DNA of 64,000 bases, taken from assembly GCF_964204645.1 (NCBI RefSeq), contig NC_134034.1:6298914-6362913 (forward strand), given 5' to 3'. Positions 1 through 64,000 of this stretch are shown in pieces. Made by a program: the position numbers and the translations under genes. How positions within the stretch are numbered: the stretch's first letter is position 1; the number at the start of each line of letters is the position of its first letter. This stretch comes from Tubulanus polymorphus (lineage: Eukaryota; Animalia; Nemertea). Below the pieces are notes generated by a model. It saw only the letters and a list, made by a program, of their open reading frames with translations, was not told the DNA's origin and made no database searches.

Positions 1-577
1 TTTTTATCGCCCGCGATAATTCATTATTTTGGTTTTATCGCCCGAGACAATTCATAGTTTGGTTTTATCGCCCGCGACAATTCATTAGTTTGGTTTTGTC
101 GCCCGCGACAATTCAATATTTTGGTTTTATCGCCCGTGACAATTCATAGTTTGGTTTTATCGCCGCCGACAATTCATTAGTTTGGTTTTGTCGCCTGTGA
201 CAATTCAATATTTTGGTTTTATCACCCGCGACAATTCATTAGTTTGGTTTTATCGCCCGCGACAAATCATTACTTTGGTCTTATCTCCAGCGACAATTCA
301 TTATTTTGGTTTTATCGCCCCGACAATTCTTTTTTTGGTTTTGTCGCCCGCGAGAATTCATTATTTTGGTTTTATATTTTGTTTTTGTCGCCCGCGACAA
401 TTTTTTTTTGGTTTTGTCGCCCGCGACAATTCATTATTTTGGTTTTATCGCCCGCGACAATTCAATATTTTGGTTTTATCGCCCGCGATAATTCATTATT
501 TTGGTTTTTTTGCCCGCGACAATTCATTATTTTGGTTTTGTCGCACGAGACAATCCATTATTTTGGTTTTATCGCCC
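1..577 (+). repeat. 31-bp satellite array (consensus GACAATTCATTATTTTGGTTTTGTCGCCCGC)
   Basis: Direct tandem repeats; the array runs off the window start. Confidence 0.97.
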
Positions 578-1733
578 GAAGAAAATTATGAAGACGCTTT
601 GATCAATTACCTTGATCTTACGTTTATATTTGAATCTACCAAAGGCGCATCAGCATAAGAAAATTGGGTCGATCTGACTCAAGATGGCCGTCCTATGACC
701 TTTTTAGTGCCCAAAAATGTCAATTTTGGCCAGAATTCTAGGTCCTGTAGCTTCCTACTGGTTTGCCATTTCTCATTGCAATTGCTGATGGATATTCTTT
801 AGCGAGGGATATTTTATACCTGGGACAGGTATTTTTGATCAGCCAATTATGACGCAATTGGCGGCCATCTTGGTGTCATCAGTACTCATTCGTAGGTGGG
901 AAAAAGTTTTTCCACAATTAATTGATACCTAAGCATATTGTGTTACTATATTCAATTGGAAAGTTGTAGCCCATAACGTGTTCTATGATTTTGGTGACTT
1001 TCAAGGTCATTGGTTTTTGTATGTGGCCATCAGGGGGCGTTGAATAATACAATAACTTAGTATTGCTATATTATATTTGTACCAAGGCAAATTTTGTTAC
1101 CATGATCAATGGCAAAGTTGTAGTTCATGACATCGTCTATGATTGTGGTGAGTTTTTAAGGACATTAGTTATTCTATATAGTCACCAGGGGGCGTTGAAT
1201 AGTAGAAAAGCTTAGTTTTTCCTTATTAGATTGGTACCTAGGCATAGTTTGTTACCATGATCCATTGCAAAGTTGTAGTTCATGACATCGTCTATGATTG
1301 TGGTGAGTTTTTAAGGACATTAGTTATTCCATATAGTCACCAGGGGGCGCTGAATAGTAGAATGGCTTAGTATTTCCTTATTAGATTGGTACCTAGGCAT
1401 ATTTTGTTACCATGAGCAATTGCAAAGTTGTATTTCATGACATGTACTACGATTGAGGTGAGTTTTAAGGTCATTGGGTTTTGCATATGGTCACCAGGGG
1501 GCATTGAATAGTAGAATAACTTAGTATTTCCGTATTAAATTGGTAACGAGGCATATTTTGTTATCACAATCAATTACAAAATCATAGCTGCTCACATGTT
1601 CTATGATTGTGGTGGGTTTCAAAGTCATTGGTTTTTGTATATGGTCACTAGAGGGCGTTATGTATTGAAATTGTTAGATTGTTGAGCATTTGAAACCACT
1701 GCCCAAGTGAGCATGGTGTCCCTGGACCCCTAG
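578..1733 (+). mobile_element. HINE/DINE-1-like element family A, 5'-truncated, with ~155-bp central tandem repeats
   Basis: Ends CCCAAGTGAGCATGGTGTCCCTGGACCCCTAG-TT. CAGGGGGCG-like motif recurs at ~1031, 1186, 1341, 1495 and 1651. Confidence 0.75.
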
Positions 1734-3633
1734 TTTGGTTTTGTCGCCCGCGACAATTCATTATTTTGGTTTTATCGCCCGCGACAATTCATTATTTTGG
1801 TTTTACCGCCCGCGACAATTCGTTATTTTGGTTTTGTCGCCCGACAATTCTTTTTTTTGGTTTTGTCGACCGCGACAATTCATTAGTTTGGTTTTGTCGC
1901 CCACGACAATTCAATATTTTGGTTTTGTCGCCCGCGACAATTCAATATTTTGGTTTTATCGCCCACGACAATTCATTACTTTGGTTTTATCTGCAGCGAC
2001 AATTCATTATTTTGGTTTTGTCGCCCGCGACAATTCTTCTTTTTGGTTTTGTCGCCCACGACAATTCATTATTTTGGTTTTGTCGCCCACGACAATTCAC
2101 CATTTTGGTTTTGTTTTGTCACCCGCGACAATTCGTTATTTTGGTTTCATCGTCCGCGACAATTCATTATTTTGGTTTTGTCGCCCCGACAATTCTTTTT
2201 TTGGTTTTGTCGCCCGTGACAATTCATTTGTTTGGTTTTGTCGCCCGCGACAATTCATTATTTTGGTTTTGTCGCACGCAACAATTCAATAGTTTGTTTT
2301 TGTCGTCGGCGACAATTCATTATTTTGGTATTATCGCCCGCAACAATTCAATATTTTGGTTTTAACGCCCGCGACAATTCATTCTTGTGGTTTCATCGCC
2401 CGCGACAATTCATTATTTTGGTTTTATCTCCCGCGACAATTCATTATTTTGGTTTTATCGCCCGCGACAATTCATTATTTTGGTTTTGTCGCACGCAACA
2501 ATTCAATAGTTTGTTTTTGTCGTCCGTGACAATTCATTATTTTGGTATTATCGCCCGCAACAATTCAATATTTTGGTTTTAACGCCCGCGACAATTCATT
2601 CTTGTGGTTTCATCGCCCGCGACAATTCATTATTTTGGTTTTATCCCCCGCGACAATTCATTATTTTGGTTTTATCGCCCGCGACAATTCATTATTTTGG
2701 TTTTACCGCCCGCGACAATTCGTTATTTTGGTTTTGTCGCCCGACAATTCTTTTTTTGGTTTTGTCGACCGCGACAATTCACTAGTTTGGTTTTGTCGCC
2801 CGCGACAATTCAATATTTTGGTTTTGTCGCCCGCGACAATTCAATATTTTGGTTTTATCGCCCACGACAATTCATTACTTTGGTTTTATCTGCAGCGACA
2901 ATTCATTATTTTGGTTTTGTCGCCCGCGACAATTCTTCTTTTTGGTTTTGTCGCCCACGACAATTCATTATTTTGGTTTTGTCGCCCACGACAATTCACC
3001 ATTTTGGTTTTGTCGCCCGCGACAATTCACCATTATGGTTTTGTCACCCGCGACAATTCATTATTTTGGTTTTATCGTCCGCGACAATTCATTATTTTGG
3101 TTTTGTCGCACGCAACAATTCAATAGTTTGCTTTTGTCGTCGGCGACAATTCATTATTTTGGTATTATCGCCCGCAACAATTCAATATTTTGGTTTTAAC
3201 GCCCGCGACAATTCATTCTTGTGGTTTCATCGCCCGCGACAATTCATTATTTTGGTTTTATCGCCCGCGACAATTCATTATTTTGGTTTTATCGCTCGCG
3301 ACAATTCATTATTTTGGTTTTGTCGCCCGCGACAATTCATTAGTTTGGTTTTATCGCCCGCGACAATTCATTACTTTGGTTTTATCTCCAGCGACAATTC
3401 ATTATTTTGGTTTTGTCGCCCGCGACAATTCTTCTTTTTGGTTTTGTCGCCCGTGACAATTCATTATTTTGGTTTTATATTTTGTTTTAGTCGCCCGCGA
3501 CAATTTTTTTTTGGTTTTGTCGCGCGCGACAATTCAATATTTTGGTTTTATCGCCCGCGACAATTCATTAGTTCGGTTTTATTGCCCGCGACAATTCATT
3601 AGTTTGGTTTTGTCGCCCGCGACAATTCTTTTT
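1734..3633 (+). repeat. 31-bp satellite array
   Basis: About 60 tandem units, with internally duplicated blocks of variant units. Confidence 0.97.
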
Positions 3634-5011
3634 CAGTCCACTTGGGACTTTAGTCCCAGCGGGCTATTGCGTTCACTTTTCGTCCGTCCGTCCGTCCATA
3701 GACGGAATCCAGTTATTTTGGGAAGTTTTGAAGACGCTTCAAGGTAATGTCTTGATATTTGGTTTATACATGTATCTACCCTAGACACATCGTCAGCCCA
3801 AAAACTGGCCCTGTCAGATTCAAGATGGCCGAGTGGCAGCCATTGTTTTTTGCCAAAATCAGCACTTTTTAAACATTTTCGAAGTTTTCGTGATCTTTCG
3901 TTTATATTTGAATCTACCAAAGGCCCATCAGCATAAGAAAATTGGGTCGATCTGACTCACGGTGGCCGTCCTATGACCTTTTTAGTGCCCAAAAATGTCA
4001 ATTTTGGCCAGAATTCTAGGTTCTGTAGCTTCCTACTGGTTTGCCATTTCTCATTGCAATTGCTGATGGGTATTCTTTAGAGAGGGATGTTTTATACCCG
4101 GGACAGGTATTTTTGATCAGCCAATTATGACGCAATTGGCGGCCATCTTGGTTTCTTCAGTACACATTCGTAGGTGGGAAAAAGTTTTTCCACAATTAAT
4201 TGATACCTAAGCATATTGTGTTTTTATATTCAATTGGAAAGTTGTAGCCCATAACGCGTTCTATGATTTTGGTGAGTTTCAAGGTCATTGGTTTTTGTAT
4301 GTGGCCATCAGGGGGCGTTGAATAATACAATAACTTAGTATCGCTATACTATATTTGTACCAAGGCATATTTTGTTACCATGATCAATGGCAAAGTTGTA
4401 GTTCGTGACATCGTCTATGATTGTGGTGAGTTTTTAAGGACATTAGTTATTCCATCTAGTCACCAGGGGGCGTTGAATAGTAGAAAAGCTTAGTTTTTCC
4501 TTATTAGATTGGTACCTAGGCATAGTTTGTTACCATGATCCATTGCAAAGTTGTAGTTCATGACATCGTCTATGATTGTGGTGAGTTTTTAAGGACATTA
4601 GTTATTCCATATAGTCACCAGGGGGCGCTGAATAGTAGAATGGCTTAGTATTTCCTTATTAGATTGGTACCTAGGCATATTTTGTTACTATGATCAATTG
4701 CAAAGTTGTATTTCATGACATGTACTACGATTGCGGTGAGTTTTAAGGTCATTGGGTTTTGCATATGGTCACCAGGGGGCGTTGAATAGTAGAATGACTT
4801 AGTATTTCCATATTAAATTGGTAACGAGGCATATTTTGTTATCACAATCAATTACAAAATCATAGCTGCTCACATGTTCTATGATTGTGGTGGGTTTCAA
4901 GGTCATTGGTTTTTGTATATGGTGACTAGAGGGCGTTATGTATTGAAATTGTTAGATTGTTGAGCATTTGAAACCACTGCCCAAGTGAGCATGGTGTCCC
5001 TGGACCCCTAG
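3634..5011 (+). mobile_element. HINE/DINE-1-like element family A (near full length, small internal deletion)
   Basis: 5' CAGTCCACTTGGGACTTTAGTCCC (subTIR CACTTGGG plus palindrome), (GTCC)n microsatellite at ~3682-3697, ~155-bp central repeats, 3' subTIR CCCAAGTG plus stem-loop. Inserted in a T-run of a satellite unit with no TSD. Confidence 0.8.
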
Positions 5012-5320
5012 TTTGGTTTTGTCGTCCGCGACAATTCATTATTTTGGTTTTGTCGCACGCAACAATTCAATAGTTTGTTTTTGTCGTCCGCGACAATTCA
5101 TTATTTTGGTTTTATCGCCCGCAACGATTCAATATTTTGGTTTTAACGCCGGCGACAATTCATTATTGTGGTTTTATCGCCCGCGACAATTCATTATTTT
5201 GGTTTTATCGCCCGCGACAATTCATTATTTTTGTTTTGTCGCCCGTGACAATTCAATATTTTGGTTTTGTCACCCGCGACAATTCATAATTTTGGTTTTG
5301 TCGCCCGTGGTTTTGTCGGA
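5012..5320 (+). repeat. 31-bp satellite array
   Basis: About 10 units. Confidence 0.95.
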
Positions 5321-6789
5321 ACATTAAGTTTTTGGTCGAACAGTGTGTTAAGGTTGTTTTGGAAATTTACTCGGTCTGGTATATTTTGGATTACTGTGTA
5401 TGTCATTTGTCAGGGCATTAAACAGAAGACGACTTAGGATACTACCTTGCGTGACTCCACTAGTTAGACCGTGTCATTCCAAGATGAGGCGTTCCATTGA
5501 TTTCGGTTACAAGTTTCCGTTCAGAGATAACTGCTGTGCCATTTGGGCGACCTATCATTGATACTGTTTCCTAATAGCCTGTTCAGTAATGGCTGATGTT
5601 GAGCCTTACCAAATGCTTTGTTGAAATCCACCGTTGAACAGGATTCTAAGACTGTGCAGAAAACCCGTTATCGCTGCTTTGCAGCTATATTTATTAGGGT
5701 TTTCTGTTATTTCACAGAAAACCCTATTGATATCCGCGTGATTATTATTATTAATATTTTCTTCCACACTATTTTTACCAAAAGAACATAGGCTTTGTTA
5801 CCTTACCGCTGTTTCATATACAATCCATATAATATCGTTCAGCTCACTGAGATCTACAAATAGCCCGCGTGTTTTTTCACAAAACATCGTTACAAAAGCG
5901 CTGTCGGGCTGTAAACATCGAAAATTTAGCCCCATTCAATGGGGCGACATGTTTTTCGAGTCGTCATCCCGAAATCAACCCGCAGGCCGACTGTCACTTC
6001 GATTATCAATTCAAGTATAAATGAACTAATTTATTGCCGCAGACTTCACATTCAGTCGCGGTCTTCAAACAGTGATTTTAACAATAGCCCATTTTCCTCA
6101 TCAAATCATATTACCGATACACTGGAAATTTACTACTTTAGATTTTAAAAGCACTGTCGAGCCGTAAACATCGACGAATCGACGTGTGTTACTACATCGA
6201 CGTTCCGGGGATGAGCTGCGAGTTTCTCCTCATCATGAGAATCAAATCGAGTACAAATTAATTTATTACTACCAGTGATTTGGCTGCGGGTTTCAAGGAG
6301 TTAGTTTAACAATACCTATTTTTCTTTACCGAATTAACCGTGTATTTACAAAGATAAATCTTTAGTGTACCGGGGAATCGTAGGCCTAAACTAAACAGGC
6401 CGAAGAGATATGGCGGAGAAAAGCTGTTATGTCGACGAGGTATCAAAATAAAAGAATATATTACTTTATTCGGCCGCGGGCTTCAACCATTTATCAATAC
6501 TCTATATTTCCTACAGTACATACCGATCATTGTCAAATGCACAAGGTATTTACTAAATACAAGTATATACACACTCCTATCCGTATGCTGGACTCACACT
6601 TGACATTCGGAGTAAGCGTTCGCTGTGGGGGAAAGGGATCGTTCGCTGTGTCGCTTGAAGTGTTTATCGAGTTTTACGCGACCTTAAGGCTTTAGTATGG
6701 TGGCTGATAAGATAAAAGAACACGAATATGCAAATTAGGGCGACATGACGACAAAACGACAAAACTAAAATAACGCGAGAAAACAATGA

Positions 6790-7596
6790 TTTTGTCGCCC
6801 GCGACAATTCATTATTTTGGTTTTGTCACACGCGACAATTCAATATTTTGGTTTTATCGCCCGCGACAATTCATTATTTTGGTTTTATCGCTTGCGACAA
6901 TTCATTATTTTGGTTTTGTCGCCCGCGAAAATTCAATATTTTGGTTTTATCGCCCACGACAATTCACTACTTTGGTTTTATCGGCAGCGACAATTCATTA
7001 TTTTGGTTTTGTGGCCCGCGACAATTCACCATTTTGGTTGTGTCGCCCGAGACAATTCATTATTTTGGTTTTATCGCCAGCGACAATTCATTATTTTGGT
7101 TTTATCGCCCGCGACAATTCATTATTTTGGTTTTGTCGCCCGCAACAATTCATTAGTTTGGTTTTGTCGCCTGGACAATTCACCATTTTGGTTTTGTCGC
7201 CCGCGACAATTCATTATTTTGGTTTTGTCGCCCCCACAATTCTTTTTTTGGTTTTTTCGCCCGCGACAATTCATTAGTTTGGTTTTGTCGCCCGCGACAA
7301 TTCAATATTTTGGTTTTATCACCCACGACCCATTACACCCACGACCCATTACTTTGGTTTTATCTCCAGCGACAATTCATTATTTTGGTTTTGTCGCCCG
7401 CGACAATTCTTCTTTTGGTTTTGACGCCCACGACAATTCATTATTTTGGTTTTATATTTTGTTTTTGTCGCCCGCGACAATTTTTTTTTTGGTTTTGTCG
7501 CCCGCGACAATTCATTATTTTGGTTTTATCGCCCGCGACAATTCAATATTTTGGTTTTATCGCCCGCGACAATTCATTATTTTGGTTTTGTCGGCC
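6790..7596 (+). repeat. 31-bp satellite array
   Basis: About 26 units. Confidence 0.95.
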
Positions 7597-8751
7597 GAAG
7601 AAAATTTTGAAGACGCTTTGATCAATTACCTTGATCTTTCATTTATATTTGAATCTACCAAAGGCCCATCAGCATAAGAAAATTGGGTCGATCTGACTCA
7701 AGATGGCCGTCCTATGACCTTTTTAGTGCCCAAAAATGTCAATTTTGGCCAGAATTCTAGGTCCTGTAGCTTCCTACTGGTTTGCCATTTCTCATTGCAA
7801 TTGCTGATGGATATTCTTTAGAGAGGAATGTTTTATACCTGGGATAGGTATTTTTGATCGGCCAATTATGACGCAATTGGCGGCCATCTTGGTGTCATCA
7901 GTACTCATTCGTAGGTGGGAAAAAGTTTTTCCACAATTAATTGATACCTTAGCATATTGTGTTACTATATTCAATTGGAAAGTTGTAGCCCATAACGTGT
8001 TCTATGATTTTTGTGAGTTTCAAGGTCATTGGTTTTTGTATGTGGCCATCAGGGGGCGTTGAATAATACAATAACTTAGTATCGCTATATTATATTTGTG
8101 CCAAGGCATATTTTGTTACCATGATCAATGGCAAAGTTGTAGTTCGTGACATCGTCTATGATTGTGGTGAGTTTTTAAGGATATTAGTTATTCCATATAG
8201 TCACCAGGGGCGTTGAATAGTAGAAAAACTTAGTTTTTCCTTACTAGATTGGTACCTAGGCATAGTTTGTTACCATGATCCATTGCAAAGTTGTAGTTCA
8301 TGACATCGTCTATGATTGTGGTGAGTTTTTACGGACATTAGTTATTCCATATAGTCACCAGGGGGCGCTGAATAGTAGAATGGCTTAGTATTCCCTTATT
8401 AGATTGGTACCTAGGCATATTTTGTTACTATGATCAATTGCAAAGTTGTATTTCATGACATGTACTACGATTGCGGTGAGTTTTAAGGTCATTGGGTTTT
8501 GCATATGGTCACCAGGGGGCGTTGAATAGTAGAATAACTTAGTATTTCCATATTAAATTGGTAACGAGGCTTATTTTGTTATCACAATCAATTACAAAAT
8601 CATAGCTGCTCACATGTTCTATGATTGTGGTGGGTTTCAAGGTCATGGGATTTTGTATATGGTCACTAGAGGGCGTTATGTATTGAAATTGTTAGATTGT
8701 TGAGCATTTGAAACCACTGCCCAAGTGAGCATGGTGTCCCTGGACCCCTAG
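7597..8751 (+). mobile_element. HINE family A, 5'-truncated at the same point as the copy at 578
   Basis: Same junction (CGAAGAAAATT.TGAAGACGCTTTG) and same 3' end as the 578 copy. Confidence 0.75.
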
Positions 8752-9060
8752 TTTGGTTTTGTCGTCCGCGACAATTCATTATTTTGGTTTTGTCGCACGC
8801 AACAATTCAATAGTTTGTTTTTGTCGTCCGCGACAATTCATTATTTTGGTTTTATCACCCGCAACAATTCAATATTTTGGTTTTAACGCCCGCGACAATT
8901 CATTATTGTGGTTTTATCGACCGCGACAACTCATTATTTTGGTTTTATCGCCCGCGACAATTCATTATTTTTGTTTTGTCGCCCGTGACAATTCAATATT
9001 TTGGTTTTGTCACCCGCGACAATTCATAATTTTGGTTTTGTCGCCCGTGGTTTTGTCGGA
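8752..9060 (+). repeat. 31-bp satellite array
   Basis: Near-identical to 5012-5320. Confidence 0.95.
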
Positions 9061-10769
9061 ACATTAAGTTTTTGGTCGAACAGTGTGTTAAGGTCGTTTT
9101 GGAAATTTACTCGGTCTGGTATATTTTGGATTACTGTGTATGTCATTTGTAAGGACATTAAACAGACGACGACTTAGGATACTACCTTGCGTGACTCCAC
9201 TAGTTAGACCGTCTCATTCCAAGATGAGGCGTTCCGTTGATTTCGGTTACAAGTTTCCGTTCAGAGATAACTGCTGTGCCATTTGGGCGACCTATCATTG
9301 ATACTGTTTCCTAATAGCCTGTTCAGTAATTGCTGATGTTGAGCCTTATCAAATGCTTTGTTGAAATCCACCGTTGAACAGGATTCTAAGACTGTGCAGA
9401 AAACCCGTTATCGCTGCTTTGCAGCTATATTTATTATTATTTTCTTCCACACTATTTTTACCAAAAGAACATAGGCTTTGTTACCTTACCGCTGTTTCAT
9501 ATACAATCCATATAATATCGTTCAGCTCACTGAGATCTACAAATAGCCCGCGTGTTTTTTCACGAATCATCGTTACAAAAGCGCTGTCGGGCCGTAAACA
9601 TCGAAAATTTAGCCCCATTCAATGGGGCGACATGTTTTTCGAGTCGTCATCCCGAAATCAACCCGCAGGCCGACTGTCACTTCGATTATCAATTCAAGTA
9701 TAAATGAACTAATTTATTGCCGCATACTTCAAATTCAGTCGCGGTCTTCAAACAGTGATTTTAACAATAGCCCATTTTCCTCATCAAATCATATTACCGA
9801 TACACTGGAAATTTACTACTTTAGATTTTAAAAGCACTGTCGAGCCGTAAACATCGACGAATCGACGTGTGTTACTACATCGTCGTTCCGGGGATCAGCT
9901 GCGAGTTTCTCCTCATCATGAGAATCAAATCGAGTACAAATTAATTTATTACTACCAGTGATTTGGATTCGGGTTTCAAGGAGTTAGTATAGCAATACCT
10001 ATTTTTCTTACCGAATTAACCGTGTATTTACTAAGATAAATCTTTAGTGTACCGGGGAATCGTAGGCCTAAGCTAAACACGCCGAAGAGATATATCGGAG
10101 AAAAGCTGTTATGTCGACGAGGTATCAAAATAAAAGAATATATTACTTTATTCGGCCGCGGGCTTCAACCTCTATATCAATACCATCAATACTCTATATT
10201 TCCTACAGTACATACCGATCATTGTCAAATGCACAAGGTATTTACTAAATACAAGTATATAACACACTCCTATCCGTATGCTGGACTCACACTTGACATT
10301 CGGAGTAAGCGTTCGCTGTGGGGGAAAGGGATCGTTCGCTGTGTCGCTTGAAGTGTTTATCGAGTTTGACGCGGCTTTAGGCCTACCGGTACTGAGCTTT
10401 ACTGTATCAAACAAACACAGTACAATTGTTGCGTTTATTAACGGACTCATTGGATTGAACTTCAAAACAAAATTTACGATATTTAGGTGGGTTGTTAAAT
10501 TCAATAGGCCTACGACCAATCTGTCCGGATGTTAGGCCTACGCATATACATAGGCCTACATAGGCTAGTAGCCTCTACTAGGTTAAGCGTTCGCTGTAGG
10601 GGAAAGGAGATCGTTCGCTGTGTCGCTTGAAGTGTTTATCGAGTTTTACGCGACCTTAAGGCTTTAGTATGGTGGCTGATAAGGGCCATGCGTAAAAAAA
10701 ACACGTATATGCAAATGAGGGCGACATTATGACAAAACGACAAAACTAAAATAACGCGACAAAACAATA

Positions 10770-11632
10770 ATTTTGGTTTTGTCGCCCGCGACAATTCATT
10801 ATTTCCGTTTTATCGCCCGCGACAACTCATTATTTTGATTTTATCGCCCGCGACAATTCATTAATTTGGTTTTGTCACCCGCGACAAATCAATATTTTGG
10901 TTTTGTCGTCCACGACAATTCAATATTTTGGTTTTATCGCCCGCGACAATTCATTATTTTGGTTTTATCGCCAGCGACAATTCATTATTTTGGTTTTGTC
11001 GCACGCGACAATTCATTATTTTGGTTTTATCACCCGCGACAATTTTTTTTTTGTCGCGGTTTTATCGCCCGCGACAATTCATTATTTTGGTTTTATCGCC
11101 CCCAACAATTCATTAGTTTGGTTTTGTCACCCGCGACAAATCAATATATTGGTTTTGTCGCCCACGACAATTCAATATTTTGGTTTTATCGCCCGCGACA
11201 ATTCATTATTTTGGTTTTATCGCCTGCGACAATTCATTGTTTTGGTTTTGTCGCACGCGACTTTTCATTTTTTTGGTTTTATCGCCCGCGACAATTTTTT
11301 TTTGTCCCGGTTTTATCGCCTGCGACACTTCAATATTTTGGTTTTATCACCTGCGACAATTCAATATTTTGGTTTTATCGCCAGCGACAATTCATTAGTT
11401 TGGTTTTGTCGCCCGCGACAATTCAATATTTTGGTTTTGTCCCACGCGACAATTCAATGTTTTTGGTTTTATCGCCTGCGACAATTCAATATTTTGGTTT
11501 TATCGCCAGCGACAATTCATTATTTTGGCTTTATCGCCAGCAACAATTCATTATTTTGGTTTTGTCGCCCGCGACAATCCTTCTTTTTAGTTTTGTCGCC
11601 CGCGACAATTCATTATTTTCGACAATTCATTA
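10770..11632 (+). repeat. 31-bp satellite array
   Basis: About 28 units. Confidence 0.95.
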
Positions 11633-12280
11633 TTAGGGTTTTCTGTTATTTCACAGAAAACCCTATTGATATCCGCGTGATTATTATTAGGGTTTTCCGT
11701 TACATCACAGAAAACCCTATTGAGATTCGCGTGTTTCTTATTATTATTATTATTATTATTTTTTTCCACACATTTTTTGTCAAAAGTACATAGGCTTTTT
11801 TACATTACCGCTGTTGCCGATACAATCCGTCTGATATCATTCAGCTCAGTTCGATCTACAAATACTCCGTGCGAATTTTGAAGAATCAACGTTACAAAAG
11901 CACTGTCGGGCCGTTAACTTCGAAAATTGAGCCCCATTCAAAGAGCCGACATGTTTTTCTAAGTCGTCTTTCCGAAATCTACCGCACGTTTCTTGTCACA
12001 TCGATTATCAATTCAAGCATAAATTAACAAATTTATTACCGAAAGATTGCACATTCTGTCGCGGTTTTTAAAAACTAATTTTAACAGTAACCCATTTTCC
12101 TCATCAAATTATATTACTGATACACAGGAAATTTACTACCTTAGATTTTAAAAGCACTGTCGAGCCGTAAACATCGACAAATCGACGTGTGTCACTGCAT
12201 CGTCGTTCCGGGAATCAGCTGCGAGTTTCTCTCATTCTGAGAATCAAATCGAGTACAAATTAATTTATTACTACCAGTGA

Positions 12281-14715
12281 TTTGGTTTTATCGCCTGCGA
12301 CACTTCAATATTTTGGTTTTATCACCTGCGACAATTCAATATTTTGGTTTTATCGCCAGCGACAATTCATTAGTTTGGTTTTGTCGCCGCGACAATTCAT
12401 TATTTTGGTTTTATCAACCGTGACAATTCAATATTTTGGTTTTATCGCCCGCGATAATTCATTATTTTGGTTTTATCGCCCACGACAATTCATTATTTTT
12501 GTTTTGTCACCCGAGACAATTCATTATTTTAGTTTTATCGCCCGCGACAATTCATTATTTTGGTTTTGTCGTCCGCGACAATCCTTCTTGTTAGTTTTGT
12601 CGCCCGCGACAATTCATTATTTTGGTTTTATATTTTGTTTTTGTCGCCCGCGACAATTCATTATTTTTGTTTTGTCGCCCGAGACAATTCAATATTTTGG
12701 TTTTATCGCCCGCGATAATTCATTATTTTGGTTTTGTCGCCCGCGATAATTCATTATTTTGGTTTTATCGCCCGCGACAATTCATTATTACGGTTTTATC
12801 GCCCGCGACAATTCATTATTTTGGTTTTATATTCTGTTTTTGTCGCCCGCGACAATTTTTTTTTTGGTTTTGTCGCCCGCGACAATTCAATATTTTGGTT
12901 TTATCGCCCACGATAATTCATTATTTTAGTTTTGTCGCCCCCGATAATTCATTATTTTGGTTTTATCGCCCGCGACAATTCATTATTACGGTTTTATCGC
13001 CCGCGACAATTCACCATTTTGGTTTTGTCGCCTGCGACAATTCATTATTTTGGTTTTATCGCCCGCGACAATTCATTATTTTGGTTTTGTCGCCCGCAAC
13101 AATTCATTAGTTTGGTTTTTGTCGCCCGCGACAATTCAATATTTTGGTTTTATCGCCCACGACAATTCGTTACTTTGGTTTTATCTCCAGCGACAATTCA
13201 TTATTTTGGTTTTGTCGCCCGCGACAATTCACCATTTTGGTTTTGTCGCCCGCGACAATTCATTAGTTTGGTTTTGTCACCCGCGACAATTCAACATTAA
13301 GTTTTTGTCGCCCGCGACAATTCAATACTTTGGTTTTATCGCCCGCGACAATTCATTACTTTGGTTTTATCTCCAGCAACAATTCATTATTTTGGTTTAA
13401 TCGCCCGCGACAATTCAATATTTTGGTTTTATCGCCTGCGATAATTCATTATTTTGGTTTTATCGCCCCTCGACAATTCATTATTTTGGTTGTGTCGCCC
13501 ACGACAATTCACCATTTTGGTTTTGTCCCCTGGACAATTCACCATTTTGGTTTTGTCGCCCGCGACAATTCATTATTTTGGTTTTGTCGCACCGACTTTT
13601 CTTTTTTTGGTTTTGTCGCCCGCGACAATTCAATATTTTGGTTTTATCGCCCGCGACAATTCATTACTTTGGTTTTATCTCCAGCAACAATTCATTATTT
13701 TGGTTTTGTCGCCCGCGACAATTCATTATTTTGGTTTTATATTTTGTTTTTGTCGCCCGCGACAATTCATTATTTTGGTTTTATTTTTTTTTTGTCGCCC
13801 GCGACAATTCAATATTTTGGTTTTGTCGCCCGCGATAATTCAATATTTTGGTTTTATCGCCCGCGATAATTTTGTCCCATGAGACAATTCATTATTTTGG
13901 TTTTATCGCCCGCAACAATTCATTATTTTGGTTTTGTCGCCCGCGACAATTCATTATTTTGGTTTCGTCACACGTGACAATTAAATATTATGTTTTTATC
14001 GCCCGAGACAATTCATTATTTTGGTTTTATCGCCCGCGACAATTCATAGTTTGTTTTTATCGCCCGCGACAATTCATTAGTTTGGTTTTGTCGCCCGCGA
14101 CAATTCAATATTTTGGTTTTATCACCAGCGACAATTCAATATTTTTGTTTTATCGCCCGCGACAATTCATAGTTTGGTTTTATCGCCCCCGACAATTCAT
14201 TAGTTTGGTTTTGTCGCCCGTGACAATTCAATATTTTGGTTTTGTCGCCCGCGATAATTCAATATTTTGGTTTTATCGCCCGCGATAATTTTGTCCCATG
14301 AGACAATTCATTATTTTGGTTTTATCGCCCGCAACAATTCATTATTTTGGTTTTGTCGCCCGTGACAATTCATTATTTTGGTTTCGTCACACGTGACAAT
14401 TAAATATTATGTTTTTATCGCCCGAGACAATTCATTATTTTGGTTTTATCGCCCGCGACAATTCATAGTTTGTTTTTATCGCCCGCGACAATTCATTAGT
14501 TTGGTTTTGTCGCCCGCGACAATTCAATATTTTGGTTTTATCACCAGCGACAATTGAATATTTTTGTTTTATCGCCCGCGACAATTCATAGTTTGGTTTT
14601 ATCGCCCCCGACAATTCATTAGTTTGGTTTTGTCGCCCGTGACAATTCAATATTTTGGTTTTATCACCCGCGACAATTCATTAGTTTGGTTTTGTCGCCT
14701 GCGACAATTCTTTTT
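12281..14715 (+). repeat. 31-bp satellite array with a ~420-bp higher-order duplication
   Basis: About 78 units. The diagnostic variant TTTTGTCCCATGAGAC occurs at ~13870 and ~14290. Confidence 0.97.
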
Positions 14716-16113
14716 CAGTCCACTTGGGACTTTAGTCCCAGCGGGCTATTGCGTTCACTTTTCGTCCATAGACGGAATCCAGTTATTTCGGGAAGTTTTG
14801 AAGACGATTCAAGGTAATGTCTTGATATTTGGTTTATACATGTATCTACCCTAGACACATCGCCAGCCCAAAACCTGGCCCTGTCAGATTCAAGATGGTC
14901 GACTGGCAGCCATTGTTGTTTGCCATAATCAGCACTTTTTAAACATTTTCGAAGTTTTTCGAGGGAAATTTTGAAGACGCTTTGATCAATTACCTTGATC
15001 TTTCGTTTATATTTGAATCTACCAAAGGCCCATCAGCATAAGAAAATTGGGTCGATCTGACTCAAGATGGCCGTCCTATGACCTTTTTAGTGCCCAAAAA
15101 TGTCAATTTTGGCCAGAATTATAGGTCCTGTAGCTTCCTACTGGTTTGCCATTTCTCATTGCAATTGCTGATGGGTATTCTTTAGAGAGGGATGTTTTAT
15201 ACCCGGGACAGGTATTTTGATCAGCCAATTATGACGCAATTGGCGGCCATCTTGGTGTCATCAGTACTCATTCGTAGGTGGGAAAAAGTTTTTCCACAAA
15301 TTATTGATACCTAAGCATATTGTGTTACTATATTCAATTGGAAAGTTGTAGCCCATAACGTGTTCTATGATTTTGGTGAGTTTCAAGGTCATTGGTTTTT
15401 GTATGTGGCCATCAGGGGGCGTTGAATAATACAATAACTTAGTATCGCTATATTATATTTGTACCAAGGCATATTTTGTTACCATGATCAATTGCAAAGT
15501 TGTAGTTCATGACATCGTCTATGATTGTGGTGAGTTTTTAAGGACATTAGTTATTCCATATAGTCACCAGGGGGCGTTGAATAGTAGAAAAGCTTAGTTT
15601 TTCCTTATTAGATTGGTACCTAGGCATAGTTTGTTACCATGATCCATTGTTAAGTTGTAGTTCATGACATCGTCTATGATTGTGGTGAGTTTTAAAGGAC
15701 ATTTGTTATTCCATATAGTCACCAGGGGGCGCTGAATAGTAGAATGGCTTAGTATTTCCTTATTAGATTGGTACCTAGGCATATTTTGTTACTATGATCA
15801 ATTGCAAAATTGTATTTCATGACATGTACTACGATTGTGGTGAGTTTTAAGGTCATTGGGTTTTACATATGGTCACCAGAGGGCGTTGAATAGTAGAATA
15901 ACTTAGTATTTCCATATTAAATTGGTAACGAGGCATATTTTGTTATCACAATCATTTACAAAATCATAGCTGCTCACATGTTCTATGATTGTGGTGGGTT
16001 TCAAGGTCATTGGTTTTTGTATATGGTCACTAGAGGGCGTTATGTATTGAAATTGTTAGATAGTTGCATTTGAAACCACTTCCCAAGTGAGCATGGTGTC
16101 CCTGGACCCCTAG
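14716..16113 (+). mobile_element. HINE family A, full-length copy (~1.4 kb)
   Basis: Both termini as in the 3634 copy. Removing it restores a satellite unit (GACAATTCTTTTT/TTGGTTTTGTCGCC). Confidence 0.8.
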
Positions 16114-16390
16114 TTTGGTTTTGTCGCCCGCGACAATTCATTATTTTGTTTTTGCCGTCCGCGACAATTCATTATTTTGGTTTTATCGCCCGCAACGATT
16201 CAATATTTTGGTTTTAACGCCCGCGACAATTCATTATTGTGGTTTTATCGCCCGCGACAATTCATTATTTTGGTTTTATCGCCCGCGACAATTCATTATT
16301 TTTGTTTTGTCACTCGTGACAATTCAATATTTTGGTTTTGTCACCCGCGACAATTCATAATTTTGGTTTTGTCGCCCGTGGTTTTGTCGG
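16114..16390 (+). repeat. 31-bp satellite array
   Basis: About 9 units. Confidence 0.95.
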
Positions 16391-18141
16391 AACATTAACT
16401 TTTTTGGTCGAACAGTGTGTTAAGGTCGTTTTGGAAATTTACTCGGTCTGGTATATTTTGGATTACTGTGTATGTCATTTGTCAGGTGATTAAACAGAAG
16501 ACGACTTAGGATACTACCTTGCGTGACTCCACTAGTTAGACCGTCTCATTCCAAGATGAGGCGTTCCGTTGATTTCGGTTACAAGTTTCCGTTCAGAGAT
16601 AACTGCTGAGCCATTTGGGCGACCTATCATTGATACTGTTTCCTAATAGCCTGTTTAGTAATGGCTGATGTCGAGCCTTGTCAAATGCTTTGTTGAAATC
16701 CACCGTTGAACAGGATTCTAAGACTGTGCAGAAAACCCGTTATCGCTGCTTTGCAGCTATATTTATTATTATTATTTTCTTCCACACTATTTTTACCAAA
16801 AGAACATAGGCTTTGTTACCTTACCGCTGTTTCATATACAATCCATATAATATCGTTCAGCTCATTGAGATCTACAAATAGCCTGCGTGTTTTTTCACGA
16901 ATCATCGTTACAAAAGCGCTGTCGGGCCGTAAACATCGAAAATTTAGCCCCATTCAATGGGGCGACATGTTTTTCGAGTCGTCATCCCGAAATCAACCCG
17001 CAGGCCGACTGTCACTTCGATTATCAATTCAAGCATAAATTAACAAATTTATTACCCACAGATTGCACATTCTGTCGCGGTTTTTTAAAAACTAATATCA
17101 ACAATAGCCCATTTTCCTCATCAAATCATATTACCGATACACTGGAAATTTACTACTTTAGATTTTAAAAGCACTGTCGAGCCGTAAACATCGACAAATC
17201 GACGTGTGTTACTACATCGTCGTTCCGGGGATCAGCTGCGAGTTTCTCCTCATCATGAGAATCAAATCGAGTACAAATTAATTTATTGCTACCAGTGATT
17301 TGGCTGCGGGTTTCAAGGAGTTAGTTTAACAATACCTATTTTTCTTTACCGAATTAACCGTGTATTTACTAAGATAAATCTTTAGTGTACCGGGGAATCG
17401 TAGGCCTAAACTAAACACGCCGAAGAGATATAGCGGAGAAAAGCTGTTATGTCGACGAGGTATCAAAATAAAAAAATATATTACTTTATTCGGCCGCGGG
17501 CTTCAACCTCTATATCAATACCATCAATACTCTATATTTCCTACAGTACATACCGATCATTGTCAAATGCACAAGCTATTTACTAAATACAAGTATATAA
17601 CACACTCCTTTCCGTATGCTGGACTCATACTTGACATTCGGAGTAAGCGTTCGCTGTGGGGGAAAGGAGATCGTTCGCTGTGTCGCTTGAAGTGTTTATC
17701 GAGTTTTACGCGCCTTTAGGCCTACCGGTACTGAGCTTTACTAAACACAGTATAATTATTGCGTTTATTAACGGACTCATTGGATTGAACTTCAAAACAA
17801 AATGTACGATATTTAGGTCGGTTGTTATTCAATGGGCCTACGACGCAATCCGTCCAGATTTTAGGCCTACGCATATACATAGGCCTACATAGGCTAGTAG
17901 CCTCTACTAGGTTTAAGCTAAGTTCACTGTAAAGGAGGAATCAAGATTTATTAAAATGCATGTTAATGAGTGATTAACTGCTTGTGACTTGCAACGATCA
18001 ATCACAATTATCAATTTTATTGCCAAAAATGAAGATTTTTTTGAAAATTTCGTCTGAGCAGACAGCTTTATAAGCCAGACTTTTCATTTGAGCTTTTCAG
18101 CATAAATGAAACTGGTATTTCATTAATTTCTTATGATTTAA

Positions 18142-18468
18142 GCAGGGCGTAGGTCGGCCTTGCGACGGCTTGTGATTCGCTGCGACGCCTATCACTGCGA
18201 CCGCCAGCGACGATTGTGTCGCAACGACTCATCGACCTACGCTCCCTTGCGACGGGTTGCGACTTTCAGCAACGCCAGTCACAAGGAGTCGCACGTGTTC
18301 TACTTTCTGCGACGCGACACGACTGTCACAACCAACCGACGCGCTCTTACGACTGGCAGAAACTAGTCGCACACAGTCGCTGACAATCGTATCGCAACCG
18401 ACTTGCACCGAAACTTGCGATGCAACGCGAAGATCGCATCCCGTCACAAGGCTGACCTACGTCCGGCC
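18142..18468. mobile_element. MITE with TTAA target duplication (Kolobok/T2-like)
   Basis: TTAA at 18138-18141 and 18469-18472. Imperfect TIRs G..GG.CGTAGGTC.GCCTTG.GACGG. GC-rich, largely self-complementary interior. Confidence 0.7.
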
Positions 18469-19489
18469 TTAAGTTACTGCGGAGCCCCAGAAATATCTTT
18501 TTTTTTTGTTCAAAAGACCTTTCGCTTGAAAATTCTTTTGTCGGAACAAAATTTATTTCGTTCCAACCAATAATATTCTGTTCGATTGAACCAATTCGAA
18601 AAAAACGTTAGAACAAAGTCGAACAAACTTTTTTTTGTCCAAACGAAAGGATTTTTGTTCGAACAATTGTTCGATTGAACAGAATCGTTTGAATTTGATC
18701 AGAATTTTCTTTTCAGAACATTAAGTTTTTCGTTGGAACAAGTATATTGGAAAAAGTTTTTTCTCCGAACCAAAAGTATGAAGTATTTTGTTCAATCGAA
18801 CAGAATTGTTTTCATTCAAACATTCGTTCGAAAAAATTGTTTTCGCTCAACCAAATTTTTTTGCCGGGACAAAAAGTTTTTCATTTCAACAATAACATAG
18901 CTTTCAGAATGAAGAAAAGTTTTGGTTCAAACGAAAAGCGTACAAGATTTTCTTGTCGGATCATTAAGTTTTTTGGTCGAACAGCGTGTTAAGGTCGTTT
19001 TGGAAATTTACTCGGTCTGGTATATTTTGGATTACTGAGCATGTCATTTGTCAGGACATTAAACAGAAGACGACTTAGGATACTACCTAGCGTGACTCGA
19101 CTAGTTAGAACGACTTAATCCAAGATGAAGCGTCCCGTTGATTTCGGCTACAGGTTTTCGTTCAGAGATAATGCTGAGCCATTTCGGCAACCTATCATTG
19201 ATACTGTTTGCTAATAGCCTTGTTTAGTAATGGCTGATGTTGTACCTTATTAAATGCTTTGTCAAAATCATAAAGAGTAATTATCGCCTAACAGTCGATT
19301 TTCCAGAGTCAAATAGGACATCTGGTTCAGTTGTCCATGATTTCAAGAAGGTCTAATTGACTGTTTGTCGAGGTTCCTCTTATAAAACTGTATTAACCAT
19401 TGAACAGGATTCAAAGACTGTGCCGAAAACCCGTTATCGCTGCTTTACAGCTATATTTTATTTTTAATTTTAATTTTTTTATTATATAA

Positions 19490-20945
19490 ATGGATGTAGA
19501 AGGTGGAGAAGATATTGGAATGGATACTTCTGATGAACCCGGCATAACTGAAGAACAACCGCCTGATTTTAATGAAAAAAGTTTTAATGACGGTAATGAG
19601 CCAGAATATAATAATAATTTAGCAGATAGTGGTTTTAATGATAATATAATATCAACAGGCGATTTTGATAGAAGAGCTGGACGGAGATTAAATATTGAAA
19701 ATGAAAATCCAGATTTTGTAAGTATAATTTAGAATATAATGAATATATAAATAATTTTAAACCTATATTTAAAAATCTGGATATAATATAAATGATAGAG
19801 GTGCCAGATATTTAGTACAAGAATTAAAATCTTTAGATGGTGATATTACTAACATTTGAAAGATGATAATTATATTAATATCACTTACAAAAATCAAATT
19901 AAAATATTAGCAGAATCAACTTTGAGTAATTTAGAATCATCTAGAATTAAAAGAATAAGTAATAGTAATGAAATAGAAAATGTTACCGACACAGAAATAA
20001 ATCAAAATAAAAGATATTTAAACAAAGAATTAATGAATTATTTGAAATAATCAAAAATAATTTAGAAACAGAAACTTCTGAACAGAATATAACTTCGAAA
20101 ACTAGTAAACTTAAATCAAATAAAGTTCCAATTGAAAAACTTTTACCGAATGGATTACTTGACGCAACAGAACACGAATTAGAAGAATTAGATATATTTT
20201 CTGATAAAGCAATTAGAGAAATTATTAGTATAAGACTTGCATCTGATAAAATTGCGCATGATAAAAGTATAAGAGATTTTAAAATTAGAACTTTAGAAAA
20301 AGATAGAACTTATAAAATCAAAGAAATAGAACAATTGGAATTAGATAAAGATAATAAAGGTATTGAAGAAATTGAATTTAAAAAAGAAATGCATATTAAG
20401 AAAAAGAAAAAGATGATTTAGAATATAACATGGAATTTCAGAAAGAAGAAATTAAATTATAAAAAAAACCATATGATTATAATATTAATAATAGATTAAA
20501 AGTTATTTTTAAAGACTTGTTGATAAAACCAAATTCTGAAATATCATTAAAAGATAGAATAAGATTATTAACTAAGTTAGAAGCTATAACAATTCTTTCA
20601 ATTCTAACAGCTGTAACTATGCTATTTACAACAATTGGTCTAGCTATTTCAAATTCATTAAAATCTACGCCTACACCCAATAAACCGGATAAACCTCCAA
20701 GTCATAAAAATTCTATACAAGATAAAGTTAAAGATTATTTTAAAAAATTAGCAAAATATCTATGGGAACTATCTAAAAAATCTGCTGCAGCTTTACCCGG
20801 AATTATTGCATCAATTATTGGTTTGTATTAAAATCTGCAGGAAATATTCTTAGTTTTGCTGCTGAACATATTATTTTATTTTTAATTACAATTGTTAGTG
20901 CTATTATTTATGGGTTAGTGAATATGATAAAAAATGTAAAATTAA
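19490..20945 (+). pseudogene. Polinton coiled-coil protein with C-terminal hydrophobic/amphipathic helices (putative membrane-active virion protein)
   Basis: Fragmented ORF. C-terminus SLKDRIRLL..ITILSILTAVTMLFTTIGLAI..KKLAKYLWELSKKSAAALPGIIASIIG..AEHIILFLITIVSAIIYGLV. From recall, this gene type precedes the MCP in marine invertebrate Polintons. Confidence 0.6.
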
Positions 20946-20961
20946 TTTTTTTGTTAAATAA

Positions 20962-22121
20962 ATGAGTGGGAGTTATATAAATCCTTCTAAGAATTCTAGA
21001 ATATCTAATGCTATTAAAGCAGAGAGATCTCATAATATAATTACTCATAATCCTTCTAATATTAATCCTGATGATACTTTATATGTTAGAATCCCGAGAT
21101 TAAATCAAAATACTTTTTATGTTCCAAATAGTATTTATTTGATATAAATGTAACTGGTGATAATAATAATTATGTTGTAGATAATGTTGGGAGATATTTG
21201 ATTAAAAAATTAACTATAAAGATTGGACCAGAAACAGTTTTTTCATTAGATGATTATAATTCATTTATGCATTATAAAGATTTATGGTTAACAAAAGAGA
21301 AATAATATGATATTTCAAGGCATCCAAACAGAAAACCATAATAAATTAAGATCAGAAGCTAATAATGCAATAATAACTAATGCTACAGATAATTTGATAA
21401 AAAAGATTTATGGAAGCAAATATAAAATTCCATTGGACTTTGAATTGATAAATAATAATGCCCCTTTATATATAAATACGCAATTCAAGAAGATATTATA
21501 TTCGAGATAACATTTGCTCCTGTTAATGAAATTGTGCTATCTAGCGTTGTTAAAGATATGGGATATAAATTATCGAATATATGTTTAGAACATGATACAG
21601 CAACTGATGAAAATATTTCAAGCATAATTCAAACTCAATACAATCAAGGATTTTCATTATTATATGATTAACTTGATACATTTAAAACTGTAACTATTAA
21701 AGCAAATGATGAAATAATTAATGAGATTATTAACTTCCCAAGAAGATCTATTAAAGGTATATTAATATTTCTTACCATTGCAACATATTCCAATGGTGCA
21801 ATAAATGTTGATAATTATTATAATCCTGAAATATCAAAGGTAGAAATAACTATTGAAGGTATAGCAAATATAATATTTTGTCAAGGAATGAGAATTGAAA
21901 AATCATCTGAAAATTGTAATATTAATCAAATTGATTATTATACCAGCAATAAATATGCATTATGGTTAGATTTAAGAACAACAGAGGATAATTCATTACA
22001 TGGTTCTGGGAAAAAATTACAGAACACTAAAGATGGAATACAATTATTCGAGAGAAAGAAAAAAGGAGACAAAAATTTCAAAATGCACATTTATATTATA
22101 TCTGATGCGAAATTAAATTAA
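20962..22121 (+). pseudogene. Major capsid protein (double jelly-roll, hexon-like), disrupted
   Basis: Motifs IITHNPSNINPDDTLYVRIPRL, NVGRYLIKKLTIKIG, YKDLW, INFPRRSIKGILIF and KYALWLDLRTTEDNSLHGSG match the invertebrate Polinton MCP pattern from memory. Frameshifts and internal deletions present. Confidence 0.75.
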
Positions 22122-22140
22122 CGCAATTAACGATATATAA

Positions 22141-23248
22141 ATGGGGGATAAAAAAAACTCGAAATACTAAAGAACAATATTTAAAAAATTTATATTATAA
22201 CCCTGAGAGTTCGGTTGCTTATTCTTCTACCAAAAATATATGACGTCAAGTAAAACAAGATAAATTAGATAAGATAATCCCACAAAATTTAGTTAAATAT
22301 AAAGATATAAATGATTTTATGTTAGAACAACCAACAAACACAACGCATAAAAAAATGTTAGAAAATATAAAACTCGTAAAACTATGGTAAGTTATGTAGA
22401 TCAACAGTGGCAAGGAGATTTAATTGATATGAAAAATGTTAAGAAAGATAATGATGATTATTGGTGGATATTGAATATAATTGATATTTTTAGTCGTTAT
22501 GTATGGAGCTTCCTACTTTATAGAAAAGATGCTGTACAAATATCAAATGTTTTAAGAAAATTTCTTTCAGGTGGTAAAATAAAGCCAAAAAAATACAATT
22601 TCATGATGGAAAAGAATTTGATAATTCATCTGTTCATGAACTCTTGGATTATCATAATATTAAATATTTTTCAACAAAGTCGGATAAAAAAGCAGCAGTT
22701 GTTGAACGATTTAATAGAACATTAACAACAAGAATGTGGAAATATTTTACAGCGAATAATACTTTTAAATGGATTGAGGTTTTACCAAAATTGATAGAAG
22801 GTTAAAATAATTCTTATCATTCTTCTATTGGAATGAAACTTGGTTGGAATAAATTGTTTTGAATAATTTATATGGAGCATTATTTGTAGATGATTTTGGT
22901 GAACCTAAATTTAAAGTTGGTCGAAATGTTAGAATTTCTAAGTATAAAAAGATATTTGACAAAGGATACGATAGTAATTTTACTAGAGAAATATATAAAA
23001 TAAAAAAGGTGATAACAACAAAACCATATGTCTATAAATTAGAAGATTTAGATGGTGAAGAAGTTGATGGCTACTTTTACGAAGAAGAATTAAGTTTAAC
23101 TACTGAAAATCTAGAACAAGAATATAAAATTGAAAAAGTATTAAAAACAAAAACTGTTAATAGAAAAAAATATTCTTTAGTAAAATGGGTTGGATGGCCA
23201 GATAAATTCAATGAACGGATATTATCGAGTAAAATTAAAAATATATAA
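22141..23248 (+). pseudogene. Polinton retroviral-like (RVE) integrase with C-terminal chromodomain, disrupted
   Basis: QWQGDLIDM, IIDIFSRYVW, KAAVVERFNRTL, PKFKVG..VRISK, chromodomain YKIEKVL..LVKWVGWPDKFN. Confidence 0.9.
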
Positions 23249-23836
23249 ATGAATAAGGAATTATTTATATTAGAGCCTCATAATATGTTAATTTCTGGTG
23301 TAACAAATTGTGGAAAAACTTATTATTTATAAAAACTATTTTGATAATATAGTATTATTTTGTCCAACGTATGAATTTAATCAAACTTATAATAGAAATA
23401 TTACTACAAATAATAAATTTATTGTATCATATCCTAAAACAGTTAAAGAAAATTTAGATAATTGTATTAAAATAGCAATTGATATTTATAAAGGATCAAA
23501 TACATTATTTATCATAGATGATTGTGCTAATTTACATGATTCAAAAATTAGAGAGAGAGTGAATTATGTTATTTAGCTTTCTCTGGAAGACATTTTGGGA
23601 TAACAACGTGGGTTTTAAATCAAAAATATAATTCAATTGTTAAAGATTTTAGAGAAAAAATTAGATTTTTAGTATTATTCTACAATAAAGATAGAAAATC
23701 GATGAAAAATGCGCTTGAGGAAAATGATATTATTCCACATGATTTACGTAATGAATATATGGATAAATTGAAAAATAACAAAAAATCAAAATTACTATTT
23801 CGATTACAACACCCATTTAAATATGAATTCATTTAA
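23249..23836 (+). pseudogene. A32/FtsK-type genome-packaging ATPase, disrupted
   Basis: Walker A GVTNCGKT, Walker B FIIDD, SGRHFGITTWVLNQ. Start ATG abuts the integrase stop (TAAATG). Confidence 0.88.
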
Positions 23837-24015
23837 ACTCAACTAGCTTGTTAATCTAGTATATTTTAGTCACATTCTAGTCAAATCTTAGTTATTCGTA
23901 GTTGAAACAAAAATCAAATAAATTTCAACAAGAAATAAACAAAAACAATAATATTTCGACTAGCTTGTTAATCTAGTATATTTTTAGATACATTCTAGTT
24001 AAATTCTAGTTGTAA
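23836..24015. repeat. Intergenic CTAG/GAATTC-rich imperfect repeat (degenerate copy)
   Basis: Two AACTAGCTTGTTAATCTAGT..ATTCTAGTT-like units; homologous to 57981-58256. Confidence 0.7.
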
Positions 24016-24039
24016 CAACACAATTTTTTTGTTATATAA

Positions 24040-24650
24040 ATGGGAGGCGAAAAGAAAAGAAAATCTAAAAAAGTGATGTTCCAATTGAAAACCTTTGGAT
24101 GATTTAGGTATAACAGAAACAAAATTAACACCAGATAATAATGGTGCTTTAAATGATATTACTACAAACAATAATTATGAATATTATCTTTATTGTAAAC
24201 ATCACTTAGAAATATTAATTGCATCTGGGAAATGTAAAAGTTTTATTAGTAAAAATTCAACTTACAATGAAATAGATACAATGAAATCAGATGAAATTAT
24301 TAGATTATTAAAGATTTATGAAACTGCATGAATAGCTAGAATTAATGATGCGATATCAGAAAATGTAGTAAAAGGTTATAGTAAATTATGTAAATATATG
24401 CTACCAATTCAAGATGAAAATAGATTATATTCCGATTTAAAAAATGATTATTTATTTATGAATGAATTTAATAAATGGATTGGATATTAATCATTTCAAT
24501 TAGGTGGATTTATGACATAATTATCAACTGGAGTCATAACATTTTCAAATATTGAAAGTAAAAATTTTTCTATAATAAATGAGCGAGGTGGAAGAAGTGA
24601 AGGAATTAACTGTGAAGAAAAAACCAAGATCACAGAAACAAATTGAATGG
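24040..24650 (+). pseudogene. Polinton conserved protein of unknown function (homologue of 58285-58890)
   Basis: Colinear with the intact copy at 58285; one frameshift and several stops. Confidence 0.75.
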
Positions 24651-24948
24651 TCTTGGCAATTAGGAATTAAATCGAGAGAATTTAAAAAAGCTATAAAAGA
24701 AAAAATAAATAATGAAAATGTTAATGATAATGATGAAAATATTTTTATTTCTACTCCTTCTGATAATATAATATTTGATAAATATTTATATTTCACCACT
24801 GGTTTTGTAATTGTATTCATTTTGATTGGGTGTAGTTGGTATAAAAAAATCAAATAACATTTATGTTATTAATAATTCTGAAACTACTACTATCAAAAAT
24901 GAAAATACTTCTGAAATTCCAAAATTTACAATAAAAGAAATGGATTAA
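24579..24948 (+). pseudogene. Small basic protein with C-terminal hydrophobic segment (homologue of 58823)
   Basis: MSEVEEVKELTVKKKPRSQKQIEW..FTTGFVIVFILIGCSW. Confidence 0.6.
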
Positions 24949-25097
24949 TATTTTAGAAAAAAAAGCAAAAAATAATTTCATTTTTAATTAATTGAATATC
25001 TCACTACCATTGTCTATCTATGCGGAGCAATTAAATTGTCCAGATAAGTCATTTCGGATTCTTAATATTTAATTAATTTCATTATCAATTTATTTTT

Positions 25098-25423
25098 TTA
25101 ATCAACAACTTCTAAATCATGATGCCCGTCTTTATCTTTCCCATGGTAAATTATTTTAAATCCTTCTAAATCTTTTAATTCCTCTGTACTCAATGCAACC
25201 CATTTATCAGGTAAAAATACTTTAAATTCTCTCGTTGTACTAACATTACAGTAACTTAAATTTGCTGATACTTTCTCTCCATATTTAGTTTTTATATTTT
25301 CTAATTTCAATATTTTGTGTTCAATTTCTTTTGTAACATCGACTAACTTTTTTATTTCAAATTGTTTTTTGCTGGTTTTATTTTGTTATTTATTGTTGCT
25401 AAGAATGCTTTTCTATCTCCCAT
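25098..25423 (-). pseudogene. Terminal small Polinton protein (one frameshift); fold unknown, possibly OB-fold ssDNA-binding
   Basis: Starts at TAATAAATG (25423). KYGEKV..FKVFLPDKW..IIYHGKDKDGHHDLEV. Homologous to 31686-32027. Confidence 0.6.
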
Positions 25424-25508
25424 TTATTAAAAGAAAAAATTACTTGTGGTGATGAGTGGTGTGTCGCCCTCTCGCCCTCTGGTATGGAAACGTCATTTTC
25501 CAATTACT
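25421..25508 (-). repeat. Polinton right terminal inverted repeat (internally collapsed)
   Basis: Reverse complement AGTAATTGGAAAATGACG..GAGAGGGCGACACACCACTCATCACCACAAGTAATTTTTT..TAAATG aligns to 50941-51000 plus 51242-51280. Confidence 0.8.
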
Positions 25509-28500
25509 TGTTGAGATTCATTTGATATTTTTGTAATCTGGACAGAAGCCTTATTAATCAATCTTGGCAGTTTGTAACTCAGATGTGTATTAATATCCAT
25601 AAATTGGCAACGTAGTTTAAATCTTAAACTGAACATATCCAATTATCAAAACTGATTTCACTACAATTCATTTAAAAGTAAACTCTCTAAAACAAAGAAG
25701 ATTTTTTATTATCTCGGATATTTGCCAAGTCACATGGAAGGTTTGTATGTTTGTGTAATGAAATATTATGTGTCTTTTTATATACGGTAAAAACGGTAAC
25801 GTAATTTACGAGTATTTCATTGACAAAGAAAAAGTAATGCTAGAATAAAGGTCAATGCGAAAACTTTTATTTCAGACTTATGACGTAATTTTTCCATGTG
25901 AATTCCACCAAGAGACGGCCTGGACCAGCTTCCAACACGTTTTCTCTTTGTATAGGTACATAGCAAACATCGATAAAACTCTTGACATGCCATTTTGCTG
26001 ATGTATCCAAAATTTGAATAGCCACAAAATCTTTGTTTAACATGTAAAGCTAAATAAGGTATCATTGTTTTCAGAATTCATCTGGCGGTTTTAATAAAAA
26101 CATCCTTTCATGTATATTGTTAAAAATGTAGGCACACAGTAAGCCGGAAGTTCGATGACGTGATTTTCTCCAATTGGTGCCTATTCCTGTGGAATGGGCC
26201 AACATAACCACGTGCGCGTACGATGAGGGGAACAAATTCAAATACAAAGACTTTATATAACCAATTCCGCGATCATAAAGAATCGCTACAATCTTTTCCT
26301 CCGTTATCCCCATTTGATGATTCTTTGTCCAACATTATCCAAAAAGGAATATCCACTAAGTATGCAAATATACAAAATGAATTGTAAGAAGTGAATGTTT
26401 ACTTTTCTTGCTAGACTTAAAATGATAAAATCAGACAATGTTATACCAGGTCATAAGAAAATCCTACTAAATTAATAATGTATGTTAAGCCAACCATGGA
26501 ACCATTGAAAAAAAACCAAAATAGTATGCATGTTGCGTCATGAACATCATCATATAGATCAATGATGGACGTATTAGTTTATAATACGTCCATGATAGTT
26601 AAAGACAGTGTAGGGTCTATCATCCATCACAAGCGGGCTTATGCTTTTACTTACTAAATTTTGAGGCTACGACTACAATTTACTAATTTCAAAACGTCAA
26701 ACAAATTGACAGTTCGTTTAATTTTAAAAACTTCTTAAACCAAACCAGCTTCCATGAAACTATTTAAAATAACGGTGTGTACCGTATTTAAATCAATTAA
26801 TTTTGTATGCACCGTATTAGGACCAACTCGCAGTTCAACGGCAAAGGGCCCAAATTTTCTAGGGCTAATTTATGCAGTAAGGAATTTTACCTTAAAGGGT
26901 TATAATCTCACAAGTTGATTTGGGCACAGGAATTGCAATTATTTTCTGTAGTACCCAGCTAGACTGTGAGTCACAGGAAATTAGTGCTTTATGCTTAAAG
27001 TGGTCATGAAGAGGTTTTTGAGTTATGGCTAAAAGTATTTTCTTTCATCAATTGTAAACTATTTATTGATTTAGTGGTCAAGAAATTAATTTTTAATTCT
27101 TCAATTAGTGTTAAAACGAAACTTTTGATCGGCCGTGCTGATTCCTTCCCAAACCGGAAGTGTGACGTCATTCTGAGAACCCAGACCAAAGCAACATGGT
27201 GTAGTGTATAGAATCGGGTGTTACTAACAGCGATTAAAGTGCAAAATAGTGACCCAAATACATCAGATTCCAATCAAACGTCTGAATTTAGGAAGTCAAC
27301 AGTTGTTATTAATAGACAGTCGAAATTATTCAATTTAATTTGGACCTGATGCCTCAGAACGAAGGGATTTGTGACTATAGAACAGCATATTTCTACGTCG
27401 TGGAGCAGCGAGCATTCATCATCATTTAAGTGATTCCCTCTTTGTTAAAACTACGCCGAGGGGATGACTGATATAGATATCGCAAATATTTCTGTGGGTA
27501 GTTAAACCGTTGTTATACGCTTGCTTTAATAGCGGGGATAATTTCAGACACTAGCTACAGTTTATGCACATAGGTTGATAGGTTCATAAAATAGGCCTAA
27601 CTTTTGAAATTTTATTTTTATCCAACTGCAGGTTTGGATGACTTTTTAAGCTCAATTACCCAATAGGTCTCACGTAGCATAAAAAGGGAATCCGAATCGC
27701 CATCAGGGACCAGGGAGGATGCCCGAGTAAAAGTCCCGTGCCCCAAAATGTACAGTATGGGGCATAATTTTCCCGTCTGGTTAGAGCGTTTTGAGAGCTA
27801 CTGCACATTGTCCGGTGTATGTAGCAGTGAGCTTAAGAAACAACATTTACTAACGTACCTGGACCACGAGTCATACCAGGCGTAAACCTACGTCTTGCCC
27901 CATCCCTGGATTACAATAGTTTCGTTAAGGGGATAAAGGACCGTATGTCATTGACACGGTCAGCTTCCGATTTCAAAATGATGTTGAAATCTCGAGAGCA
28001 GAAACCCCAAGAAAACATCGGGCAATACGCGGATGCATTGACAACTCACACAGAGCGCGTGCCCAGGGATTGATCACAGTTTGCAGGATGAGTTGGCACG
28101 TGACCAATTCTTGGCAGGTGTGGCGGTACCCTCGAGTGTTAGGGAGCAGTTGTACAGTCTCTATCGGTGTCATTGGCTCGGGGTCATGAGACTGCGCGGC
28201 TCCTGACTGATAGACACGAGTCCAGACCCCTCGTCGACACGTAAATGAGGTGAAGGCCAGTCAGACGGATGAGCTACTTTCGGAACTCGTGGGCCTCGTT
28301 AAGGGTTTGAATGTCCGGATGGACGGTTTAGAGGCCAGGGTTAACACACAGACTCAGGCCAACTCCCAGGGGAGGGGAGGGACAACATATGCTGGCGGTG
28401 TCGAGAACCGGTTCATACAGCGGAAACATGTCCGCAGGTTGCATGTCATACATGTTCTGGTAGAGGTCATTATGCCAGGAATTGCCCCGGGAAATAGGGA

Positions 28501-30289
28501 AACGATTACAGGCGGTCCTCCAGGGTGCAAGGGAATCGCCGCCAATAGAGAGATCCTCCACATATATGATGGAGAAATATCTGCCTCCACATCGTAGAAT
28601 CCGGAAACATGTTCCTTCACCCGTTAACGATTCCTTACATGATAGAGCCCAAATTGTAAATAATTTAATAATTGTAAATAGTTCACTAGACCCTTGCGTA
28701 ACGGAAATTGGGAACGAAATTTTTGGTGGAACCGATACGACAGGTCGTACATATCTAGAAAAGCAGGCAACTTCAAATGTTTTAACTTTTTACCCAGATA
28801 CCTCACTGTCGGTCGGTCAACCGGGTGATGGGATTTCGGATGGTTCTCCTCTGAGGCAGGTGACAGTTTTAAATATTTTACCTCCGTGCCCAGATAACTC
28901 TCTGTTGATAAAGTCACAGGAAGGTAGGTCGTAACCACAATAACAACTGACCAGCGAGATGCGTCAATAGGTCCGAGCTGCGCCGTGGATGAGAAAATGG
29001 TCCGTCGTGTCGATTTGAGAGACACTGGGCTTTACTGCTCTGGTATTCTTAATGGTTCAACACGTACGTCTATACTCTTAGACACTGGTGCTTCTGTGAC
29101 TTTGTTGAAAACCTCTGGGAGAAAAGTCGTAGGACCGATCAGGGAAATCTGCTGCCAGTCGACTTCGAATTAGCCACTGCCACGAGTGAGAACATGAAGG
29201 TTAATGGGGTGGCCAAGGTAGAGCTCCAGTTGAGAACCTGTAGATTCATGGTCCCCATGCTAATAGCCGATGACTTGGCTCAGGAGTGCCTGCTAGGTAG
29301 TGACTTCTTTGAACAGAATGGTTGCATTATTGATTACCCTGGTAGAGTTCTCGAGTATGGCCTTACCCATGTACCATTGGAGACCAAGGATGCACGACCT
29401 AGTTGCTGTCGTTTGTTCCTGACCGAGACTTGTTATATTCCGGGAGGCCATGAGGTCGCGGCCACTGCGTATTTCAATCAGATATATAGTGTAAATAACA
29501 ATTTTGTTGGTATGGTTGGTCGAGGGAACAGTACTCTGTGCCTGGCTGGCAAATCTCTGGTATGTCCGCGGGATGGGAAGGTAACAGTTCGCCTGGCGAA
29601 TTTTTCAGATGACACCCTTAGGGTCCGTCGAGGGGACTTTGTGGGTATTTTCTCGCCTATCGAATCAGTCGATGTACTCACTGTGCAAGACACTTCTGGT
29701 TTGTCAGATACGGAACTGCCTCAGCCCCAGCAGGATCCCCATGATTTAAAGGGTCTTTACGACGAACTAAATGTCGATAGTCTCGAGATTTCGGAGGGTG
29801 ATCGGGAGGATTTGAAGAGGGTCCTAGCGCAGTATCAGGGTGTATTTTCTCGGGGAATTTGAAATTGGGAGGACACCCCTCATTAAGTTTGAGATCGATA
29901 CCGGGGAGCAGAAGCCGATTAGGCAGCATCAACGACGTCTGCCGCCCCATTACAAGCAATTTGTTGAGGGGTACACTGCAGAGCTGTGTGACCAAGGTCT
30001 TATAAGGCCATCCCACTCGCCTTGGGCTAGCCCAATCGTCCTAGCCAAGAAAAGTGATGGCAGTTTGTGTCTGTGCTGTGACTACAGGAAATTAAACGAC
30101 GTCACAACTAAAGACAGTCAGTCACCCATTGGGGCGAATAGATTCTACCCTCGAGGCACTTTCGGGATCGTCATGGTTCTCCTCTCGGGATCTGACCAGT
30201 GGCTACTGGCAAGTGCTAATCCAAGAATGTGACAAACCAAAAACAGCTTTTTGTTCTGAGAATGGAGTTCCACCTAAAATCCAAATTAT

Positions 30290-30545
30290 TTCATAATTTT
30301 GTTGATCACTACTTGGCGTATAATAATCTGATAATTTTAATTTCTTTTTTTTTAAACAGTTTTAGATTAATTTCTTTATTTGTTACTGCGTTATATAAAC
30401 TCATAGCTTCATCGACTGATTGAAAATCTTCCCATTTTAAATACTTTTTTCAATACCAATATATATATAATGTATAACCAACAGTTCCAACTGATAGTAA
30501 TGCTCTATTATATAAACCAGTTATTATCCACTTATTATCACTCAT
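30290..30545 (-). pseudogene. Small Polinton ORF with hydrophobic N-terminus
   Basis: TAATAAATG start; MSDKWIITGLYNRALLSVGTVGYTLYIYWY, then stops. Confidence 0.45.
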
Positions 30546-30549
30546 TTAT

Positions 30550-30906
30550 TAATCAAAAAGATTACCATCTACAAAATATTTAGTTAACTAAGTTATAATT
30601 ATTTCAACATTTATTTCATCACTACTTTTATGATTATCATATATTTCAGTTACTAATTTTTTTAACATCATCGATAATCTAATCTTCATCTAATTCATAA
30701 AATCTTGAAGACTCTTTAATTAAATCAGTAATCTTTTCTACATTAAAAGTTTTTTTATCGATTGTTGTTTCATATTCAAATGTTATTTCATTAAAAAATG
30801 TAATATTTTTGATATGAGTTATTACATCATTAATGTTAAATTTCATTTCTTTCTCACGTTTAAAATCCAATCCAAAACATATACTCGGTCCAACAGTTAT
30901 ATTCAT
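30550..30906 (-). pseudogene. Small acidic Polinton ORF of unknown function
   Basis: TATATAAATG start; 75-aa ORF that appears to read on past a stop at 30679. Confidence 0.45.
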
Positions 30907-30922
30907 TTATATAATGAAAAAT

Positions 30923-31671
30923 TTATTCATTACATCTTATAACTAATTCATAAATTACAGGATAGTTATTTAAATCAATTAAGTATCCATTATGATTTCT
31001 TATTTCTAATTTAAAATTATTAAATTTTGGAATGCATGGCTTGAAATCACACTCAGCTAAATTATAATCTATTTGCGTTCCAAATTGTTTAACATTTTTT
31101 TAGGGTAAAATATTTAATATACTAGAATTAAAAATTGTATCTTTAGTTGCTTCGAAAGTTTTTGTTGGGTCAATTAAATTGCAATAAATATAAAAGTGTG
31201 TAAAAGGTATTTGAGCTACCTTCTGCGTTTCCAGTAAATATGCGGTTTAATTCCTAACATTTTAGCTATTGGTTTGTTTACCATAAATTTATTTTGTACA
31301 GTAGATAACTTTATTCTTATTTGATTAGAACTATCAATTTTGATAAATTTAATTCCAAATTCATCAGTACTCCCGATTTTCAACCGAGCTCTTCTATTAA
31401 TTTCCTGCGCTAATGATTCTAAATTATATAATCCTGCTTTCAAAAATAGATGAAACCATTTATTCTTATTTCTCATATAAATTTCAAAACCTCAAAGTTC
31501 GAAAGTTTTATCCGATATATTATAAAAAAAATTACATAAACTTACATTTACTAATTTTAAATCTACACAATTCTCAAATTCTCTATCTAATTGTACTAGT
31601 AAATTATGAGATTTAGAATTTAATAGTTTTCTAGAATCAACGTATATTCTATATTTTTTTAATTCTACCAT
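30923..31671 (-). pseudogene. Minor capsid protein (penton, single jelly-roll), disrupted
   Basis: MVELKKYRIYVDSRKLL..LVQLDREFENCV..NFFYNI..LKAGLYNLESL..HFYIYCNLI..SSILNI..FKLEIRNHNGYLIDLNNYPVIYELVI, the pattern typical of Polinton/virophage/NCLDV pentons. Confidence 0.7.
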
Positions 31672-31685
31672 TTATTTTACATATT

Positions 31686-32027
31686 TTATTCGAAATCTAT
31701 TTCATGGTGCCCTTTTTCATTCTTACCTTTATATATGAAATAGAAATCACCTGAACATAATTCTTCTAAATCTTCACTTGATAATCTATGAAATCTATCT
31801 GGTAAATATGCTCTGAATTTATATTTATTTCCTTTTAATCCTTCATATTCTAAATGGAAAACTAATTTATCTCCATATTTGTTAGAAACTGTATCAATAG
31901 TAGTAATTAAATATTTCTTATGAATTGTTAGTTCATTTAACTTCTTAAATTTATAATCTACTGATTTGACATTTGTAGTATCTTTTATTCTATTTAAGAA
32001 TTCACTGTGTATTTGTTTACTCTCTAT
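31686..32027 (-). pseudogene. Terminal small Polinton protein, homologue of 25098-25423
   Basis: Manual translation: FLNRIK..FKKLNEL..KYGDKLVFHL..FRAYLPDRFHRLSSEDLEEL..FIYKGKNEK.HHEIDFE. Start codon decayed, so it is absent from the ORF track. Confidence 0.65.
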
Positions 32028-33315
32028 TTTAATAACATATTTTTTATTAAAATTGATTTTAGAAGTTATTAGATGAATATTTTAAGAATAATAGGGAATA
32101 AGTTGTTTCAAGTCAAAGGTTGGAAGGTCGGAAAATAAATTCGAGTGTGCGAGAATTTATTTTTCGATATATTTCGATATATTTCCCTATTACTGACGCC
32201 GACCTCGAGTGGATCATACGCCATTTCGGTCCGAGTAACGATAAGCCAAATTGGGAGAATGTATCAGGGCAGAATTCAGCCACAAAGTTCCTTTGGGCTA
32301 GATGGTTTAAGCTACATCTTATCAACGGTGCTCTATATATAAAGAAAGAGCGTTCGGGTTTGCCTACATCGACACTCTTGTTATTACCAAAACCGTACCA
32401 CCGAGATGTATTCGACCAACTTCATGCGACAAAAACAGCTGGTCATTTCGGCATCAAGAAAACATTGTATAAAATTCACGATCGATTCTACTGGAATAAC
32501 ATAGCCAGAGATGTTCATGATTGGTGCGTCGCTTGCCGCGAATGTCAAACACGAAATAGTCCAGCTCGAAAAACTAGGGCTGAACTACGACCCTCAAGTT
32601 CAGGTTTACCTCTCGAAAGAGTCGCCATGGACATATTAGGCCCATTACCTGAGACCGATAATGGTAATTCATATATCTAGTTATCGGTGATTATTTCACT
32701 AAATACGTCGAATTCTTTCCGATACCGAATCAAGAGGCACTTACCGTTGCCGACACGTTCGTAAAGCATTTTGTCTGTAAGTTAGGGTGTCCCCTCGAAT
32801 TGCACACCGATCAAGGGGCAAACTTCGAGTCTTAGCTCATGGCTGAGTTATGTAAGATTCTCGAAATTAAGGAGACGAAAACTTGCCCTTATAGACCCCA
32901 ATCCGACGGCATGATCGAACGAATGAACAAGACACTAATTAATAGCTTGTCAATGTTCGTTAATCAAAACCACTCTGACTGGGACGAACAATTGCCGTTC
33001 ATCGCTATGGCCTATCGATCGGCTGTTCATGATTCGACTAAATTCACCCCGAACTACCGGTAACTGATGTTCGGGTATGAAAAACCGTAAAGTGAATGAT
33101 GTAGTGTATGAGATACACAAAGATGAGAAAATTAAACGAGTGCATTTCGACCGACTTACATTATACGAGCGAGAAAATGAAACAAGACCGCAATTCGCTG
33201 AATTGACCTTCCGGAAACCTAGTCCAGACCCACCCACCTATACCAGGTCGGGAAGAAGAGTTGTACCACCACGGCTACTCGCTCTGTAACTTTGAATATC
33301 ATTATACATTTCAGA

Positions 33316-34392
33316 ATGCACGGGACAACGCCATTTCTATGTGTCCACTGTAAGAAAGATTTTGCGTCAATGAGGAATTTCGAGGCACATGATTTAAAAT
33401 GCCAAAGTAAGCCGCATCAGGGGTATGAATATCGATGCAAACTCTGTAGAACGGACGTCGAGACCTGATTCGACAACATGCCAGAAAGACACACAGAAGA
33501 CACTCAGAAGATACTAGGTTTATCATCGAAAAAGTGAAACTCGTCGCGATAGACGACGATGATGAATTTGACCCTCCAGAGATCCAGTGTTTAAGTCGCC
33601 CGGAGACCCCAATCATCCGACTAAAAGAAAATCGGGAAAGGACAACAAGGTTCCGACAAAAGGCAGAAGACATCGACAGCTATTAAGGAAGAAGACCCAT
33701 TCGCAACCCCCACAAATACCAAAGAAATACCGACGCCTAAGAATCCAGATTATATACCAACCCCATTTCCAACGAACGACGACCTCCAAAGAATTTTAGA
33801 AGAAATGAGGAAAGAAATGCCACCAAGCCCGCTGCAGCTACTCTCTAAAACGACGGTGACACGACTGGATGGCTCCGCGCGGATAATTTCCGTTAAACGA
33901 AAAACATCTGCTGTGTCGAAAATAGAAGAAGACGACCAAACGACCAAACCACTGCTCGAAGCTGACATTGAGTCACCGTGTGTGTCCGAGTTAGAATCAT
34001 TCGCCGCAGAGAAGCCGATAATTCCATGCGTGAAGCTTCCCGAGATCAACGGATCATCGTCAAGTATAACAGAATCCGAATAGTCGACTGAGTCATGTGC
34101 CTTCACCAATACTGAAATACCGACAATGCCGCTTAGTAATACCAGTTCTACTCTGATTAAACAGAACAACGACGTGAGAGACGGTTCGACGCAAACCAAA
34201 GAAGATCAAAAGGTAGCGAGTGAACGACCATGGAAAGAATTACATCGACACGGCGATATGATTTTATTCAGATACGCAGGCTCGGAGTACCAGTGCGTAT
34301 ATTGTGAGTTTTATCAACTGAAACTCTGCGCTCTACTAAAAACCAGTAATTCGTCCGCCGCCTCGCGAACACCGTTAAATTTAAAAAGATAG
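33316..34392 (+). pseudogene. Extra 3' ORF of the Gypsy element with two zinc fingers
   Basis: TTTCAG acceptor-like site (33309-33314) just before ATG. CVHCKKDFASMRNFEAHDLKC and CKLC..LIRQHARKTH, then a low-complexity acidic/Ser-rich tail; frameshifted. Confidence 0.55.
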
Positions 34393-34632
34393 TGCAATCC
34401 GTACAAAGAAAGTAATTAAGATGTTTTAGATGTTTATTATTATACAGAACATAGTTTATTGAATGTTAATATTATATACATTGTATGTAGTAATATCTTT
34501 TGGTCGACAACACCGTCACCAGTTTCTCGCCTTCACAGAAGTATTCGATTTTCCGTGTCTATTCTTCCGGTACGACTGCGTTATGGGAGGCTCCCTTGTA
34601 TGAGGACATACAAGAGTCTGGGGTGAGTGTAT

Positions 34633-36362
34633 TGTGGCGAGATTGACCATGGAACCAACCTTCAGACCTAATGACCAGTCCGCGATAGCATTATATCCGT
34701 CTTTTGAGGAAAACTCGCCAATTCAGAACCGCACAATTCAAAATCGCTGAAATCCGCAAGTGCCGCGCGTCACCTCATCGTAGACGGCCGTTTTACAAAA
34801 TAGTCCCCGTTACCTGGGATATTGCCATATCTTTTCCGTGGAAGGTTTCTGCTCTTTTAATAACGAATATCCAAATGAGGATTGATTTCGAGATAGTTCA
34901 TCGAAAATTCCAGTCATATACGTCTACCCGAAGCGTTGAGGGCGGCCTATCTAAGAGCGGTCAGAACCGCATTCCTGACATTTGTAGTAAAATTTCCGGT
35001 CTCGCCAAAATTTTGGCGCGTATTTTAAATCACCTTTCTCCTGGATTTCACCGCACCGTGTTCATTGTGTATATATATATATATATGTTTCCTGTTTAAT
35101 GCCTCTGTTATGTATATTAATTCCTCGAGACCGCGTAGCATCGTTACTAAATGTCCGTGTAAATTTGTCGATGTTTCGCGTCCGGTTATTCCGGGCCCTC
35201 ATCTATTCATTTTAACCCTTCGGGTTGAATTGTATTTGTGATTATTTTGTATACCTTTTGGAGTGCGGGGTTCGAACCCTTCTAAATCTATTTTCTTTCC
35301 TAGAACATATTTCTTTGTGATGTATAGCATTATTTACCGTTTTTATCATTAGTTTTTGTGTTGTTTCTTTCTCGTGTCCGCCGCGACCTTTTTGTAGCCG
35401 GCGCGCGGTTGCCCGGCTCCGCCCTCATTGTCGCTGGAACTCAGCCAACCTCGAAGTCACGTGGCACGCGTGACCAATCACGCGTGTCCGAGCTTTGTTC
35501 CAGCCAATGAGAACGCGGAGGGGACAATCGCGCTCTATAAAAGGCGAGCAGCGCGCAAGATTGAACAACAAACCGTTCATTCGGACTGTCCGGGCTACTT
35601 CAAGCGCCGCCAGAGTAGAACAATAAGACGATCAGTTACGCTTTCCAGTTTTAAGTGAAAAATGTAAGAACCGTTGTCCGCGTGTCCCCGTGTTCACCTT
35701 TGGACACCCGGACCGCGTATGCTCGCCTTGTGATAGGCCTAGAGCATGTAGTAGGTTATTGCCGCCCGGACATTGTCCCCGGGTTCATTGTTATTGTCGT
35801 CCGGCCGCGGTCGACGTTGTCCCCGGCGGACATGGTTGTCCCCGGAACCCGCGGATTCGTTGTCCGGGACCCTAGTGTAAATAGTAAGAACGACCGTGAT
35901 CACCTAATAATAATGTATATATTTAATTATCGCGAGGTGCAACGCCAGAATTAATTCGTCTGCAATAAATGTACATACAGTTACTATTTCTAAATTAAGA
36001 ATGCCGTTTGAGTTGTCGTGGACGTTTGGAGTGAGGAAGAGAGTCAGAGTAAATTAATCTAACTTTAGGGCGCGAGGAATCCGGTCAGCTGAGGAGAGGC
36101 CGGAGTCACGCTACCGACATTTGGCCGGCAGGGTTCCAGCTGTATTAGTCGCCTCCAAGAGGAGGACGAGTGGACCCGGGCGTACCCACCAACGGTAGAG
36201 AGGCACGAAGAGATAGGGGACGCCCCGAGAGGATCCGGGCCGTGTGAGGCCCAAGTTGGGTGGAGGCGGGACAAGCACAGCTGCAGGAGTTGCTTGTCCC
36301 CCGCGAAATCCAAATATTACAGAGAAGCTATTTTGGTTACCGTGTCCACCGAATCCGTTACA
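34633..36362 (+). mobile_element. Putative LTR (TG...CA) with RNA pol II promoter and polyA signals
   Basis: Begins TGTGGCG after a PPT-like tract and ends CCGTTACA. GC box ~35417, CCAAT boxes ~35474 and 35504, TATAAAA ~35536, AATAAA ~35964. No second copy in the window, so the boundaries are tentative. Confidence 0.45.
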
Positions 36363-38289
36363 AATTCCGTGTTTGAGACACGTTGAGAGAGGTCGTAATC
36401 GCTCGCTGAGTACTTGATCTTCTAATAATCGCCAGACGCACAGTCTAATTGCCTTATTCAGGTCTGTATTGACCCCGGAATGATGCGAGTCATTTCAAAC
36501 CACGTTCCATCGGACGAGGCTCAGGCCCCGCTCGAATACTTCGTCTGAGCCCGAAATCAAAGGAGAATCCGACCAAGGATCACTGCAATTGAAGAACATC
36601 ATAGCCTGTTATTCAGTATAACGTTTATTCGACTTCGAGTGGACCCGCCTCGATTATTAGCCTATACCTTTTCTCGCTCGAAGACTTTCATCGCCTGAGC
36701 TTCGAGCGAATTCTCTCGAAATCATGGCCCGGGTAATCTGCGTTGTCTTAACAATGCGGGTTTCTCTCGAAGTCGGATATTCGCCCTTGCCGCCTCTCGA
36801 CCCGAGATCGCTCGGAGGTCCGGTCAAATCTAAATAGCCCGTTCATTTCGCCACGACTCTCGACCTGAATAAATCAATAAATATTTATACATGTCATTTT
36901 TAACTATGAATTGTTACTTCTTTTGATTATGCGATCGATTTTTCGGAGTATATATATTCGAGCATGATATTCTAGTAATGCGATTGCCTTATTTGCCTAT
37001 GACTGTCGCGAGATTCAGTGGGATTCGGTAGAGCTTATGGAAACCGGAATAAAATTCAGACTGCACTTGAATTTTATAGTCGAAGGAACCGATCGCCTAT
37101 TTTTAATTTCTCTCGAATTTACGGTCAGAGTCGATTCGATTACGAATGGCCGACGTAACGAAAGTGGTGACTTCCAGCTGTGGTTCTTGAGAAATTCGAC
37201 CGACTGCACTGGTCAGACTCAGAGTTATGTTCATAACGGCCCTTTTTGTCAACTTTTGCTGCCAGAAATTACAAACAAGACTTTTGTAGGATATACGTTA
37301 ATTCGTTGTTCTTTATTAAACTGTTCACATAACGATTAACTGAAATATAAGAAAATTAGACTACTAAGTACTACAGCAACGTATTGTACAGATGTAGACA
37401 CAGATACCGCCCGGCAATCAAATTAGAAAATGAACAGCAGTAAGGTGCTGCCACCACAGCAAGCGCAAAATGCCAACATTTCAAAATCAATCTTCACTAA
37501 TACAGAGCAAGCTACACAACTATAAATCTATAGCTCTAACAAATGTTTACACATTACCTAAATAAATGAAGGAAAAAACACATACCGTGGTTTCCTAAGG
37601 AAGACATAATTCAATACTCCATTCTCTCGGGAATTTCACCCACGTATACACTAAAACTACATACTACTTCCGCCCAATCCAAATCGTACTAAATACTGAT
37701 AAAATACATTTAAAACAATACCCGGCGGTGGCAAACTGGTGGCAAAAGACCAATCTGAATGTTACAATGTTTAGGCGGGGAAACCGAATCGAATCTCACG
37801 AGTTTGCAAATCGCATATTTTTCGACGATTGTCCTAGGGCGGTCATTGACCCCTTATTCTGTCCTCTTCAGGGGCAGAATCGACCTAGGGCTAGGCGTAG
37901 GCCTACTACCCACCTGTAGCGAACCTTTTCCGGACTTAGCCTACCTGCGCTCTCGCTACCAAGATTTAATGCTTTAGTGTAGGCCTATATACTGTCGACC
38001 CCGTGCCGCTACAAACACGCACTGCGAGACGGTGGTTCTAAACACCGACCAAAACCAACACCGTCCAATACCGCCTGAAACCGTCCAATACCGACCAAAA
38101 GCCGTCCAACACTGACCAAAAGTTAAATTAGTACCGACCAAAATTGTAACAACCACCAAAAGTAGAATATGATACCGACCAAAACTAAGACGAGTAAAAT
38201 GATACCCGACATCGTCTGATACCGACCAAAAGAATTTTGAACTATTCGCACAGATTATTCTCAAAACAAAGCTACGCGTGTCACTTCGA

Positions 38290-38750
38290 TCACTGAGCGA
38301 CCACAGTTCAATTTTGAATAGGTACAACTTTGTTAACTTTGTTAAATCTTTCACTACTTGAAAACTAATTCATGATCATTGGAAGGAATCACTCACTCAC
38401 TCACTCCGTAATTGGCGTATCAAAGCAAACACAACTGAGACAAGTAATTTTTGTTTCAATTATTCATATCATAATAACTTGCTTTGATCATTATGTACTG
38501 AACGACCACAGTTCAATTTTCAATAGGTAATTACAACTTTAGTCAGTTGCCTAAAGTAATTTAATATGTTTCACTTATTGAAAACTAATTTATGATCATT
38601 AGAAGGAGTCACTCACTTACTCCGTAATTGGCGTATCAAAGCATACGCAACTGAGACTAATTTTTGTTTCAATTTCCACAATAACTTGCTTTGATCAAAT
38701 TATTTACTGAACGACCACAGTTCAATTTTGAATTGGTAATTACAACTTTA
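38290..38750 (+). repeat. ~207-bp tandem repeat in the MULE 5' region
   Basis: ACTGA.CGACCACAGTTCAATTTT at ~38292, 38497 and 38706. Confidence 0.85.
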
Positions 38751-38846
38751 GTTGCCTACTGTTAGTAATTACACTTTCCGTAATACTATATAAAGTCACA
38801 ATTTTTAGACAGGGCCATCATTCATCGACAAAATTACGTAAAAGCA

Positions 38847-41800
38847 ATGGCATCGAGAAAAATTTAACCCCGTCGTCGTCGTAAGGTCCGTTGACCTTCT
38901 AGTGTTTGCTGCCTGGAATGTAAAGATCATTCGATATATTGTCCCTTCTGTGAAATGTGGAGCCATTCAAGCTGCGAGAAAATATCAGCAAATATATTGG
39001 AAAGTCTTGGTGAACTGCCTGGAAATTATAGCTGCAACTCGTGCCGCCACGAAGAAGACGGTTCATTATCTTATGGCCACGCACTAAAACGATTGGAAGA
39101 GTCTGCGATGAAAGGAATAAAAGGTCTAAAGGATGAAGCAAAAATGCTTACGTTACTTTTCCCTGACCAAGAGTCGAAAATGCAATTATCCGTAGTTAAA
39201 GAGTCAGAACTTCAAGTCGATGGGTACAGCAAACACCTGCTAGATAATGATCGGACCATCGAATAAGATTCCAATTCGAGTTCGAGGAAATGGAAATTGT
39301 CTATTTAATTCAGTTTCCGTCGCACTTTCAGGAACAGAAGAATTGGCGACGGAACTGAGAGTACGAACTTGTATGGAAATGGTATTGAATTCAACATTCT
39401 ATAAGAACCATGGTAATTATGCTGACTTCCTAAAGTGTTCTCCTGAATTCGACACAGCATGTCTTGAAGCTGCCAAGAACCACTCATATTCTTCGATATT
39501 TACAGTTCAGGCATTGGCAACCGTTTTACAACGGCCAATAATGTCCGTGTACCCAGCAGTCAACGGAATTTTTGATCATTGCGCTAGAATACTTAATTGC
39601 AATTTTAATCCAAGAGACAAAGGTATCGCCAAGAAAAGAAAACGACAAAATCAACAAGAAATCTATTTAATGTGGACTAAGTCGACTACAGATGAAAGGC
39701 CAAGAACAGATGGAACTTGGTTACCAAACCATTTCGTTCCACTATTGGAAAAAGAAAAGGCGATGAAGGAACGAAAGGTAGGGCCACCACCCGAGCAGAA
39801 ACGAGTTGAACAACGTAAGAAAAGGAATGTCCATTTTACTCCAACCAAAAGAGAAATGAAATCGACGAAATGGCCGAAAAGCGGGCCGAAATATCAGTCC
39901 AGTCCGACGACACACATAAACACCAGAAATCAGCAACCAGTTTGAAAAGAAAACCGTTCCAGTCGAAGAGTTCAACCGAAGTGAATTTTTGACATCATCT
40001 CCGATTCTTGATGAATCATGGGATTTATCACCGAAATCAAGTCTTGAGGAAAAGGATGAATTTCAGGAAACCGATGGACTGAATGCAAGTCGAAAAGTAA
40101 GAGAAATCAGTATGTGTGTGGATGTCGAGGGAACGAATGAATTTTCAGTAATGTCAGAAGAAGTTATAGAAGATACGTCGATCAATTACCAACGTCTTCA
40201 GAACGGTCGTTTCCTTGATAGCATGGATATACTTGGTATTTGTGAAAACACAAAAAAAACACACCAAAATTAACTCAAATCCCATGTGGCGTTAAAGAAA
40301 ATTTGTTTTACGTGCTCGACAATAGCCAGAATGTCGATAGGAGAAAGAAACAATATAAAAGTAATTTTACAGATGATTGCGGCGCTTGGGTATCGAGCTC
40401 GTCATCCACAAAGAAAGTGCTCCTTTATCCCGAAGGTGATCGCTACAAAGTGACAGAACTAAACAAGAGCCCCAAGGGGCACAATGGCCAGCCTGTCAGA
40501 TTTGCTTTTTATAAATGATGTAATCTGTGGGTTATATTTATCAATATACACTCCCTGCTCAATATCATTTACATAGTAAAATCGTGTGTTAACACAGACA
40601 GCAGGAACGAATGTAATATAGAAATACTAAGTTATTGTATTGTTCAACGCCCCCTGGTGGCCATAAAAAAAACCAATGAGCTTGAAACTCACCTCGATCA
40701 TAGAACATGTCATGAGCTACAACTTTCCAATTGATTATAGTAGCAAAATATGCTTAAGTATCAATTATGATGTGGAAAAACTTTTTTTCCACCTACGAAT
40801 GAGTACTGATGACCCCAAGATGGCTGCCAAGTGCGTCATAATTGCCTGGTCAAAAATACCCTCTCGGATATAAAAGATCCCTTTCCAAAGAATACCCATT
40901 ACAAATTGCAATGAAACATGGCGCACCATTAGAAAGCTACAGTACTCAGAATTCAGGCCAAAATTGACATTTTTGGGAACAAAAAAGGTCACAGTACGGC
41001 CATCTTGAGTCCGATCGACTCAATTTTTCTCATGCCGATGGGCCCTCGGGGGATACAAATATATACGAATGATCAAGGTTATTGATAAAAGTGTCTTCAA
41101 AATTTCCCTCGAAAATTTCAAAAATGTGTAAAAAGTGCTGATTTTGGCGAACAACAATGGCTGCCAGTCGGCCATCTTGAATCTGACAGGGCCAGTTTTT
41201 GGCCTGAAGATGTGTCTAGGGTAGATACACGTATAAAACAAATATCAAGACATTACGTTGAAGCGTCTTCAAAACTTTGGAACTCTCACGAACTATCTAG
41301 ATGGTTATCTCTCGACCTCAATAGCTTCAAGACCCATCTCAAACAACTTTGTTCCATGCAGCATACCATTAACTCTCGGAAAGCGAATTGTATTTAACAT
41401 TTTTTGGCAGAATAAAATTTGATTGAATTTGCAATTCGGGCACATGGCTAATTAGCATATCAAGGTCATACACCCGATTTGGTAAAACCTTTTTTTCGCG
41501 AACCTTGCGCAATTGTCAAGGATGAATTTTCTGTAGAGCAAATAAAAATTCCTCCCAAACACCAAATCAACTAAAGATTTCATAGAAATCGATCTTGAAA
41601 TACAATTTTAAATCTGAAAATAAAACCCGGAAGTAAAACAGTAGACGATACCGCGGATTCACGTGAACACCTGATTTCTGTAAACGAAATGTTGGTTGTG
41701 ACAAAATTGTTCAGACGATTTTAGGTGGTAATAAGTACAAAAACGTAACGACCATGGTCGACTTATTCGATGAAATCAGGCCTATGTGATATCCAAATTT

Positions 41801-44294
41801 TGACTTTTTTATTCTCCAGACCTCCCTGATATAGAAATAAAAAATGTTGGTGGTACGAAAGTGCAATCACAGCGCCGACGGGGACAGAGCCGTGTCAGAG
41901 ATCGGCGGAGTGAAAATTGAGGTGGACGAACACGAAGAAGTAGGCAATTGCGCTACTTGAATCACGAAAACTCCTGGCGCGGCCCCGACGCTTTTCGTTG
42001 ATTAAGTAATACAAATATCATGCAATGGGTTTTCACAATCTACCGCTGGTATTTACCGGATTTCAATATCACTCCAAAATTCAAAGAAACCTCGAATCAT
42101 CGAACCGGAACACTTCCGGTAGATATCCGCGGCTGCCCAACCGGGAAACTTATTTGTTTCAATAGATATTGATAGGATCCATCATCTTCACCCGTCAAGG
42201 GATTCGAACCCACTAAGCTAAAGCCATGCCAGAATCGGGTCGGGCAAATCACAGCGCTTGTAACAAACCACATTAGGCTTCTGTGGAATTTCCCAGTAAA
42301 TGGGCCAATCAGCGAACACGTAGCGAACGCGGAAGTATTGTCGCGTGTGATACATGACGTCATGCGCAAAAGCGCCAGTAATGAAATCGCGATAATTCAC
42401 GTGAACAGCTGCTGATATTTTCAGATAAACCAATCACAGGGAAGACACAACTTCCTGATTGGCTGATAAAAATTGAAATTTTCCCGATTTAACTTTCGTG
42501 AAAAATGCAGAAAACATTTTTATGAGACCCTATTTCAAAATTCTGCTCGCTACGATTCCGAGAATGGATTACGCTTAAATACGTGATTTGTTCGAATATG
42601 CCCTCACTTGGCAAGCAAAAGAGCCTTTTGTGTGGAAACCATGTCATTTAAATTCGCTCCATTTGTATAGTAATAGGCTCAGCCTACGGCTGGCCTAAAA
42701 ACAGTCTATATTTTACTAAAATCAAGGGTGAATGGTTACCATTGGAGCCGCAGTCAAATCGCGATGATATCGTTGATCTTCGTCGTTTCTACGCAACATT
42801 AAAACGAAAAAACGACTATAAGAAGCGCATTTCTTGGATCGAAAACGGACCAGCTAAATTCAACCAGACAATTTCTGTTGTTGAATACATCGGTGGATTC
42901 CCTACCACTAGAAGCGCTCATGGCCACGCAAAGCATTCAACAAATGAATACATCCGCACGGCACCAGATAGAATCGAAACGATATGTAGAGAGGTTGAGA
43001 ATAATAACCCAAGCACAGTATATCGGCAAATGGCTCAGGCGGATGACTCGATCGATGCTCCACGTAATTTGAAGCAAGTCCAAAATGCGAAATATAAAGT
43101 CGACCGCGAGAAACGAGATGCCCAGACCGCAACAAAATCGAACAGAAAAAATACAGCGGACGATATGCAAACAGTCATGAATATGATGGGAGAAAACAAA
43201 TTCATAAAGGAGATCGTACAACTAGACGGCAAACCACCGAATGTCATCCTGTACACCGATGAACAATTGCACGATGTTCGCAAGTTTTGTATTGAGGCCG
43301 AGCATCCTGAAGTTTTAGGTGTTGACCGAACTTTCAATCTCGGTCCGTGTTATCTAACACTTACAGTGCATAAAAATATCAACTTGTTACGCTGTAAAAC
43401 TAATGAACCTCCAATTATGCTGGGCCCTATGTACCTACACTGGGATGGATTATGTATTACTTACCAACGTTTTTTCCCATCTTAGAGCGGCACTTGAAGG
43501 CGATATAACTACTCAGGTCGGATTTTCTGAGCTTTTAGTCGGTTCCGACGAAGAAACGGCGCTACTGAAAGCCATCAAACAAAGTTTTCCGAACGCCCAA
43601 CAGGTATTATGTCATCGACATTTGGAAGAAAACGTCCGGAGACACCTTCAACACAAGGTCGGGGCGAATGATAAAATAAAACACAATGTGATTAAATCTA
43701 TATTTGGAAAAAACGGTATTTTAGATAGCGAAAGTGAATTTGATTTCGAGAACATGGTAATGAATATAAGATAGAAGATCACGCGTGTAGTTCCAAATTT
43801 TCTATCTTATTTTGAGAAACTCGTTCCAAAACTTAAAAAGTATGTATTTGAACCAAAATTAAGAAACCATTGGATTCCTACGAATTGGACAAATAACAAA
43901 TTGCGAGTCATTGAATCACGTTATTAAGAGGGCGATAAACTGGAAAATTCAGAAAGTGCCCGACTTAATTACAAATGTGCACGAGATCGTACGACTTCAG
44001 TATATTGACATGAGGCGAGCTTTACACGGCCAAGGAAATTACCAACTCGCCCCGAAATTGAGAAATTTTGCAGTCAGCCATGCAGTATGGGCAACAAAAA
44101 CTAAAGATGAAAAAACAAAACATTTTGAAAAATTCATGAAATATAAAACACCACGCAAAGTTAACAACGTAATCACCTCAACAGATGGTACTCTATGCAT
44201 CCCAAAAACGGCTACAACTGCGAAGAAGCCCGGGCAGAGAAAGCGAACCAAAAGTGAACGAACGACACCTGCTCGAAGAAAATTAGATATGTAA
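38847..44294 (+). pseudogene. MULE transposase fused to an N-terminal PHD finger and a vertnin/OTU-like cysteine-protease domain
   Basis: PHD C..C/CPFC..WSH..C/CNSC; OTU-like GNGNCLFNSVS...NHFVPLL; DDCGAW; DDE core VLGVDRTFNLG, GSDEETAL, CHRHLEEN, WTNN.CES.NH. Frameshifted and split by an insertion at 40464-42696. Confidence 0.85.
40464..42696 (-). mobile_element. HINE/DINE-1-like element (family C) inserted into the MULE ORF
   Basis: On the minus strand, 5' TTTTAGGCCAGCCGTAGGCTGAGCCTATT and 3' CAGGCTGGCCATTGTGCCCCTTGGGGCTCTTGTT (subTIR GGCCAGCC plus stem-loop). Inserted in a T-run. 40620-41277 is homologous to the family A interior. Confidence 0.8.
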
Positions 44295-45149
44295 AGTTTG
44301 TTAATATAGATTGTATTAAATAAGATTTCTTAATCAACATTCATTTTGATTTGTTTTTCAGTTATTCGGAAAGGGTTTGTCACATTTGATAGTAACATTC
44401 TAATCTTGGATTTGGCATTTGAAATGGGTTTATCCATTTAGCGACAAATGTGACAAGCCCCGGTACACTCAATTGCATTCTACTGATATGCTGTATCCTT
44501 ACTCAAAATCAAAACTACTCTATTGTCCTAGCTCTTTAGTCATATATTTCAACTTGTGTGCTGGTAAGTGGACTCAATTATTCATTTCTCAGTTTGATAT
44601 ATACTTGATATATTACCATGTTTTTTCTTTGTTTTAGAGTTAATCCTAAAGAAGTACCATGAATTTCTTTCCTCAATTTCAGCGATGTTTCGGCGGTATG
44701 AAAATAAGTCAAACTTCGTAACTTTGCGCATCGGGCAGCATGGATGTTTTTCGGCGTCGAGTGTGGTAGGTGGACTCCGTTCAAGGTTAATTTATTGCTG
44801 TGTTTATTATTTGACAACCCTTAAATAACTCGGTTTCATTTTTATGTCATTTCAGCAGGTTTAGGTCCGTTTGAGAGCCGTCTAGGAACACCCATGCAGA
44901 ACGATCGACTGACGCTAGAAGACTAAAATCAAATGTGCTTAATGTATAAAGTCTAATTGTGTATTTTGTAGATTGTATTTTGATCGGCTGTCAATAAATT
45001 TCAAAATTCGATTCGAGTTTTAATTCTTGATATTTATTCGGCTTTGGGAATGAAAATCTTCGGTTGGGAGGATTTTGGTCGGTATTGGACGGCTTTTGGT
45101 CGGTATCAGGTGGTTTTGGTCGGTATTGGACGGTTTGGTAAGATTCTCC

Positions 45150-45587
45150 ACATTCTCTCTATATCTCTGTCACTGTCAGTTGTTGAGGTGTCGAGGTGTA
45201 GAGCTGTAGAGTTGTCTGTACCAAAACCACATTCCCTCTATATATCTGTCAGTTGTTGAGGTGTCGAGGTGTAGAGCTGTCTACCAAAACCACATTCTCT
45301 CTATATCTCTGTCACTGTCAGTTGTTGAGGTGTCGAGGTGTAGAGCTGTAGAGTTGTCTGTCTGTACCAAAGCCACATTCTCTCTATATCTTTGTCAGTT
45401 GTTGAGGTGTAGAACTGTAGAGTTGTCAGTCATAAAAGCCACGTTCTCTCTTTACGATCATGTAGGCTATGTCGCACCGCCATCTATCCACCAGTCCTTT
45501 TTGGATTGCTAAGTATCGCCAGGTACCATCTATAGACAATTTACTGGAGCTTCCACCCGCTATAGTCCCCTATTCTTAAATCGCACC
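45150..45587 (+). mobile_element. Right-end remnant of the same non-autonomous TIR element as 45591-47169
   Basis: Near-identical to ~46750-47169, ending TAGTCCCCTATTCTTAAATCGCACC. Confidence 0.7.
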
Positions 45588-45590
45588 GTT

Positions 45591-47169
45591 GGTAAGATTC
45601 AAGAATAGGGGACTAGGTTGTGAACACAGTTTATATCAACCCGCCATCTAAATAATTACCTCCACTGTAATTTACATTAATTACTACAACAGCCGACGAT
45701 TTTTTTTCAAAGTAATAGACTACTTAGAAACCACAACAACCCAAACTAATCCGTCAATATAATCACAAATAAAAGAACACGGCCCGCCATGATGTCACAC
45801 TAATTACCACCAAAAACCGTCCGACTACTATCATCTGAAGCGGGGTGTCCAGCGGGCGCAACGGAAAGGCCGCAAATGATACAATTTCATCCAGTAATTT
45901 AACACCCGTTCTTTGGATAAATGGAAAACAGCATTACGGTGACAAAAACAGACACCACACAAAAATGAAGAGACAACAAATAAGGGGGCACCTCCATATT
46001 CACAATTCACATCCCAAAAAGAACAAGGACTTGGTGTAGATATTCCCCCCCCCCCCCCCAATTTTCATGAAACAACCACAAACAACTCATCAATTACTAA
46101 TTCATAACAACTAATTTTATTTACGTACGGTACATGAAACAAAATTAATACAATCCTCAAATTTAATGCATCAGATTAAATAAGCAATCAAACCTACGAT
46201 CTTAACACACAGTCCCAGTACCGTACACTCACTCTAACTCACAGTACATGCTTACGCTTACACTCACACTAAATTATTAGACACTCTCATTCTCACTCTT
46301 ACTCAAACTACACACTCACTTTCACCTACGAGCAATTATCTAGTTTAGATAATTGCTCGTAGCTCTCTCACAGTACCGTACACGCTTACAGTCACTGACA
46401 CTCACATTACACTCTCACTCAAACACTTTCACTCACTGACACTCACAGTACACACTCACTCACCGTACACGCTCACAGTCACTCACTCACAGTCTCACTC
46501 TCACTCAAACACTGTCACTCACTGACACTCACAGTACACACCCACTCTCACTCTCGAGGTGTAGTCGTAGAGCGGCAGAGTTGTCTGTACATGTACCACG
46601 TTCTATTTTTTTCAGTTGTTCAGGTGTCGAGGTGTAGAGGTGTAGAGTTTTCTGTACCAAAACCACATTCTCTCTATATCTCTGTCAGTTGTTGAGGTGT
46701 AGAGGTGTAGAGGTGTAGAGTTGTCTGTACCAAAACCACATTCTCTCTATATCTCTGTCAGTTGTTGAGGTGTCGAGGTGTAGAGCTGTAGAGTTGTCTG
46801 TACCAAAACCACATTCCCTCTATATATCTGTCAGTTGTTGAGGTGTCGAGGTGTAGAGCTGTCTACCAAAACCACATTCTCTCTATATCTCTGTCACTGT
46901 CAGTTGTTGAGGTGTCGAGGTGTAGAGCTGTAGAGTTGTCTGTCTGTACCAAAGCCACATTCTCTCTATATCTTTGTCAGTTGTTGAGGTGTAGAACTGT
47001 AGAGTTGTCAGTCATAAAAGCCACGTTCTCTCATTACGATCATGTAGGCTATGTCGCACCGCCATCTATCCACCAGTCCTTTTTGGATTGCTAAGTATCG
47101 CCAGGTACCATCTATAGACAATTTACTGGAGCTTCCACCCGCTATAGTCCCCTATTCTTAAATCGCACC
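45591..47169. mobile_element. Non-autonomous TIR DNA transposon with internal ~70-bp and (CACT)-rich repeats
   Basis: TIRs GGTAAGATTCAAGAATAGGGGACTA / TAGTCCCCTATTCTTAAATCGCACC. No TSD evident. Confidence 0.7.
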
Positions 47170-48189
47170 CCATAGACCAACCCGACCTACCTAGAGGATG
47201 CGGACTTCAAGGGAATCCACTATTTACCGTCGTTCGGCTATGGAGACTGACTGTCAGTCACCCGGTGGCATATCGTCACTGTTAACCACAGGGTGGGCAC
47301 CGTACAGCGCCAGCGGTTAAATCACCATACTTTCCTTTCATTACCCATAATAACTGGTTACCGAGCTGACATGATATTTTGAATTTATTCGCAGTTCATA
47401 TTTAGCGCCACTCTCGGGAGATTATCAACAACCCGGAAATAAAATCCAAGCCTATTGCCAAGGGTTGTCATTAGTGGGTCTGACTATTTCAGATGGCTGG
47501 GAGTCACCTTCATTTCGGTCAACGAATTATACATTTAGACTTCACCTACGATGTAACGTAGCCCAATACACTGGGTTCGAATCCCGTAAATCGTTCCACG
47601 AACTCGGTCCTTCAGCGCAATTCGTTCAAACAAAATTCCCATTTTTTGTCTGAATGAAATTCAAATTAATGACCAATAGAAACTTATTTCCAATCAGGAG
47701 ATCGGCTATCCAAAAGGAAATTCCTTAAAAAGTCCTCCCAAATTACATTCAACTTGAATGATACAAACTAAAACCATAAACATATATGTACCATACAAAC
47801 TTTTTTATTTCACAAATTTTTAAATTTGAATAAACATTGTTCTGATATAAATCAACTTACACAATTTTGAAATGTGAATATACATGTACATAGTTCTGAT
47901 TGACTTAAAAAAATTGGATTACAACACGGCCTTACAGCATTTTAATTGTGCATACGGTGCAGATGATGTTAGGTGACATTGAGTACAATATGGTGAATAT
48001 TACAAGTCATTGATATACAAATATGGTGATTGTCAAACGTTTCTCTACAACGATCGGGTTACTAAGATATAAGAAATTATTATGTGTAAAAAGTTAAAAA
48101 GCAAACCAAAATGGCCAAATTAGCTCACCTGTTGCCGAAGTGTGCAGAAAATAGATGTTATCAAATTACCTACCTCCAATTATTATATA

Positions 48190-48192
<3 letters not shown>

Positions 48193-48279
<87 letters not shown>
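48193..48279. repeat. (TA)n microsatellite
   Basis: Pure AT dinucleotide run. Confidence 0.98.
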
Positions 48280-48281
<2 letters not shown>

Positions 48282-49112
48282 GGTATATATATGCCAATGA
48301 GTCCACACATTTACAATGGACAAAAATTTTCCACAACTTTGAATGTTCCTATATTCAAAAAATTAGCATATTTTTTATGTGAACTAATCGACACCACATT
48401 TGTGCTGTGTAATGATCCCAATAACCTTTATCAAAAATACATCATATACATGTTATATGGAGTATTAGACAAAAACATTAAGTCAAAAAGCAATAAGTGA
48501 AAGAGAAAAAAGCATGTTGCACCCCCACCAAAAATATGTTTTGGTATTAAGTATGCAGTCAGAAAGTCCAGACGGACTTTCAGACTGTATGAACATAAAA
48601 TACTTACTACATTAAAAGCAGTTCAGTGATAGAAGAGTTTCGAAAGTAAATACTACAGTAGACTCCGCCTATGTCGGATCCATATCAGTCGCGGATTCAT
48701 TTAGCTCGGATTGAATTTCTGGTCTCTTTGCTTCATATTTCATTCAAAATAGCCTTGCTTATGTCGGAATATGTGATTTCGCTGAAATGAATTGAAGTGG
48801 TTTGCCCCAATAATATCTGTAATTCCGGTGACGCGCGCCTGCATGTATTAGCCTATAGGCATACGATCATATCGAAAAACAGTACATACAGGAGGGCTTA
48901 TTCGTACTCGTGTATATATGCTGTTTGCGAGGCCATATGTCAACACGACAAGTGTTTTCTTAACACAACACTCATCAGCGTATAAGTTATTATACTGTAC
49001 TGTACTATAGGTCTAGATAGATAGAACAGAAAACAAGACTACTGTCTGTCACACATGCTCTTCGTGCGACGTTTTGGTTCGTAATTTCGTTAATAATCGG
49101 TTGATCTGTAAA

Positions 49113-49470
49113 TATTATGCATCAATTTGTTCAGTAAAGAATTTGCATTCAGAAATAAATCATGAACTGGCATAAATTTGTTTGTGTTTTCTTCTATCAG
49201 CGTTAGTTTACCTAGCATACGCTCGCGTAATGCTGAAAAACGGCTTTTATGGCCCATCATGTGGCGCCACCTACTGTATTTTGATATGCTAATGAGCAGG
49301 TGATGACGTCACTGTAACGTTTCCGAGCGTCCGCGGAGCGGATTTTTCAGCATTACGCGAGCGTATGCTGAGTAAACTATCGCTCATAAATGAAAACAAA
49401 AACAACTTAAGTGAAAATTGTTGTTTATTTCTGAATGCAAATTCCTCACTGAACAAATTGATGCATAATA
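49113..49470. mobile_element. Palindromic MITE
   Basis: TATTATGCATCAATTTGTTCAGT..AATTTGCATTCAGAAATAAA and AGCATACGCTCGCGTAATGCTGAAAAA each recur as reverse complements. Confidence 0.75.
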
Positions 49471-50177
49471 AAGGTAGATATATTCACTATATTCACCACT
49501 ATATTCAGATAACTTGTCCTTCCACCAGACGCACCACGTAGTTCTTGACTTAAATTCGTGTTCATTGATGAGTGCTGACACTTCCATAAAATCATGACAA
49601 TCATGACAAGAATAAGACGGATCGGAAGATGAAGTTGAATCGTCCGCCATTTTAGGTACGTAGGTGAAGTCTAAAGGTATAATTCGTTGACCGAAATGAA
49701 GGTGACTCCCAGCCATCTGAAATAGTCAGACCCGTCATTAGTTCCAAGGCGAGTTTGTCGATGACGTCATATATAAATAATAACATAACCACGTGCGTAC
49801 TCTCCGTACCAGTGTCGGTGAAAAAGAGTACAATCGGAGAACAACTGTACTAATCCCTTAATAGACTGAGCGGGCCCAGGAAAAACCCTGTTAGTGCTAA
49901 CCGTGGTTAGTAAAATGTGGTTAGGCATAAATGGGCGCAGGAAAACGCTGTTTGTTAGCCAACCATTGTCTTCGTGTGGCCTCGTTAGCCTAGCCACTAT
50001 CTAGACTGGTCACCGGTCTCTATCTTCCATATTGAATGGGACAGGCAACCAGTCTTGCCACTACCGGTATCTTCATAGAACTATGACGGAACTATTCCGT
50101 TATAGTTCTATGTGTTATTATTTATATATGACGTCATCGACAAACTCGTCTTGGAACTAATGACGACCATTGCCAAG

Positions 50178-50345
50178 GCCCTGTACCGCAAAGGAATCAC
50201 CGGCATCTCGACCCACTGCCAACTCGTCCCATTACTGAGTCGGACCACTGACTCGGCCCACTGGCAAACTCGGCCCACTAATCGTACAGTATTCCCAGCG
50301 TGGGATTCGATCCCGGAACCTACGGACTACGAGGCGGACTAGTAC
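50178..50345 (-). mobile_element. Probable tRNA-derived SINE head (the element hit by the outer MITE; body at ~47170-47462)
   Basis: Minus-strand B-box-like GGTTCCGGGATCGAATCCC at ~50302-50321. The empty site CCTATTGCCAAGG resembles a conserved SINE central-domain motif. Confidence 0.4.
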
Positions 50346-50379
50346 GTAAGCGGAGTAATAAAATCATAATGGAAGATAA

Positions 50380-50680
50380 CATATTAGTTTTCAAATTGAA
50401 TAATTTGCCGACCTTTCAATGCTTTGTGAACTTAATTTTTTTTAACCAAAATGAGTTTTATTCAATTTTATTCAATATAAAACTTAATTATCAATATTAA
50501 GTTTTCAAATTGAATATATCGTAATTTGAGACCTTTTAATGCTTTGTGAACTGAACTTTTTAACCAAAATGAGTTTTATTCAATTTTATTCAATATAAAA
50601 CTTAATTATCAATATTAGTTTTCAAATTGAATATATCGTAATTTGAGACCTTTTAATGTTTTGTGAACTTGATTTTTTTT
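50380..50680 (+). repeat. ~116-bp AT-rich tandem repeat (~2.6 copies)
   Basis: GTTTTCAAATTGAA at ~50386, 50501 and 50618. Confidence 0.85.
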
Positions 50681-50940
50681 AAACAACATTAACAAAGTAA
50701 ACAAAACCACACAAAGCGTCATGATGTCATTATGGTGGTAACATGAATACAAAATTATGAATTTCTATGCAATAAAGAAAACAATTTTGGTTTGAAATTA
50801 CAATACTAACTAATACTAATATTAACCTGGTTTTTGCTTTGCTCTGGTTTCTGTAAACTTTATTGAAGTGTAGGATTAGGTATGTGTGAAGTTTATTTAA
50901 CTCGGCCACATGGCTGGGTCTACTTACATGTTGAGGAGCA

Positions 50941-51280
50941 AGTAATTAGAAGATGGTGTTTTCAGATCAGAGGTCGAGAGGTCGAGACACCACTCATCAC
51001 AGCTAGGCTCTAGTGAGAACGGACGATTGCTCTGTGACACACATATACAGTGAGTGCGCGTAACAGCAGCTGCGCGTGGATAGATCGATACAGTGAGTCT
51101 CTACTGAGAACGGTTATTAACGCGTGTGCTATTACTGTAGTACAGTGATTGCGTGTCAACTGTACCCAGATAAATAGATGCTGTGAGGCTTGGGTGAGAA
51201 CGGTTAATAGCGTGCTTGTTATATACAAGGGGAAGTAATCCCCACTCATCACCACAAGTAAATTTTTTTCCTTATAAATG
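50941..51280 (+). repeat. Polinton left terminal inverted repeat (~340 bp)
   Basis: Aligns to the reverse complement of 25421-25508. Internal direct repeats CCACTCATCAC (50990, 51242) and TGAGAACGG x3. Confidence 0.8.
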
Positions 51281-54200
51281 GAAGAGAATAAGACAGAATA
51301 AATTGATGTTAATGAAAATCAATATCATTGTCCATATTGTAAAAAATACATTGATAAATCTCAAAAATCGCGTCATGAAAAGTCTTCAAATCATATAAAA
51401 AATGTAATAGATTTTGAAACTCCAGAAAATTCCAATGAAAGAAAAGAACGATTAGAAAATATGAATGTGGATGAAATAAAATGTGAAGTTTGTAATGAAT
51501 TTATAGTAAAAAGGAATTATAATAGACATCTCGAATCACAAAAACACCATCAAAATTTGAGTAATAATGTTTTAGGAAAAGATTATTTCGATGATAAACC
51601 TCAAAAAGTAAAAAAACCAACTTCAAAAACTAAATCCATTTCAAATAAACCTTACATGGAAAATGTTAGAAATTATATTGATTCACTAGAAATAAAAGAT
51701 ACAATTGAAATTTTAGAAACATTACATAGTAAAATTGGTCCTGCAGCTATTATATTTAGATTCTTTAAAGGTACAACAATAGAAGATTATAGTAAATTTA
51801 ATGAAATAATAGAAAAAATACTAGATTTGATAACAGATGTTGAATATCCAAAAATTAGTATCTCTGGGAAAGTAAGTTTTATAAAGTCAGAAGAAAAAAT
51901 GAATTATAATATTCAAACACACTCTGAAGAAATAATTTCAAAAACACAAATAAAAGAGAAGTTAGAAAAAATATTTAATGGATTTAAACGTCATATTGAA
52001 AAAAGATATTTTGAGGGTTCTGGCTTAACATTGAATGAAATTATATTTTTAGATTTAAATATTTATAATACAAAAAGAAATAAAACATCAAAAAGTAAAA
52101 CAATGTTTAAAAATGATTCAAACTTTACAACAGAAAAGGATATTAAAGCATCATCTTATATTAAATTACCATTTACGACAAAAGCAGTAATAAATATTCA
52201 AAATGAAGATAATAAATGTTTTCTATGGTCAATTATTAGTTGCTTACATCCAACACAGGAAAATGTTCGTAGAATAACAGATTATCGGAAATATGAAACA
52301 TTATATAAAATTGATCAATATCCAGTAACTATAAAAATGATACCCAAAATAGAAAAAATTAATAAGTTAAAAATAAATATATTCGAATTAATGCAATTAC
52401 CAAAGACAAAAGGTGAAAATATTAAAGATTATACATTGGAAGCTTTATATTTAACAGAATATTATGATGATGAAATTGCTATAGATTTGTTATATTACAA
52501 AAAAAATGAAAATGAACATTATATGTGGTTAAAACAAATTGATTTATTCTTTAGAACAGAAAGTGATTTTAACAGCCATAAAATTTATCTATGTAGAAAA
52601 TTTAGAACTGAGAATGCGTTACTAAAACATAAAGAATTATGTGATAATAAAGATTTTTGTAAATTAATAATGCCAACAGAAAAAGATTATAAATTGAAAT
52701 TTACTAATCATAAATTTAAGAATATTGTTCCATTTGTAATTTATGGGGATTTTGAATCGTTGAATAAAGAATTAACTGATCAAGATAGAAAAGAAATATA
52801 TAACAAAAAGCAATTATTAAAATCAATGGATAAAGGAAATGAATTAAATGAAGACACAATACAAGACCCACCAATTATAAATACAATTAAAAAAGTTCAT
52901 CAAAGAGCTGATGCTTATGGAATTTACATCAAATCAAATTATCCCGAATTATATGAAAGTCAATATATTTCTTTTAGAGGTGAAAATGTAGTTAATGATT
53001 TTTGTGACAAAATGATTGAATTAGAAAGTGATTTTGCAAAATTATTAAACAAAAATAAAAGAATAGTTATGACAAAAGAAGATGAAATTGATTTTAATTA
53101 TGCAACTCATTGTTGTTATTGTGAAAAACGTTTTTATTCATTTGATAAAAAAGTTAGAGATCATAATCATTTAAATTCAAAATATCGTGGAGCTGCTCAT
53201 GAAGATTGTAATTTACAAGCTAAGAAAGTTAATTTCGTACCAATATTATTTCATAATTTATCAGGCTATGATACCCATCTATTTATAAAACAATTATCGG
53301 GAAAATTTGGGGCAATTAATCAAGAAATAGAAGAATATAATGTTATGAATGGTACAAATGTAAGAAAATATGATTTTAAACTATTAGCTAAGACATCTGA
53401 AAATTATATTTCATTTCAATTTGGTTGCATTAGATTTTTAGATTCTTATAGATTTCTAGCAAGTTCATTAGATAATTTATCAAAAAGTTTAGTTGATAAT
53501 GATTTTGTTATAACTCGATATTATTATCCAAATGAACAAGATTTTAAATTATTGAGATATAAAGGCGCAATTCCTTATTCATTTTATAAAACACATGATG
53601 ATTTTAATGTAACAAAATTATTAAAAGATCAATTTTATGATCAATTAAAAGAGGAGTATGTGAAAGATGAAGTGTTTTATAGAACATTAAATATTTGGAA
53701 CCATTTTAAGATGAAAAATCATGGTGAATTAGTTGATTTATATTTAAAATCAGATGTTATGATATTGGCTGACATATTTGAAAAATTTAGAGAAGTTAAT
53801 TTGAATAATTTTAATGTTGATCCTTGTTATTGCTACTCTAGTCCTGGTTTAACCTGGCAATGTGGTTCAAAATATACAAATGTAGAATTAGATTTATTAA
53901 AAGAACCAGACATGGTTTTATTATTTGAAAAATCAATTAGAGGTGGAATTAGTGGTGTTATGGGAGATAGGTATTTTAAAGCAAATGATGAATATAAATT
54001 ATTATATATTGACGCCAATAATTTATATGGTTGGGCAATGATGCAACCTCAACCATATAAAAATTTTATATTAACAGAAGTTGAAAAAAATAACAAAACT
54101 GATTGGGAAAGCGCAATTGCGAGTATAAAAGATGAAGCACCAATTGGTTATTTCTTTGTAGTTGATTTAGAATATCCTGAAAATATAAAGTTTAAAACAA

Positions 54201-56327
54201 GAAACTTACCTTATTGCCCAGAACATTTAACTGTAGATGATAGTTATTTAAGTGAATACCAGAAGAAAATAAAACCGAAAGATCATGTTTTTACAGAAAA
54301 ATTAATACTTACTCAAAATAATAAATACAATCATATTGTTCATTATAGAATGTTAAAATTTTATCTAAAACAAGGAATGAAATTAAAGAAAGTACATAGA
54401 TATATTGAATTTAATCAATCGAAGTGGTTAGAAAAATATATAGATTTCAATACTCAACAGAGAACCATATCAAAAACAGATTTTGAAAAAGATTTCTTCA
54501 AATTAATGAATAATAGTTTTTATGGTAAAACATGTGAAAATATTAGAAATAGAAATGATATTGAATTAGTAAATAATTCTGAAAGATTAAGACATTTACA
54601 ATCAAGTCCTAGACATTTAGGAAATAAAAGATTTGAATATTATTTAACAGCAGTTAAATTAAAAAGAACATCAATGAAATTTAATAAACCTATATTTATT
54701 GGTTCGACTGTTTTAGAAGTATCAAAATTATTAATGTATGATTTTTATTATAATGTTTTACAACCACTTTTTGGGGAAAAGCATATTGAAATATTATATT
54801 TTGATTCTGTAACAGCTGACACCCCAATATTATTAAAATGTAATGATAAAATATTGATAAGAAGAATTTCAGAAATAATTCCAAAACAAAATGAATGTTA
54901 TATTTCATATGGAGAAAAAGAATTAATACAAATAAATGGTTTAATGGATGTTTGGACAAGAAATGGATGGAAAAAATTAAAGAATATTATTAGGCATAAA
55001 ACAAATAAGAAAATCTATAGAGTTAGAACTAAATTAGGATTTGTAGATGTTACAGAAGATCATAGTTTAATTAAACGAAATGGTGATGAAATAAAACCAA
55101 CTGATATAAAAATTGGAGATGAATTATTACATAAAAGATTTTTCCAAAGAATGAATCATATGTCATTTGATGAAATTATTGATAATATTTATAATATAGA
55201 ACCCGAAACATTAGAAGAAAAAGAATATTTTATCAAAGGATTTTTCATGGGTGATGGTTCAGCAGGTGTGTATAATTATGTTTGGGGTAATAAATATTGT
55301 TGGTATTTATGTAATCAAGACTTAAAATTATTATAAAGAATTAAGAAATTCTGTGAAGAAGTTTATTCACGTAAAACATTTAGAATCATGGATCATATGA
55401 AATCATCAGCAGTTTATAGAATACTTGTAAATAATCCTAAAGATTTTGCTATAAAATATAATGATGAATTCTATATTCATGCAATAGTGAAAAGTAATAC
55501 TTCAACTAAAGAAAAGATAGTACCAGATTATGTATTAAATGCAAAAAATAATTTAAGAAAGTGGTTCTTCATTGGATTCTATGCCGCAGATGGCACTAAA
55601 AAATTTGCAAAGGAAAAAAGATAACATTTGCACAGAAAGGAAAAGTTGCTATATCAGGATTAAATATATTATGCAGTTCATTAGGATTTAATATGAATAT
55701 AGAATTAATTAAATCTAAACCAAATTGTTTTAATTTAAGGCATGTAGAAAAAGAATTAACAGAAGAAGTTAAAGATTTATTTGAAATATATAACCCAACA
55801 GATTATGTTTATGATTTATCAACAGATGATGGAACATTCAATTCTGGGTTCCCATTAATCCAAAAAAAATACCGACAGTTACATACTAAAAATCAAGACA
55901 AATGACATAACAAAAGACTTAAAAACATTAAAACATCATTTTGATTTTAGCAATTATCCCAAAGATCATGAACTATTTAGCAATGATAAAAAAAAAGATT
56001 CCTGGTAAATTTAAAGATGAATTAGGGGGTGATGAAATGATTGAATTTGTTGGGATAAGAAGTAAAATGTATAGTTATAGAACAAAAGATCATGAAGCTA
56101 AAAAGTTAAAAGGAATAACAAAACATGTGGTTGATAAACATATAGAATTTCAAGATTATATAAAGTGTTTATATAAATCAATTGTAATGAAACACAAAAT
56201 GAATTGTTTAAGGTCAGAAGATCACGAGATGTACATTAATGAAGTTGAAAAAACTAGTTTAAATCCATTTGATGATAAAAGGCATATTTCAGATGATGGT
56301 ATAAAAACATTACCTTAAGGCCATTAA
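51278..56327 (+). pseudogene. Protein-primed family B DNA polymerase (Polinton type) with N-terminal C2H2 fingers, OTU-like region, EndoVII-like insert and an intein
   Basis: In-frame ATG at 51278 (stop at 51299). CPYC..H..H and CEVC..H..H fingers; NKCFLWS..HYMW; Exo I YGDFES; CCYC..VRDHNH..AAHEDCN; Exo II FHNLSGYD; Exo III YLKSDV; Pol YIDANNLYG, KLMNNSFYGK, YFD/[intein]/TDS, GKFKDE, KKLKGI, DDKR. Stops at 51299, 55334 and 56316; frameshifts in A-runs at ~55620, 55862-55869 and 55988-55996. Confidence 0.95.
54806..55870 (+). mobile_element. Intein with LAGLIDADG homing endonuclease (~355 aa) inserted in PolB motif C
   Basis: Block A SVTADTPIL directly after YFD; block B DVTEDHSL; LAGLIDADG-type FIKGFFMGDGS and FFIGFYAADGT; block F YVYDLSTDDGTF; block G LIQKN followed by extein TDSYI (after removing one A from the A8 run). 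Confidence 0.93.
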
Positions 56328-56560
56328 AACATAAAATCAATATCATCATACTCGAAATCACTATTGGCTTCTTCATTTTCATTTAATTGTTCAGGTTCTT
56401 CTTCAATTTCATTTTTCTCATTTAAATAAAGTTCTATCTTGTTCCACATTTCATCTCGCTCTCTTTGTTTCTTTTTGTTTGTTAATTCATCAAATGGAAT
56501 TATAATATCTATGTTTAAATAATTTACAATCTTATTTAAAAAGAATTCATAATTTATTGA
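56324..56560 (-). pseudogene. C-terminal remnant of a poxvirus late transcription factor 3 (VLTF3/A2)-like protein
   Basis: Open 78-residue frame SINYEFFLNKIVNYLNIDIIIPFDELTNKKKQRERDEMWNKIELYL..., resembling the VLTF3 C-terminal NY.F.L.KI...W motif (from recall). 5' part lost at the deletion junction. Confidence 0.6.
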
Positions 56561-56561
56561 A

Positions 56562-57371
56562 TATTGGTGGTTATTGAATATAATTGATATTTTTAGTCGT
56601 TATGTATGGAGTTTCCCACTTTATAGAAAAGATGCTGTACAAACATCAAATGTTTTAAGAAAATTTCTTTCGGATGATAAACTAAAACCAGAAAAAATAC
56701 AATTTGATGATGGAAAAGAGTTTGATAATTCACTTGTTCATGAACTTTTAGATAATCATAATATTAATTATTTTTCAACAAAATCAGATAAAAAAGCAGC
56801 AGTTGTTGAACGATTTAATAGAACATTAAGAACAAGAATGTGGAAATATTTTACAGCAAATAATACTTTTAAATGGATTGATGTTTTACCAAAATTGATA
56901 GAAGGATATAATAATTCTTATCATTCTTCTATTGGAATGAAACCTATTGATGCTAGAAAACCTGAAAATGCTGAAATTGTTTGGAATAATTTATATGGAG
57001 CATTTCTTGTAGATGATTTTGGTGAACCTAAATTTAAAGTTGGTCAAAATGTTAGAATTTCTAAGTATAAAAAGATATTTGATAAAGGATACGATCGAAA
57101 TTTTACTAGAGAAATATATAAAATAAAAAAGGTAATAACAACAAAACCATATGTCTATAAATTAGAAGATTTAGATGGTGAAGAAGTTGATGGCTACTTT
57201 TACGAAGAAGAATTAAGTTTAACTACTGAAAATCTAGAACAAGAATATAAAATTGAAAAAGTATTAAAAACAAAAACTGTTAATAGAAAAAAATATTCTT
57301 TAGTAAAATGGGTTGGATGGCCAGATAAATTCAATGAATGGATATTATCAAGTAAAATTAAAAATATATAA
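56562..57371 (+). pseudogene. Polinton integrase with chromodomain, N-terminally truncated
   Basis: IIDIFSRY, IQFDDGKEF, KAAVVERFNRTL, YNNSYHSSIGMKP, chromodomain LVKWVGWPDKFNEWI. Confidence 0.92.
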
Positions 57372-57980
57372 ATGAATAAGGAATTATTTATATTTGAGCC
57401 TCATAATATGTTAATTTCTGGCGTAACAAATTGTGGAAAAACTTATTTTATATTAAATTTATTAGAAACTGTTTATGAAAACTATTTTGATAATATAGTA
57501 TTATTTTGTCCAACATATGAATTTAATCAAACTTATGATAGAAATATTACTAGAAATAATAAATTTATTATATTAGATCCTAAAACAGTAAAAGAAAATT
57601 TAGATAATTGTATAAAAATAGCAATTGATATTTATAAAGGATCAAATACATTATTTATCATAGATGATTGTGCTAATCTACATGATTCAAAAGTTTGAGA
57701 AAGTGAGTTATGTTATCTAGCTTTCTCTGGGAGACATTTTGGGATAACAACGTGGGTTTTAAATCAAAAATATAATTCAATTGTTAAAGATTTTAGAGAA
57801 AACATTAGATTTCTAGTTTTATTCTACAATAAAGATAGAAAATCGATGAAAAATGCACTTGAGGAAAATGATATTATTCCACATGATTTACATAATGAAT
57901 ATATGGATAAGTTGAAAAATATTAAAAGATCAAAATAACTATTTAGATTACAACACCCATTTAAATATGAATTTATTTAA
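57372..57980 (+). pseudogene. A32/FtsK-type packaging ATPase (single premature TGA at 57696)
   Basis: GVTNCGKT, LFIIDDC, SGRHFGITTWVLNQKY; the frame continues to TAA at 57978-57980. Confidence 0.9.
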
Positions 57981-58256
57981 ATTCAACTGGCTTGTTAATC
58001 TAGTTGAATTCTAGTTACATTCTTGTTGAATTCTAGTTATTAGTAGTTGGAACAAAAATCAACTAGATTTATCAATATTTTAACTAGCTTTTTAATCTAG
58101 TTTAATTCTAGTTACATTCTAGTTGAATTCTAGTTATTGGTAGTTGGAACAAAAATCAACTAGATTTAACAAGAAATAAACAAAAACAACAATATTTCAA
58201 CTAGCTTGCTAATCTAGTTGAATTCTAGTTACATTCTAGTTGAATTCTAGTTGCAA
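57981..58256. repeat. Intergenic array of CTAG/GAATTC palindromic repeats
   Basis: Three units AACTAGCTTG.TAATCTAGTTGAATTCTAGTTACATTCTAGTTGAATTCTAGTT. Confidence 0.85.
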
Positions 58257-58284
58257 CAACACAACTAATTTATTTGTTATATAA

Positions 58285-58890
58285 ATGGGAGGTGAAAAGA
58301 AAATAAAATCTAAAAATGGTGATGTTCCAATTGAAAAAACTTTAGATGATTTAGGAATAACAGAAAACAAATTAATTCCAGATGATGGTGCTTTAAATAA
58401 TGTTACAACAAATAATAATTATGAATATTATCTTTATTGTAAACATCAATTAGAAATATTAATAGCATCTGGAAAATGTAAAAATTTTGTCGGTAAAAAT
58501 TTAACTTACAATGAATTAGATACAATGAAATCAGATGAAATTATTAGATTATTTAAAATTTATGAAGCCGCGAGAACAGCTAGAATTAATGACGCGATAT
58601 CAGAAAATGTAGTAAAGGGTTATAGTAAATTATGTAATTATATACTACCAATTGAAGATGAAAATAGATTATATTCCGATTTAAAAAATGACTATTTAGT
58701 TATGACTGAATTAAATAAATGGATTGGATATTTATCATTTAAATTAGGCGGATTTATGACATTATTATCAACTGGGGTAATAACATTTTCAAATATTGAA
58801 AGTAAAAATATTTCTATAATAAATGAGCGAGGTGGAAGAAGTGAAGGAATTAACTGTGAAGAAAAAACCGAGATCACAGAAACAAATTAA
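58285..58890 (+). CDS. Polinton conserved protein of unknown function (201 aa, intact ORF)
   Basis: TATATAAATG start, open frame, homologue at 24040. Confidence 0.75.
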   Translation: MGGEKKIKSKNGDVPIEKTLDDLGITENKLIPDDGALNNVTTNNNYEYYLYCKHQLEILIASGKCKNFVGKNLTYNELDTMKSDEIIRLFKIYEAARTARINDAISENVVKGYSKLCNYILPIEDENRLYSDLKNDYLVMTELNKWIGYLSFKLGGFMTLLSTGVITFSNIESKNISIINERGGRSEGINCEEKTEITETN

Positions 58891-59190
58891 ATGGTCTCGG
58901 CAATTAGGAATTAAATCACAAGAATATAAAAAAGCTGTAAAAGAAAAAATAAGTAATAAAAATGTTAATAAAATAGTGAAAATATTGTTATTTCTACTCC
59001 TTCTGATAATAGAATATTTGATAAATATTTATATTTTACAGTTGGATTTGTAATTGTATTCATTTTGATTGGGTGTAATTGGTATAAGAAATCAAATAAA
59101 ATTCACGATATTAATAATTCTGAAACAACTGCTATTAAAAATGAAAGTACTTCTGAAATTCCAAAATTGACAATAAAAAAAATGGATTAA
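58823..59190 (+). pseudogene. Small basic/hydrophobic Polinton ORF, frameshifted
   Basis: Homologue of 24579. Confidence 0.6.
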
Positions 59191-59444
59191 TATTTTAGAA
59201 AAAAAGCAAAAAAAAATAATTTTTTTTAATTAATTGAATATTAATTGAATATCTCACTACTTTTGTCTATCACTGTGTGGGTGCCGTTTATGGCACCATC
59301 TATGCGGAGCAATTAAATTGTCCAGATAAGTCATTTCGGATTCTAGATATTCATTATTTTTATTAATTTATTTTTTTAAATTTAATCAACTAATTATAAA
59401 CATTTTTAAGACTAGATGAGTAACAAAAAGAGTAACAAAAAACA

Positions 59445-59660
59445 AACATACATAGGCCTACATAGATACACATACATACATACATACATACACACATACA
59501 TAAATACTTGGTAAATACATACATACATACACACATACATAAATATATACATAAATACTTGGTAACTACATACACGCATACATAAATACATACACACATA
59601 CATAAATACATACACACATACATAGATACACGCACACGCACACACGTATATACAATACAA
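59445..59660. repeat. (TACA)n compound microsatellite
   Basis: Imperfect CATA/CACA repeats. Confidence 0.95.
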
Positions 59661-59710
59661 TAGCAATACAACTTTAAGGCCTCCCTACGTAACAAAACGT
59701 AGTAAGCCTA

Positions 59711-62700
59711 TTACATGCAAGCGAACAAATCGCAAGTCTTTGAAAATTCATCAACTTGAAATGCCATCTGCATCCTCGTATTTACCACCTCAGGCGGTTT
59801 CAAGTTGTTCAGTACATTCTCAACGGGATGCTCTTCGATAATATCCACATCGGGCCAAACGAATAAATTTTTCTTGCAGTGTTGTTCAAGAAACTGAACG
59901 GATATTACTTCTCCGAAGTCCAATATCTCTAGAATCTGCAAGCAGTTAAACATAACAATCACAGGAGAATTGTATTTTTCCTTTCAGATAAAATAATTCA
60001 GCCGATTAATACATACCACTCCAAAGTATAAGTGCTTCCTGCGCTTCTCACCTTCCTGATAAAGGGCAATATATGAACCTTCACTACAAAGTAAGTACCC
60101 CGGTACAAATAAATTATTCATCACTAGTGACTAGATATCTATATTTTATATTTAGAAGCGCAGCAAGTTATTTACCTTATGTTGATTTCGTAAACCATGT
60201 TGACACCACTTGTCTCAGGCACAGGATCCTGAAATTCAGAATTACACATTACAGCCATTCTCAATATGAAATTTTAATTAAACGGTTTAATTTTTGTTCA
60301 ATAAACTTATATATAATTTTAGCCTACCGGTTACCGGGTACCTCAGTTACTCACATTACAAATAAACTGACGAAAGTGAACACATATAACATATTTTTTT
60401 ACTCATATGAACTACGGCTAATTTTTCCTTGTCTGGTCTTGATGGAGCCTGAACAATAAAGGAATACAAAGTATGAATATTATTTTCATTAAATTTGCTC
60501 ATTTCAAGAGATCTTTTTCAACTTACAGGATTAATGGAGCAAGTTCCATTTTGTGGTCTTGTTGAAGCCTGCAAGAGTTTTTATTAATTATTGAATTAAT
60601 TTCTTTATGATGTGTGTTTTTCACCGTTTGATATGAATCGTAGAACTGTTCTTAAACTTACCGTTGTCAAACATTTCTTTTTCCTTCTTTCTAGTTTTTC
60701 CTTTTCTTTTTGTTCTTTCAACTTCTGTTTTGAAACCGCATTTGCATATGCATCATCCGCAGTTAGAATGAAATAACGCTTATCATCGCGTTTTCTTTTC
60801 TTTTCAGTTGGCATCAGTACGGGATAATCAAGCACATCATTGTCGGGATCAGCTAAGTACATAAAAATTAATCAGTAAGTATATGCAATTTGTTTGTAAT
60901 TATATATTATTTATACTGCATATTTACATGGCGAATAAGTATTATCATTATTTTAAAAATGATCTTAACTCTTACCTGGGGATGAGTTATTTTCGATCGG
61001 GAAGCTATCGATAACTTCAGCTGATGATTTAGTTTTCAAAATTTTCCATGCTGAATACAGTGCATCATTAGTCAAGTCACAGCCTTCGGTGTATCGTTCT
61101 TCAAATTTTTTCTTCATTTCCGAGGAAATGGCTGATTCCATTGCCTTTAAGGCAATGGAATGACCATCGATAGTTATAGGCAGTGTCTACAAAATAATAT
61201 GGTCAACCACTGATTGAGAAGATTATAAAACAATTCACAAATTAAAATATCTCATCCATTTGAAATCATCAATAAAATCTGCAATTATCATTTTGAAAAG
61301 GATATATTGTGCTTGGACTTGAGAGACTGAAAAAATCAATGATCATGAAAAAGGTTAGAAACTGTAACACACAATGCAACAAACACTCGAACAGGTCATT
61401 AGTCCAAAAACAATCTAAACAAATTAAATTAATCATAAAAAAGTTGAAGTGAAATTAAATCACTATTCACACCTCACGAAATGGTTTTTCAACTGTTGTC
61501 AATACATAAGATGCAGATTCCTAAGTAAAAAGTAATGTGAAGAAAATTTTTTTTTTTCATCTTTACATTTGATAATATATATGGAACTAGGTTCTCTTAG
61601 ATATATTTTAGATTTTTGTGCAAGTTTTACGAGAAAAATACCTTCGATAATCCTGAAAATGGATCTTGCATCGTTTCAATTGTAGGATCTGATACCTATA
61701 ACCCATTATAAAAAAAAACATGTAGGTACAGTTAACCTCAATTAAGGGCAATACGGGTTACTTATTATTCAGTAACTCACCACATCAGCAACTCTTGTGC
61801 TTGATGGTAAAAAAGCTTCCTTGGGAATTATCTCGGGATTGAATGGAAAAAGACCACATGCTCGAAAACCATTTATAAGGTTCTCCGGGGTTATACTGAG
61901 CCATGTTGGTCTGAAGATCTCAAAGAAACAACTTTTGTTCACTATACGTCCCGGATTTTCGTTATGAAAATTCAAACATAGGCGATTCCATGATGCTTTC
62001 AATGTCTTAAAGCATGATCTTCAAAGAAAGTGAAACATTAATTAGTCAGTTGAGGTCTAATTTCATTGGAAGATGTATTCTTTAATAAAATCTGTAAGAA
62101 GTGTGTTTACCGATCTAAAGGTTGCAACCAATGTGAGGTATGTTCTGGTAATTCTAACAGTGTTACTCCATTTTCTCTTGCCAGCTCGACCAATTCAAGA
62201 AAATTGTGGCTGTTATGTCCATCGGATATCAAAATCTGTGGACGAGCCGCTCCAATAGTAGGTAAAAAATTTTTCTTAAACCAAATCGTTGCAATTCCCT
62301 GTTGAAATCATGAATACATGAAATTTGACAATGCTTTTCACTTCAGGAGCCTGATTCAAAATGTGACTGACAACTAATTACCTGTTTCGTCCAACCACTC
62401 TCCGATACAGAAACTGTCGTACCTGCCGGTGCGTTCATTGTGTCAACTGAGAGTAATGATGCTGCCGTCTTGCCCTTAAAAATAACGTTAGGGGCCAGCA
62501 TCTGCCCAGCAGCATTTCCACATGCCATGATCGTAACTGTTTCGCGATTGCCGCTGATTCGAGATTGAACATACTTGCTCCCTTTTCTGTAAATAAGAGT
62601 TTTGAAAATAAAATTTTCATCGTTATAACGTTCATTCCTAAATCTGTTGTTTTATGACTGTGGTATTGAGTTTCTGTATCTGGATGATTGCTGATAGTCG

Positions 62701-63448
62701 GAAATTAAAAATACTTCAACAACTCATTAGAATATTGCTGGGCTTAATAACTTGGGTTTGATAAGGGCTATTTATAGACCAACAGTTGAAGTATTTAAAT
62801 GATAGGCTAATTTAGTTCAAAGCCTACCGTGCAACAATTTTTCCGGGGACATGAGAAAACTGAACGCCAGTTTCATCGAGATTCCAAATATGCATCGGTT
62901 GAGCATTTAGCAATACTTTTGTGGCCGATCTAAAGAACATTCCAACCTTCTTAACATTCATGCACTGATGTCGGATTGCCGCAGTGCCCTCTGGCTTTCG
63001 GAGTGCAACAGTGGGGTTTCTAGTTTTAAAGCCAGCCCAGAACTGGTCACTCGGGATAATCTAAAAGTAAAATATATATACCAGTATTAATTATAAGGGA
63101 TAAACAACAACCTTTTAGTGAAAATCGTTGGCCTACCTGTTTAAATGGTGTCCCCCTTTTTAAGGCGAGATCACCCGCATATTTCAATAGATTTCCCTTT
63201 GAAAAACCGTAACCGAGGTCTGCACGGTTTTTCGCGAAATCCGCAAGTTTTGATTCATCTGCCTCAGACAGATTCGTCGGTCGACCTAGTTTCCTTCCTG
63301 CAGGAATTTTCCCACTTATTCGGTCATGTAATGTTGATTTTGGTACGCCAAAGTTTTTTGCTGCCGATAATATTGACATCCCATTCTGAACAGCCTCAAC
63401 AGCTTCACCCATTTGCACTTCTGTCCAACGCCGATACACTTTTGACAT
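59711..63448 (-). CDS. Multi-exon pogo/Tigger/Fot1-family (HTH-psq, CENP-B HTH, DDE_1) transposase, ~700 aa
   Basis: Predicted exons with consistent phases: 63448-63137, 63060-62828, 62586-62382, 62298-62111, 62018-61781, 61695-61642, 61520-61473, 61186-60976, 60852-60662, 60568-60527, [60448-60407], 60228-60176, 60083-60017, 59935-59711. All introns GT-AG except the donor of the bracketed exon. Motifs [31 protein letters not shown]. Confidence 0.85.
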
Positions 63449-64000
63449 ACTTAAAAATAAAAAACATTGTAAATATCATGTTGATTATAAAAATAATAAT
63501 AAAATGAATTCATTTTCTTTTATAAATAAGCCTTAATTATTTTCCTTAGTAAATATCATCACATGTTATTAGTTACAACCTGATCTCAGAATGGCATTTT
63601 CATAATTTAGGCCTACTGATAACTGTGTTATGGAGACTAGGTTATAGGCCTAGGCTCTGGGGCTAAAATGATGAATCAATTTGCATTTGTTTTCAGTATG
63701 CACTTTTTTGTGACAGTTATCTCAGAAAAAGGCCTGTTTGATGATAGACTACCGAGAAAACACACACAAATACCATCTATCCGAAATTACGTGAACGAGC
63801 CAGAATAACCGGGTATACGATATCCGAAATTATGTGTAGGCGAGCGAGTTTCTAAAAATCGCTGATATTTCATCAATGACCGTATTCCAATAGCGAATGA
63901 ATGTTTATAAACAAACTTTTTACTTCCTAGAACTTCTTAGTAGTGTTTACATAACAGCTGGCCGCGAAATGCCGTAAAAATGGGGCAATCAATAATGTAC

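Follow-up and report, generated by a model that had tools for sequence, protein, structure and literature searches.

A poxvirus-like start signal in Polintons of the animal Tubulanus polymorphus and the possible involvement of a helper virus

How a Polinton residing in an animal genome is transcribed, and whether it needs a helper virus, are questions raised by a 64-kb stretch of DNA of Tubulanus polymorphus (hereafter, the window), which contains three decayed, AT-rich Polinton pieces (blocks of 22-25% GC), designated A, C, and B in their order along the window. In an earlier note, these pieces were proposed to represent a virophage-like system depending on a poxvirus or other NCLDV as helper. 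The uniform poxvirus-type promoter discussed below offers a sharp test of how animal Polintons are transcribed and of their need for a helper.

Polinton pieces in the window

The features of the three pieces are as follows.

19471-25508, + strand: fragment A (GC 0.24); left end cut off against satellite DNA, right end formed by the TIR (blastn matches to B and the satellite)
19490-20932, + strand: membrane-type gene, broken; ATAAATG start; pieces 46-76% identical to a 485-aa ORF of contig L011
20962-22121, + strand: MCP gene; 51-67% identity to P0131 of L011
22141-23248, + strand: retroviral-type integrase with C-terminal chromodomain, broken; sub-threshold Pfam matches to rve (E 1e-4) and Chromo (E 2.5e-3)
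23249-23836, + strand: A32-type packaging ATPase, broken; pieces 70-86% identical to the L011 ATPase
24040-24950, + strand: two overlapping ORFs without assigned function, starting at 24040 and at 24579; conserved among relatives
25101-25423, - strand: terminal ORF without assigned function; start inside the TIR; 69% identity to the first ORF of L011
25416-25508, - strand: right TIR, short form; AGT at the tip; contains the terminal ORF's promoter-like motif
30290-32090, - strand: fragment C (sister family); same-order homologues in L011
Within C, - strand: homologue of the terminal ORF, penton-like gene (start 31671), and two or three short ORFs starting at 30906 and 30545
50941 to about 59380, + strand: fragment B; left TIR at its start
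50941-51277, + strand: left TIR of B, long form; AGT at the tip; carries the promoter-like motif of pPolB
51278-56318, + strand: pPolB gene; Pfam DNA_pol_B_2 E 3.7e-19; colinear with the intact P0001
54806-55870, + strand: intein with two LAGLIDADG motifs, broken copy, inserted at motif C of pPolB
56327-56557, - strand: C-terminal remnant of a VLTF3-like gene; a deletion cuts the gene and fuses it to the integrase
56558-59380, + strand: integrase remnant, ATPase, and two ORFs without assigned function; repeats the corresponding block of A

Fragments A and B are 87-90% identical across their common block and have the TIR in common, the right TIR matching 50939-51000 and 51242-51285 at 84-86%. 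They belong to one multi-copy family, of which C represents a sister family: C gave no match to A or B by blastn or tblastx, and homologues of its genes and of those of A are found together on one natural contig, L011. C is flanked by parts of an LTR retrotransposon, RT-like on one side and integrase on the other. An element terminus is located at position 50941, where 502 reads with unlike flanks stop, and ~320 reads jump ~250 nt within the left TIR of B. The reads show that the family has been amplified to many chromosomal copies, and most reads are at least 90% identical. The copies within the window are dead, and all three pieces are broken; in B, for example, the pPolB frame is shifted near the 5' end, interrupted by a stop at 55334, and shifted again downstream. 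None of the copies in the window retains both of its ends. Across 19000-60000, no Rfam family was matched. No RNA reads were listed among those containing the element; two small runs with the same species label yielded one 31-letter piece each, which is uninformative on expression.

The gene order in A is membrane-type gene, MCP, integrase, ATPase, two ORFs, convergent terminal ORF, and TIR; in B, it is TIR, pPolB with intein, convergent VLTF3-like remnant, deletion, integrase, ATPase, and two ORFs. These orders agree with the reconstruction of one element proposed in the earlier note, but they leave the arrangement across the gap undecided, and the gene order in L011 differs. With pPolB, a retroviral-type integrase, an A32-type ATPase, and TIRs, the elements have the hallmarks of Mavericks/Polintons. 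The integrase is 76% identical to the intact gene of L011, and the copy in B combines a chromodomain with a Pfam rve match just under the cut-off (E 4e-7), whereas the ATPase of B matches Pox_A32 above it (E 3.8e-7). The product encoded at 19490-20932 is probably a membrane protein, as suggested by hydrophobic segments near the C terminus in a hydropathy analysis.

In the model of P0131, 339 residues align with the capsid chain of PBCV-1 (Z 23.3, rmsd 4.2), and the model has matches in BFVD as well; with Z 17.4 and 16.2, respectively, Sputnik and mavirus both ranked under PBCV-1 and faustovirus. In profile comparisons, the capsid had no significant match among the capsid-sized ORFs of L041 and L001, two further loci with pPolB. 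A penton was earlier suggested to be supplied by the sister family, and the penton-like gene is indeed present in C only; alignments of its product with similar ORFs from other loci are at the level of 16-28%, and its sole PDB match is PBCV-1 P1v1, at E 0.47, which makes it a weak candidate for a penton.

No match to an RNA polymerase family was detected among the 34 window ORFs scanned, as had been claimed for the surviving fragments. Neither did Pfam reveal an RNA polymerase subunit among 22 + 19 locus ORFs of relatives, although such a gene may have been missed in these partial contigs. A capsid maturation cysteine protease was found neither among the window ORFs nor in the scanned relatives, all of which are partial, and a 442-aa ORF of the relatives gave no usable Atlas match. 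Scans of viral contigs with the window pPolB, the integrase, the capsid profile, and the VLTF3-like profile as queries revealed no confirmed relatives.

The start signal

All 14 placeable gene starts in the window carry ATAAATG, vs. 5.8% of the other ATGs in the three blocks, which bears out the uniform start motif described before. Since these starts were listed after the motif had already been seen, the unbiased test is provided by 17 related metagenome contigs (20-44% GC). In these contigs, which are partial, without host flanks, and in some cases near-duplicates, TAA-ATG was found at 55 of the 63 starts of ORFs of at least 120 aa, vs. a background of 6.4%. Upstream of the relatives' starts, a T is present at -12 in 89% and at -13 in 70% of the cases, i.e., at the ninth and tenth positions before TAAAT, and an A at -18 in 76%. 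The start codons of six out of eight divergent gene pairs are only 19-30 nt apart, and the motif lies inside these back-to-back spacers. A sister group with homologous genes has the motif at none of seven starts, and distant pPolB elements have it at 10 out of 90, five of which are from L007.

The late promoters of vaccinia virus consist of TAAAT plus a G overlapping the start codon and a conserved T ten nucleotides upstream, as described in a review (PMC11980589). When compared with that description, rather than by a side-by-side count, the start signal of the Polintons appears to have the same layout to within one base: TAAATG overlaps the start codon, and the upstream T is located about ten nucleotides away, one base off. 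Late initiators of ASFV are described as being of the TATA and not of the TAAAT type (PMC7163114). However, the cytoplasmic elements of yeast (pGKL) have a similar, TAAAT-type initiator (PMC6211774), and because the motif is also short and AT-rich, it does not name the helper. The conservation in relatives, the upstream T, and the 19-30-nt spacers make the promoter argument stronger than could be shown previously.

The VLTF3-like gene and the intein

The VLTF3-like remnant in B is 58% identical to P0199. Its match to Pfam Pox_VLTF3 (E 1.2e-4) comprises ~45 residues and, with 22.3 bits, stays below the cut-off of 25. A word-indexed search with the remnant gave no match, and a full HMMER search yielded two proteins, neither of which matches the Pfam VLTF3 family as a whole protein. 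The last ORF of L011 is a VLTF3-like gene with its own start at the TAAATG motif. The structural model of P0199, the VLTF3-like protein of a relative, matches VLTF3 proteins. Two matches, one from a marseillevirus and one from an entomopoxvirus, have E <0.001, and similar folds are seen in the VLTF3 of many groups of giant viruses. Overall, the quality of the model is poor (mean pLDDT 42), the sequence similarity is weak (hhalign E 0.11), and a PDB-wide fold search returned small helical matches only (Z at most 6.2). The protein has additional zinc fingers, and its sequence is distant from that of viral VLTF3. The VLTF3-like gene is supported by the fold of the relative, but it is not specific for poxviruses, and VLTF3 has already been published in a subgroup of Polintons, the coral polintoviruses (PMC11131425).

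Inteins are expected to begin with Ser or Cys, to contain a TxxH motif and endonuclease motifs, and to end with Asn, followed by Thr, Ser, or Cys at +1. The window translation and the relatives fit this pattern, with a Ser start, TEDH, two LAGLIDADG motifs, and an Asn end, and the window intein is 62% identical to that of P0001 over 273 residues. Sixty reads skip exactly 1065 nt at the intein site and, thus, represent an empty allele. Hence, T. polymorphus contains a real intein of the LAGLIDADG type at motif C, in both empty and filled alleles, which is unusual in a chromosomal multi-copy family of an animal. The intein was absent from 42 other loci examined, 18 of which had been picked by pPolB.

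The earlier note regarded the intein as NCLDV-like and as a pointer to the helper. In a tree made by a quick method from 41 rows, i.e., the window intein and the first 40 full-length BLAST matches, it groups with other Polinton inteins, including that of one pPolB whose extein has no BLAST match to the window-type pPolB. The nearest non-Polinton relatives among the matches listed are in giant-virus metagenome bins. Since the contigs carrying these nearest inteins have TAA-ATG at only 0/21 and 1/7 starts, the intein and the promoter are not pointers to one common helper. Homing endonuclease inserts in pPolBs have been described, for which intein invasions were suggested as a source (PMC11161782). 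With VLTF3 already published in Polintons and the intein falling into a clade common to Polinton polymerases, the promoter, the VLTF3-like factor, and the intein can no longer be regarded as three independent pointers to one helper.

Transcription with or without a helper

We give an even chance to the reading that the window family is an integrating multi-copy Polinton transcribed by the poxvirus-type machine of a helper virus, which was not found. The helper, which may be a poxvirus proper or some other cytoplasmic element that uses this initiator, would supply an RNA polymerase that reads the T-tract and TAAATG signal. Transcription would start within the AAA, and slippage would generate a poly(A) leader, as in vaccinia virus. 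As this signal precedes even the VLTF3-like and polymerase genes, the element lacks a distinct early class, and the first round would require the helper, whose late machinery would be modulated or redirected by the VLTF3-like protein. The element's own machinery would then serve for copying by pPolB, packaging with its capsid and ATPase, and insertion by the integrase. Through homing, the intein may have passed between Polinton polymerases, and it may record an older contact with giant viruses. The proposed dependence on a helper is backed by the conserved promoter of the poxvirus late type, but not by a helper itself: among 120 viral loci selected by the back-to-back promoter pattern from 7 of the 64 parts of a collection, no multi-gene contig dominated by the motif was detected (80/669 starts). 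Another point against a helper is that its cytoplasmic polymerase would have to reach a chromosomal copy of the element.

Alternatively, the element may be autonomous in the nucleus, with host RNA polymerase II, guided by the element's VLTF3-like zinc-finger protein, using a private promoter that merely resembles that of poxviruses. The many amplified chromosomal copies fit such nuclear autonomy, as do the extra zinc fingers and the divergence of the VLTF3-like sequence, and helper-free replication is described for some PLVs (PMC10945749). Yet, we consider this rather unlikely, as the VLTF3-like gene and pPolB carry the signal of the capsid genes, which leaves no obvious early gene to be read by the host, and the spacers between divergent starts are too short for two conventional core promoters plus leaders. 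In addition, a T at -3 would be a poor start context in animals, unless a poly(A) leader replaces it.

The motif could also be a relic: an ancestor that depended on a helper may have arrived from a different host, e.g., a protist or a symbiont, and its descendants, for which no helper infects the animal today, may have multiplied through host read-through or during an epidemic in the past. This is doubtful. The nearest non-Polinton inteins in giant-virus bins, the metagenomic origin of the close relatives, without host flanks, and the broken state of three out of three window pieces are in line with it. However, two diverged families in the window have preserved the motif intact, as have relatives whose capsids are only 52-59% identical to that of L011, which argues for selection until insertion, and the copies are recent. 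Very improbable, finally, and largely refuted, is an origin of the motif in AT-richness, stop-start packing, or translation context, unrelated to transcription: although the elements are ~76% AT and TAA does serve as the stop at the integrase-ATPase junction, it doubles as the stop of the upstream ORF in only 3/61 cases, the background is 6%, the spaced upstream T is conserved, 7/9 starts in L015-L017 (36-44% GC) keep the motif, and the distant but equally AT-rich L008 has it at only 1/9.

Returning to the helper, a bolder picture, less likely than not, is that of the elements as endogenous poxvirus virophages of a non-insect invertebrate, i.e., silent Polintons that a still undiscovered virus of the pox type would activate through its late machinery and that would redirect this machinery via their own VLTF3-like factor, possibly protect their host, and carry an intein that is homing in an animal genome. 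If a helper of this type exists, the element is a marker for an unknown pox-type virus of an invertebrate group, and the life-style of mavirus extends to animals. Mavirus and EMALE04 of Cafeteria are also integrating elements with pPolB, an rve integrase, no RNA polymerase seen, and one late promoter motif of the helper type, which for the window family is presumed; mavirus-like elements have this promoter in common with their giant virus (PMC10945749). For mavirus, helper, reactivation, and protection have been demonstrated, whereas they are conjectural for the window family, which has an animal host and a different motif. PLVs were found in entomopoxvirus occlusion bodies and are, likewise, Polinton-related, proposed parasites of poxviruses in animals (PMC11296320). 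They were found together with the virus, encode a protease, and have a tyrosine recombinase or no known integrase, whereas the window family has an rve integrase. The words "promoter," "TAAAT," "VLTF," and "intein" do not occur in the main text of that paper.

With vaccinia late promoters and the pGKL initiator, the window family has in common the TAAAT over the start codon and the upstream T, but vaccinia virus and pGKL encode the polymerase that reads their promoters. The inteins of giant-virus family B polymerases resemble that of the window in the motif C site, Ser start, TEDH, two LAGLIDADG motifs, and Asn end. The identity is 40-42%. The Polinton inteins form their own clade, and the window intein, unlike those of the giant viruses, is located in a protein-primed polymerase.

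In the literature searched, which lay mostly outside subscription papers, no description was found of a pox-type promoter or such an intein in animal Polintons. Mavericks/Polintons (Polintoviricetes), including "adintoviruses" (PMC8502044) and the coral polintoviruses (PMC11131425), share with the window family pPolB, the rve integrase, the A32 ATPase, a double jelly-roll capsid, TIRs, many chromosomal copies, and, in a subgroup, VLTF3. The window family differs from them in its uniform start signal of the poxvirus late type, its full LAGLIDADG intein at motif C, a capsid without significant profile match to the capsid-sized ORFs of L041 and L001, and the lack of a capsid protease in the partial copies seen. 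Two of its relatives encode a deoxynucleoside kinase.

The start motif and the polymerase that may read it

As the earlier note had proposed, ATAAATG overlaps the start codon uniformly, i.e., at 14/14 starts in the window vs. 5.8% of other ATGs. Since these starts were picked with the motif already known, an unbiased test was run on relatives, taking the first ATG of each non-nested ORF of at least 120 aa in 17 related metagenome contigs recovered by capsid profile. TAA-ATG was found at 55 of 63 starts (background 6.4%), a number that overstates independence because some contigs are near-duplicates. Upstream, T is present at -12 in 89% and at -13 in 70%, and A at -18 in 76%. The TAA doubles as an upstream stop in 3/61 cases.

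Vaccinia late promoters have been described as TAAAT plus the G of the start codon, preceded at a distance of ten bases by a T (PMC11980589); here, the upstream T peak lies one base nearer. Slippage on such an initiator yields poly(A) leaders in vaccinia, and a similar initiator is in use in yeast cytoplasmic elements (PMC6211774). In contrast to the TAAAT-type motif, ASFV late genes use TATA (PMC7163114).

The most economical reading of these sequences, to which we give about an even chance, is that a pox-type viral polymerase would read all Polinton genes. A single promoter class covers them all, including those for the polymerase and the VLTF3-like factor. A T at -3 is a poor start context in animals, except where slippage puts a poly(A) leader in its place, as would happen here under this reading. 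The shortness of the motif counts against this reading. That the element is autonomous and transcribed by host polymerase II is rather unlikely; six of eight divergent gene pairs are spaced 19-30 nt, which is not enough for ordinary core promoters. A relic motif is considerably less probable. TAA-ATG occurs at 0/7 starts in a sister group, at 0/5 in more distant capsid relatives, and at 10/90 and 6/18 in two sets of distant loci of pPolB, the protein-primed DNA polymerase B. It is found at 5/5 long ORFs of L007 (9034 bp), which has a pPolB and a different type of ATPase, and at 5/11 of L041, another natural locus; thus, further lineages of Polintons may carry the signal too. A compositional effect is very improbable; the motif is kept also in contigs with 36-44% GC.

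Also against a pox-type polymerase, no helper virus was identified among 120 viral loci chosen for promoters arranged back to back, from 7/64 parts of the collection. Neither an RNA polymerase nor a protease family turned up in the window or the scanned relatives, all partial, which agrees with the reported absence of an RNA polymerase gene from the surviving fragments. As precedents for the pox-type reading, chromosomal mavirus-like elements can share the late promoter of their helper and wake on infection (PMC10945749), and Polinton-like viruses (PLVs) accompanying entomopoxviruses are on record (PMC11296320). The antiviral defence role raised in the earlier note is not backed by any of the results.

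The VLTF3-like gene and the polymerase intein

The VLTF3 remnant matches Pox_VLTF3 under the cut-off (E 1.2e-4) and has two relatives, both zinc-finger proteins, with lengths of 697 and 446 aa. The larger shares its beginning with the last ORF of L011, a closely related natural contig, and thus starts at the motif. Its predicted model is poor overall (pLDDT 42) and reaches about 70 in the helical domain. In a BFVD fold search, two hits had E < 0.001, one from a marseillevirus and one from an entomopoxvirus, both VLTF3-type proteins; many further VLTF3 entries of pox-, mimi-, pandora-, and pithoviruses came next. These matches to the model support the VLTF3 fold, but no particular donor. VLTF3 in a Polinton subgroup has already been published (PMC11131425).

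The pPolB of fragment B carries an intein:
54806-55870: intein within polymerase motif C; begins with Ser, contains TEDH and two LAGLIDADG motifs, ends with Asn

Closest among its best 120 matches are five other pPolBs; the remainder are mostly RNA-primed family B polymerases or topoisomerases. In a 41-row tree, made by a quick method with no root test, a branch with 100% SH-aLRT support separates the five pPolB inteins from the other rows. Two of the nearest RNA-primed carriers are in giant-virus bins, and the intein, previously called NCLDV-like, records giant-virus contact at some time. However, it is no pointer to the owner of the promoter, because the contigs of these carriers do not use the motif (TAA-ATG at 0/21 and 1/7 starts; 126/1176 over 84 loci of this sort). 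The intein of P0006, another pPolB, is 46% identical and occupies the same site, and its extein has no BLAST match to that of P0001, an intact intein-containing pPolB; the intein has apparently moved between polymerase types. Intein invasions have been suggested as the origin of endonuclease inserts in pPolBs (PMC11161782). Among reads of the host species, 60 omit exactly 1065 nt, the intein length, and depth across the intein is about 55% of the flanking depth. Thus, empty and filled alleles coexist in this species, possibly in different subfamilies.

Already known are Polintons and the presence of VLTF3 in them, the virophage way of life, and PLVs associated with poxviruses. In the available portions of the literature compared, including PMC8502044, PMC11161782, PMC12220804, 10.1101/2024.03.23.586382, 10.64898/2026.10.13.758929, 10.64898/2026.06.19.733378, and PMC4542343, no published description was found of a pox-type promoter layout or of a motif C intein in animal Polintons.

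Fragments, copies and surroundings

Polinton fragments and other features of the window
19471-25508: fragment A, with membrane-type gene, capsid, integrase, ATPase and two unknown ORFs; in its right part a convergent terminal ORF, then the terminal inverted repeat (TIR)
30290-32090: fragment C, matching neither A nor B at the DNA level
50941 to about 59380: fragment B, with TIR, pPolB and convergent VLTF3-like remnant; beyond a deletion, the integrase-to-ORF block as in A (87-90% identity to A)
39244-39942: OTU protease-like transposon piece
43358-43771: MULE transposase piece
63050-63475: pipsqueak HTH transposon piece
917-1659, 4183-4937, 7924-8677, 15303-16041, 40647-40660: CCACCAGGGGGCGC-type motif sites

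The window consists of repeat-rich eukaryotic DNA, in which three islands are AT-rich. Stops, frameshifts or deletions are present in all three fragments. The gene order reconstructed earlier is backed by the gene sets of A and B; across its gap the order may differ, since L011, where genes of C and A are found jointly, has a different one. Close relatives encode a deoxynucleoside kinase (L011:10343-10981, minus strand; L016, a further natural contig, 2898-3377, minus strand). The ATPase and the ORF that follows it are separated by short direct repeats with 11-bp subunits (23839-24011 and 57982-58252), which are expanded in B.

In one independent genomic run with the same species label (1.9 Gb read), depth over 50800-59300 is about 190-900 reads, i.e., roughly 40-400 copies for an assumed genome of 0.2-2 Gb. 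Reads with unlike flanks stop at 50941, the element end, and both TIR copies begin with AGT. Within the TIR, a stretch of some 250 nt is missing from about 320 reads, in agreement with the short TIR form in A.

Fragment A adjoins a higher-order satellite (1-19470) whose units of about 3.3-3.7 kb are 95-99% identical and combine 31-bp arrays and 155-bp repeats with unique parts. The 155-bp repeat contains the CCACCAGGGGGCGC-type motif (14 matches with at most 2 mismatches vs. 0.04 expected), which is similar to the CTCF site, as would suit a bilaterian host. Together with the types of transposon present, it points to an animal as the probable host. Fragment C sits between pol pieces of an LTR retrotransposon (28200-33000), the RT-like part to its left and the integrase to its right.

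The penton attributed to the sister family is a gene in fragment C, and this identification is weak. P0131, an intact capsid relative on L011, has a predicted double jelly roll fold; no capsid-sized ORF at two further pPolB loci gave a significant match to its profile. Further capsid relatives (the P0137 cluster, 53% identity) lie on contigs of 0.5-1.6 kb filed under Bartonella assemblies, probably as host or vector contamination.

Follow-up and report, generated by a model that had tools for sequence, protein, structure and literature searches.

In a window of 64,000 nt, the whole stretch of DNA analysed here, the catalytic motif of a Polinton DNA polymerase B of the protein-primed type (pPolB) is interrupted by what is best read as a decayed LAGLIDADG intein at the pol-c site. 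We consider it quite probable, taking the parts of this reading together, that the intein family entered Polintons once and long ago from the RNA-primed PolB of large DNA viruses, that it has been kept by homing among copies of the element, and that the genome in question is that of an animal. A bolder version is offered tentatively and rated somewhat below an even chance: that working homing inteins reside in animal chromosomes, having crossed from giant-virus RNA-primed to protein-primed PolB and then between two Polinton classes, where they act as a gene drive that selects D-C-D-S and D-T-D-A escape alleles.

The insert comprises 1065 nt (355 codons) between LYFD and TDSYILK of an AT-rich open reading frame (Table 1), and the earlier note, which had described the YFD-TDS motif as split by an insert of this length, gave its coordinates exactly. 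At the equivalent place YFDTDS is uninterrupted in P0238-P0240, the closest empty relatives among the polymerases listed, which are 72-73% identical to the window protein over the polymerase core (best 120 of 7130 matches to a core query). All of the intein blocks previously named from the sequence were found: SVTADTP with its Ser1, TEDH, FFMGDG, FYAADG, VYDL, the terminal Lys-Asn and Thr+1. The class 1 intein residues of the insert are accordingly an N-terminal Ser, the block B TxxH, the block F Asp, the terminal Asn and Thr+1, with Lys in the penultimate position in place of the usual, non-obligatory His. The Lys-Asn ending had been called atypical, a description that does not hold within the family, whose complete inteins end in KN in 45 of 85 cases and in HN in 27. 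Because the N-terminal piece of the insert is 62% identical over 272 aa to the intact intein of the Polinton polymerase P0004, its assignment as an intein lies far beyond chance; the Pfam Intein_splicing model scores 25.5 bits on the broken window piece, below the cut-off of 35.8, and 42.4 bits on the intact relative P0005, above it. The insert lies between YxD and TDS of a PolB and is related to inteins found at that position, in agreement with the pol-c designation already proposed and with the site as given in the part of PMC549080 consulted. These motifs and likenesses support the view that the insert is an intein of LAGLIDADG type, located at the pol-c site of the pPolB.

Table 1. Features of the intein-bearing Polinton and its sister copy in the window
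Feature	Coordinates	Strand	Basis
Sister copy of the Polinton, degraded and lacking pPolB; it has a capsid-like gene (20962-22121), an integrase and an ATPase	19490..25510	+	
N-extein of protein-primed DNA polymerase B; open from 51302, probable start at 51278	51278..54805	+	PF03175, 69.4 bits (cut-off 25.8)
Intein (Hint plus two-motif LAGLIDADG endonuclease), 355 codons, broken copy	54806..55870	+	Motifs, relatives; fold from intact relative
Block B, T-E-D-H	55052..55063	+	Motif
First LAGLIDADG motif, FIKGFFMGDG	55229..55258	+	Motif
Second LAGLIDADG motif, FFIGFYAADG	55565..55594	+	Motif
Block F, V-Y-D-L, in shifted frame	55807..55818	+	Motif
C-extein of pPolB, starting TDS; frame change near 55990	55871..56318	+	Sequence
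rve-type integrase with chromodomain, 5' part missing	56553..57371	+	Match to rve in a truncated gene, E 4e-7; 30.6 bits, slightly below the cut-off of 32.6
A32-like packaging ATPase, first open piece	57372..57698	+	PF04665 (Pox_A32), 30.3 bits (cut-off 22.8)

The insertion is uninterrupted in frame in P0004, P0006, P0259 and other relatives; in the window copy it is not. One stop codon (55334-55336) and two frame changes that cancel each other (near 55610 and near 55862-55869) had all been anticipated, while two further lesions do not appear in the earlier note: a third frame change, in the C-extein near 55990, and an in-frame stop at 51299-51301, after the probable start. To judge from its reading frame this copy can neither splice nor home, which lowers the likelihood that the copy is active and leaves its identity as an intein unaffected. 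The GC and GC3 fractions of the intein (0.25 and 0.14) lie close to those of the extein (0.23 and 0.12), and base composition accordingly carries no sign of a recent arrival.

The presence of a Hint fold was addressed with an intact relative, P0125, which is almost pure intein, is 49% identical to the window piece and was modelled with an 86-row alignment (pLDDT 93.4). The model predicts a Hint domain enclosing a LAGLIDADG domain, and its top PDB matches are the intein and endonuclease structures TliVMA, PhoVMA, PI-PkoII, PI-PfuI, PI-SceI and I-DmoI. Its best named viral matches (BFVD) are NCLDV PolB inteins at 21-32% identity, Megavirus PolB being a structural match of only 28%.

The element around the polymerase is itself degraded. 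We infer that an internal deletion removed the 5' part of the integrase gene from the window copy, on the basis of comparison with the sister copy and of loose read ends at about 56560. The shared parts of the two Polinton copies are 87-90% identical; the capsid-like gene, with a Capsid_N match of E 3e-4 and 20.8 bits (below the cut-off of 24), is present only in the second copy and missing from the one that bears the intein. No maturation protease was seen among the window ORFs scanned. Among the 25 longest of 346 inverted pairs, a match of 62 nt (84%) links the left end of the intein copy to the right end of the second copy, and these 25 include no other candidate for a terminal inverted repeat at the Polinton ends. 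The remainder of the window is satellite and transposon DNA, with a Gypsy-like element, MULE-like and pogo-like transposases and an OTU ORF. A compound satellite, in which 31-bp arrays alternate with 155-bp arrays, fills positions 1-16400, and the OTU protease ORF (PF02338, 33.6 bits) lies upstream of a broken MULE-like transposase at 38895-44294. Two small AT-rich ORFs of similar flavour, both on the minus strand and without a Pfam match, lie at the end of the second Polinton copy (25098-25385) and inside the Gypsy-like region (31686-32081). A search of Rfam gave no match.

Of the ten runs listed, four contain the stretch and a fifth comes from another study under the same species label; reads of four runs were placed on positions 53500-57000 at 85% likeness. 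In X5, an Illumina run from another study of which about 12% was used, mean depth is approximately 405 over the N-extein, 208 over the intein and 388 over the C-extein, values that suggest a multicopy family. Besides the reads that cover the intein, there are 60 reads with 41 different starts that lack exactly 1065 nt; occupied and empty alleles therefore coexist. In a further 23 reads the two flanks are connected across a recoded site. At the intein's stop codon 209 of 210 reads differ from the window, and at each frame change some reads differ in length, from which the lesions look particular to the window copy. No single read or contig in this genome shows an intact copy on one molecule.

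Inteins of the same kind recur in other Polintons. The first 176 residues of the insert, used as a query, retrieved 183 proteins, and of the four best among the 120 listed, three are polymerases of Polinton type in which an intact intein occupies this site, the other listed matches being RNA-primed PolB or topoisomerase II; identity to the query is 67% in P0004, 51% in P0005 and 53% in P0006. With the P0004 intein searched against shorter proteins (202 matches, 120 listed), and a representative search that added 126 new proteins, of which one was a classifiable Polinton match (P0476) and 18 were unclassable, the tally of Polinton-type clusters with this intein at this site is at least 18 besides the window: 17 established by BLAST of the exteins, plus P0476. 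Intact examples include P0004, P0005, P0006, P0259, P0126, P0128 and P0129, and some ten further fragments have Polinton-like flanks with an extein too short to class. Several clusters are large (P0259, 136 members on contigs of up to 1.0 Mb; P0129, 121; P0125, 55). The window-type polymerases may be called Beta-like and P0006 Alpha-like, labels that we assign provisionally from Pfam scores. The Polinton inteins measure 333-355 aa and follow the target triplets YFD, YMD, YSD, ASD, YLD or YGD; all eight intact Polinton inteins that were aligned retain the two acidic residues of LAGLIDADG as well as those for splicing. Two of the Polinton polymerases are filed under bacterial names, P0126 (a Thiodiazotropha MAG) and P0243 (Sulfurimonas sp.), probably through host DNA in the bins.

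The ancestry of the family was examined in trees of 50 and 51 inteins (IQ-TREE, LG+G4), drawn from 115 rows and 11 loci and rooted on topoisomerase II inteins. Fragments P0404 and P0420, which belong to Polinton clusters, the long-branched P0119, which in a first tree had fallen inside the Polinton clade, and other long or redundant rows were excluded, and the sampling contained no archaeal pol-c inteins. The nine Polinton inteins included fall into a single clade (100/100). Next to it (95/91 and 94/91) stands, as sister, a 100/97 group in which PolB inteins of giant-virus type are accompanied by four of phage type, the bootstrap of the joining branch being only 94-95, and both lie within a wider 99-100/99 group of RNA-primed PolB inteins. 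Among alternatives chosen after the trees were seen, a placement of the Polinton inteins outside all RNA-primed inteins is rejected (p-AU 0.008), and P0006 need not be placed among the window-type inteins (p-AU 0.279). A search for the splice-junction pattern found 15 viral, 11 metagenome and no prokaryote-genome loci, of which only L024 is of Polinton type; of the 15 viral contigs, which share this C-terminal signature, 13 bear the name GVMAG, with exteins of giant-virus type. The closest relatives outside Polintons are inteins of uncultured GVMAG and phage type, at about 37-42%, and annotated phages yielded two weak partial matches.

The intein trees and the classing of the exteins agree with the separate origins of intein and host polymerase that the earlier note expected. 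Its further proposal, a transfer from an RNA-primed NCLDV PolB into this Polinton, stands in part: the relatives are indeed RNA-primed PolB inteins, many of them from giant-virus MAGs, while phages also occur in the sister group and the transfer is not specific to this element. All Polinton inteins found fall in one old clade, which makes the transfer a single, old event and not a recent one in the window element, and we regard it as likely that the family entered Polintons once, from giant-virus-type polymerases, Mimivirus itself being no more than a possible donor. Among window-type polymerases the identities of intein and extein run in step (r 0.96 over 15 pairs, which are not independent), so that the intein must be a long-standing resident of Polintons. 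A recent direct transfer from a Mimivirus-like virus into the window copy is rejected. P0006 departs from this regularity, with an intein 39-46% identical to the other Polinton inteins and an extein core without a real match to theirs (best E 6e-4). Such an intein in a polymerase whose core can barely be aligned points to a jump between Polinton classes, and we infer that a sideways move placed it in this second class.

Related inteins are found in other settings too. Inteins of the phage-type polymerases P0009, P0013, P0014 and P0150, one of which lies on a 236-kb contig, nest among those of giant-virus type, likely through transfer between bacterial and eukaryotic viruses. Type II topoisomerases (P0007, P0058, P0069, P0070, P0075, P0082 and others) contain related inteins at D|TDG. 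The resemblance of this site to the D|TDS of PolB suggests that an intein jumped from one gene to an unrelated one in which the target codons are similar. In L008, L010, L013 and L019, giant-virus-type PolB inteins of the same signature range from 264 to 480 aa, probably as a result of decay or gain of the nuclease.

Several observations suggest that the intein is likely still spreading by homing between Polinton copies. On a tree of 140 N-exteins, from which the target columns were left out, the occupied state requires 12 changes, 10 of them forced by supported branches. The P0259 group, compared at the protein level for 15 of its 136 members (few independent events; two fragments stop short of the site), contains seven occupied and eight empty copies, the latter being six cluster members and two close neighbours. 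Within the 50 residues that surround the site, each of the eight empty copies departs from the occupied reference at 10-14 positions, compared with 1-6% outside this region (Fisher p 7e-4 to 7e-12). The flank in the occupied copies agrees with other subfamilies (at 13 of 16 residues) and not with its own empty sisters, a pattern that co-conversion would leave. The empty copies of this group read D-C-D-S in three cases and D-T-D-A in five. Across the N-extein tree these sequences replace D-T-D-S in empty Polinton polymerases in 50 and 19 of the 140 rows, respectively, nearly all of them within a single large clade in which occupied copies occur as well, and they may represent escape alleles. 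The empty P0394, of the P0391/P0394 family, keeps its site unaltered, and in the occupied fragment P0144 the intein is followed by T-D-A, so that altered sites are not always protective.

The history that best accommodates these results would begin with one old transfer from the RNA-primed PolB of a large DNA virus into a Polinton pPolB. By known intein chemistry, intact copies would splice by an acyl shift at Ser1 with the block B Thr and His, attack by Thr+1 and cyclisation of the terminal Asn. Splicing would restore D-T-D-S, unspliced polymerase would be dead, and the intein would therefore be nearly free of cost to the element and hard to lose. The nuclease would cut the empty site in another copy, whose repair from an occupied one would transfer the intein with a short flank; such conversion could take place among copies in the same nucleus or during co-infection. 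One sideways jump would then have reached the barely alignable polymerase class of P0006. With nothing but a short conserved motif to link RNA-primed to protein-primed PolB, the initial jump was probably a rare event, in keeping with the single clade.

An intein merely inherited with its Polinton lineage, now and then lost by precise deletion and no longer homing, would account for the parallel identities of intein and extein, for trees that agree in outline and for the fact that only four of the 120 closest polymerases listed are occupied, the nearest (72-73%) being empty. We think this improbable, given nuclease motifs that have stayed intact across inteins just 43-47% alike, differences in the P0259 group that cluster at the site beside a flank fitting other subfamilies, and the occurrence of the intein in two polymerase classes that barely align. 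The donor might instead have been the PolB intein of a large bacteriophage: the four phage-type polymerases (phrog_262, E 1e-77 to 1e-163) have inteins in the sister group, and a tree constrained to unite Polinton and phage inteins is not rejected (p-AU 0.058). In both trees, however, the phage inteins lie inside a group that is otherwise of giant-virus type, the next branches out are also non-phage, and a eukaryotic virus would share a cell with a Polinton more readily; a phage donor is accordingly more doubtful still. That a giant-virus intein was joined to a Polinton by assembly error might be suspected from the several breaks in the window copy, two of them in A-runs, yet it has next to no probability. 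The intein is covered by independent reads as well as by three sets of contigs, its left junction is crossed by contigs, the 18 other clusters have the same arrangement and GC and GC3 match the extein, findings that refute a chimera at the junction of intein and polymerase.

The host is likely an animal, and germ-line integration is likely, to judge from the sequence context and the relatives. The repeat landscape of the window described above argues in this direction, as do the coral Stylophora pistillata as the source of a named polymerase relative (P0355, 37%), the nearest Atlas clusters to P0259, which are mostly from Arthropoda and Mollusca where recorded (scores of 0.83-0.84, to be taken as leads only), and the filing of the intein-bearing P0126 under a symbiont MAG 'ex Ctena', which we take to be a clam. 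Were the hosts protists, fungi or symbionts of animals, the finding would reduce to a further case of an intein carried by virus-like elements in microbial eukaryotes. The modest Atlas scores and the origin of many relatives in metagenome assemblies leave room for this, as does the occurrence of similar PolB genes in non-animal eukaryotes (Starrett 2021, PMC8502044, in the part consulted), but against the animal evidence it seems to us unlikely.

The intein allele itself is known; what is new is the class of its host protein and, likely, the kingdom. The earlier remark that inteins are regarded as absent from animals is borne out by a statement in the consulted part of PMC8529194, and the eukaryotic surveys list only fungi, algae, protists and NCLDV (PMC5784728, in the portion available). 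An intein clade so widely distributed among Polinton polymerases would form an exception to this metazoan absence, though one located in a viral element and not in a gene of the host. The clade shows that a pol-c intein can pass between the RNA-primed and the protein-primed kinds of PolB, although these have little in common apart from the target motif, and it places on record gene flow between large DNA viruses and Polintons. Since occupied, empty and altered-site alleles occur together in single genomes, the homing cycle and resistance to drive are testable from existing assemblies. In the literature covered, no splicing intein is described from a Polinton polymerase or from an animal genome, with supplements, Repbase, InBase and subscription journals lying outside that coverage; nor does one appear in the accessible portions of PMC12220804, PMC5718144 and bioRxiv 10.64898/2026.10.13.758929.

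The element itself resembles the Polintons/Mavericks (adintoviruses) of Starrett et al. (2021, PMC8502044) and Barreat and Katzourakis (2021, PMC8097293), as far as their available text goes, in its pPolB, rve integrase, A32 ATPase, capsid-like gene and degraded host copies; the word 'intein' occurs in neither main text. Among known inteins the nearest model is that of the Mimivirus PolB (R322; 351 aa), which, according to the part of PMC549080 seen, occupies the same pol-c site (YGD|TDS, position III) and has a length close to that of the Polinton inteins, and with which Ser1, terminal Asn, Thr+1 and LAGLIDADG are held in common. In contrast to NCLDV pol-c inteins, the host protein here is no RNA-primed enzyme of Pol-delta-like kind but the protein-primed PolB of an integrating Polinton with many chromosomal copies, the target site varies more, and the closest relatives are the uncultured GVMAG and phage-type inteins. 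In the same part of their paper Ogata et al. (2005, PMC549080) judged it implausible that homing could take place directly between genes so distant from each other.

Inserted nuclease domains of the HNH and VSR types have been described in the pPolB of Polintons (Jeong et al. 2023, PMC10748475; Krupovic et al. 2024, PMC11161782), and one sentence in the consulted text of the latter speculates that these inserts derive from intein invasions. They are retained domains for which the available text describes no Hint domain, and 'intein' has no occurrence in that of PMC10748475; the insert reported here differs in being a complete intein with a LAGLIDADG nuclease, located in the catalytic motif itself. 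Nuclear inteins are known from fungi, algae and Anaeramoeba, with viruses proposed as vectors and with movement within the genome, and the main texts of these reports (Green et al. 2018, PMC5784728; Gallot-Lavallee et al. 2023, PMC10710043), so far as available, mention none from metazoans or Polintons and do not contain the word 'Polinton'. Compared with these nuclear inteins, whose homing is bound to meiosis, an intein carried by a multicopy Polinton would always have empty targets at hand.
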